Of a DNA stretch of 54,247 nucleotides, positions 1 through 54,247 are shown in pieces (within the stretch, counting starts at the first letter, position 1; each line of letters opens with the position of its first letter). The notes beneath the pieces were generated by a model. The model was not told where the DNA came from, did not search any database, and saw only the letters and a program-made list of their open reading frames with translations. Source of the stretch: Phoronis australis (taxonomy: Eukaryota > Animalia > Phoronida); the NCBI GenBank assembly GCA_002633005.1, contig NMRA01001106.1, positions 1 through 54,247 of the forward strand, in the 5' to 3' direction. Made by a program: the position numbers and the translations under genes.

Positions 1-619
1 TTATTTCACGGTGACAACATACAAGACAATACATTTCGTTGCTCTCACCACAAAAACAGAATCGAAAATAGATAACGAGTCGTTGAATACAGATGTCATA
101 TATACACATATGCAAAAACGTTTCGTTTTAATTGAGTCAAAACATTATCATCGACCAGTGGAAAAAATCCCACAAGTGAGTGTAAATATTAACGTAGATG
201 CATGGTAATATCCATCGCTTAATGAACCTATGGTCAGTGATTGTGTTTATTGTAAGCATGACATGTAAACAGTACGTTATCTACAGTCAGTGCCTTGGCC
301 TTAAAACTAATGTGTTAACTGTTTTTCAGTTAGTAATTGCTTTGGCCTAAAACCAAATTGTTGGCAGTTCAACTCTTGACTAATTTCTCTGGCCTTCCTT
401 GGTTAAGTTGCTCTCTTGAGTTGCACTCTGTACATGCATATTCGTTTAAGCATATAAACGTGCTCAACGTGATTCACAATTTATTGATCTAGTCCAAAAA
501 TATATTCTACTATACCCTTGATTTAATTTGAAACTTTGTTCAAAATTGGATTGCCTTCAGGAAATGTTTTACAATTTTCTTCATTAAACACACCTCTTGC
601 TCTCTTCTTTTCCAGTTTA

Positions 620-1831
620 ATTGTCGGTAACATATGACACTGGAACACAGTCCACACGATAAAATGAATACAATCGTTGTACAAGTATAGTCAAACAACT
701 AATAATGAACAAAAGGCACGACCTCGGGTGACTGCTCCATATTTTACACGAAAAATTTGACTGCAACACGTTTTCATTGGACAACACAGTGTATGCCAAC
801 AAGCTACATTGTAGAGTGTACAAACGCCATGCAGGCTTTCTTAGAGACTGGGTCACATTAAAATAATACTAAACTAGAGTCTTCCTCAAAATGAACCTAT
901 TTTAACATTTTCCCTGTTTTAGTTAAACAAACGATTCATTCTACAAAGAGAATCAATGCGCTATGACCGCTACCAACCCTCAAAAGTTAGCAGGAAGTCT
1001 GAAGAGCCTAGTCTACGAAGTTACTTTGGTATATGTCCGTAATGAGTGTGACCACAGCTGTGGGTGACCGTGGCAAGCTTTTGCCACGGAAGGAAAAAAA
1101 TCATGCCTAAGTAGGTGACAGAGCCTAGGCTGTGTGCTGTAGACGCAATACACTTGCAATTAATGAGCAAGGTCACGCAAGTCTTTGCAAGATTTCGAGA
1201 TACATTTCGAGCGAAACACGTGTCACACTTATGGCTTTGCTCGCGAGTGTCTTGCGTCTATGTAACTCATAGTTTCACCGGATTGGGTGAAATCAGTAAA
1301 TTACCTGTAGGGTTTAGTTGTATTAATAAAAGATCACAAAATAGTTGTTATCCTAAATTATTATGTACACAAATGTTACTGAACGATTGTAAGAGCTGGT
1401 CGACTTGTATACCAGCTAATTACCATGGGGCTCACAGGTACGTGATTTTTGCCTTGCGAGAAACTTGTGACATCTTCAAGGCATCTTTGAACAAGCAAAA
1501 GCGCACGGCGATTGGGTTGACGTGACTTTTTGAATCAATGATGACGTAGGAAGAATTCCAGTTCGCAAGAAAGTGAAAAATCCGCAGGTGCCGTCCGAGT
1601 TGAAGATTTTGCGGCAAATTCTTCCGAAATTCCCAAAAGCAGCTTGAGTCGTTTGCTCTTCGCTGGGCGACGTCAAACTTAGTGTTGTCTGCTCAGTTGG
1701 GACAGGCTGCACGCCCACTGTTACCGGGTCAGCTGGGATAGTCTGAACGCTCACTGTTACCGGGTCAGCTAAGAAAGTCGAAATGCTCGTAGGTACCGGG
1801 TCTCCAGCAGTTTCTTTATTTTTTGCATTGG
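620..1831 (-). pseudogene. Decayed gene with a Pro/Thr/Val-rich spacer and 2-3 PAN/Apple-like domains
   Basis: Acceptor tattcag before 1831, ADPVTV repeats, then CAFACSKMP*RCHKFLARQKSRTCEPH (PAN cysteine spacing broken by TGA at 1476-1478). Frameshifted PAN-like remnants near 1110-1270 (KTLASKAISVTRV / KCISKSC / NCK / VYSTQPRLCHL) and 620-730 (DCIHFIVWTVFQCHML). Domain call by eye only. Confidence 0.5.
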
Positions 1832-1912
1832 CTGAATAAATACACGAGAAAATCTGATAATTAAACCGTAAATGAGACGAATAGTGTGGAAGACCGAGGA
1901 TATATAGCGATA

Positions 1913-2072
1913 TGATGATGAACGATGAACATGATAACGAAGAAGGCGGTGGTGATGGTGATGATGATGGTGGTGGTGATGAAGGTGATGATGACCACGA
2001 TGACGGTGACTCCAAATGATGATGATGTTGATGACTACGATCATGATGGTGTTGATGTTTATGGTAATAATG
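1913..2072. repeat. (GAT/GGT)n degenerate trinucleotide microsatellite
   Basis: Visible gatgatgatg/ggtgatg runs. Confidence 0.9.
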
Positions 2073-2099
2073 ACAAAGGATTATATTGTCACGGCGTGA

Positions 2100-3386
2100 C
2101 AATAATGGACTCTGCGCGTGCGTATTATAGGAATTGTTATGGGAAGTTACTGACAGCAACCCGTTTACCAACATGAAAAGGAATCCTTTAAAATTGTAAG
2201 AGAAATGACATATTAACATTTTGATGACCTTTCCACTAATTGACCTCTACCGGTGCATTATGAGCTCCGATGAGGGAATAATTGTTAACACGATTAAAAG
2301 TGTGGTTAATGCTATAAATGACAGAATTTTGTTTTACTTTGAGATCTTCAGAATACAAGATGAATGAATTGGTCAAACTTTCAGAAGAAAAATGCAGCTA
2401 ATGACCCCATGGGTGCACCAAATGACCTGAAAATTTAGAATTCAAACTCAATCGCACTTAGTAAACAGGTATGTAATTTTGAAGTCTCTAACTCAAAATT
2501 TTAGTTTACACTCAATGACCTTTGACTTATTTTTTCTGATTGGTTAGGCCTATTGCGAAGTAAAGTAGGGTATTCAATTGGCATGTTGACTTACACCAGT
2601 GTACTGAAATTGAAAAGAATTCCTTGAAAAACGTTACAGATATAACATTTTGAATGTTACATGACCTTTGCATTAATTGACCCTATGCGGTGCATTATAA
2701 GCATCTTAAGGAGAATTATTGCAAAGCCCATGAAAAATGTGTTTAATGCTGAGAATCACAGTTGTCTAACGGTTGACACATCACAATACTTGGTGTATGA
2801 AAAGGTCGAATTTTCAGAAGAAAAATGCACCTAATGACCCCGTGATTGCATTAAATGACCTGAAACTTTAGATTCCGAATTGAATTACCTGTGCCAATCA
2901 GACCTGTTAATTTGAAGTTTCTAGCTCAAAATCTTTGTTTGCACCTAATGACCTTTGACCTGTTTAACCTGATTGGATGACCCGATTACTTAGAAAAGTA
3001 ATTTTTAAATTGCCTTATTGAATTATACCTGTGTACCTAATTTGAAAAGAATAGCATTTTAAATAAAGAAGGTGTAGCATTTTGAAAATTACATGACCTT
3101 TGCACCAAATGACCTCTTCCGGTGCATTATTATATATGACTATATAACGAATCAAAATTTATATACTGCCTACCAAATGTTAAATTTGAAGAACATACCT
3201 GCAACCATTTTGGAGTTATTAAGTGTCAAAGTTGGTCGGAAGAAGAATAAGAATAAGAAGAATAAAATTGAATAAAACCCAGGAACAACAGTACTCTGCG
3301 CTTACACGCGCAGAGTAATAAGAAGAATAAAATTGAAGAAAACCCAGGAACAACAGTAATCTGCGCTTACACGAGCAGAGTAATAA
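2100..3386 (+). mobile_element. HINE/Helentron-like non-autonomous element with an internal ~435-bp tandem core
   Basis: actctgcgcgtg (2109-2120) is the exact inverse of 3305-3316. Core repeats start at about 2224, 2661 and 3093 (atgacctt...gacc...ggtgcattat). AAGAAT microsatellite near 3240-3265. 3' stem-loop tactctgcgc-ttacac-gcgcagagta (3292-3317) is duplicated at 3357-3382. Confidence 0.65.
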
Positions 3387-3711
3387 ACGTTCGCTCGAAC
3401 TCCCAGAATAGTCGTCGGATCTACAGACTAAGACAAGAGGAGATAGTGAAACTATATTTCGATACGTCACATCTTCACTAACACTCGAGGTGCCTAGTGT
3501 TGTGACCTGTTGTTATTAGTTTTAACGATGTCTCGATTTATTTCGGCCTGAAGATGAGATATTAACGGACTCGAAATGTAGACGTTTTTTAGAGCAATAG
3601 ACAACACTGACGTGCATTAATCAAATTATGCGTACAAGAGGGGGCGCTGCCTGTTTTAATAATTTTTAGAGAAGCACCCAATTCTTTGTCACAGCATATA
3701 GTTGAAAGTAG

Positions 3712-3715
<4 letters not shown>

Positions 3716-3769
<54 letters not shown>

Positions 3770-3823
3770 TGTATGATGTATGTATGTATATTAGATACAT
3801 GAATGTGTGTGTGCGCGTGCGCA

Positions 3824-3876
<53 letters not shown>
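3716..3876. repeat. Compound microsatellite (TA)n(TATG)n(TG)n
   Basis: Directly visible. Confidence 0.97.
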
Positions 3877-4547
3877 ATGCGTGTGCATGGTCGTGGGCAT
3901 GAGCGTGTGAGTAAAGCTCGATATGGGGCGAGCGAGCGTGTAATTAATATAATTATTACAGGCGTCCCGCAGTTCGAGCGCCAGTTTTGTCTACTAAATA
4001 GCAGCCATCCAATCGCTTCTCAAAATCTACATGTAGGATTTCTGTAATCAGCCATTGCTTACATTTCCATGGTTGGTCACCTTTCCCGCTACGGTTTCGC
4101 GAGAGGAATAAGAAAGAGTAGTTTATATACAAAAGTAATGAGTGCCTCAGTGTGCAATTTCTGAACTAAGATTCCAGAAATGCGAAGTTTATCATCAGAC
4201 TTCAAAGGTGTTAGAATGTTTCGGGAACAAAAGTATATATTTCCACTTAATCGAATGCATTTATAAAAGCCAAGCCATGACCTGACGAGGGAATCGCAGA
4301 TCAACGTCACTGGTTCACCCACTTGGTCCCATAATTTTACTTGTGACACGATGTTTAAATGGTTACAGATAAGGTTTCTCCATACAATTGTGGCAACAAA
4401 TGAATTTCTTGTCAAAATTGGTGTCAAGCGACTCAGTTCTCTGTAAATTGGTGTCAAGAGACTTAGTTTTCTGAACATTTTCTAAAAGAGACCCGGATAA
4501 TATGACACATCTCTACTATTGTATTCAGAACAATGACTTCTTGTCTG

Positions 4548-4698
4548 CAATCAGTCATTTTGTTATTTGACAAAATACAATCAGTCATTTGTTATTTGAC
4601 AAAATATAATCAGTCATTTGTTATTTGACAAAATACAATCAGTCATTTGTTATTTGACAAAATACAATCAGTCATTTGTTATTTGACAAAATACAATC
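4548..4698. repeat. 29-bp minisatellite, about 5 copies (caatcagtcatttgttatttgacaaaata)
   Basis: Near-identical tandem units, no spacers. Confidence 0.95.
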
Positions 4699-5039
4699 TT
4701 TAGGCTCTCGTCTTAGAGACGGATTTTTCAGGATATACAACTCAGATACAAGTTACTAAGGCATACAGGTGTATTTCTTGGAAAATATGACATCTACAGC
4801 CAACCACTCAGAATGCTTCTACTTCAATACAAACGATTAAGAAGAAGGGACTTAAGTACAAGCAAATGGGCAAATATCTGTACTTCAGACACTGTGAACC
4901 TGAAGAATTTAACAGTATGGTCCTCTGAGTCTCTTTTGTTTTCTGGAGTACTCATGGGTTCTAATTCTGTGGACACTTCTGGAAATACGTGCGAGAGTAA
5001 GTGTGATGGGTGAGCGTGTAGGCCTATATGTGTACGTGC

Positions 5040-5086
5040 GAGTGTTGTGTGCTTGCGTGTGTGTGTGCGTGTGTGTGTGTGTGTGT
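5040..5086. repeat. (TG)n microsatellite
   Basis: Directly visible. Confidence 0.9.
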
Positions 5087-8000
5087 TCCATCATTGTGTG
5101 TTGTGCATTGCTTTTGTGTTTTGAATAAATAAAACGAAACTAGGACGATTGGCAGACATTTATCATCGGAGGAGAACCGACAAACACGAATTAATTGAGA
5201 AAAATNTGCTGCTTCGATATTCGGATAGTCGTAAACATTGTCTGCATGTAGCAACATCGTATTACGGTTTTTTGTTACAGCAATTCAATTTGTCAAGCAG
5301 CACAGAAATTGAACTAGCCCTCGTTTCTCCTAATGTGAAACTCAACATTTTCTACTGAATCGCTAGAATGATGGCCATGTCACGTGATGACTGAGACGTG
5401 GCACCCATGAGGAGGTAGCGGTTTGATGTCAAACATGTAAATGTACATGTACATGTAGATAGTACGAGCTAAGCTGGTAATTAAAGTGACGAACCGTGAC
5501 ATTAGGAGTACATGTACCTGCTACAGAATACCCGCTTTGTAGCATTATGCTATGATCTTTAACCTAATATTACGTGACGACAGGTCTAATATGATAATGA
5601 TAAGGTAATTGTTAAGTACGAAAGAAGTCGTTGTCAGGTGGTCGTGGTAGACTGCTTTCTGAAGATGGACGCATAAAATAGATTCTAAAAATGTCTTTAC
5701 ATTAAAATAATCTTATTTCAGTTGCCAACGAAGCACATCCAGAACGTTTACATATCAAAAACTTGCCCTGAAAAATCAAATTGCGAGCTTGCCACACTCC
5801 TTCCAAAATGTGACCTCACAACCTCCTCTCAGTTCCGAACGAATGTCCACACTAATATTATCAGGACAGGGTCTTTTCAGTACATATTTGTTAGGCTTAA
5901 TTAGAATGTTCCTTGGTTTTGCAGAAAATGTGAACTCGAACTCACGCTATCGGAATTTTCACACTCGAACCTGGATACATCGTTGATGTATACATGTAGA
6001 TGGCGCTTTGATCAATTAGAATCTCAAAGAGCTCATTTGTCTCAAGTATGCCGCGCTCGCGCTTCAGCAGCAGACGCTCTCAGGCGAGTCACGTTATCAA
6101 ATTATTAGAGTTCTCTCAATCTACTGCGTATTTTTGGACTGGTGAAAACATCGGTTTCCCTTTTTTGTATTGTTTTAGTTTCATGTCTAAGTCATCTTTT
6201 CACTTTGATACAAATCGAGAGTGAACACTTCGTTGAATTGTCACTATTATCGAAAATAATTAGGGGTCTTTTCATAGCTCCGCTCCTTCATTGCAAAAAC
6301 ATCATCCAAGAACTCTCAAAGTCAGAAGAGTTGATCCAATTTCATCTATTCACAGTTTATAATTTGCAATACTGCCGCGAGCTCAACGAGTCCAAATTTA
6401 TGTATATATTATTTACGTGCCTATTGAAGTATTATTCATTTCATAGGTATATGGATGTGTAATGGCGCGTTCACTAACTCCGCAAAAGTTTGATTGAAAG
6501 CCCAGACAGTTCTGGCGACAATTCCCCACAGAAGTGCGCCCCCCCCCCTTTCCCATGTCGTGCTTGAATAAGAGCCTTGAGACAGCTATCAACTTTCCCC
6601 AACATGTTTATTACATACTACAAAATAATAACTACCATAACAGTAAATTTTATAAACTTAACACAAAAACGTTAACAAAAGGACATTTTTAATAGGATGT
6701 TCTATCGAAACAGAACCCCCGGTGTAAAAGAGATATCCCGGAGTCGAAAACAGACTTCCGCAACTTAAAACAGCTGAACACCCTGATTAACTTCTTGTCA
6801 CATGTCACGAGTGTACGATTGGTAACAAAAATCCGCCAAAAGGATATACAACGCAAGCATATCTTGACTTTTCGGTTTCAGAACTGAAGCACTACCCACG
6901 CTGTGACACGTGACCTACTGTACTGAGCCTGATTTGAAACGATAACAGTTGTTCTCAAGTTCGGATATCTTGTTTTAACTCAGTAACGGACAAGCTATAT
7001 TTATAACAGTTATTGACCTAAAGCAATGTTGCTTTGCTTAGAACGAGCTTAACGCCTCACTTAAGAAATACTTGAATATTGTTAACCATTTTGCCATGCA
7101 ATCAGTTTTTGGGGTGAGTGTAATCAACGCTGGGTATTGGAAAGCAGCGTCAACAGAAAGCTTCTTGATGTCATTTAGTCTATGGGACTGAGTCTGTGAT
7201 TAAAAAAAGGTTAGCATGTTTTTGCAGAAAACCAGAGAAGGCCACTGAAATGACATTACTAAAATTTCCGGCTGAGGATACGTTCAGGATTTATCGCGAG
7301 ATTTCCGTCTTCTAGAAATCCATTTCATAATGTAGTCTAGACTAGTTAATGGCGGCGTAGTTTACCGTTCAGCAGTAAATTCTTCAGGCACACTGGACTT
7401 GCATTGTTGAAAGACAAGACTTGTAAACCTGTTGTAATGACGAGAATGTCAAAGGAACAAGGTCAATCAAGAACTGTATTGTACTGCAGACGAGGGGAGA
7501 ACGAGAGTGGTGGAAAGATGGAACAGGAAGATGAAAAATACCATCTTTTTAGCCAATTCCACTGCGGTAGTGGCGATGTTCTCAGTAATTCGGTTAATCG
7601 GTACAACAACGCCAGACATTCGCCCATTAAATTAGTGTATATATATGTATTCATGCCTAAACACAATGTAGAGGATATACAAGGTTCATTTTATAAACTT
7701 GAATTACACAAGACAAAAGAGTAAGCGTTAAGAAACACTGTTTTTGATAAAGTTTAAAGAAATATTGTTAAAACAAATGGTACATGTATGTTGTCACAAA
7801 CATGACATTTGAAAATGAATTTTGCTTACAAGGGGAACAATAAAAAGTGAGTTTCAGTTGCTAAATAACACATTTTCAAACGGAATAAAATCGACAAAAT
7901 CAACGGGCGTAGCGAGTCATGGTCTCAACTTCCATCGGCAGCTGGGTGTCCCCGTGTCTTCATGGGGCTCCTCCTTGTGCTGATTACCAAGGGTAGCTGC

Positions 8001-8895
8001 CACTCGATTCTTGCCTGGGTTATGCTAAAAATGGTGCTGCATGCGAAGGATATCGACAAAGCGACTGCAGTGAATAGTGTGTGCCTTCTGCTTCGACGAT
8101 GCGCTGCGTTGCGAAAAGGTCCATATTGCCTAAAACAGCCCCAAATAGAGACTTAATTAAGTTATCTAAACCCACTATGTATTCGTGGAGTTCTGAAAAC
8201 GCGTATGTTGTTTTAGATTTATTACTAAGTCAGGTTTTGATGTTAAATTAATACAAATCGGCAGTGAACTCTTAGTTAAATGCTCACTACGATTGAAAAT
8301 TCAGTGTAAGTAGGGATCTGTTCTTGCAACGACCCCAATTTAAGTCCTTATAGATATCTTATCTGCGCATTTTTATTATATCATTAGAATATTTTGTGAA
8401 TCAAAGAGGGCTTCATAATAAAATTGAAGGTTAAATGGTCGAAACAGGATTACTTCTCTAAAACTACATGTCAAACTCTGACTTATATTTTGAGAATTCT
8501 TCACTCTCCCTCTGCGTCAGTCTGTGTTCAACAAAACTGCCATTCATGTTGTGCTGGAGTATGTCACAACTGTAACTGCATACTTACCGTTTAAATTTCA
8601 TTTTCACGCAGATGATAGCCCAAAAACATTGATGGCATTTACACAGTTTAATAAGTGTACTAACGACCAAGGCAAAATAAAAAATCAAAGCAAATTTCAT
8701 TTGTCTCGTTATTACTGCACTTCTCACTTCCATGAATGTTAACGGTTACAAGTTTGAATTTTTAGCATCTTCAAAACGAAACTCTGGCAATGGACATCTG
8801 GACAACTGACATTGACTGCCTGGAATGGCGTTGGCATCAGATTCTGCAACAAAAACCTTGAATTACTATTTGTGTGTGCATTTTGTGCGGAAAAG

Positions 8896-9129
8896 CAGAG
8901 GCAGATCCACGTTTTCAGTAAGAGGGGCGGGTTTAGGATTCACGCAAATCCGAAGCGCGTAGCGTTACGCGTAGGGAAGTTCGGAGTGATTTCTCCCCTC
9001 CCGTGTCAGATTTGTTTTGGTTTTTAGTACCTGATTTCGTTTTCCTGGTGATAGTTTTTTAAATTATTATTGTTGATGTTGTCCCGAGTGGGGGTTGAAA
9101 CCCCTGAACCCCCGGTAGATCCGCTTCTG
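8896..9129. mobile_element. MITE with CAG(A/G)GGCGGATCC-type TIRs
   Basis: cagaggcagatcc ... agatccgcttctg, flanked by the 5-nt direct repeat aaaag. Confidence 0.75.
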
Positions 9130-10371
9130 AAAAGTTTGGACATCTCACAATGTGCAGATTGTCTAACTAGCCAAGTGTCTACCAAACTGTATGTAGAAAT
9201 GCCATTTTTGTGCCTTTGTCAGTTTAAGAAACTCACGGCTTTGCTAACAACTGGTTGATAACATTTGCTGACTACAAATTGGTCTTAATAGTCTTCCATA
9301 GTCCATTCAGAGGTGGTTTCGGGTTAGTGAAAGAATTGCAGATAGCTGTTGCATGAAACCAAATTTAAGTGTTTTCAGGTTGGCTTGCTACTACGTGATT
9401 ACATAAGCATCGTGCTCTAAAGAGCTGCGAGTGTAACCAAACTAGCGTACACTTCTAGTTTGAGTAAAGAACAAGTTTAAGTCAAAGGTCATTTGTCAAT
9501 GTGTGGGCTCAACCAAAATTGAATTTCTTTGACAAAATGTGGATTTACACTCACGTTGAAACCTTTGGCAAGTCTATCAACATAGGTGGGACTTCCGTTC
9601 CACAAAAAGGTGTCTGAAGGTTTTGCATGTTGCCGGGAATTCTTCTACAGAATTTTGTGTTTTTGTTTTGAACCAGAGGTCCCGCTTTTTATACAAATTC
9701 CGATTTTAAATTCAGTTTTTCCGTTTTCTTTTCTCGAATTTTGACAGTAACAAATTTTGCAAAAGGTGTTCAAAATAACATTTGTCTCTCCCTTTTTCGA
9801 GTGTTACGCTACCCTGGGTAATAACAGTATTGATAACAGTGTATTCCAATATCACTTCTTTACTGTAACACACACAACGTACACGTATCGGGATCACTAA
9901 CTCTTGCTTTCTTTTGGTTAGGTTAATGCCTTGTTGTTGCTGTCTATTCTTTTAAACCGTTTTAAATCTACTTTAATTGCTGACCTTCTTTGGACAAAAA
10001 CTTGCTTAATTTGGGCAAACATATTCATGTTGCTCTAATTTAGTACAAGGATGTACACAAACATTTGAAATAATTATTTTGAACCTATGTTCCCGGGATA
10101 TATGAACCCACTCTTTTAAGATTTTTGTCAGTGACCCTACAGTTTACCTTTGGATGCTCTCGTAGAATGACAATTTTATATGGCTTAAATAAAAGACCTG
10201 AACTCGGGATGGATCATCTTCCTGAAAATGTGTACATTGGCTATTGAAGCCAAAATTCATTAGAAATACGAACATTTGTTCACATATATTTAATACTGTA
10301 CATGTATTTACACGAAGGTGGTTATTATGTCGACGGGAAGTCCCAAGTACATGTATATATCCTAATATTCA

Positions 10372-10518
10372 ATTAACAACCAGATATCCTTAAAAACAAA
10401 TAACAAGTAGATATCCTTACAATACAAATAACATGTAGCTATCTTTTCAATACAAATAACAACTAGATATCCTTACAATGAAAATAACAATTAGTTATCC
10501 TTGCAATACCAATAACAA
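10372..10518. repeat. ~28-bp minisatellite, about 5 copies (aataacaactagatatccttacaataca)
   Basis: Degenerate tandem units. Confidence 0.85.
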
Positions 10519-11822
10519 AACAATGTACACATTTAATGAAAAAAATTAGAAGTTTCGAGGTTTTTTCTCAATATTAAATTCTACAATAAAATGTGTGGAA
10601 AAGGGTGCATGTAAATAATTTTATTTACTCAATTACACTCATGCTGTTTCAAATTATACTCATAAAACACTACATTGACCGGGAATATGAACAAGATTGT
10701 ATTGTAATAATGGTTCGTTGATGAAAATCAACAAGTAAAGGTAAACCAACAATGACTCTCCGTATGACTGCGAATTACGATTTTCTTCAACATTCCGTTT
10801 GAACGCCCACATGATGACAATAAACTCCATATAAATAAACCTGTTACGTAAACAACATGCGCCTCCATCACCTCACGAAAACGATAACACGTGGACATAT
10901 CACGTGACACATACAATATAAGAGACACCTACGGGAACATCACCTGTATGAGTAATTCCAAAATGTGTTTAATACGTCTTGCTGAATTGGGAAATCATTC
11001 AATACACGTATATTTAAAGGGGAGTGTTCCAGTATTTAAAGTCACAATTGTAAATATGGTTACGTGACGAACATTTGCAGACGTGTATATTTTCGCAACT
11101 GTACATGTTAATGATGCGCATTTCCGCTCGTTTTAGTTGAGAATCTCATAAGTGGATATTGACGCAAGTCAGTTTAGACAAAACATGATCACTACATGTA
11201 TGCTCATCCAATACAACTCAAACTGTGTTCAAGGTTATATTGCATCACCACCCAAAGTAGCCACCACTGTGAGATACAGTTGACCTATGCATTATGGGTA
11301 CCCACTCAACTGTCGCCATATGTTAAGAGGTTTCCAAGGCAACTCCGCCCACATTGGAAGTTTAGCAGTTAGAAAGGCAAAGTGAAGTTACGATTTTTCA
11401 ATATTTTCGTGATTTTTTCAAGTAGCAAAACTCACATGGTGTTCTGAAAGTATGAATGTAAGGGGAGATGTACCTTTCAATTAAGCTAAATCTTTTCTTT
11501 TCTCTGATTGTAATGACTGTACTATGATGGCAAAAATCCACTCACTCGACAAACTTACTTTGACGCAGTTACCAAATATAACGAAGATCATGAAGGTATA
11601 AGAAGCAATAAAAGAATGTGCTACAGCTCTGTAAATAATGTAATTGCGAGTAAAATGCAATAATAGAACAATGAAAACCGTTCCCAGTCAGAGCCCCGTA
11701 ACTGCAGATTAAACAGTGACACATTGGGGAGCTCAAAATTCAGTGAAAGCTTTGACCAATAGCAGATGTAGCTTCTGGGTCATGCTTATTGGTGATTTTG
11801 TGACCTATAAAATGCCCGGGTT

Positions 11823-12173
11823 TCAAAAAGGTCTTCCGTTGGGGAAAATTTCCATGCATAGTTGTTTATCACTGTCGCTTATGGAGTCGTTCATGGAGTC
11901 GTAGATGGCCTCGATGCAAATCCCTTGTTCAATCGAACGAGGGGCAATTTCAGCAATCGAAACCGTATGAAAGGGTGGAACAGCCGGAAAAATCAACGCG
12001 TGCACCACGGCCACACTGGCTTCCTGTCGCTCGTCAGGTACAAAGCCTGGACAACCGGAACTACCAGTACCAAAATTTGAACTGGTTTTGTAAAGGGCTC
12101 TGCAACTATCATCTAACTTCGGGTAGACGTCGAAGCCAAATCTATCTTGTGACCACTGCTTTAGCTCGTCATG
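11823..12173 (-). CDS. Last coding exon: catalytic Ser motif GTGSSGCP, IEQG, stop TGA
   Basis: atttcag acceptor, 351 nt, phase 0. HDELKQWSQDRFG...FGTGSSGCPGF...HALIFP...IEQGICIEAIY...GRPF*. Confidence 0.92.
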   Translation of the reverse strand, partial: HDELKQWSQDRFGFDVYPKLDDSCRALYKTSSNFGTGSSGCPGFVPDERQEASVAVVHALIFPAVPPFHTVSIAEIAPRSIEQGICIEAIYDSMNDSISDSDKQLCMEIFPNGRPF

Positions 12174-15100
12174 CTGAAATAGACAAGTTTATAAGCGTGG
12201 ATGGTGCTTAAGATAAAGTTTTATAAAAAGAATACAATTGACTGGCTTGTGTGACAAGATTATTGTAGTTATATTTGAAGGAGAATCATGTCCGCTAACA
12301 GGTGTACCCTATCGCAAGCCGTTCGGCGGAAAACGTCGCCAGTAATGACGTACGAAATTACCACCGAGACTTCCCTCGTGTTTTACGACCGTGATCGTTA
12401 TACATGTATTGAAAGAGTAATTTGAGGGTGAGGTCTAAAGAAGTTGTGCTTTCGTAGTTTTACACTCGCATTTTTTGCTCCATATCTTACGCTCGTATTA
12501 GTAAGCTCGTAATTTTACCAAGACCGGGTCGTTATATTTAGGTCATGCCAGTCAACGCCACTTAAAACTCAGTTGATACTGTTTTGTGGCGCAAATGGTT
12601 TGTTATTCAAATGTATTGAATAAAGAATTCGCGACTTACCACCATCATTTAGAAATTCGACATCATTACACCCCCCCCCGAAAACCGTGTTGAACCTAAT
12701 ATGCTTTTTGTAATGCCATACACTGTGCGACTGTGTGCGTCATCTGCACGAACTGCTAGGAGTAAGAGAAAGAACATTCGCCTAAAATTTGATAGTGAGA
12801 AAACACGGTAACACAAAAAGAAACATTATCAGACTGCCTGCTAGACGTACATTTTGCCACCTCGGTGTGTACTAAAACGGACCAAATTCAAATGCCTGTG
12901 ATGATTGGGTCAGCGAGTCAAAAATATCAGCCAATCTTGGATATTTGTCAATCTTTTGCACTTACATACTTTGCAACCGAGATTTTACGAGCGTAAAATT
13001 ACGGGTGTACAAAGACTGCTTCAGACCTCATGCGACCTTCAAGTCAATTTGTCATTGGATTACTTTACCAGCCAAGTTTCGGTCGTAAAACCGAGCGTAA
13101 TTACTAATCAACAACATCCGTTGTGAAACACGAGTGAAGTCTCTGTCGCAATTACTAGCCTAGTTAGGGGCGACACTTTCCAACGAGAGGCCAACCATAG
13201 TACCCACCAATCCACTGGCAACGTGCCACAATACTTCTGGCTGGTTTACAAAAAACTGTTCCTTATATGGTCAAGCAAGTGTTAGGATCGCGCTATCACC
13301 AAACTGTTCCATGTATAGTCATGTATATGAGTGGGTTAAGCTTGTACCACACTGTTCCTTATATGGTCATATGTGAATAAAGCATTCATCAAATTGTTCC
13401 AAATATGGTCATGTAGATGTGTGGTTTAAGCTTGTACCGAACTGTTCGCTATATGGTCAGACTGTTCCATTTGTTTGGATTATGTTTGCATCAAACTGAT
13501 TTGCAGGGAAGAGATTTCTTTATGTATGCCACAACCTTTGCAAATGAACTCGGGCATAGTAGTTCTTAGCACATTTTGGCAATAGTTTCGTGTATTTGCA
13601 GCGGTGCCTTCTTCGCTGGTTTAGTTTGTGATTCATTACATCCATAGAACAATACACTTAAACTTAACACAGTTTTCATCTTGTGCCTCACAGTTTATTT
13701 GTGCATGTGACAGGGTCGAATAGTATTGCAAACAATATCTGATCATTCAATACCACAGGCCTACCTTTGCGCGAAAGTCGCTCGTCTCCATTTGCACAAC
13801 ACCACACCTGATATCAGCAACTTTAAAATCGCCGTCAGGGTGACCAGCAAAGTGAAGTTGTGTTTCTTTGTTTATCTTCTTAAACCTTGTAAGAGGTGGC
13901 GGTAGAGAGTCCAACTTCTTGCAGCCTTCTATTGAGCGGGGAAGAGGTGCCTGTAAGTCCAACTTCAAAACAGCCACGTCCAGATCATCGTTAGAATACA
14001 CTAGTGAGTCGACACAGCAGCCGGCAACTGACTCGAGTCCAAGCCATTTTGATTTGTCGTAATAAAAGAGCACTGCACTCTTTTTGACTGAAACAAACAA
14101 GTTGACATGTGAAATTCCGAACAGTGTAAAGTCAGGTTACACTGTTTATTTCCATATATATGTAACACAACACTCACATAGGAAAACCAGCAAACTCTAT
14201 ATTTGAATTCAGCGTTTAGAAATAAAACTAACATCGTATAACAACACCGTTCCCAAAGGCATTTCAAGCATGAGTGTAGTCAAAGGTGACCTTTTAATAA
14301 CCCGTGCAAGTTTTACGTTAACAAAAGGTGAAAGGTGCTTTTTGGAAACACGGGTGCATATTATGTTGCTGAGGGCTATCTTTGAAAGAAGTGCTGTCAC
14401 TGAAGAGGCCACCCTCATTTTAAATACCACAGTAAATAAATAAACAGAAACACTACATGATAGCGACCTCCACATTTTTGTATTTTTTCTGGGCAAAACA
14501 AAGACACAAAACTTGAAAATGAACGACAAATTGAAAATTTAAGCAATGAAAAGAGACATCTGAGGTCAAGTAATAAAACTAACGAAGGCCCATGGGTCTT
14601 TGGTCAGGTTGTTTGGATCTCATGAGAGCAATGCCCCCGTCTATTCATGTATAACCTCACACTGAAGTCGTGATCGGTTCACTAGTGCGATTGCTACTAA
14701 AACTCAAGTCAACAAATTTCGGATATAAACCATACTCTGTTATCAGAACGGATTTTATTAACATGCCTATTTGAGAGCGTGAAACGCCCATGTTTTTTAA
14801 TCTTTATTTACATATTGGTTGAGATAAGACGTTCTCCATCACGGCTTTACATCTGATGATAACGCACCTAAACAAGTAATATCCATGAACTTGATTTGAA
14901 CCAACCATGAAGAGTCATTTCTTCTAGACAAGCCTTGTCTGAGATGAGACTCACGGAAAATGGCCTCGACCAAAACTTTACGTAAAAACAAACCGTTAAG
15001 TAAGAGATAATTTTACCCTTTGTTCTGAAAGTAACATACTGAAACATAACAGTGTGCACTTGTTCAATCTCAAGAACAGTAAATCGTACTGAATTTATAT

Positions 15101-18100
15101 TTCTAACTGTTCATTTGATGATTTGAAGAACGTGGACAGTTTCAGGAAACAGTGTGTTGGGGAAAGCATTTGACCTTTCTTTGGATAATCAGAAAATAGT
15201 AGCCTTTGTTTTTACCGTCGTCAGTTTATAGCCTTTTCAAACGCGAAATATTGAACTGGGACTAATTTTGGTCTGCTAGAAATAATCGCAGAAACAAACT
15301 CCTAGAACCTTGTTAGCCATAACACTAATTCCAAGGGAAGATTGTACTGAAAATTGGCGTTCAAGGGCAATTGCCTTGCGACATTCTAGCCCCAAAAACT
15401 GACGGAAAAGGAGTGGGTCTAGGCCGACGGCAGTTTCTGTGCTAAATATATGTAGGAAGTGCGTGCCACGCATGGCGTTCAGTAGTAGTTCCTGGAAGTT
15501 GCTGTGATTAAATGAAATCAAGAAATTTGGTCTCTGCTCTTATCTACGGGAGTCCCGTCATTTTCAGAGCATAACCTCAGACTTGTTTAGTTGGGAATGT
15601 TGGCACGATTACGGGTAACTCTCAGACAAGCAACTTTGCCAGTTTTTATGAACATTAAGCTGAGTGGCAGAGCATTACAATTTTTGTCTAATTTCTTGCA
15701 CAGGTGGATTCTTAAACCAGTGATTTTAGGTATAAAAATGAAGCAAAAATTACACTTTGTGGCCATTTTTGGCGTCTGATTTTTACGGTGGACTCGACAA
15801 GACAAAGAAATGACATGGTTGACTGTTTATAGAAAAACCATCAAGTATACTTTTGCTGAGTTTTGCCTTTTTTCAGGTGTCACGATACTGTAAACAAGAC
15901 CCAGCTTTATTAACCCAGACCAGTGATGACCTCAAAATCAGTTACTTGATCTGTACAGCTGTGGTCTTTGCTGGTCAAGTTAACTCCAGCGTAGCATATG
16001 CTGAGCGTAGCGCTCTGCACGTATTTAAAATGAACCAGAGAAAGGTTTCGCAGAGCGTTACTCAGCAAGAAGTACACCAATCAGGGAACAGAATGCACTC
16101 ACGATCATCGCCGAGTTTTTCAGCAACGTGCCAATTGGTCATAACGTAGTCAGGGCCAACGCGGAAACCTGAACCTGTGCCGGTTTGTCCAACAATAAGA
16201 GCAACTGATGTAAAGGCTGTTGACAAAGATGTGTGGAAATGTGCCGACATCGTCTCTTTGTTCAAATCAAACGCAGGACCGAAGCTACACTGGGGCGGCA
16301 GCTTTCTGGAACTTGTGACAGGAAAGTAATCTAGAAGAAAACAAATGTCAAACCATTTTCCAGTATCATCAATGATCTCTTCAGTAAACATCGAAGTGAT
16401 GTTTATGTCTCCGTTATATTGTGTCACAGGTGTACCTGTCAAACACAACACAATCTACAGAGGTTGACCAGTTCGCTCACACAAGGATAATGATATACCA
16501 AATGAGGTGGCGTGCTGTCATTTCTGAAGAAAAATCGAGGAAGTGACGAGCGGATGATATATTTGAAAATGAAGTGAAAAAGATTTGACATCAACAGAAA
16601 TTCAACATATGTATGAACAAATTCCGTTTTAGTGGCAGAAAACCACTTTGAATCATGCAATTTATTCTGTTCTTTATGTTACATTATGCCACTTTAACAA
16701 TGGACTCGTTCGATATCTCAGGTGGACCATCCACGACTTATTAGAAACTGTTGTCTTCTAGATTTGAAACCAAATGGGGTTCTTTTGCCAAATCGTGGCA
16801 CTCCTTGTGTAATGAGATCGATTAGACTGTATTAGATGCAAAATAAAACTAAAGATGGTGGTAATTAACCTACTAAAGATTACAATTAGAAATGACTGTA
16901 AACTTGAGCGTTGTTTATCTGACATGTTTTAACTAAGTCACTTGGTTAGTGAGGACAGTATCACTGCATTAGACAAAAACAGCTTCTTAATCTATTCGGC
17001 ATGACTTCGATGGGTTAACTTATCAAACCTAAACTACATGTAGAAATTGGTAGTCATCGAGTCTGTTCACACCATGTGTTATTTCACAATCGTTGATTTG
17101 AGCGAGGTGCCATCTGCCGCTATACGAACTACAACACCACCTATTGGAACACAATATACATACTGTATAAGGACGGATGTTCAGACCAAGAACACTGTGC
17201 CCAATTATCAGTCGTAGAACAGCTTGGATCAATTGGTTCCATACACACTGAACTGAATTTATGGTATCAACATCTCATTTAGTGCATTGGGTGAATAAAA
17301 ATCGATAATTTATCATTTAGAAGCTTGATGGGACTAATCATTCCAATTCGTAGTTCGTTAACAGTGAAGTTTACAATTTATGATTGTGCGTAAATAGTAT
17401 AAAGCCAATATTTATGACTTATATTCATACATGTTTACCTGATAGCCTGACGTCAACACCCAGAATTCCCAGCTCACTTTCGTCTCGCTGTGCTCTTATG
17501 TTTATATCTACCCAACCCTCGGGTACTGTTGCCCCGGAAGACTGCAAGTAGTGCATAACAGATCTTCCCAACTCTAAGGACGGATCAGTTGTGGGTGCGA
17601 CTCTCGCTTCAGCTCCCTCAGCAGAACTCGGACGTTGGCTTCCCTGCCTTTTTTTCTTGTGATTCTATAACCAATCATAAAAAGTGCACTACTATGCTAC
17701 CATGGGCTCGGCATGTACACGCGATTAGGAAGAAGCAACGCATAAAATTTAAAAAGCATGAAATTCGTAAAAGTTTATCCACTTAATGAATATTGTAAAT
17801 AATATGAGTATTGACAAACTAGTTAATTTGGTTGAGTAAAGATTATTTAGTTGTGAACAACATTCACGACAACCAAAATTTATCGTCAAAATGACAAACT
17901 AGGGTGTACCTTGAGGACCTCCTTTATTTTTTTAATAGTTTCGGCGGCGATGTTGTTAAAGAACACGTTGCCCCCTTTTCCACAAACATCATAAGCTGTT
18001 TCTCCTGTCTGAAAATTGACAAATGATTATAAGTATTGAATTAAAGGACACATATACAGTATCAGCAGGTACTCATAATGGATAATTTTGAGGATCTTGT

Positions 18101-21100
18101 TGGGATAGATGGACGCAACCTCCCTAACTCAAGTAAGTTTTATTCCATCTTTAGATTAAAAATTTTATCTGAGTCCTAAACATCCGTGGAGAACGAAAAG
18201 GTAATACTCCACTTAAAATACTGACTTCTTTTAGCTGTGGGTTCTTCAAATTTTTAAACAATCACATAGTAACCTGGTTACTACATCAAGTGAATAGTTT
18301 AAATTTGTTAAAAATCCCGTTTCAATAGTCGCTTAGGAGTTTACAAAAAGTAGAAAAGGACTTTGTCAGCAACCTTGGACGCTGTTCCATTGTACCGGGA
18401 CATATAATTACATATACATGTACAACTGTAATGAGTTATGATGCTTAAGAACACTGGTTACCTAACCATTGACAAACATCCAATGCAGATATTGACAGCT
18501 TACATGTACCACACAATTTGACTGACACTCTTATCTCACCGTATTAACAACCGTCGCATCGACACCCGTTTTCAGAAGCAGTTCAACAACTTCTAGATGA
18601 CCACACGAAGACGCGCTGTGCAGCGACGTGTTGCCTCCCTACAAGAAGTATTGAAATTTGTTGACAAACCAAAAACAAGTTTGCACGATATTCAATTGCT
18701 GAATAAACAGCTAGTGCAAATGAAAATTGAATAGTCAAAAAATAAACAGAGTTCAAAATGAAACAGCTATGACTTATTTCAGTCACGTAACAAGGACATT
18801 TTGTTGCCGAACGATTTTGGGCATTACAGAATAGAGCGATATGACACTCTCGGTAAAGACGGACGAGCACGGAAATAGTGCATACAATAGAATTTATTTT
18901 TAAGATTCAGGGTGGTATGCCCTAATTGTTCACGCATCACGTGGTCGTTGGTGTTTTTCCATAGCATCTGACACACCAGCGTGTGTTGTTACTTATTTGT
19001 ACACTCGATTTGTAAATTTTGCTCCTAGATTTCACTCAAGTTGTTTCAAATATGTAACCAACAGCTTTGTATGTGGCGCATGCTCGTTAGGTTGTCTAGG
19101 GCCCAAGGAAACGTCCGAATTGGCTACCTTCGTAAAATAATATCTCAAAATAGCTGGTCCGACTCAGAAACTATTTTCATGCACTGTTCGCTAACACACT
19201 GTACGAAATTGTTTTTGAAAGATGACATTTTTGCATGACAGGCTGTCAAAAAGGATGTTCACGATTTTCATTAAATTTATGCCAAAAAACGAAAAGATGT
19301 TTAGAAACAGTACTAAATTTTGAGATCTCATCTTGAAGATTTATACGAAATAAAATCTGATATCATTGTTTTGTTATCAACGTACCTTTCCTTTCAGATA
19401 AATCACGTGATGTAAATAGTGGGAGACTAGTAAAGAGGTAAATTTAATTTTTTGTAGTTTAATTACAGAAAGTATAAACATTAACTCTGTTAAAATCCAC
19501 ATTTTAGACACTTTTTATAATACGCAGACTACTCAATCAGGCCCACAAAACCATAACACACGTGTATAATGGTAAGCGAAACTGCAGCAAAGATATCATG
19601 TTGCTGGGTGGATAGTATCAAGACACTATCACCTTTACAACGGGATTATGTTTTACAATCACTTGGCTCGCGTTTATGTCGATGACAGGCGGGAATGCAG
19701 ACCGTGCCATCGGTGTCAACACTCAGCAAATGAAGCACCTTCATGCAAAGTGTTTTCGATTCTTGGCGGAAGCCTACATCGCAGAATTATCTGTTGGCGA
19801 TCTGGTGACACTGAACCGAACATCGGCTGGCCGTCGCATGAGTGATGAACTCTTGCTGAGTGGCCGATGTGTTCACGACTCTTTAGATTGTCGTAGGGTA
19901 AGAAACGTCGGACAAGCATTGGTTTGCATCTCAAAATGCCTTAATCACAAATCAGGCGAAGCTCAGCCTATATCGCGTCAACTGAATTCGGTCAATCTTT
20001 TGTAGTAGTGGGAACAGCTTTCAGTAACCAGTCTGTGTTTCAGTAATACACAACGCGTATTCAGAATGCCACTGACATTTATTCGACCACTAAAGCATAC
20101 GCTGTATGAGATTTGTTTACTTGGCACATTGTAATGCACTTTAATTCTAAAGAATAGTAAACGAAAATTTTTGAATAAATAAAGAAAATTGTTGCCCAGT
20201 GCAGAGTATTGTGTGTTTTACGCATTTAGGCACTTGCGCCTATATCCGAAATAACTGCCATCAGGAAATTTTCATACCCAAATGTTTCGCACAAACGCAT
20301 GCATAATGCTTCTCTTATAGGCACAGGTGGATATCCTTTCATGTTTTGCAGGCTCTAGAATATTTCATTTTACGTATTGGCCTAAATACGCGAATATAGG
20401 GTAAAAATACATGAAACACACAGACACACTGGCTTACATGCCAAATGTTCAGAATTTATAAAAGGAAACCAATGAAAAAAAGTTTACTGACACCCCCACA
20501 GTTATTGTCTCAGCTCTACACCTTGGTTCACTAAATTTCCTAGGTAAAAGTGCCCTAAAATATCAAAATTCTAAAATACTTAGCACTTTTTGGAATATAC
20601 CGAACTTGTTGCTTGGGGGTCTAGAAGCTCAATGTTCTGAGTATGTTTTTTATAAATTGGCAGATTTTATTCGTAATTCGGAGAATTGTCGATTTTCGTG
20701 GAAGCATAAACATGGAAATCATAGAGCAACGAACCCTTCACATGTAGTTTCACTTCATAAACGTCAATCAAAAATTAAAACATACACACATTTCCAGTTC
20801 TCAACATGTTCATTTATACAATTTTGTGCATCTTTCAGTAAGGAGCTTCTTGGCAATTTATCCAGTTCTGCGATCAAGAATGGCTTAAAATTTGCACGGA
20901 AAAGATAATGGAAATTGAGGTTTTCACAGCCGAAAGTGCGGGCCTAAAATTCACAATTTATAAGAAAAAAGATTGTGCAAGTGGCGGCGAAAGGTGGTTA
21001 TGACTGGATAGGTGGCACATGCTTAAATACATTTTACAAGCAAGCCATGCCAAATTACGTCGTATGGAGGTCGGAAGTTAACATCATTACAGAGAACATC

Positions 21101-24100
21101 AAGCAAACCACGCCAGGAACATACACAGTCGTGCAGTCGGATCAAAAATAAGACACTTTGATGGGGTTATTGTAAATTCAAGTAATCTGCAGTCCATTTC
21201 TCCTCTGGTGAACTATTTTGTTTTCCATGTACTAAAATGCTCACACCTAAAAATTAAAGTAGGTTGCACCATAGCCATCGATAAAAGTATATATTACCCG
21301 ATAAATTTCATAGAAAAGCAAAGTGATTGAATTATACTGTAATATAGCATCTTTAATAATGATGGAAGTGACTAAATACGAAAAGGGTTGTCATTCTATT
21401 AGTTCATACATTTGAGACTATAAAGTGGAATGCGAATAAATATTTTAAAAATATTTAATTAATTTTAATATTAAAATGATTCGATTTAGTCTCAGTCGTA
21501 ACATGAAATCCATCTTAAGAAATGCGAGTCTCTGATCCTTTCTGAAGATATGAATATTTTTGTTCATTCATTTAAGTTTTTGCGTAATTGCATTTTCACG
21601 AAAGCGCTCGTCTAGCGGAAGGTTTTGACCAGAACGTTTATTCCAAAAAGCATTTGATGCGCTGCGCCGAGAAATATGTCCTGGTACCCGAAATACGATG
21701 GTACTGTGAGGGGTGAACCAAACTTATTTGATGGCTTTCAAACTAAAATGTTTACGTATTTCTTATTTGTGTTCAAGATCCACCATACCAAACATGGCGA
21801 TTTAGTCTTGTCACTTTTGTCTTGACCATCTAGCATCAACAAAGGGTTTTGAGACAAAGATCCACATCTTGTAGTACTTGGTAATTATGAAATGGTTTTA
21901 ATTAATTACTAGAAGATGGGATTCGACACTTTCGTTGAAATTGTTAATAGGAATAGACATTTCAACGGAATATTTAGATATTCATTTATTTTACTCACAA
22001 GGAAACGATTTTGATTGATCCTGATCATAGCACACATTTTGTGTGTGGGCATTATGTATTCCACTAGCAACTGCAACACAAGCGACTTTATTCGCGGAAT
22101 ATCTTCGTATCGCACTGACGTGATTAAAAACCTGCATAGACTTTATGAGGTGATAAAATTAAAATCTATGTCTGTGTTCGGCGCCTTATGGTGTGGTTGG
22201 TTTTTTAGTTAGTATGCCAATAGTATGATCACACCAGCGACTCTGGTTTCACTGCGTGTTCTGGGAAGGTACGTGCAGTGAAGAAGTGACTCTTTGTATA
22301 ACTCCACGTAAAGAGGTTGTTCATTTTTGATGAGATATTTATTATGAATGAACAATTCCTCGAACTCAATATTCATTTAAAACACGTTTATTGGAACATT
22401 TACTAAGCTCGGAGTGCAGCACTCTTGAGATACCTTGTTTACGGCAGTCACCTCACAACTGCCTTTATTGACAAGCAGCTCTACGACCGCTGCCTTTCCA
22501 CTCTGCGACGCCAGGTGTAATGCTGTATCTCCATTCTAAAGTGAACAAAAATGAGAGAATGCCGGTCATCCTTAAATATAGCGAAGTGGGTGTGTCAAGA
22601 GGACGTCACGTTTTATACCTTTCTGTTCCAGAACTTCACCATCAGTTGCATACTTACTGTATGAAGCCGGTGACTCAACAGAGCACGACTACACCTGACA
22701 TTTGAAATCAGATATAAATGAGCGATATTTCTTAAATGCTGACCTGTTTTAGTCACACGATTGATAATATGGTTTTAAATATCACAATTTGATTCTATGT
22801 AGTACAACAGAGTCACATTAATTTAGTGAGTGATATGGAAATGCAAGTAAAGAACCATTGCTCATTGTATAACTCCAGGTGACGAGAAAACTGTTTCTAA
22901 TTACTTAATGTCGCGAGCACGTCATGTCACGTGCACGTCACTCCACGTGCAGTGGAGACAGCATTTACAAACAAAATCACAATTTGTGATTATCTAATTA
23001 AAACACGCAATAATTAGCCTAGTCACGTATTGTGTTCATCAACCTGTGTGTCAATAATTACCTCATCACGAACATTCACCTTGGCCCGGTGTTCGATGAG
23101 ACACTGTACGATGGCTGTATGACCCCCCTGTGCTGCCTGGTGCAGCGGTGTGTGGCCCTCCTATGGAAAGCAGAAGACATTTAATTTGACATTGTTGAGA
23201 GACATTAGATTATAAAAAATATCAACAAAATTTGTTACTTAATAGTTTTAATCATCTCTTGTGTAAACAACTAGTTCAACCAAACAACCTGTGTGTCATT
23301 AATTACCTGAGTACGGACATCCACTGTAGCGCTGTGTTCCACAAGACACTTCACTGTCTGTGTATGACCACCCTCTGCTGCACAGTGCAGCGGTGTCCAG
23401 CCCCCCTATGTAATATATAATGGAGATGTGTGAATGGACGATCAACGTTTAGAGCAAATTAACATACACAGGGGATCAGTGAACTTGAAAGGTGACATAA
23501 ATGAAACATTACTGACCCCTCTAAGACGCTACAATACTTGTAATGATTTCAACAGGAAAATGTTGAGTTTTAGAACAAAACAACAGAGCGTGTTCTGTGT
23601 TCCCTGTCTCGTTACAGGCCGGTAACACACAGCAAGTAATTGGGCGCTGTAAAGTGTTGGACAATCAAAATAACGTAGAAAATAAATCTGAAACTAAATG
23701 AGGCGATCCAGATCGTCTGAAGAAAACTATTGTTTGACGAAATGTAGAATATATATAGGTAAATAAAACAACAATAATGAATCAACTGAAATGTTCGGAT
23801 GCAGCTTTGGCAGTTCTCTGTTGGAAAGCAGACGACATTTATTTTGACATTGTTTAAGGACATTACATTGGGAAAATATCAACAAAATTTGTTCTTCAAC
23901 AGTTTTAATCATCTCTTGTGTGAACAACTAGTTCAACCAAACAACCTGTGTGCCATTAATTACCTCATTACGGACATCCACTGTAGCGTTGTGTTCCACA
24001 AGACACTCCACTGTCTGTGTATGACCACGCCGTGCTGCCCAGTGCAGCGGTGTCCCGCCCCTCTATGTAATATATAATGGAGATGTGTGAATGGACGATC

Positions 24101-27100
24101 AACGTTTAGAGCAAATTAACATACTCGGGGGAGAGTGAACTTGTAAGGTGACATAAATGAAACATTACTGACCCCTCTAAGACGCTACAATACTTGTAAT
24201 GATTTCAACACTCAAGTTTTACAGGTGATTTTAAAACGTTGAAGTAAGAACAGAACATGGTGTAGACGTCGACTGTCAGAAATTACTGAGCGCCTCCATA
24301 ACTTCACAGCGACCCCTCCATGTTGTGTTTATACATCGGTTTAACGGCTTCCTGTTTAATGTAAAGTTGTAATGTTGAATGGACGATTACCTTTAAGAAT
24401 AGAAAAATATCAACGTTAAGTCGCCAAATATATTGTTGACACAATTCAAACCTCACTGTTTCTTAAGACGCATGTACCGGGTACAGATTGAAAATACATG
24501 TCGAAATCATGAGAAATAAAAAGTGTATTTACACACAACATGTTTAGTTAAACTTCAGATAGTCTACAGCTTTGTAACAAAGATAACATTGTCTTAATTA
24601 TAAAATCGTCTCAAGTAGTTTCTATTACCTCGTTTTGCTTGTTAACATTAGCGCCTGCTTTACACAAAACACGCGCCACCTCTGTATGTCCCCACTCTGC
24701 TGCACAGTGTAGTGCTGTGTAGCCGCCCTGCAGAAACAATAAACAAGTTATAGCAAACTTCACAATCATTAACTTCACCGTGAATCTTAATTACTCATCA
24801 CGGAAACGTTGAAATAACACAATTGTACACACAATAACTAAATCTACTCTCTGTTTATCATGCAATATATCAGTTGTCTTGTAATAGATCATCATTTATA
24901 AAGAACAAGTTTACATCGCTTTCGTAGTATGTTTGTTAGAGTCAGAAATAATCCTCAGAGCAAAGATTTGGCATGTTCATTAAAAATATGGGCGACTGGT
25001 TGTAGCTAGAACAATCATTGTTATTGACAATAACATGACCATGATCTTCACATTTAATAATCATTTTTAAGAAATCAATTTCATGAGAGTAAATGGTTTA
25101 ATTCATTTTTCGTTTTTAGCCAGATGAACAGGACGAAATTTAATTTGCTGCAAAAATGTTGACACAAAATATGATGTAATAGACATTAATGTGAAAGTCA
25201 AATATACTCTATTTGAAAGCTGCAATTACATGAGTAAAACTTTCGTGGTCGTCTGGTATCTTTTAATTAGGTCTACCGCAAAACAATTCCTTCTGGACGC
25301 ATGAATTGAAAAAACATACATGTACATGTAGTCAAACTAATTTATGAAGTACGGTTTCATTTTTTCCTGAGATCCAAAATAATTTCTAACAAATTAAAGA
25401 TAGGAACAATCGGAATAAAAGGATAAGAGAACATCAATATAGGGTGAATATGATATTGGCATGGGGTACTATCAAAACGAAACTGAAGTCTGAAGATGTT
25501 TAAGAAAATATAAGTTGGGCAATGTTTGGTATAGGGTTTGTTACAAGCCAAGAACACGGGCACTGGGAACACAATTCCACTTGTCTCGAACAAAATGCTA
25601 GCAGGAACAATATCCTGGAAATGATAAACCCTGCTCTACAAATTAAACACATGAAGAAACACATTTTACCAAAATCAATCTTCTTATCAAGATTGCTATT
25701 CAGAAAATCAATCAATCTTGTGGTTCCCATTTCGACGCAAACCCAACTTGTTCTGTTCTTGAGACGACGTGGCAGTGGTCTGGCCAGGCGAAGCGTTGCT
25801 TTTAAAAAGAGCGCTTTTCCAGACAGTTTTCGCGTGTACACGCGATAAATTGATACATTTGTCAGTTCTTGAATATATTTAAAGGGGCATTTCATTATCG
25901 CAAGAAATCAATTAAAGAGAACGTGACTAACGAAATAAAAGATGTTGCAATTTGAGTTTTTGACATTAAATTGACTCTTTCTACGCACAGACGTTCTAAA
26001 TGCTGTTTCGACAAGGATACAAATTTCTATGTTGTGCTAGAAAATTTTGAGATGATCGCTGATTTACCTCTTGAGATGGTTCTCAAAGAGAGAAAGGTAA
26101 AAAATATGTGGACTCAAAGAGCTTCATATGAAACGGTAATATCACGACCGCTTTAATGGCATGCAAACAAGGACTACCAAAAAGTTCAACATCTTGAACA
26201 TAAGCCGCTTAAACTACACGGCTACATGGCAAAATATGTAAAAAAAACTTACTGATGTGTACATATGGGAAATAATACAGTATAATATAGTAATAGCTCT
26301 CATACCAAAAATTATAACATGAACCGTAAAACATAAGTACAAAATATGGGAAATGATGCGTAATTATAGCAACATATTGCACCGTAAAACTAGTGCTTGT
26401 TTGAAAAATATCTAAATAAATCTTTAAAATTTAATTGTTTCTTAAAATCACTCAAGTAATACAATGCGTCGCGTCTACACCAGTACATCTATTATAGAAG
26501 ACCATCTGGACATCAATAATTAGACATGCATTTGCACGTCAACACTGTACTTCATTTCACTAGAGAATTCAAAATCTGATACAGAGCGATAAAAATGCCG
26601 CCGGATTGAAATCAAGCAAATGTCATTGCGTTCGTTTTAATTGTTTTGAAAAATAAATATTGAGTTCACAATACATGTACAGTGTACATTTATTAGTGAC
26701 CTTTTGAACGGAGCATCAAGATTAAATAACAAAATTAGGCCTATGTCACTTTCGCTTACTTTTTGACAAGTGTAATTCCAAGACAAGATCTTCAGTAGGG
26801 TGACATTCACTCGAAATGATTAATCTCATCATCCAATTTCATCAACCGAGTGCCCAGGAAACATCAAAATACAGCCGCACAACCATGACAAGAATGTTGC
26901 TAAAGTGTATTTTAAAAACAGAGTTACGTCGTTCCCGTTAACTAAGACCTATTATTGAACTCAGTCTCGACACATTAGCATATTGCAATAGTAGTACTGT
27001 AGAGACCAAAATTCTTATGAGAGCACGGGTTTTGGCCACTCGTATCAAGTCCATGTATGCAACTTAGAATTTCCAACATAAGCGTACTGAGATTTTATAT

Positions 27101-30100
27101 GTAGTACACTTCTCAGCATATACCAGGCAATTATGAAGCAACTCATGTGGGTCCGACCATAATTTTGTTGTTGCGCCGAAGCCAGTTCTGGGCCATGGCA
27201 GAATACATGATAAAACGTCACAAAAGAGCGACGTTTACAAAAATTCTGGAACGATCAACTTACCAAAGTTTGTGGTGAAAAAAATGAATTAATTTTTTAA
27301 GTAAAATGTCTTGATTATTCAATTACATTATCTCAGATAAATTTAGTATCGCATTGCGACACTGCTTGATCCTGTTGTTTTTGTGCACGGTCGAGGTCCC
27401 ATCAGGGGATAATGATTCGGAAAAATAAAGTAACATAATGTTTGAACATGCGTCTCGTTTTTCTTATCGCAAAAGACACAAAGCGTGTAAATTTCAACCC
27501 TACATCTATCAATAGCCAAACGACGAACACGACTTCTCTTTCAGCAGGCAAGTTTTGAGTTGGTACATGTAACTATTGCTACTAACATGTATGAACAAGC
27601 AGACGTAAAATTGTGAGCGATTAATAATATATGAAAATTTTTTACTCCTAGTGTCTTCAATTGACTACGTCACTGATTTTTAAAACTCGCTTGGAAAAAG
27701 TACTGTTCCAATTGAAACGTCAGCTAAAGATAATTAGAAGAGATGTTGCGGGTGGCTAAAATACATGTACCGTGGTTGTTAAGAATATCCAAACATTGAC
27801 GCCTTGGTGGTTGCATAGCACAGAAACATGGTACTTGCTTTTAACGTCTTCTTTAAACGGCGATCATTCGTAACAACGACCAAACTAAAGTTTGTGCCTA
27901 CAGTGTACATGTACAGTATTCGTTACCTTTGGAAGTTTTCGGAACAAGCGCCAACAGCTCTACTAATCGCCCTCTTAACTTTTGGAAGCCTTCAATAAAG
28001 CGCCAACAGCTCTGGCATGCCCCCACCCATAATTTCACTCACTGAAATTTATTTTCAAAACTGCAAGATGTATTTAAAATGCAGAAACCGGATCGTGATG
28101 TTTCGAGTCGCACGGTATAATTATGTGTGCAGTGATCGAAGGAGACATTGTATTGTATCCTGTTAGCGTACGCGTGGTTTGAATTTGTCACTTACGCAGT
28201 CTATAGTGGGTCCCACTCTCATTTTACTTACCGGTAACAACAAATTCATTTTCTAAAAGAGCAAGTCTTTCATCAACGTTCAAAAGCAAAATCCCGGATT
28301 CATTTTGTGCCTAAGAAGGTACGGCCTTGCCATAGTGACATGCATGCTAGGGTCACGTGTTGTTTTGAGGCTAATCTATTTTCAGCATACTTACATGTAT
28401 ATGGCACTTACACAGTGCTGTGGTGGGGCGTAGGCGCACGTCGGCGCAGCCAACCACCTTTAAGCATTTGAACATAGCGCCTATATCCACCGTAAGACAC
28501 GTTCAGCGCTCAAGGTGATACGATGGGCTTTGGGCGACTACATGTACTTACCTTTAATTTTACCACAACAGCACAGCACGCACAGTGTATCCGTGCTAAG
28601 GGAGCAAACTCGAATTACCCAATAATGGAAACCCGCACGGAATAGGTATTATTTGAAGCTTTTTATTTGATGAAAAGCTTATAATCGAAAACGTAAACAG
28701 CATTCCGTTCTTAATTGTTCGTGATGACCTGCCGTTTGTTGGATAACTGTTTGTCCTCTAATTTCTGCCCCCAAATCGATAGCGGTATATGCACAATACG
28801 TCATTCAGCTAGGAAAACGTTTTGCGGATTTTTTTCGACAGCATGTTTTTAGTCAGTCGAGTCGTAAAATTTGAAGAACAAACAAATGGAGGAAGATTGC
28901 ATTCAGAGTAAAAGCATAATGTATATATCTTTGCTTCTTTAACGACTTTGATTACAGTAACATAGCAGATCAATAATAAAAGAGTCGAGCGTATCTTTTG
29001 AACTATATGTATTACTTTCTTCTAGTTTACGATGCATATTTAGTAACTCAAAACGGTTAGAGAGCACTGGCTCAACTTTCACTTAGGCACAAAAACTTGC
29101 AACAAATTCTCTGAACTCACGAAAGGATGTGCTATAGTACGGTAGATATAGAAAACCCTTACGGGAAGGTCAGCCGGCAGGGAATTATTTGATTTGCATA
29201 ACAACATGCGCATCTAGGGCATTTCAAAAGCGGTCGAGGAAAACAGATGCATGTACATCAAACATGAAGAACTCAGTTATGCAAGCTGGAATTTGGGAAT
29301 ACTTAACGCCGAAGGTAAGAGCATTTTATCTAAACATTTTCTCGATGGCCTAAAAATCAATTTGGCGCATAAAAATTGCGGGTAATTTTTGCGTCCTGGA
29401 ATTTGTGACAGCAAGCTGGGATTTTGACAATGTCCCAAAATGTGGAGGTAAGGCGAGTTATTATAATTTTTGCTTGTGCCATGACCACAATGTTAAGTAT
29501 TGTCTAAGGATATAAACTATTGCTTGGATAAAGGCATTTCGTAACAATACCGAACAAGTGATACAACAAAAATAAACGCAAACCAAAAACAACGCTTTTT
29601 GCTCAGACCACATACATGTAGCAAATAACCCAGTCTACTAGACGTTGACTTTATAGTCGAGTATATGAAGCCATATATTTTTATTGCTTTACTGTGAAGC
29701 ACATATGCATGCATACACGGTGTATGGGCGTGGTACATTTACATGTATCTATACACATAAATATACACCTGCATGTGTATTTAATCAAGAAAAGTTGATC
29801 ACAAAATGTGACAAAACGACTAAAGCAATAAAAAATAATTGCTGCAAGTATACCCGTAAGTTTATTGATATATCTTATGTGTTTAACATTAATCTAAATA
29901 AAATGCAATAATACTATTTTGTGATTTCAAAACTCTGGAATACTACCTTTAAGTTAATGTTTAAATGAGGAAAGTCTAGCTAAGCAAAAATAACATTATA
30001 CGCTAATACTTTCTAAGATTCCGAAGAACCAAACAGAGCTACTTTACAGTGTAGTTGATAAAGAAATATTCTCGTTGAAGATATGCTTTAGCCGACAATA

Positions 30101-33100
30101 ATCTAACCCATACCGCTTTTACAACACGGAAACTACCCAAAATTATGTTCATCAGTTTCTGTGAAATCAGTACAAATACACTGTAGTACAAAGAGCATAA
30201 TCGATTACGCCATTTTGAGTAAACACTGGTAATGAACTTGTGAATCGGTCTACATTGAAAACATTTCATTTGAGTATCTTGAATATGTGTAACGCAATTA
30301 TTAGTTTTTTCTAATTTATATTTTCATCAGTCACACTAAGCGAAGATTCCGCTCAGTTTCGCAAGAAAGTGAAGTGTATGAAATCATTAATAACACTTTT
30401 CTGTGACTTTGTGATAATCTGATTAATACATTAAAGAGGACATTGGGATTCCAAGTAGAATCTGTTGATAAGCAAACGGATCTTTTATTTTTAATACTGT
30501 ACTCGGAAATACTTTGCTATTGACGATCAGTTTTCTCGAAGAATAAATCAAACCCACTAAAATGTAGAAACGTTTTGACAACCACGTTTTGTAAAAATAG
30601 GTTCGCTCGAGCCCCCCGAGCCTCCTCTGGTGCGCGCATTTGGTAACAAAGTTAACATATTTCGTTAAATTTTGAATCTGTAAGTTTTAACATTTGCCAC
30701 TTGGGGAATTGTTTGTGAAAATTATATCCCGGAAAATATACGTTTCACCATCAACCACGTTTGGATTGACAACTGTGCAAATATTTTGCCTGGAAAAAGT
30801 GAATACACCGTAACAAAATCTAGCGCAAATTTGGTGGAAATGTTGAACAGAGTGTATAAAACCATAGGCAACTGTGAATGTTAACATCAAATGACTGAAA
30901 GGTACGAAAGTTTTCGGCGTTCCTTTATTGTAACGGCAAAATCTGATAAATTGGCGTGCAGACAGAATTGTGAGCAAATCTGAAAAACCTGCAAGTCTTC
31001 CAGGCAACTGCGCTTACGTGATCGATGTTACTTAGAACAGCTCATCCGGAATCTGTGAACCAAGACAAAGTCGTTTGTCCTTAACTGCTGGGATTTTCTA
31101 CAAATCTTCTGTCACAAACCTAGCCTGTATGTATTAATACTACGTCAGATAAATATTTATCAGCTGCTTCAGTCGGAATCATCATGACGAAATACATGTA
31201 CGCAAGGTCAAATCGGAACTGTACACCTGAAATCTAATCGTTTTAATGAATGCCCCTTTAAATATTTCAAACAAGTGTTTCGCTGTAGCTAACACGTGTG
31301 CACGTAAGAACTGCCGTGCAAAGCGCTGCTTTTTTAAAGCGGAGCACGCGTCGTCATTTCAACTCATGGAACGACTTAAAAATTAGGTTTTGGAATCTTT
31401 GAATAGACAAAGGTCTTGCACAGAAGGTTAATTTAGATGAAAATGGTTTCAACGGGTTTATATAAATATGGGTTTTTAGAGCATTTGTTACCCGCTTACA
31501 TACTGATTTGAAGGTCTCCCCCGTGCCTTTTGTCCCAATGCTGTCTGTGCAAAAGGTTTTACACCCTCAGGAACTTTATTCTTCCTCCAATAACCTATTT
31601 TGATATTACCATACAAATGTATTTCGTGTTCACCCGGTATTGATGTCCCCTCTTTCCTCTTTATTTCGTTTGTTCCTTACACAAATTTGTAAGAGGTTAT
31701 TGCATGGTGTTCAGTGGAAATTCGCTATAGCTTCATTAATTTATGTGATTTTTCTTATCAATTTATAGTTGTCTGTCGAACATGTACTGGTCTGGGATAG
31801 GATACTAATAACCGCGACCCAGAATCCTGACTGTAGACAAGGGCGTGTGTCAGGTGAGAAGGCACCAACATTGGCAACCGTCGTTCCAAAATTACGTGAA
31901 GGTAGCAAAAAGTTGGATCGGTATTTACTATGGAAGACCTAGCAGATGGTTTAAAAACTGTGAAATACGAAAAACTTCCCTGGTTAGATGGATTTCCAAT
32001 GGATGTTTTTTCTGAAAATCATTGCTACCTACATGTATGTTACAGAGAACTGCTAAGTACACCTGTAGTTAAAACAGACGACCCACTCAATTACAGGGTC
32101 AAGATATAAACACGCTCATTCCTGAGAAGAAAAACACTCGTTGTAAGCTAAAGAATTGGAAACTCTTCTTTTTGCTTAATGCATGTTTTTCAGGTGTTGT
32201 TGCCGATCGAGTTAAAATGCAGTTACTCCCTGATATTCAAAAGGTCTATTTGGCGGGACGTTAAATATGAGAATATACATGCCTTCCTTGGACTACTGCT
32301 TCCAATCTTTTTCATGCGCGCACCCAGCCTTTAATACATGTGTATGGGGGCTCGAATTTCAGAGGATGTGGACCTTTTACATACAAAAAAGCCGATGGAC
32401 TAAAAAACGGGGTACCACGTCCAAAGATGCGAATTGTACGTTTGTGCCTTTTTAGTGGACTTTTTGTCTCATTTTTTCGGACTTTTTGTTTCTCTGAGGC
32501 GGACCTTTTAGTCCACTTCGCCAAATGGGAGGCTCACTCCCGTTGGGTGCGCGCATGAATTTCATGAGACAAATAATTCTTTTTTCACTAACTTTGCAAA
32601 ATATACTAGAAGTTGGTTTGAAGCACTATTAGAGAATTCAAATCTTGTTCTAACGCAATATTATACATTTCCTGAACTCTTTTCAACCAACCGCGGTTGT
32701 AGACTCTGTCTCCTTATTTTGGTTATATGCAGAGAGTAGTAGGCATCAGAGCCATCCACATACAACACTGTTGTAGAATATGTTATTCTTGGAATGGAGT
32801 TGCTGCAAGATTTGGGGTGCTGTCTGGACGTTGTTTAAACTAGTGCAATTTGCTGCACTTGTGACATTTTTCTCCAGATACTGTTCAGGAAAAAATCATG
32901 ATGCAAATGAAACGAATTTGAAAATACGGAGTGCAAACTGTTGCAATATACTGATGATGTTGCTCTTCTCGAAATCTAGGAAAGTTCACTCAAGTCATCA
33001 CTCTCATTAGTCGACAAGTCTGCAAATTTTTCAGACTTGAATCTCAATTTTGATAAAACTGTCTGTGTTTAGTGAAGCTGTATTCGGACCTCTAACACTT

Positions 33101-36100
33101 TGTGTCCAATGTAAACCTGACGCAAGAAGTAAGCATTTGTTTCTTTTCATATTGGTCTAAAATGCTGCCAATTGTACACGATAGTGTTATAGATTTAAGC
33201 TTTGATAATACCAAATTTGGTGCGTCTTTTTTCACTGCATCCATTCTTCGCTTGATTTTGCTTAGAAATGATTGTCTATGACATGGTGGATTGAAGATGA
33301 CGATTATCGCATTTTTAAAAATACTTTAAAACGTAAGAAACACTTTAATCCACAGTGATCAAGACTCGTGGGCTGAATTAATGTCACATCTCCTAATGTA
33401 CATGTAAACTAATAACAATTCTTTTTAAATGTTGAGCCTTATTCCGCCTCAGAGAAACAAAAACTCCGAAAAAAACGAGACAAAAGACCACTGATAAGGC
33501 AGGAACCAACTAAATTCAGCGAATGCCCAAATCATAGCTGTGAACGTACGTGCACCCTGTTTTTTCAATAAAGGTACTCATTCTCAAAATTGGAGCCCGC
33601 CATTTTTAGGCTGGTTGCATGCATGCACCTTATCATTTGGTCTATAATGTGACAAAGAACGAGAGGTGTAACCTACCATTGAGTTGAAATGGTAAATTTT
33701 AGGCGGGTTTACCAATTCCGTCAAAACTAAATTGTATTCTAAATTTTTTCGAACTCGTTTTGCCTTCTTTTCAAGTGCAGACACCGTGCATGTTGTGTAA
33801 CATGTTTACAGAATGGTTTGAGCCGACTTTTGGTTCACTGATTTGGCAAGGCGAACAAAATTAACTCATGACTTTTTATAAAATCACCAGATGGGAGATA
33901 CCAATCATATTTTATGTTCTCTTTGCTTGGATTACTTCACAAATAAAGCAACATCTTTTAAGATGTGGGTATTAAAATAACATTTGTTTGCGAACAGTCC
34001 AGATCATTTGCCAAATTTCCAAGTCGAAGAGACCCTACCACATGTCACACATTTACTAGAAAACCATCATCGATCAATGTTTGCAACCTCACGAACGTAA
34101 AATCACCCGTGAAGAAATTGTGGAAAACACGTCAATTCGGTACGTAGAATACGATGTGCTGCGATTGAAAGTATTCTAATCACTTTTGACTGCAATTAAG
34201 AAGCCAGCCTCCCGTTCAGTAACGCTAGGACCTCGCTAAAAGCAAGACTTCGTGAAATTACGTGAGACATGGCCGTGTGTTTTAAATGAGAACACGTGAT
34301 TTTGGCTAGATTTTAGCTAGGTCCTGGCGTAGGTCCTAGCGTTACTGAACGCACGTCTGTTTTGAATGAGCAGCAAACAGGGTTGCGCCGCACGTTACAG
34401 TTGTTTGCGTGACTTTCTCGTGACCCCCTTCGTTTGTCATTCTTTGCAGTGTTTCACAGCTGCCTTGTCTCACTGTGTGTGTCATCAGCTTATACTCTGT
34501 GGTGGCATTCCTGCGTCATTTTATCTTCACTTGCGAATGAAACAAGTACATGTACATGAATGTTTCGAAATATCGTGTGTCTTTTAATTATGTTGCTAGG
34601 TCAGTTACTGTATCTATGTTCAGTTGAGAGTAGAGTTTTGTTCCGAAAGTATGAACGCAACGGAACAAAGACTGTGAACAATGAAAAGTGTCGTGCATTT
34701 AACAAATTCTGTATAACCGAAAACTTTCTCCCGAAGTACCATCAGTTCAAGCTACACGACCGGGCAGCTGATAACGAACGGTTCACATGGGACACTACAG
34801 GCGCAAGCTTGTCCAACATGTAAGTATCCAGCCTCCCGTTCAGTAACACTAGGACTTCGCTAAAAAGCAAGACTTCGCGATTACGTGAGATATTGCCGTG
34901 TATTTTAATTTAGAGCATGTGATTTTGACTTGGTTTTAGCTAGGTCCTAGCGTAGGTACTAGCGTCTACTTAACGCACACCAGCTTATGCTCTGTGGTGG
35001 CATTACTGCGTCATTTTATATCCACATGAGAATGAAACAAGTACCCCGTGTGTTTCGAAATATTGTGTTAGGTGTACCTTTTGATTGACCTATCGCAAGT
35101 TCCGCCCCTTGCGAAATGTCGACAAACAAACAATAAATTTTACCTAGCGACGTGTTGTTTGTCGGGTAAAATGGCAGCTTGGAAACGAAGGTGTTTCAAG
35201 AATGCTGCATTCTGATTGGTCAGTAAGCCGTCACCCAAAATCCTGGGGATAAGTCAATTGTGACGTTAGGTCAGTTACTTCATCTATGTTCCGTTGAGTG
35301 TAGAGTTTTATTCCGAACATATGTACGAAGCGGAATAAAGACTGTCAGTAACAAAAAGTGTTGTGTGTTCCAATATGCAGAATCGATTAAACATTCATGT
35401 AAAAAGGTGATTGGTCCGACTATATAGCAAATAAATAATTACACCAATATAAAGATATGCCTCTATTGATCATTAATTTATTCAACAAAATTCTACTGAC
35501 AGAAGACAACCTTCTATTTGAAACTGGGATTATGGTACACAATTAGAAAAGAATTCAGAATCACTGCAGTCTTTCTTTAAAAGTGAATCAAATGTACAAT
35601 AACCTCATTTTCAATAACTTAATTTCACTTTGGTTTTATGAGTGAAAAGAGTACTACATCTCTCCTGTTTAAAGTTGTTCATGAGATACGATAACAATAT
35701 GAAAAAATGGGTTTAATGTTGGATAATTAATCCCCATTTGACAAGGTTTCACAAGATCTCTTCTTGTACAAATTTGTCTCTTATTGAATATTGCATACTC
35801 TGCATACGCTCTTCACTTCCCACGTGACATATAAATGTATCTATCTAATCGGGTAGTACGACCACTTGTAGATGACGTATTTTCTAAACCAGGTCTTGTT
35901 TATGAAGGGGTACAGAAAACTGGTCTCCCTTTTATTCTCTACATCAATTACAGACTTCCAAAAGCACCCATGACATAGTCAGTGATAAAGCCAAATTTTA
36001 TCCAAATCTCGAAACCATCCCAAGAACCAACTACATGTACAACTGAATCTACATGTACATGTAGGTTAGGCTCAGGATTCGTAAAAGGCACACACATGTA

Positions 36101-39100
36101 AACTTCAAGGTTGAGATAAAGTGTTCAACTAGAATTCCCAATTGTACACTGGCCTACATTGTATTCTTATTTGAGTCTGGATGGTGAAATTATTACCCAA
36201 AAACACTGGTAAAGACATCTAACCATAATAGAAGATGATGAAATGTCCTTTAAACCACACTGACGAGACCGTGCTCAAAAAAAATTCTAATCAACTTACT
36301 GAAAATTGTACAATGTATCGCATCTTTAATGCAAGTTTTAAATCGTCTGATAAGTACATACATGTACAATTTTAACGTTTTGACTATGGTGATATACTGC
36401 ACCAAGTACATGTAGATTATGCGGGAACATTTGCTTGAGCGTGAAAGACTATATTATCAAGCTTGCAATAATCATTACTGGTGTCAAGAAAGGGTCGAAT
36501 ATAGTCAAAAATCTTAAGTCGTCCAAAATGCAACTGTAATGAAAATTGCATTTAGGTAATAACACCTCAAGTTCTCAACAAAGTAAATAACATAAGTAAA
36601 ACAAAATTCGATCTGGGTAGAATTCAATAACGCTTGGAACTCGCTAGGCTACTAGTGAGATTACGCCGTGTATTTTAAAAGAGAACGCGTGAATTTGGAT
36701 AGTTTTTCGAAGCCCGAGACAGCTACCGATCTCTACCGGGGTCTCTTTCAGCATGCCTTCTCTAGTTCCGCCATCTTACAGTCGAGCCACTCGTAAATCC
36801 ACAATAACCAAAGCATAGATACATGTCACACCCTCCCAATATACACACGGAATTTAGAAATTATATATCATTATTAAGTACATTTTATACAATACTTTTT
36901 CTTAAAGAATAAAGTCTTTCTTCCTATAGTCCTATACCGCCGCACAACAACATAGAAAATCTGTCAACAGATTCAGGTCAAGATTATTGTTTAACCCTAA
37001 AAAAGTCGGACCCACTTTTCAAAAACTGTCTCTCTGGTGCGACTGTAGTCTGCCCAAATCGGCCAGTTTCTAATTGTTTGCACTATCATCGATCGTTTTC
37101 GGGATCCTTCTGGCGAACCCTGGAGACAGTCGACGATATTGCACGATATTGGTAAATATATTTTATGATCACTGATTCTCATGACTATCCCAATAGCATC
37201 TATAAACTGCTTCTTAGTAAAGTTGCCAGCATTTCCATACTAAACCGTCTTTATACGATAACTTCATTATATTTTTTCTCACCGACATACTACCGTAAAT
37301 CAAGAAAACATCTGCTATATTTACAATTTTTGCAGCTAAATGTGAATATTTTGTTATTACAGTTGTAATGTTACTACGATGTTCACCTGTTGCTTTGGTT
37401 AACAGTATAGAGTGTTGATATAGAAATATTCAACATAAAACCAGGAAAGCAATGCCATTATGATGAAACGTGTAACAATGGTCGTTTCTTTAAAAAGGTG
37501 CACTTCAAGCCAATGATGATCATACGAGCGTTTATGTGTGAATACTCACCCACGAAGTAAGTTCTTGGTCCACATCCCACCCACGATTTATATATTTCAC
37601 AAGTTCAGAACAATTGCCATTGTTTGCAGCTGCCCAAACCTGAAAATAATAACAAAAAACAGATTTTAAATCACGTAGTCTACATTCACTACCAGCATGG
37701 AATCATCCTTACAAGCAGAGAGCTTTCGTAGATGATATGAACAGTCCGGGAGTGCTCGGGTTGCTCATTGATCTTGACGCTGAAGACTATAGGAAAAACT
37801 TTTTCAAACTGTGACCAATGCTCATATCAAAGCTTCATAATAACCCTGCATTTACACAAACTTTAAAAACGAGAAACACATGTATCTGTCTCCTTCTGAC
37901 TCATTGTGTCCACGTTGACCTTCGTGTCCATTTCACCTACTGAAACCAGTTTAACACCATTTTCATTTCCACCTATTATGTTCAATTTCAGCATGCTGCC
38001 TACTGCAGTTAGTATCCTGCCCTCTCAAACATTGTGTTGGGGTAGGTATTAGCCCTTCGGTACCATTTAGCGGGGGGCATCGTCTTGAGTTGTTATTTGC
38101 TCATTCACGTACATGTAGCCTCTCGGAGTGTGTTTGTCGTTGAGGTATCGGCTCGGGTATATATTTATTAAGGATTTTGTGGCGTCATCTTGTTGTTGTT
38201 GTTGTTGTTGTTGTCATAATAAATCATAGAAATACTAACAAAATGACAGCATTTAAAGCGACTGGGTGGGTTTAACAAATTAGGCAACGTGGACCACCAC
38301 CTTTATTATAACCTTGTATCAGCAGTGCTGCAGCGATGAATTTTGTGGGACTGAAAACCCGCGAAACCCTGTGAATCAGCGTGAGCTTAGAATTTTGGAC
38401 TATCAGAAACGCAGACAACGTGGAACTCATATCCTTTATTTCACCAACTACTGGATTTTAACTTGACGTGTCCTTTGACTTAGATCCTCCCCGCGACATG
38501 ACACCATCACTTGACTTTACTCAATGTCCCCGCCCTCACTCTACCTGTTTTGCCACCCCCTTCCTCCTTGCTCGTAACAATAAGTTCTCCGTATCATGCC
38601 AGTTCCCATTTTTCTAATTCCCTGTCGTCGGTACTTCTTTTTTACTGTTTGTTCTTGATTCTTGCCCGTTCTTTGCTTAAGGTTATTTGAGACCCTCGAA
38701 ATATGGTCAAATCTTGCTCACGTTGGAATACCATATCTCACATACGGTATGTGTCATCGGATTCATATGAATCTCTCAGACATAGTAACTGATGCGATGT
38801 TCTCCAAAATCTTGTTAGTAATTGCGTTTCATTCTTTCCACCCGGGGCTATGAAATGTAGGACTTTCAGGATGATTATGAAAAAATCGAAAGGGGCATGA
38901 AACTAAAAGGAAATTATAATTTACAAAACTTTAGTACATTATTTGAGACTTTATTGTGTACATTGATATCGAACAGAATTCAGTAATGTTATTGATACCG
39001 TACATATAGTTTTGCTATGAATGTAGGTTTTATGCTTAAGTTTTCTAAAACGACATAATCACAAGAACCCATTACTTCAAATTGGTATCATGTCAAGAAT

Positions 39101-42100
39101 TAAATTCTACTTTCATTTAGGGACGGTTACTATGTTAAACATGCCATTTTGTAGATATTTGACTAAATTCACCTACAAGTCGATAGCGTCCTAAGATAAT
39201 CTTCAATTTGGAGGTTTTTCTGCCACACCAGTCCATTTGTTAATGTTCCCCTTCAGTTAAAGGAACCCAATCCTATTTTATGGACACACGATAGTGCAGT
39301 GGCGAAAGCCTGTCAGTGACGTGGCAGTTTAGTAGTATTGTGATTGGCATGGGTTTTAGACCCAGACACAGCTGGTTTGACAATTCAATCAACATAAGCA
39401 CAAGAACCTAAAAGATGATAAAACTTTCAAAGTATAACGTGAGTCGAGGAAACATTTTTATCCGTGTAATCGTGGCTTCTTTTTGATTGGCCAATTGACA
39501 ATCACGAGTTCATCTTTCAGCGATCTCCATACTGACATGGTTTCGCGGAGAACTCACTTGCTAAACCAACGAACGTCGAGCACAAAGAAACATTTGAAAT
39601 CATCAGCAGCAGTATAGCTTTCAACTGCGCTTGAATTTTGTCGGGTTGACTTGCTGTAGAATGAAGTGCTCTAGCACTGAAAATAAGCTCTACGTTCAAA
39701 GCAAATAACGTTGGGTTTTGCGTCTGCATGCGTCTACGCCTCACGATTCTGTAACTTACAGTGCGTAGACTAACATAAAAATGGTGGTGCTCTGTGTCTG
39801 TGTATATTTATCCCCCACTACACCACTGCACCAGCACACGAAGAGAAGGAGTCTTCTATAATAATACAGTTAGCCCCTGCTGATGGTGGTCCTCGGACGG
39901 GGCTCCCCATATTAGTACAGAAGCCTCTACTCTTGGTAACCTTGGGGGGAACCTGTATTAATATAGGCTGTCCAATTTTCAGGCTCGAAAATTATTTTGT
40001 GCTTATTTAGTTTAAAAATAATAAGCTATTTAAAACAATAAGCGGTTTTTACCTACTTCTGCTTTTAAATAGTATTCACTAAGTTTAAAAATTCATCCCT
40101 GGCAGTCGGCATTATTCTGGTATGATTGCTGCACCCTAATACATAGATTTGGACTAAATTCAAGTCCCGGTAAATATCTACATGTATTACTTCTGTATTC
40201 AAAAATAAGTTTATCGATGTCGATGTAAAAATGAGAGTTGTCTTTGTTCGGCGCATAACGATTGATTACATTACCCAGAATATTTTCCCGATGATGATGA
40301 CTTCAATAGTTATAAATTTTACGGCAAATTCTCACTTGTCTGACTAATTCATAATCAAAATGAGTATCCTACATGCAGTACACATACAATATGGCTTCAT
40401 GGTTTCATGACTTATGTTAATTGTGATAATGAATAATTACATTCAATTTATCTTGAAAGTCGACCATAACATTATATTTTACAATCTTTTTCAACATACG
40501 TACACCACTCAGATAATCAATAGACATACAGTTGGTACACCGTCAGGTTCTATCCCTTGTTTCGAGTCAATGGCAACATGAGAGTCGATCTTAGATATAA
40601 AGGCCCTAAGTGGTTATCTCGACATAATCTAAAAAGTTACCTCAAGAGGGCGCTCCATATATCATATCAAAAGCTGAAATCCAGATCATAAGTGAGTTCT
40701 AATTAATAGTGGTTATACAAATTATTTTGTTGATAACTAAGTAAAGGGCAAACTGAGTGTGTTAGCCGGTACCTCAAGGTCGCGTGATTCAACAAAAGTC
40801 AAGTTTTGGGTAATTGGCATTCCAGGATTTGTTAAGAAAAAGCCACTGAAAAAAAAAATATTTGCTTAAGGAAAATACAGTCTTCAAGTTCCAGTTTAAG
40901 AATTTTCGCGGAGCGCTCGGTTCTGGTTGCTTTGTATGATAACGCGGTGTTGTAAACTTCAGGATTGTCTTTTGTATATCTTTCCTAGAACGAGCGCGGT
41001 ATAAAATCAATAATAAGACACTGAAGTGAAAAAACAAGAAACCGTAAGTAGCGCCACCTCTTCGTTGAAAAAGTAAACAGTACTAGTTGATGGTTGCGAG
41101 AAATCACTTCACGTGAGTGGCATTTTCCCAAGTACCATTCATAGCGAAATTGCGCTTGATTTCCATCAAAATCTCTTTTAAATGAGACTTTTTTCTCAAA
41201 ATTCCTACAAAACCTTTTCCGACTTAATTACCCTTAAAACGACTTACTTTCAAGCACGAGACTTAACTGGAAAGATTGGGCTCCAATATCAAATATCAAA
41301 CGTCAATGTTATATTGACAAATTTTTGTTGCAACAGCTGCACTCATTGTTCGGTTGCAATCAGGATCAATAAATAAAAACGCAGCTGTACATAAACTCTT
41401 ACGAAAAAAGTAGGTTCTAAAAGATAACATTTTCATAGAAGCTTCTGCCTCGTAAATCGGCCCCTATTTCGAGTCCTATCTCAAAATGAATGAGTATCCT
41501 AATTTGTTCACCTGAATCAATCCCATTTGTCAAGCATACCCTCTCTCTATTATGGTTGATCAACAAACGGGTGAAAGACACCGAGGAAGCAGCCTGATAT
41601 AATTCGTCTTAGCATAACAAGTAAAGACAATTAGTGAAGGGTTCCTATGTACTAATCTGGTTTTGTTAAAAAAACGTCTCGTTCGTTATACGGAAGCTTA
41701 CATTTTCACTACGTGACATGTATTGGTGAACAAAACCACTCGATTGTTTTCCAAAGATCAGACTCGGAAATGCAATCACATCCATAAGTAAAACACCAAA
41801 ACGGAATTTTATGTGAGTTTAAAAACATCATGGCGGACTTCTATGTGTGTTTAAAAATGTTGACTAGTAGTGCAGGATATGCCGACTTCTTGAATATGTG
41901 AATTCATAGGTCACTAACGGGTAAGGCATCATGAAGTGAAAGACCGGTTACGTGTCTGCTAACTTATAGTACACTCTACTTCAAAGACTGAGGTTTACAT
42001 CGATATGCATTGAATATATAGGGGCACATGCGAATAAGTATACGGTAGTTGACAAACAACTAAGTTGAACTCCGACCGATGTGAAAAAGGGACATGTAGA

Positions 42101-43653
42101 GTCTATTGGCAAGAAAGGGGTACGTTACACTACATTAAAAAAACTTCCTCACTTTCCAGGATCTAAAGCACTAGCACGGACATGTCGCTAACGCAAGTAC
42201 TCCATTTAGGCCTACTGAGGCACCGTACAATATGAACCTGATGCATTTGACCCGGTAACAAATGATAACGTTCTACGCACAATGCATCATGTGAAAGCAA
42301 ACAGTTGATTGATTTATCGCGAGCTTGTACATGAGTTGTCATGGACAGTGTGAGCGCCAGTCAACATTCATTGTTTTTCTTGGCTTGGTATACAGTGGCA
42401 TAACGTTATTTATAGAACATGACCTAAATTAGGACAACTGGACGGTTGCCATTAAAAATGAGAGCGGTCTTGCTTCGCGAGGTCTTGCTTCATAGCCGAG
42501 ATCCTATAGCGTAGTTAACACTGATGCTGGTCTTCTCAGAAGTGAACGTAGAATGCAGTAATTAACGTTCCACTATGAAATGCGCACACAGACCTACATT
42601 CAACAACGCACAAATGCCATGAGCCGTGAATACTTTTGAGTCTACATTCACAGCGCTTTTCTTGAGCTTGACAAAAGGCGTTCCGTGAGAAAGTTATTTG
42701 AAGAACACGACCTTAGTGAAAATATAGACGGTCACCTTAACCAGTCTCGTTTACAATACACCTGGCGAAAACTGTGACATCACTGAAGTCAGTCTTACCC
42801 AGAAGTGAACGTATACTCTAGGAGTTAACGCTCCACTACCGTAACATGCGTATAGAGTTATTCTCCCATCTACATTTTTAGAATGTAACGATATCTTCAG
42901 CCTGACATTTTATTTGCAATGACAATCTGGATCGAGGGGAGTCCGAGTCCAGGTGAGGGCTACACTGATCTTGTTATTTCCAGACATATCATAACAGCTC
43001 AAACCACACCTTCTAAACACACGTTGGCAACCAAATAGAATTTTTGAGTTGAGACAAGAAAAAAAATGGCGACCAGCTTGTGAAATAAGTGCATAAACCG
43101 GTTGAAGACATGAAATTTCAGGCTTGAGGAAGGGAGTGATTGATGGTTGGTTTAGTGTGACAACAATGGTTTGGTCTGTGCCAACAATCGAGTTTTATAA
43201 TGTCCATTGTCAAAAGGTATGCATGAAACCAAACGTGCAGAGGTAAACTTTTATTATTTTCTATGAAGTGGTACTCACCCAGGCTCCGCCCCTCCTCTGC
43301 GGTGATATTGGGAAATTCCTAGTGCGACTGAATTAAGCCATTTTGCGACAGTACAAGGGTGTAACTTAAAATGTCTTTTGCCAACAACATTGACATGAAT
43401 GTGGGTCTCAAAACGTTCTAACTTAACAAACCATTAAGTTGATTGTAAAGTCACGCTGATCGTCGACATAACGCCGCGGGTTAAACAATCAAACTTCAAA
43501 AGCCCTCCCTAAATAAACATATTCAGCATACAAGATTTCAACGACTATGATAGGGGAGGGGTGAAAAGATGAAATGATTTCTGAGAAAACTCTCACCTTT
43601 TCCAATTCTGCCTTATCGAGATGTAAACGACATGATTCCTTGCTGGATGCCAT
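11823..43653 (-). CDS. Spliced gene (13 coding exons, 691 aa): ankyrin-repeat protein fused to a C-terminal FAM111-like trypsin-type serine protease
   Basis: Manual join of 43653-43597, 37639-37550, 24727-24629, 24062-23964, 23405-23307, 23160-23062, 22535-22434, 18638-18540, 18008-17910, 17664-17439, 16435-16103, 14087-13765 and 12173-11823. All introns are GT-AG, phases are compatible, and 2076 nt stay open to TGA. Motifs: TPLH/TALH ankyrin repeats; VMTNWHV (His), DLDVAVL (Asp), FAGHPDG, GTGSSGCP (Ser) and IEQG, matching the FAM111A pattern (TCRHV, LDYAVL, IGHPYG, GASGSP, IEFG). Small additional exons in the long introns cannot be excluded. Confidence 0.85.
12365..13145. mobile_element. Non-autonomous TIR element in the last intron of the protease gene
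   Basis: gagacttccctcgtgttt (12366) is inverted to aaacacgagtgaagtctc (13126-13143). Internal inverted ttttacgacc/ggtcgtaaaa. Confidence 0.55.
13255..13470. repeat. Degenerate ~45-48-bp tandem repeat (actgttccttatatggtca core)
   Basis: About 5-6 cores. Three contain CC(A/T)6GG. Confidence 0.75.
13765..14087 (-). CDS. Exon: protease domain with catalytic Asp (DLDVAVL) and GHPDG motif
   Basis: Within ORF 13747-14100. tgtttcag acceptor, AAG|gtaggc donor, phase 1/0. Confidence 0.92.
16103..16435 (-). CDS. Exon: end of linker and start of protease domain (GSGFRVGPDYVMTNWHV, catalytic His)
   Basis: Within ORF 16062-16451. tttgacag acceptor, C|gtgagt donor, phase 1/1. Confidence 0.92.
17439..17664 (-). 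CDS. Linker exon, NHKKKRQGSQRPSSAEG...LELGRSVMHYLQSSG...GVDVRLS
   Basis: 226 nt open, phase 0 in and phase 1 out (TCAG|gtaaac). Exactly bridges the flanking exons. Confidence 0.8.
17910..18008 (-). CDS. Exon: ankyrin C-cap, TGETAYDVCGKGGNVFFNNIAAETIKKIKEVLK
   Basis: 99 nt, ttttcag|...|gtacac, phase 0/0. G+TA+D+ terminal ankyrin signature. Confidence 0.85.
18540..18638 (-). CDS. Ankyrin repeat exon, GGNTSLHSASSCGHLEVVELLLKTGVDATVVNT
   Basis: 99 nt, cttgtag|...|gtgaga, phase 0/0. Confidence 0.92.
22434..22535 (-). CDS. Ankyrin repeat exon, NGDTALHLASQSGKAAVVELLVNKGSCEVTAVNK
   Basis: 102 nt, ctttag|...|gtatct, phase 0/0. Confidence 0.9.
23062..23160 (-). CDS. Ankyrin repeat exon, EGHTPLHQAAQGGHTAIVQCLIEHRAKVNVRDE
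   Basis: 99 nt, ttccatag|...|gtaatt, phase 0/0. Confidence 0.92.
23307..23405 (-). CDS. Ankyrin repeat exon, GGWTPLHCAAEGGHTQTVKCLVEHSATVDVRTQ
   Basis: 99 nt, catag|...|gtaatt, phase 0/0. Twin of 23964-24062. Confidence 0.92.
23964..24062 (-). CDS. Ankyrin repeat exon, RGGTPLHWAARRGHTQTVECLVEHNATVDVRNE
   Basis: 99 nt, catag|...|gtaatt, phase 0/0. Confidence 0.92.
24256..24352 (-). pseudogene. Decayed ankyrin pseudo-exon
   Basis: Frameshifted fragments WRGRCEVMEAL and TVDVYTM, an acag acceptor, and the adjacent intron motif gaatggacgat shared with the functional twin exons. Confidence 0.45.
24629..24727 (-). CDS. Ankyrin repeat exon, GGYTALHCAAEWGHTEVARVLCKAGANVNKQNE
   Basis: 99 nt, ctgcag|...|gtaata, phase 0/0, canonical ankyrin consensus. 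Confidence 0.92.
25340..31745. repeat. Diverged ~500-550-bp inverted repeat pair (about 25340-25900 and 31240-31745)
   Basis: Colinear inverted matches, e.g. atatttaaaggggcatt / aatgcccctttaaatat and acatcaatatagggtgaa / ttcacccggtattgatgt. Confidence 0.75.
32313..32557. mobile_element. MITE with 14-bp TIR catgcgcgcaccca
   Basis: Perfect terminal inverted repeats. The internal segment 32440-32503 has an inverted copy at about 33442-33500. Confidence 0.8.
34204..35370. repeat. Local tandem duplication (~620-bp offset) carrying the MITE and flanking sequence; the second copy has a further insertion at about 35085-35270
   Basis: Shared blocks cagcttat.ctctgtggtggcatt...gaatgaaacaagtac and taggtcagttact...tagagtttt.ttccgaa. 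Confidence 0.85.
34205..34359. mobile_element. ~155-bp MITE (TIR cagcctcccgttcagtaacgctaggacct)
   Basis: The 29-nt TIR matches aggtcctagcgttactgaacgcacgtctg. Further copies at 34829-34983, about 36620-36710 and, inverted, about 42455-42530. Confidence 0.8.
37550..37639 (-). CDS. Exon: N-terminal ankyrin cap, VWAAANNGNCSELVKYINRGWDVDQELTSW
   Basis: ttttcag acceptor, gtgagt donor, 90 nt, phase 0/0. AAxxG...G.DVD ankyrin-like pattern. Confidence 0.8.
43597..43653 (-). CDS. Proximal first coding exon, MASSKESCRLHLDKAELEK
   Basis: ACCATGG start context, 57 nt, AAG|gtgaga donor, phase 0. Confidence 0.7.
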
Positions 43654-45681
43654 GGTCTATGTCTGGTCATTAGAATACCTGCGGTTATTCTTCGTCGAGT
43701 GAATATTACGCAGCGTACTGAAAGCAATTAAAGTACTCCTCAGTGGGTAATTCCAGAAGTTTCGATGAGTCATTGCTTAAATAGGTTATTGACAGCAAAC
43801 AGGTGGCAGGTTAGGCTTTTATCTGACAATACAGTTAGATAACAAATGTATACTCTGCGCAAGTGATCCTATTTTGAACTTACAGTAGTAGTAACCTGCA
43901 CGGATTTTAAATGCAACTTTCACCAATACCAGTGACACCAGCACTGTGTTGTTATCATAGACATCTTTACACTATACTAACTCTAAACAGTACTGCAGCA
44001 TACGCTCATTCCCGGGCTGTGCTGCGCGGCACACAAAACCCATCCCCCGCTGCACTACTGAGGCCTTCGTTGCGCCCGTTTCGGCACCGCCTTGGTCTCA
44101 TGCAGCTTGGAACCAGGTCCCAAGCACTGTAGAGGCCCTCTATTTAGATTCGAGGTGTTGCATTTTTTCTTGCTGGACGGGATGTAAGACATTTCGGTGC
44201 CTGTAGTGTAACGGGGAGCTGAACACCGGGCAAGTGCATGACGGCGTACAGTCGTTCAGCACTATTGAACTATTGCAGACGTGAGGGGTTTTGAACGTGT
44301 TTCCTTGGGAACTGCCTACCACAGTCTTTTGTCCCGTACGACAACAGGAAGGCCAATTATCTCCCAGGCTTCAAAGGGTTAACACCTGGCGGAATGAACT
44401 GTCTTAATCTCGGTTGTAGTTGGGAGACTTTGGTGATTCAAAAACTAAATATGATCAGCATTTGACAAGGAATTCAGAAATGCTATTGCTTTTATGTTCA
44501 AATATGTTATAAATTAACTTTCTTTTTAGCAGCACAGCCCAGTTGTCGGAGATTAGAGCCGTAGGTTACCGAACTTAATCCAGGTGAAATCATGAACACT
44601 GCCGGCCGGAGGCAAGTCTTCTCAGAAGTGTAGACTGTAGTAATTAACGTCTCACTATGACATGCGCACATACTTAAAACTGTCTTATTTTTCTAACTAT
44701 AGTTTTTTGGTATAGTTAAAAGTCGGTCGGACAGTGCACGCGGCGATGGCAGGAGGGATGAAAAGCGCAGGCCTATACATTTCCTGTTGTTGTTTTCAAT
44801 TCCATCCCGCATGTAACTCCAGTACAATTGAAACAGCTTAAATCACACATTTTAAACACACATGTGCTGCCAATCATACAGGACTTTTAAAAAAATGAGA
44901 CAAAAGAAAAATATCTGGTGACCAATGAGAGTGCTTCGGCGCAGATAGGAATATTGTGATTGATGAGTTGCTTGGCCTGCCCGAACAACGGTGCTACAGC
45001 CACTGATATAGTCTAGTTATATAATGTTGACTGCCTAAAAGGATGCTCCAAGGCTTGCAGACATAATGGATAGCCCGGCCTTCTACACCATTTTCTATAC
45101 AAAGAGGTGTTCAACACCCCTCGCCGCTTTGCCCTGTGACGTTGGGAAATTCCTAGTGTACGTGAAGCCATTTTTAGAGTACGAGGTTCTCGAGTCTTTT
45201 TGTCAACGCAAGAGCGAATTTATTTTTTCATCTCAGAATCTCGAAAGGTTCGCACAATAATAACTATACCGTCACGGTATAGGCCTCGAAGCGGATCTAG
45301 GATACCGAGGGGGACACGTACGATGAGCTCGGGGAATTGGGCCAAAGCGCGATTGTATCTGCACACTGGCAGGCGGCACGCCATTCCGGGGTCGGGGACG
45401 TGGACTTTCTCAGTGTTCAGAAACCCTGTCGTCGGACTAAAACAAAAAAACGAGAACAAGATTCCGCCCCTCGAACTGGGTATGACTCCCCCCACATCCG
45501 CTACCAGTCCTAGTAATTACTGCACTCAATATTTGGCGCTGTTGGATCATTTCATTTTTTCTGCGGCACTGCTAGGGCGGGGCGGGGCGGGCCACCTGGG
45601 CCTTCCCTAATTCCGCCTTGGCCGGCGCCCTTGGAACTTCACGGTGGTGTTCGTAACGCAAAACATTTTAAAAATTCTCAC

Positions 45682-45738
45682 CTTTCCCAATTGTGCCTCA
45701 GTGAGAAGTAAACGCCTTGATTTCTTATTAGCAGCCAT
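45682..45738 (-). CDS. Alternative (distal) first coding exon of the ANK-FAM111-like gene, MAANKKSRRLLLTEAQLGK
   Basis: ATG at 45738, 57 nt, ends AAG|gtgaga in phase 0. Paralogous to 43653-43597 and splices in frame to exon 37639. Confidence 0.65.
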
Positions 45739-46092
45739 ATCGCCGACTTCTCTTCAGAGTCACTGTGGTTGTTATGCGCGAGTAGGCTACGCAGCCGGTT
45801 AAAAATACACTTTTGGTTTTCCCTGAAATTTCGATGAGTCACTGGCCGGGGTAAATAGGTCATCAACGCAGACGGCGGGTTGGTTAACTGATATCTGCAA
45901 CAACACATAGCTGACTTGACTCACACGTGACCGTGCAAAAGATCTTGGCGGTTTATAATCAATACAGCTGAACATGAAACATACTTTTACATGTGGTGTG
46001 ACTCGATCATTGCTGTAATGGCATCAACCCTTGCCGATTCGAAGACAGGACCGTAGTACAAACGATATGGGACTAGAGTCGTGATCCGCAGC

Positions 46093-46106
46093 GCGCCCTC
46101 CAGCGG
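46093..46106 (-). promoter_or_regulatory. Candidate CTCF-binding site between the divergent genes
   Basis: CCGCTGGAGGGCGC matches 12/14 positions of CCASYAGRKGGCRS. Motif only. Confidence 0.35.
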
Positions 46107-47922
46107 CTCGCACTGTTACTCTCTCAGAACACTGAGTTTGGTTACAGTACAACAATGCTTCTAGATCTATTTTCGTTTAAAATAAAATTTGACTCAGAAA
46201 AATAAGAGACTACTTGAAGTGTTGATGTACTCTTACAAACCACCAGGTAGTTGACAACACTGTATTGCATAGTAAAAACTGAGTAAACGCCTTCGATTTT
46301 GAGATCTACACTATAGCCTTGTATCTCTTCCTGCTAGTAGACGGTAAATGCCAAGGTTGACCTTATGATTGTTCAAAAAGGAGGCGACCTTTTGTAGGGT
46401 TTCAAAGCGAATTATTTTGAAAATTTAGTTCTCAATATGACATTTTCAATAAATTTCAATATTGATTCATGACGAAAAAAAACAAGTTAATCAGTATATG
46501 GTTTTTACGTTTCCACTTATTTTGCACCAAACAAAACGACCTATTCTCGCCGATTCCAATACCGTCGTCGGGTACACACGCCCCCTATCGGAATGTCAGT
46601 ATACACTTTCGTCTTCAAAATGACATGAATGCAAAGTTCTTAATATAATTTGTTGGGGTAACTGATAACACAATATGTATTATACATGTACACCAGGGAA
46701 TTGCCTTTTAACAATTCGCTGGGATCGAATGTTTTTGTTTTTGGACTGCTAAGGTCGCCCGAGTCCTATCATCTTCAACTGGGCCCGTACTAAAAATTGT
46801 GCTAATTAATTGAATAAAAAGTTTTAAACGAGAAAATGTTGACCAATTTGAATATTAATTGTAGTGAAATGACCACATTAATATGTTTCCTTGAATTCCC
46901 ATGTATTTTGCACCAACTAAACTAAACGGTCCCGCACAATGACAGGCGCCTCTGAGCGAGCTCTGGCTGCGCACTACTTAATTGCTGCCTACCCGGTTGA
47001 AATCTGTGTACAACAAACTATGTACTTAGAAAAAAAATGTATTATGGTTTTCTGGTGACCGTGTCTGCCATATACAGCCTCTTAAAGTTGATTATAATTG
47101 TATAAAGTGTGCCGGCGGGTGCCTGGCAAGTGGTTTGAACGCCAAAGCAATGAGATAACAATAGTAAGCAATAGAGTATACTAAACACCCGTGTTTGGCA
47201 GGCCTGAGAACTATGCATGTAAAACAATGGCACTGAATGAGATTTCAAGTGTATAAGCTGAAATTCGGGTGTAGGAATGGACCAAGTAAGGCAAACCGCG
47301 TTATCCCAGCCTGGGTGTATATCGATATCCATAGTCGACAAGGATTTTTTCAGCAACTGACTCATGCCTGACCTTGAAGGGACGGTATAGTTTATTCATT
47401 GTTAAAAAACCATTTTAAACGGCAGAATACAATACAAATTTGCCTGCCGGATCACAGACAAGTCAATAATTAAAAGTCTGATTTTATGTAACTAAATGTT
47501 TTCTTGCCTCCCCTGAGAATGATAGTCAGCATGTCAGTGACATTCATCTCTGGTAGATTCAGCAACACCTCGTGCAGGATTTTTGCGTTTCGTCACAGGT
47601 GAATGGCGGTGCTGTTCTTGCTTTCGCAGCTTCAGCAAGGTTGTACAGTGTGCTCACGACACATGTGCCTTTTGTATAACCTATACTAGATAGTGTGAAT
47701 CACAACAAATATATGGGCCTTCAGATAAACGTTAGGCCAACAAAGTAGTGAAGAATCAACAGTTACATGACTAAAAAACTAAAAACACCAAGAAAACCAA
47801 GGAAGAGAATTCGTTAATTATTAAACGTTACAAAATTCTAAAGAAAAATTCTCAGTCTAACTCAAAAATCAACCACAAGAAAAGGTCTGCACACCAAGAG
47901 CACCTAAACGACAGTGACCGTG

Positions 47923-48212
47923 GGCCGTTGGGGAGAAATTGTCGCCGTAAAATTACTTGCGTAAATTAATTCTTATTACAGTAGCGTAAAATGATTATTT
48001 GCGGTGTAATTATTGGCGATTTACGCCGTTTAATTACGTGCTTAAGTTATTTCTCGTTAGAGGCGTAAATTAATTATTTAGATGTGTAAATTAGTTAATT
48101 GCGGCGAAAGTGATCATTTGAGATGCAACGTAATTATTTGCGACGTATTTTAACTTCGTAAAGTAATCATTTGCTGCGTAATTTTACCGTGCGACACCTT
48201 CCCCCTACGGCC
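47923..48212. mobile_element. MITE with internal degenerate gcgtaaattaatt repeats
   Basis: ggccgttggggagaaattgtcgccgtaaaatt versus the inverted end aattttaccgtgcgacaccttccccctacggcc. Confidence 0.75.
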
Positions 48213-48870
48213 ATTCCAAGTGACCGCTTATTACAGGCCAGACACTACTTCCTTTATTGGTATAGCAAAATGTAGTATTTATTTATTATAGTGACAAGTA
48301 CAATTAATTCAAACAGTTAGGCTCTATACGTAGGTATGACATTCGTGAGCCCACTCGTACCGGCCAGGGCAGCGTTACCTATAGGTGTCGCTGTAACAAC
48401 ATGGCGGTACCCACGTGTGGTTTTGTCGTCGGGGGAGAAGTGACTGGATGACAAAGTCGTTTTCTGTAGATTGCTTTTAACTGAAACTGTACGATATGTA
48501 AGTTTAAGGTACCTCAATTTTCATTCTGGTAATGGTGTAAAGAACGGTAGTTGGTACTTCATTATTTCATCTAGGCAATATGTCAGCTCAAACCGGATTA
48601 AAAGGCCAAGGGCACAGTCAGATGTCCTCGGTTTCTGATCGTACACACTACGCTATAATCTATATAATACTTCAAGATATGACACTCCGGACTAGAAATT
48701 ACACGGGTGCTTCTCTTCAGTCGTCCATAGCAAACACAAAACTCGATAAATTTATGCAACACTATTAACCCTAACCGGTGAGGGTTAGAACGCAGAATTC
48801 ACAATGAGTGCCTGTTAGTGTTGTGACGTGTTGTCATGTGTTATGATTAACCCTACCCATCATCACAATC

Positions 48871-48948
48871 GTCCTCAGCTTCTGATCGTCCCCAATACAC
48901 TACATAGTATTATATGTAGTGTATTGGGGATGATCAGAAGCTGAGGAC
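48871..48948. repeat. 36-bp-stem hairpin (one G-T mismatch, 6-nt loop)
   Basis: gtcctcagcttctgatcgtccccaatacactacata-gtatta-tatgtagtgtattggggatgatcagaagctgaggac. Confidence 0.95.
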
Positions 48949-49529
48949 ACCTGTGCCCATGATGGCATTTCTCAATGATTAAGCACAACTTCGTCTAAGT
49001 GATTCTGAAAGTGACTCGAGTTGCTCCCAGTCATATCAAACAATTGCTTAATTAATAAAATAAATTTCTTTTCTATTGTTGACAGTTGAAAATTGTAATG
49101 TGGCCACTCGTAATGCTAAAAATACATAAAATTCATTGACAAAAATATGCATAAATTTCTAAACATTGTCTGATTTTGATGATTTTTTTATTTGGCACAA
49201 CTACATGTAAATATCTCTTTACATATGAGATTCATTTGGCATTTAGTATTTAAGTGACCAAAAAAAATATTTTAGACCGTAACACAGTCAACTCTTGAAT
49301 ATGGACCTTGATTGTGATTTAACCGAGTACAGCGAATTGTAGACGATCAGAAGCTGAGGACGCCTGTGATTCAAGGTTGGTTCTAACAGTGGACTCACAC
49401 TCACAGGGAGCACTGCACTGGCACTGGCAACTTTTCTAGCAGGACCAACTAAAGATGGTGAAGCTCCTAGGCAACACATTGCCCCTCGGTACATTGGCCT
49501 GAGGCATTCAGGATTCAGGGTGATGTAAT

Positions 49530-49692
49530 TTGGGGCGGATCCAGGATTTTGAGTTAGGGGGGCCAGAGCAGAGTGTTTGCCAGGATTTTGTCCGTTTTAG
49601 ACATTTGCACACCTGAACTGCCAAATGGAATCTGCGACAACTTTAGGGGGGGGGGGCATGGCCCCCTTGTCCCACCTCTAACTCCTCCACTG
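49530..49692. mobile_element. MITE of the GGGGCGGATCCAGG family
   Basis: ggggcggatccagg ... tcctccactg, flanked by the 5-nt direct repeat gtaat. Same family type as 8896-9129. Confidence 0.7.
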
Positions 49693-50502
49693 GTAATTGC
49701 ATGCCTACTTTACTGGGCGCTTCTATGCCGGAAGCTCTTTTTGCAAATTAACATCATCAGAGTCATATTTTGTTAAGTACCTTTTGGGCATAGAGGCCTG
49801 GGCACCTTAGTAGGCTATCGATGTCTTTAATTCCTTCCAACTAGAACAAATACTCCTATAATTTAATTTTTTCTTTGAGCAATCCTTCGTTCAGTTGCCC
49901 AAATTGCCACTGGCTATTTTTAGCACTGCAGCTGCTCACATGCACTTATTTTTATACGTGTGAGCTAGGATTAAAAATTAGTCTCCAGGGGTTTTTGAAT
50001 TTTCAAAATGAGTCGAGTACTTGTACTAACATGGGTTTTGTTAGCTAAACCCAAGCCTTGAGTTCTTCGTGTAGAAAATAGTTTCGAACTTGGGTCATAT
50101 GCATCAGTGATGCACAATAGAAGCTGTGACTGAACAGATGGGGATAAAATTTGGTCCTGCTGATGGAATCTCCTTTAAACAGCATGTTCAGGACATGGCT
50201 AGTGTGAAGCAACTCTGGTATAACTCAGGTACCGGGTAAGTAGTGGGCCAGTGGGTTCTACAACCAAAACCAGCATTGTTGGCTTGCTATGTGTGTGCCA
50301 CCATCTTGGGTGCGTACTGACTAACTATCCACTCAACTCATGGATCATCTCAGATCATGGGTATTTTTAACTTCCAAAGTCAATATTTGTTGTCAAAAGA
50401 ATCGTGGGTATTTTGTAGATATCGTCTCAGGTGGATATTTCGTCATCTCGGGTATTTTGTGTGTGTATATTTCAGCTTCGGGACGTGCCTGTGCAAAGTC
50501 GA

Positions 50503-50961
50503 TTGCATCTCAACAGCCATGATTGCTTAATTAGTGTGGCCTGTTAGAACATAGCTCTAGTATACCATACAGGCAAAGAATGGAGTCCTTCATATCTCAA
50601 CAGCCATGGCCTGTTAGAACATAGCTCTAGTATATCATACAGGCAAAGAATGGAGTCCTTCATTTCTCAACAGCCATGGCCTGTTAGAACATAGCTCTAG
50701 TATACCATACAGGCAAAGAATGGAGTCCTGCATATCTCAACAGCCATGGCCTGTTAGAACATAGCTCTAGTATATCATACAGGCAAAGAATGGAGTCCTT
50801 CATATCTCAACAGCCATGGCCTGTTAGAACATAGCTCTAGTATACCATACAGGCAAAGAATGGAGTCTTTCATATCTCAACAGCCATGATTGCTTAATTA
50901 GTGTGGCCTGTTAGAACATAGCTCTAGTATACCATACAGGCAAAGAATGGAGTCCTGCATA
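50503..50961. repeat. 70-bp minisatellite, 6 units (first and last are longer, ~87-88 bp)
   Basis: Unit catatctcaacagccatggcctgttagaacatagctctagtataccatacaggcaaagaatggagtcctt at 50591, 50661, 50731 and 50801. The end units carry an extra attgcttaattagtgtg. Confidence 0.97.
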
Positions 50962-51642
50962 CGTCATTACACAGTTACATTGATGCACTGGTAATCAGAG
51001 TCTGATGAGGCTCATAATCTCGTCACTACAGGATGCGCTTATTGATTGCTTCAATTTTCTGTTGCTGTCATTGTCTGTTGCTTGACCTCAATCAAGGTTA
51101 CTCATTTTCAGTTTCAGATTGAAGGTCAAGCTATAGTTGTGATTGTGAAGCTCGTCAGACTTCCGTACAGGCGAGAGTTTTGCCTTCTTCAGTTGGCACT
51201 TCTTTTATTTACCCACACGAGACGCTCTAAGTGATCTGAGGTACTGGATCAGATGTTGTCACCCACTATACCCACCCAAAAACCTCCTGTACACTGAGCC
51301 TTCCGACAGGGAAATCCCCAGGATTTTGACTTCCCAGTGTCCCATTTTCCAAATCGTATATTGCGTTGGTGTGGATTTTCAACGTGCTTAGCAACACAGG
51401 CTTGTCTTTTACCATATGTGAAAGGAAGCTTGATCTTTCAAGGATAAAGTAAATTTTTATGTAACGCAATCCCAGCATGATGTTCCTCTCCCTCGGAATT
51501 TAAGACAAGGTGCTGTTTTAATGAAGTTTGTTGCTTGTTATAGATCTCTTGAAAGCTCCATGTCTCTGAAAGTGTGTCACACCATGGATCTCTGGTGATT
51601 ATTATGTCGGAGTAAATAGGTCCACTCTGTAACGGACTCGCG

Positions 51643-51763
51643 ATGCTGGAGAGATACGCTCCTCGTGTGTATGAAGCTCTGAATGGAATATTTTGCGTAT
51701 ACAAGCCGAGGGGAATGCCTGCTGAGCGGCTCAAAGTGACAATTCAGCACAAACTCCAACAAG
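51643..51763 (+). CDS. TRUB2: TRUB2 (mitochondrial pseudouridine synthase TruB2), coding exon 1
   Basis: MLERYAPRVYEALNGIFCVYKPRGMPAERLKVTIQHKLQQ. The LxGxFxVYKPxG motif matches the TRUB2 N-terminus. In-frame TAA upstream; CAAG|gtactg donor, phase 1. Confidence 0.88.
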
Positions 51764-52412
51764 GTACTGAGTCTATTATATTCACTGGTTCAGATTAAAG
51801 TAAATGTCCTAAGGTTGTGAACTTCAGCGCATTGACTATTTTTTAATTAAACAATAGCTTGAAACTTCCATACAATGTCATTTGGCTTGAGAATGGTCAT
51901 TTGTGTGACTGAGTTATTTGAATGATCCACAATGCATCAGTGGTTATTTGACAGCTTTATTGTCAGAAAGAATGTTTAAAAATCATTATACAATCCAGTT
52001 CTTTAAACGATCATCCCCATTCAAGAATGCTGTTCACCAGTAAATTGCAAGCCAGTGACAAGAAATATTTTGCTTTGTTCCTGCTATCAGTATATGTACA
52101 TCAGAAAATTGATTAATTAAAATTCTGCAAGGGCACCATCTTTACATGTAGGTACTTTCAGGTAATTGTTGCTTTCTGTCTCTGACAACACTCCTCTGTT
52201 TTTTACGTCTTTTTTTCAACTGTGTGAATCTGAAATCAAAAAACTTTTGGCTGTTTATTAATTAATACTAATCTTAGCTCAGCGATGTAGAAAATCTCAA
52301 AATTACAACACTTAGGAAGAAACTTGTGATTAAAAAAAGTTTAAAATTTCTTCTTTGTCATTGTGGTAAGATGTGTACTTTAATGTTGACTTTTTCTCTC
52401 TATTATTTTCAG

Positions 52413-52529
52413 AACTCAACTCCCTTCCTTGCAGACCATCTCGCCAAATAGTTGAGATTCATGAAGACCGTCTCGGTACCAACCTGTCACTGGTAACCAC
52501 GCTGACAGATGTGGCTGACAATCCCCTTG
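52413..52529 (+). CDS. TRUB2: TRUB2 coding exon 2
   Basis: ttattttcag acceptor; ELNSLPCRPSRQIVEI...DVADNPL; G|gtgaga donor; phase 1/1. Confidence 0.88.
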
Positions 52530-53412
52530 GTGAGACTATCTAATCTAACTGCACGTCTTTCCGCACGGACATTAAAATCATCTGAGCCAAAATGAAACTG
52601 ATGAAATGATCCGTTATTTCATGTCATGACGCTTGAACGTTAGTGACCCGTTATTCTGCATCATAATGGTTGAGCATGAATGAAATCCCACGTGACGATC
52701 ATTGAGAGTAAGCGAATTTAACCACCACAGTAGTCACCTACATGTTGCATGATGGGTAATTTGAATCAAATTCAAAAGTTAAGATACCGTTCCTGGTCAG
52801 TCGTAAGCTAACCTCACGATATCACCAGGAGACAAACACAAGACAACTTACAGATATATTGTAACTGAGTCACCTGTTGGCATACTGACTACATGACAGT
52901 TGTGAGAGTTGCCATTTCTATTGAAAGTTGCATCGCATTGAAATAGATTTAGGTTCACGTGCTGTCCATGTTTTGCAGTAATAAAAACATTGATTTAGAC
53001 TGAATATCTATTTCTCATCATTTATGATGTTTATCCCTGTTCCAATTCTCCCAACATCAACATGCCAAGCTACGCCTCCACTTTCATCTGCTAAGCAGTG
53101 GTTACGATTTACAAAAATCTCCACATTCCACTTACCCTTGTCGCACGTCTTATCATGCAAAATTCGACGACAACTTGGCTCCTATGATACTTAAATAGTT
53201 TGGTTATTAAAAAGAAAACTGACTGGTCTGGTCTATCCTTGAGTGATGGTGTTTATGAAAAAATATGAAAATAATAATTACGTTCATCGTATTGCCATGA
53301 GGTTACTCTTGTTTATGAAAAATAAAACATTTTATACCACAATATTAACCTCTAATGGCAGATACAACCGTATATAGTTATCTCACTAGTGAGATAACAT
53401 TTTGGCGGGAAA

Positions 53413-53484
53413 CCGAGGCCAGAGTCGAACCCAGGCCTCAACAGTTGCGAGTCGCCGACTTTACCACTACACCACTCAGCGGCT
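53413..53484 (-). mobile_element. tRNA-derived sequence (SINE head or tRNA pseudogene) in TRUB2 intron 2
   Basis: Minus strand gctgagTGGTGTAGTGGtaaag...ctgGGTTCGACTctggcctcggt has Pol III A and B boxes. Anticodon and T stems are imperfect. Confidence 0.65.
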
Positions 53485-54016
53485 GACGTCATCGAACATG
53501 AAAATAGAACACTTAAATGAGTACGCCCAACAATCGCATGGGCATTGCCCAACAATTATACGCTATGAAAAATAAGACGCATAATTTCCATAAAAACAAT
53601 ATTTTAATTCAGTGAAATTTTTTCTCTCGTGTTCTCTCACTTGTAAATCACCGATCTCCAATTTGAATGCAGGTGTCGTGTTGTCGTGATCCTTTGACTT
53701 GAGCATTATAATCAGTTACTAGTGGTAACCTACTTTAGCAGACGATATTTTCCCGGTCGAAGCTTAGCGTGATAAAATGTGTAGTAAGCTACAACAGTTG
53801 CTAAACCTTAATTTTTAGATTCATTTTCTTTCTATTTTGTTTTATTTTTCAATTGGTTTTGAGTAAAAGCATTATTTTACAAAAATATCTCGGCTTTTAT
53901 TAAAAGGTCACGACTTCCGACCCCGGGCCTCTGACAGAAAGTAGTTACAAAGCCGAGGCGAGTTGAGAAAGGTAGATCGATTCATTGCAATGTTTCTCGT
54001 TCAGTATGTGGTATAA

Positions 54017-54171
54017 ATAGATTATTACATGTTCTCAGTCGTTATCCCCCTTATCTAGAGCCCTCGTGGATTTTGAAGAATTATCACTAACGCCCCTCGG
54101 GCGATAATTCTCCAAAATCCACTCGGGCTCTAGATAACAGGGGATAACGACTTCGCCATGTAATAATCTAT
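54017..54171. mobile_element. Palindromic (foldback) MITE with ~70-bp arms
   Basis: atagattattacatg...gtcgttatcccc.ttatctagagccc...gtggattttg / caaaatccac...gggctctagataacaggggataacgac...catgtaataatctat. Confidence 0.9.
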
Positions 54172-54222
54172 ATGTACAAGGTATTTCTCTGTTCTGATGT
54201 GTGTTTCATAAACCTTTCGCAG

Positions 54223-54247
54223 TTGTTGGGCCGCGTTATCTGCATGA
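54223..54247 (+). CDS. TRUB2: TRUB2 coding exon 3 (truncated by the window end)
   Basis: ctttcgcag acceptor. Continues NPL-VVGPRYLH, the conserved (H/N)PLVxGP motif. Confidence 0.85.

Follow-up and report, generated by a model that had tools for sequence, protein, structure and literature searches.

A transcribed gene of the phoronid Phoronis australis that joins an ankyrin-repeat array to a probably FAM111-related serine protease

Introduction

What is the function of an animal protein that carries ankyrin repeats and a trypsin-fold protease on one chain, and from which protease family does its enzyme derive? The question arises from a minus-strand locus on Phoronis australis contig NMRA01001106.1, of which we analysed a stretch of 54,247 nucleotides (the window). 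Our tentative answer, which falls just short of an even chance, is that the 656-aa ankyrin-protease fusion acts as an intracellular innate-immune factor, whose variable ankyrins would bind a foreign protein and whose probably FAM111-related protease would cut the target. A "recognise and cut" immune role is considered likely because a variable ankyrin array is joined to a predicted intracellular protease.

Gene structure and transcription

The gene is transcribed in all three raw-read runs. The RNA evidence consists of stranded reads from these runs (X2, X3 and X4; counts are given in this order) and a contig from X1. The features are as follows.

45682..45771, minus strand: exon 1, 5' UTR and ATG 45738 (19 codons), which starts the minor form and opens an upstream ORF in the major one
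43597..43717, minus strand: exon 1b, duplicate first coding exon whose ATG 43653 (19 codons) starts the major form
37550..37639, minus strand: N-cap ankyrin-like exon (aa 20-49), without Pfam match
24629..24727, minus strand: ankyrin repeat 1, a single phase-0 exon
23964..24062, minus strand: ankyrin repeat 2, copy within a 657-bp exon-plus-intron duplication
23307..23405, minus strand: ankyrin repeat 3, second copy of the 657-bp duplication
23062..23160, minus strand: ankyrin repeat 4
22434..22535, minus strand: ankyrin repeat 5
22359..22433, minus strand: probable intronic 3' end with 18 in-frame codons, a stop and AATAAA at 22392-22387
18540..18638, minus strand: ankyrin repeat 6
17910..18008, minus strand: C-cap exon, with a 6-base in-frame deletion frequent in reads
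17439..17664, minus strand: linker exon with a basic KKKR stretch, a flexible part and a predicted helix and beta-hairpin
16103..16330, minus strand: protease exon 1 with Phe373-Gly374 and catalytic His424
13765..14087, minus strand: protease exon 2 with catalytic Asp469 and the GHPDG motif
11823..12173, minus strand: protease exon 3 with Phe574, catalytic Ser579 (codon 12057-12059) and the stop
10500..11822, minus strand: 3' UTR of at least 1.3 kb with AATAAA at 10625

The original prediction was a 13-exon gene encoding 691 aa. All 13 exons are found on the minus strand, bounded by AG/GT and free of internal stops, but the prediction missed exon 1b, and the His exon starts elsewhere than predicted. 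Reads span the junctions at 18008 and 17664, but the one predicted at 16435 is not seen among the 15 joints listed out of 115. The linker splices instead to 16330 (12/5/82 reads, to which a divergent version adds 5/6/4), and 35 aa of the earlier model are therefore lost. The main encoded protein is 656 aa long from either start. Most transcripts carry exon 1b; 28/30/222 reads link it to exon 1, with which it shares 49 of 63 bases. Exon 1b shifts the frame, so ATG 45738 opens just a 22-codon upstream ORF in the major form. The direct joint from exon 1 to the N-cap is also present (about 15/12/35-50 reads), and RNA ends accumulate at 45771 in X4 (7 at a depth of 29).

That ankyrins and protease form one gene is borne out by RNA reads, which run from the ankyrin exons across C-cap and linker into each of the three protease exons. 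These joints comprise Ank5-Ank6 (18/23/166), Ank6-C-cap (17/13/115), C-cap-linker (10/11/123), His-Asp (28/31/160) and Asp-Ser (24/9/144). Separate genes are ruled out, as reads bridge each step between the two parts. The Ank2-Ank3 joint is listed solely for one X1 contig, and the N-cap to Ank1 joint is visible solely as loose read ends, from either side. The exon chain was assembled from individual joints, no single read or contig covering the transcript end to end. No further ankyrin exon or protease paralog was found in the window, and a homologue search for a neighbour-gene exon found none.

RNA 3' ends also occur at 22359 (14 at a depth of 49 in X4 and 5 at 7 in X2; not listed for X3). 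This intronic poly(A) site after repeat 5 probably yields a 233-aa ankyrin-only form. The 75-aa linker has no family match, and its predicted structure (pLDDT 69) finds no close counterpart (best Foldseek E 0.42; best Z 3.1 among 48,161 chains). Its KKKR stretch could serve as a nuclear signal.

The ankyrin array and its variation

Residues 20-281 comprise ankyrin repeats and caps. The predicted arrangement of N-cap, six repeats and C-cap stands for the repeats, all six of which exceed the Pfam PF00023 (Ank) cut-off (34-44 bits against 21.1), but the two cap exons match no Pfam family.

The locus is polymorphic throughout, UTRs and introns included. The reads are a mixture of several alleles or paralogs, and most reads are just 90-95% alike. 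The N-cap exon is strongly variable between reads in its first helix and final hairpin, with at least seven junction versions decoded by hand in X4. The 6-base C-cap deletion is carried by 118 of 161 reads in X4, and non-silent variants occur also in the linker, C-cap and protease. Repeat joints in the RNA reads suggest that repeat number varies.

With binding-face positions defined after PMC4308713, repeats 2 and 3 differ at 5 of 6 face positions and at 4 of 27 others (Fisher p 0.003). All 10 base differences between them change the amino acid and none is silent. The chance of no silent change in 10 is 0.055, making the excess of non-silent change borderline; compared with the flanking intron, p is 0.016 for three blocks and 0.07 for all four. 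This selection signal derives from one repeat pair, and ankyrin binding-face positions tolerate change even absent selection. The binding face nevertheless looks diversified, which lends indirect support to an immune role.

The same variation could come from a polymorphic genome under relaxed constraint. The protein would then be a housekeeping or developmental protease whose ankyrins target a host substrate, for example in the nucleus, as FAM111A does at replication forks. Expression in every raw-read run, the basic linker stretch, the varying UTRs and introns and the borderline selection tests agree with this reading. We nonetheless consider it unlikely, since the repeat 2/3 changes concentrate at binding-face positions without a silent one and the repeat joints point to variable repeat number. 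The Ser exon, searched against 1.84 billion representatives, gave two matches, both judged to be chance (repeats in unrelated proteins), and the lack of a close homologue there fits fast evolution better.

The protease domain

The catalytic triad is intact, with His424, Asp469, Ser579 and the Gly preceding Ser, and the motifs and Ser codon lie where the original prediction had placed them. In a whole-domain alignment, the triad is colinear with that of bacterial QHPxG trypsins over the exon joints. Pfam Trypsin_2 matches successive exons at model positions 1-20 (E 0.0045) and 45-103 (E 0.27), both below cut-off. The 77 residues downstream of Ser have no Pfam match, and the predicted structure of the Ser exon alone (pLDDT 42) was set aside. 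A Pfam Ntox25 match on the His exon (22 bits, cut-off 25) was taken as chance because the same stretch runs into the protease His motif. A hydropathy scan reveals no hydrophobic signal or membrane stretch (19-residue maximum 1.47; both N-termini hydrophilic), and the protease is predicted to be intracellular.

By sequence, the protease lies nearer to QHPxG-type trypsins of bacteria, V8-type proteases and FAM111A than to HtrA, and its relationship to FAM111 is likely. When the window's His and Asp exons were added to a bacterial profile, FAM111A rose from 29.7 to 45.9 bits, and no other protein that both searches list gained as much. The next gains were +11.9, +11.5 and +11.0, with HTRA1 at +1.2 and MarP at +1.9; adding the Ser exon made no difference. 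The predicted FAM111-type assignment is thus favoured by a 16-bit gain, but profile A4 places MarP first (25.6 bits, FAM111A 14.1; the A4 alignment had lost the Ser region) and a landmark test against FAM111A is not significant, with 32 of 300 shuffles reaching or exceeding the observed score. V8-type proteases score above FAM111A with profile A3. Alignment A2, in which the Ser exon was out of place, did not enter the searches, and A4 and A5 are imperfect. HtrA, raised at the outset as the alternative family, is disfavoured by the missing PDZ domain, the wider spacing and the low HTRA1 score.

The His-to-Ser distance is 155 residues, compared with 156 in FAM111A and 160 in FAM111B (PMC9798293, PMC10920703) and 108 in MarP-type enzymes. 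The distance in NAL1 is 151, and spacing therefore does not single out FAM111. Three of 23 FAM111A landmarks match exactly. Phe574 at Ser-5 matches FAM111A F536 exactly, and Phe373-Gly374 at His-51 has the offset of the FAM111A self-cleavage site F334-G335 (chance about 0.004, noticed post hoc); FAM111 proteases are chymotrypsin-like in specificity. The dimer valines V347/V351 of the FAM111A alpha-1 helix correspond to Ala386/Thr390 at ungapped offsets, where the register is uncertain.

Sequence searches for homologues were insensitive because each used single exons. Such queries retrieved none of 37 candidates with the His exon at E 0.01, none of 94 with the Asp exon at E 10, and did not retrieve FAM111A in PDB at E 10. 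Single exons had no NAL1 (NAL1_N / Nal1_C) Pfam match with E limits of 1 or 10, fragments reducing sensitivity, and no NAL1 chain is among the PDB matches listed. Pattern scans recovered 0 of 595 in metagenomes, 0 of 25 in viruses and 0 of 415 in prokaryote genomes; L001, one of 155 pattern matches, lies outside the probable coding frame and was rejected as chance. Single-exon and pattern searches together retrieved no close or animal homologue. A literature search found no ankyrin-FAM111 or ankyrin-Trypsin_2 animal fusion, which genome-paper tables may list.

The bacterial QHPxG trypsins (L004, L006 and L007, from conflict/defence loci) and staphylococcal V8/Spl-type S1B proteases share colinear His, Asp, HPxG, Tyr-x-Thr and GSSG-x-P motifs with the window protein. 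The QHPxG trypsins have 57-61 identities to it over about 220 aligned positions; two further plasmid proteases reach 51-52, so the margin is small. In contrast to the phoronid gene, the QHPxG trypsin genes are prokaryotic and unspliced, and their products lack ankyrins and have a shorter insert before Ser. They adjoin genes for an EAD1 protein (L006) and a nuclease (L007). This neighbourhood suggests another role, in which the protease would cut a host effector of cell death or signalling after sensing, as in bacterial protease-effector defence modules, and might descend from a bacterial QHPxG trypsin that was captured independently, rather than from FAM111. Among eight plasmid proteins, a QHPxG trypsin gives the top full-domain match (25.5 bits), and hyperactive FAM111A triggers apoptosis (PMC11949059). 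However, the match is biased, as the His exon served to pick these eight proteins. They lack the long pre-Ser insert (His-to-Ser 126 in L004, 146 in L007), whose length in the window protein is FAM111-like, and no effector gene was recognised in the scanned part of the window's frames. We judge such a tripwire improbable, by a shade more than the housekeeping role.

It is very unlikely that the protein is a binding scaffold whose protease is weak or dead, or that it serves variable self/non-self recognition (allorecognition or gametes) without infection link. The unusual residues after Ser (Cys at +2, Gly at +4), the other residues seen at the dimer-valine offsets and the probable ankyrin-only form point that way, but His, Asp, Ser and the preceding Gly are present and untouched by the read variants listed (four protease variants classified), and the protein has no signal or membrane stretch.

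Comparison with known systems

FAM111A and FAM111B (PDB 8S9K, 8S9L; PMC9798293, PMC10920703, PMC7067828) likewise have a C-terminal intracellular S1/Trypsin_2 protease. They carry two UBL domains and, in mammalian FAM111A, a PIP box, where the phoronid protein has its ankyrin array. The His-to-Asp distance is 54 there and 45 here, and the dimer valines (at ungapped offsets) and most other landmarks are not retained. On these sequence features we class the protein as FAM111-like and keep it apart from FAM111A/B. FAM111-like proteins that lack UBLs are described from coral and lancelet (PMC9798293), and the main text of this review does not mention ankyrins. FAM111A, whose active form is a dimer, acts as a restriction factor against SV40 and vaccinia (PMC9798293, PMC13245274, PMC10920703).

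HtrA/DegP and MarP share the Trypsin_2 fold, and the His exon weakly matches MarP and DegP models. Unlike them, the window protein has no PDZ domain or membrane anchor and a His-to-Ser distance of 155 rather than 108; HTRA1 reaches merely 14-16 bits. Rice NAL1 (PMC12012508), despite its similar spacing, appears to be a different protease type on the single-exon Pfam searches and the PDB matches listed.

The sensor resembles fungal NLR-like proteins (PMC4986451) and brown-algal ROCO receptors (PMC11378527) in its near-identical duplicated repeats, variable repeat number, concave-face change and same-chain enzyme effector. The fungal NLR ankyrins are reported with the same variation pattern, as are the ROCO receptors, which also have one exon per repeat. 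In contrast to both, there is no NACHT, NB-ARC or ROC-COR switch. Ankyrins, linker and protease account for all 656 residues, leaving no NACHT/NB-ARC NTPase, and the sensor is fused straight to the protease.

Proposed mechanism and significance

If the protein is an immune factor that recognises and cuts, its variable ankyrin face may bind a foreign, probably viral, protein. Target binding could pair two protease domains or relieve inhibition by the linker. The activated enzyme would then cleave the target so captured and might also cut its own chain at Phe373-Gly374. Specificity may be renewed by one-exon-per-repeat duplication and point change, and the ankyrin-only form could act as a decoy or brake. 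A more far-reaching version, which we regard as doubtful, is an undescribed multi-copy animal receptor-protease family. In it, ankyrin arrays with one exon per repeat would be reshuffled and varied much as in a DARPin library, each array would connect directly to a FAM111-type protease, and an ankyrin-only decoy form would provide the tuning.

What is new here is that the ankyrin binding face of the fusion appears diversified. The protein amounts to a naturally occurring programmable binder-protease fusion and, if the immune reading is true, would bring to animal innate immunity a sensor-effector design that has no switch. A FAM111 review raises the question whether antiviral defence drove the family, invertebrate members of which lack the vertebrate targeting domains (PMC9798293). 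With an invertebrate-type FAM111-like domain carried on an ankyrin sensor that diversifies, this question can be put to a direct test. If the multi-copy family exists, FAM111 proteases would have started as modular antiviral effectors, ahead of their vertebrate role at the replication fork.

Ankyrin repeats and a protease in one gene

The window has a G+C content of about 39%, and its DNA is eukaryotic and intron-rich. The gene structure and the FAM111-like domain described below suggest an invertebrate animal as its source. All 13 exons of the original prediction were found on the minus strand (11823..45738), with AG/GT ends and a stop-free translation of 691 aa. Each of the six internal ankyrin exons encodes one repeat in phase 0 and scores above the Pfam cut-off, and a profile made from these six exons found no further ankyrin repeats in the window. 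Stranded RNA-seq reads, sampled from about one fifth of each of three runs (X2, X3 and X4) and supplemented with contigs of a fourth, cover the gene on the correct strand. Spliced reads occur at successive joints from the ankyrin to the protease exons, and the predicted combination is therefore encoded by a single gene, as established joint by joint, the whole transcript lying within no single record.

Spliced reads at successive exon joints (runs X2/X3/X4)
Ank4 to Ank5: 40/30/225
Ank5 to Ank6: 18/23/166
Ank6 to C-cap: 17/13/115
C-cap to linker: 10/11/123
Linker to His exon: 12/5/82
His exon to Asp exon: 28/31/160
Asp exon to Ser exon: 24/9/144

The RNA joints move the start of the His exon from the predicted 16435 to 16330, and a joint at 16435 is absent among the joints listed (15 of 115). 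The corrected protein is 35 residues shorter, at 656 aa, with or without an extra exon at 43717-43597. This exon is spliced to exon 1 (28/30/222 reads in X2/X3/X4), duplicates it (49 of 63 bases identical) and carries its own ATG. The first ATG reads just 22 codons in transcripts that include it; in this major form, the first coding exon turns into an upstream ORF that could damp translation. A minor form joins exon 1 directly to the N-cap exon. The duplicated first coding exons (45682-45738 and 43597-43653) yield two alternative N-termini, and 42 of about 230 X4 reads have small deletions directly 3' of the first ATG. Across 16011-17012, the His exon and adjoining intron, X2 and X3 also contain reads from the opposite strand at a depth of 1-7, which represent antisense RNA or a repeat.

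A second product is a probable 233-aa ankyrin-only protein. In two of the three runs, RNA 3' ends cluster at 22359; an AATAAA lies 28 bases before this point, and the surroundings are not A-rich. Intron read-through at this site adds 18 codons before a stop, leaving the N-cap and five repeats.

Other features were observed in the window:
48400-54247, plus strand: neighbouring gene, head-to-head, RNA start near 48400
1476-2246, minus strand: open frame whose 36-bp tandem repeat is Pro/Thr-rich
34197-35365, 44300-44550 and 50537-50888: local intronic duplications spaced ~623-670 bp, a repeat read on both strands, plus a five-copy 70-bp tandem array

In the neighbouring gene, a splice from 48497 to 51545 (a loose read end) follows the first exon, and the ATG is at 51643. 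Its first 40 residues resemble mitochondrial pseudouridine synthase TRUB2; homologue and Pfam searches found no match. The frame at 1476-2246, which had no useful Pfam match, is possibly a mucin-like exon of a separate gene.

Variation in the ankyrin array

Repeats 2 and 3 are products of a 657-bp duplication that included intron sequence. They differ at 10 bases, and all 10 differences change an amino acid (probability of zero silent changes, 0.055). Compared with intron divergence, the differences give p values of 0.016 with three blocks and 0.07 with four. Positions 2, 3, 5, 10, 13 and 33 were randomised in a designed ankyrin library (PMC4308713); changes between repeats 2 and 3 occupy five of these six positions versus 4 of 27 others (p 0.003).

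Some reads contain joints that omit or repeat one of the two exons for repeats 2 and 3. Since these exons are 90% alike, such joints may stem from a varying number of repeats, from skipped exons or from misplaced reads. The N-cap start has at least seven versions in run X4, and in hand-decoded reads residue 21 is variously Trp, Glu, Asp, Arg or Gln; more than two versions within one run imply pooled animals or paralogs. The hairpin preceding repeat 1 also varies in sequence and length among reads. Polymorphism spans the entire locus, which tempers this signal.

The protease domain and its probable relatives

The predicted catalytic triad (His424, Asp469, Ser579) is intact, and the His and Asp exons give weak matches to Pfam Trypsin_2, in the correct order. 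A search with the His exon retrieved 23 records of bacterial trypsin-like genes on plasmids (E 0.2-5). Eight were taken for whole-domain alignment, and their proteins align with the entire protease domain across the exon joints, sharing the His, the Asp, GHPDG/QHPxG, Tyr-x-Thr and GSSG-x-P. The neighbourhoods of the plasmid trypsins closest to the His exon resemble bacterial conflict systems. In plasmid record L006 (2078-5063) the trypsin adjoins an EAD1 protein and an ATPase; in L007 (1-3142), L008 and L009 the neighbours are a nuclease or an S8 peptidase.

At 13987, nearly all reads (48/48, 34/34 and 251/252) encode Glu where the window has Asp466; the catalytic Asp follows three residues later. 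A one-base insertion and a close one-base deletion co-occur in most reads at 13934-13939 and together preserve the frame of a protease loop. The second half of the linker exon (17440-17580) is predicted to form a helix and beta-hairpin (pLDDT 74-79); a structure search found no fold match for this model, which may be a piece of a small regulatory domain.

The protease had been assigned to the FAM111 type. A profile of three plasmid QHPxG proteins ranked V8-type proteases top, with FAM111A at 29.7 bits and HTRA1 at about 15. Adding the His and Asp exons raised FAM111A to 45.9 bits; this gain of 16 is the largest among proteins in both lists, and partly general smoothing, given the next gains of 11.9, 11.5 and 11.0. 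FAM111A probably has similar motifs following the Asp and close to the C-terminus. Compared using residue numbers taken from papers, the His-to-Ser distance of 155 residues is near the 156 of FAM111A and the 160 of FAM111B and contrasts with 108 in MarP-type enzymes, but NAL1 is similarly near at 151. By the same numbering, Phe373-Gly374 occupies the exact position of the FAM111A self-cleavage site, and Phe574 matches its F536. Other results speak against it: MarP came out ahead in a one-scaffold profile from which the Ser region had dropped out, with FAM111A scoring 14 bits, the Ser exon left the FAM111A score unmoved (21.5 vs 21.4), and single-exon searches did not find FAM111A. Of 23 FAM111A landmarks only three are exact matches, and a test of all of them together was not significant (32 of 300 shuffles scored at least as high). 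The protease is probably kin to FAM111, and we name the domain FAM111-like.

Possible function

Sequence searches with one exon per query retrieved no close relative, and no ankyrin-protease fusion of this kind was found in the main text of open-access papers. The protein could be a housekeeping protease aimed at a host target, which we consider unlikely. Slightly less probable is a tripwire whose substrate is a host effector and which may stem from a separate bacterial capture, and a weak enzyme or allorecognition protein is improbable.

We tentatively favor, at somewhat under even confidence, a protein that senses and cuts, by analogy with FAM111A, which restricts SV40 mutants (PMC9798293), is active only as a dimer (PMC10920703) and can degrade the vaccinia protein I3 (PMC13245274), and with the ankyrins of fungal NLRs, which are under diversifying selection (PMC4986451). 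The variable concave ankyrin face would capture a foreign protein, binding would cluster or unlock the protease, and the bound target would itself be the substrate that is cleaved.

Follow-up and report, generated by a model that had tools for sequence, protein, structure and literature searches.

Probable diversifying selection on the binding face of twin ankyrin exons in a phoronid gene with a predicted trypsin-like protease domain

Introduction

To our knowledge, the means by which invertebrates, which have no antibodies, diversify intracellular recognition is still a debated question. A contig of Phoronis australis (NMRA01001106.1), analysed over its whole length of 54,247 nucleotides and called the window in what follows, raises this question at the level of single codons: it carries two neighbouring and very similar ankyrin exons, and it has to be asked what kind of protein they belong to and whether the differences between them are the mark of selection for new binding specificities. 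Both the diversification of the ankyrin binding face, in fungal NLRs, and the shuffling of repeats encoded by one exon each, in brown algae, are already known; were an animal gene to have the two features and to couple its array directly to a serine protease, the known designs would gain a compact sensor-effector of the NLR-free kind. The gene described here likely encodes a fast-diversifying recognition protein, possibly one that serves immunity.

An expressed gene with one exon per ankyrin repeat

The window is DNA of the animal eukaryotic type, with GT-AG introns and a GC content of 32-48% per kb. The gene bearing the twin exons lies on the minus strand and its spliced transcript is supported by splice joints in 3/3 RNA runs, the RNA evidence consisting of raw reads from three runs with the same species label, of each of which 18-19% was read. 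An N-cap is followed by six ankyrin repeats, after which a C-cap and a linker lead to a predicted trypsin-like protease domain (Table 1); joints present in all three runs lead from the ankyrin part to the linker and from there through the protease exons. The spliced model has an open frame of 637 aa, the putative first exon being excluded.

In the test for the ankyrin repeat family (PF00023), the six repeat exons scored 34-44 bits, the cut-off being 21.1, and each repeat (6/6) occupies a single phase-0 exon. The N-cap exon is the sole match in the window to the motifs of the loose read ends at 24718/24719, and its final three codons, which are part of the first hairpin, differ among reads. A search with twin B returned one generic ankyrin protein, 45% identical, among five candidates, and a Pfam scan of the linker exon gave no match. 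The intron of 12.8 kb that follows the N-cap exon contains several dispersed direct repeats (34257-36707; 53-110 nt, 74-90% alike).

Table 1. Features of the twin-bearing gene and of the duplicated unit (positions in the window)
Feature	Position	Strand	Remarks
Candidate first coding exon (M-D-T-K)	37920..37931	-	ATG in frame with N-cap exon, then GT
Ankyrin N-cap exon, 30 aa	37550..37639	-	AG/GT, phase 0
Ankyrin repeat 1 exon	24629..24727	-	Pfam Ank 44.1 bits; read joint 24060/24632
Duplicated unit, copy B	23821..24210	-	~390 nt: acceptor flank, exon, donor flank
Ankyrin repeat 2 exon, twin B	23964..24062	-	Pfam Ank 39.2 bits; RNA joints
Spacer between unit copies	23555..23820	.	carries high-copy interspersed repeat, ~23668-23800
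Duplicated unit, copy A	23161..23554	-	acceptor flank, exon, donor flank
Ankyrin repeat 3 exon, twin A	23307..23405	-	Pfam Ank 39.0 bits; RNA joints
Ankyrin repeat 4 exon (C)	23062..23160	-	joints 22535/23062 (3/3 RNA runs), 23159/23306, 23159/23963
Ankyrin repeat 5 exon, 34 aa	22434..22535	-	Pfam Ank; RNA joints
Ankyrin repeat 6 exon	18540..18638	-	Pfam Ank; joint 18637/22433 (3/3 RNA runs)
C-cap-like exon, 33 aa	17910..18008	-	joints 18006/18540, 17666/17913 (both 3/3 RNA runs)
Linker exon, 75 codons	17439..17664	-	RNA joints
Protease exon 1, predicted catalytic-His motif	16103..16330	-	joints 16330/17439, 14087/16103 (both 3/3 RNA runs)
Protease exon 2, predicted catalytic-Asp motif	13765..14087	-	ESM Atlas match; RNA joints
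Protease exon 3, predicted G-S-S-G catalytic-Ser motif and stop codon	11823..12173	-	joint 12173/13765 (3/3 RNA runs)

Other elements were found along the window. Short high-copy interspersed repeats lie at ~14370-14444, 23668-23800 and 28413-28484, with a summed contig depth of 3400-8500 per bin and with reads on both strands. At 1480-1860 of the minus strand lies an open frame in which tandem units of 36 nt (1693-1802) encode Pro/Thr/Val-rich repeats, perhaps the final exon of another gene; the Pfam scan of the ORF at 1479-2246 gave no match. Three diverged direct repeats, 70-80% alike and spaced by ~435 nt, occupy 2174-3130. Inverted repeats were seen at 32472-33474 (32-nt arms, 939 nt apart, 97%), and at 48864-48955 and 54046-54142 (hairpins of 43 and 40 nt), and these are possibly the ends of non-autonomous transposons. 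Finally, there are minisatellites with units of 70 nt (50537-50888), 29 nt (4548-4698) and 28 nt (10349-10518). Rfam gave 0 matches.

A recent tandem duplication

The twins are minus-strand phase-0 exons of 99 nt each, with AG/GT borders. The preliminary description of this locus had reported that they differ at 10 of 99 nt, in nine codons, without synonymous change, and that the intron on the acceptor side is nearly identical in both; the recount agrees on each point. The codons concerned (B/A) are 1 (R/G), 3 (G/W), 8 (W/C), 11 (R/E, by two nucleotides), 12 (R/G), 19 (E/K), 25 (N/S), 32 (N/T) and 33 (E/Q). All 10 changes are non-synonymous, with none at ~25 synonymous sites, and the protein identity is 73% over 33 aa, exon C standing at 61%. 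The acceptor-side flanks have 4 mismatches and 1 gap per ~148 nt; those of the donor side have diverged more (12 mismatches per 142 aligned nt and 5 gap columns), and the divergence of the flanks is uneven along their length.

The twin exons arose by a tandem duplication of recent date, within an expressed gene. Against either twin, exon C shows a dS of ~0.5, with 9-10 synonymous changes, and a donor site similar to theirs, from which it is read as an older duplicate of them. The donor flank of copy B stops at the equivalent of the exon C acceptor (23821-23815, minus strand), with unrelated sequence and the high-copy repeat beyond, and this end probably marks the duplication breakpoint. In the spacer, the bin of the high-copy repeat has a summed contig depth of 8490, with loose read ends at 23668, 23714 and 23792.

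Changes concentrated on the binding face

An ankyrin library has been described in which repeat positions 2, 3, 5, 10, 13 and 14, forming one outward surface, are randomised (PMC3308923), and DARPins are described as binding through the randomised concave face (PMC8229355). These positions correspond, in order, to codons 33, 1, 3, 8, 11 and 12 of the exons studied here. It had been claimed that the changes lie mostly on the binding face, and this is borne out, since the six library positions all differ between A and B (6/6); the other 3 of the 9 changed codons (19, 25 and 32) lie outside them.

The test for selection compares these codons with the duplicated introns. The comparisons all refer to one pair of exons, picked in a scan, and are uncorrected: the hypergeometric P for 6/6 face codons is 7.6e-5, the 7 changes per 18 nt of the face codons against 16 per 290 intron nt give a Fisher P of 9e-5, and against the more diverged donor flank alone (12/142) the Fisher P is 0.0015. 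The framework, with 3 changes per 81 nt, evolves at the intron rate (P 0.78). The face codons have therefore changed at ~7-fold the intron rate, an excess found neither in the framework nor at synonymous sites.

The absence of synonymous changes tells much less. Under neutrality, 10/10 non-synonymous changes have a P of 0.055, 0.041 or 0.031 at kappa 1, 2 and 4, and under an omega of 0.2 a P of ~5e-5; the count by itself rejects ordinary purifying selection and barely neutrality. Moreover, synonymous change is limited at codons 32-33 and 1, which adjoin the splice sites. The bare argument from 10/10 non-synonymous changes was dropped as too weak (P 0.03-0.055 against neutrality), and the positive selection proposed in the preliminary description finds its support in the excess of the face over the intron instead. 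Taken with the variation in the reads described below, it is likely that diversifying selection acts on the codons of the ankyrin binding face.

Repeat variation among transcripts

The joint and letter evidence comes from the joints listed, 15 of 153, and from 12 of the 216 between-letter rows; owing to their construction, the read tables show changes next to junctions, and all ankyrin rows that were decoded belong to run X8. In that run 11 ankyrin-to-ankyrin joints were decoded, 8 of them from rows with letters and 3 from rows without, and 9/11 differ from the window while 2/11 equal it, each changed codon altering the amino acid. In exon C, codon 1 is E in 58 reads, W in 28, C in 27 and S in 23; twins start with V (45 reads), E-C-P (15), S (12) or G, and end with DK, ME, TQ or NE. 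Two alleles cannot supply four residues at a single codon within one run, which means either a pooled run or paralogs, and the read variants have to be taken as alleles and paralogs together. Furthermore, in the three consensuses listed for the loose ends at 24718/24719, which were decoded by hand and have an agreement of 0.64-0.84, the hairpins between N-cap and repeat 1 differ from that of the window and are 1-2 residues shorter.

The number and order of the repeats also vary between transcripts, as seen in twin-after-twin and B-like-to-C joints. Among the joints listed, two go back along the gene, 24060/23962 (45 reads; B-like after B-like) and 23407/23313 (28 reads; A-like after A-like), from which it follows that arrays exist with twin combinations absent from the haplotype of the window. 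B-like and A-like units are joined in the reads at 23397/23963 and 23407/23969, the latter joint (13 reads) showing a B-like unit with an A-like end. B-like-to-C joints outnumber A-to-C joints in 3/3 RNA runs, which implies either arrays with a single twin or the skipping of A. The variant hairpin residues and the additional tandem twin units strengthen the claim of diversification made from the sequence of the window.

Variation is not confined to the ankyrin part. Of the 40 variants listed out of 1811, 9 fall in coding exons: 7 in the protease exons (4 synonymous, 3 conservative), one synonymous in the framework of repeat 1 and one K to E in the C-cap. The protease region varies too, as an insertion/deletion with compensation is present near 13934-13939 in the majority of reads, and within the C-cap exon a deletion of 6 nt, at 17942, was counted in 119/162 X8 reads. 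In the same run, 140 reads continue beyond repeat 6, at the loose end 18538, with a C-cap that has diverged, being ~80% like that of the window over 30 nt and having several synonymous changes; to judge from their letters, these reads probably stem from a paralog with a common ankyrin array. The summed contig depth of DNA run X1, which is not a copy number, is 135-221 at the twin unit as against 11-16 at most protease sites. Paralogs of the gene likely exist, and copies of this kind, with different C-termini, may be the source of the read variants.

A predicted protease at the C-terminus

The fusion to a protease is a new element, absent from the preliminary description. In the 637-aa model the predicted triad, His405, Asp450 and Ser560, is intact and in order; we take the Asp and Ser motifs to be those of the trypsin-type family. 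The exon 1 fragment gave 18.3 bits with Pfam Trypsin_2 (E 0.004), under the cut-off of 27.6, and its His region aligns with a serine protease in the PDB (3k6z, E 0.002), while the Pfam scan of exons 2 and 3, each taken as a single exon, gave nothing. In the ESM Atlas, exon 2 had a first match of 0.91, with 113/256 features in common, and the 10 best family-bearing matches all belong to the trypsin clan (10/10). Single-sequence folds of two lone protease exons reached pLDDT values of 42 and 30, too low to be of use. These lines of sequence evidence are consistent, though fragmentary, and a trypsin-like serine protease of the His-Asp-Ser type is predicted for the C-terminal domain.

Searches for homologs with single protease exons were blank. 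The word-index search gave 0/65 and 0/16 candidates, the PDB sequence search for two of the exons 0 matches and 1 weak unrelated match, and the viral contigs 0/25 matches to the protease exon query. The lone HMMER match among 1.84 billion representatives, a bacterial surface repeat protein of 4841 aa (P0001) with no matched stretch, was set aside as noise, and the one metagenome contig among 155 stretches (L001), bacterial-looking and with one 8-residue word in common, was rejected. No FAM111 or other true homolog was obtained from these single-exon queries in mostly microbial libraries and, given the composition of those libraries, the blank results are no proof of novelty.

As regards the borders of the domain, a start of the first protease exon at 16436 was rejected, as the reads use 16330. 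The frame is open upstream of this acceptor (16436-16331, minus strand), to an in-phase AG at ~16437, which is possibly an alternative acceptor that would add ~35 residues before the protease.

Explanations of the diversity

The explanation that we consider, on balance, the probable one is that the twins are a recent tandem duplication whose face is under diversifying selection, in an intracellular sensor of non-self with a predicted protease switched by the ligand. The phase-0 exons of one repeat each would allow unequal crossing-over or conversion to gain, lose and swap repeats with the frame kept, and novel face variants would be favoured since they change the specificity. Binding of a ligand, which would be of pathogen or other non-self origin, could free the protease from inhibition or cluster it, and the active protease could then cleave either the foreign protein that is bound or a host substrate that acts in death or signalling. 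The role of an immune receptor is proposed by analogy with known systems. A wider form of it, which we put forward only tentatively, would be a naturally occurring DARPin library of an animal, namely a cytosolic receptor family in which the ankyrin cassettes of one exon each undergo duplication and exchange between paralogs and may be skipped in splicing, with many binding surfaces per individual wired to a trypsin-like effector as an NLR-free immune system.

The selection could also be real and its agent another. The array might track a fast-evolving host or selfish partner (an allorecognition, gamete/germline or transposon-encoded protein) and target the protease there. The signature expected in the sequence would be identical, and fungal HET-type repeats are described as serving allorecognition (PMC4986451); however, the several residue types per codon in single runs and the likely paralog family would fit broad pathogen recognition better, and we consider a partner of this kind rather unlikely.

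That recent selection is overstated, conversion tracts or exon swaps having imported old face variants from a family pool into A and B while the flanking introns were homogenised, seems improbable. The B-like units ending as A and the twin-after-twin joints are in line with such a patchwork, as are the probable multi-copy family and the patchy divergence of the flanks, but tracts from distant copies predict synonymous changes, of which there are 0 at ~25 sites as against 9-10 in the comparison with C. Even so, the variation of the pool would still lie on the face, so that selection would be shifted to an earlier time and not abolished.

Diversifying selection of the face also has to be set against relaxed constraint, under which the surface residues of a redundant copy drift, the core being kept and the lack of synonymous change being due to chance. 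Surface positions are variable in all ankyrin repeats and 10/10 non-synonymous changes are borderline under neutrality; drift, however, is capped at the neutral rate, that of the intron, at which ~1-1.5 changes are expected per 18 nt and 7 were observed (binomial P 3e-5 to 4e-4, and 1e-3 even with 10% divergence), which makes this explanation very improbable. Finally, that A and B represent a single exon whose two haplotypes were set in tandem by the assembly, the artefact named in the preliminary description as what would overturn its claim, might be suggested by the high polymorphism of the species (the best DNA datasets share only 0.47-0.54 of sampled words) and by the excess of B-like-to-C over A-to-C joints, but the reads that join B-like to A-like and twin to twin, together with the hairpin variants in RNA, exclude it for practical purposes.

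Relationship to known repeat proteins

No animal ankyrin/trypsin-like protease with a hypervariable face was found in the papers searched, although supplementary domain-architecture tables could list such proteins. A close parallel in the way the array works is found in fungal NLRs, whose ankyrin arrays are described as polymorphic in repeat number, with the selected sites on the inner helix and the hairpin (PMC4986451); the phoronid array shows the same diversification of a binding face. It differs from those described in having only two near-identical repeats, an N-terminal position of the repeats, one exon for each of them, a trypsin-like protease as predicted effector and no NACHT/NB-ARC. 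The identity of A and B (73% over 33 aa) lies below that used by Dyrka et al. (at least 85% aa identity over at least 100 aa), and haplotypes with more twins may differ in this respect. The central NACHT or NB-ARC NTPase of the NLR/STAND proteins is absent, and the RNA joints connect the C-cap, linker and protease exons directly, which leaves no room for one; identity as an NLR was rejected on this ground.

In the brown alga Ectocarpus, candidate pathogen receptors are described whose repeats occupy one exon each, are duplicated and shuffled as exons and are under diversifying selection (PMC3341825), all of which recalls the phoronid gene. Their repeats are LRR or TPR with ROC-COR or NB-ARC, whereas ankyrin repeats and a predicted protease are found here, in a genome of animal type. 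Repeats and proteases are fused in bacterial gasdermin-associated proteases too (LRR, TPR and WD40 fusions), which have been proposed to couple ligand recognition with cleavage (10.1101/2021.06.07.447441). The proteases there are caspase-like or CHAT (subtilase in fungi), and the word "ankyrin" is absent from the text available, in contrast to the ankyrin and predicted trypsin-like combination of the phoronid. No gasdermin was noticed among the features of the window.

As regards the protease, FAM111A/B share with what is predicted for the phoronid protein a C-terminal domain of Trypsin_2 type, an intact His-Asp-Ser triad and the lack of an evident signal peptide; an antiviral role is described for FAM111A, and invertebrate members without UBL domains are mentioned (PMC9798293). 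The triad spacing is 45/110 here as against 54/102 in FAM111A and 54/106 in FAM111B, and the ankyrin array stands where these proteins have PIP/UBL (PMC9798293), the pair of UBL domains found N-terminally in vertebrate FAM111 being replaced by ankyrin repeats and a linker without a Pfam match. In view of these differences in spacing and N-terminus, and in spite of the triad in common, filing the gene as a FAM111 was rejected. Expansions in corals and other invertebrates (GT1-ANK; CHAT with TPR/LRR/ANK) likewise combine repeats with an enzyme effector, are often devoid of NACHT and vary in copy number (PMC12314368, PMC8195603). A trypsin-like effector on ankyrin repeats and hypervariability of the face at the codon level, as found here, are not among the features described for them in the text consulted.

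Finally, the nearest counterpart of the variable face is an artificial one. The six positions randomised in the DARPin-type library (PMC3308923) are six of the nine codons that differ between the twins, and the number of repeats varies in both; the diversity of the phoronid array is natural, and three further codons differ in it. Natural selection would thus appear to have struck the same six positions that protein engineers picked.
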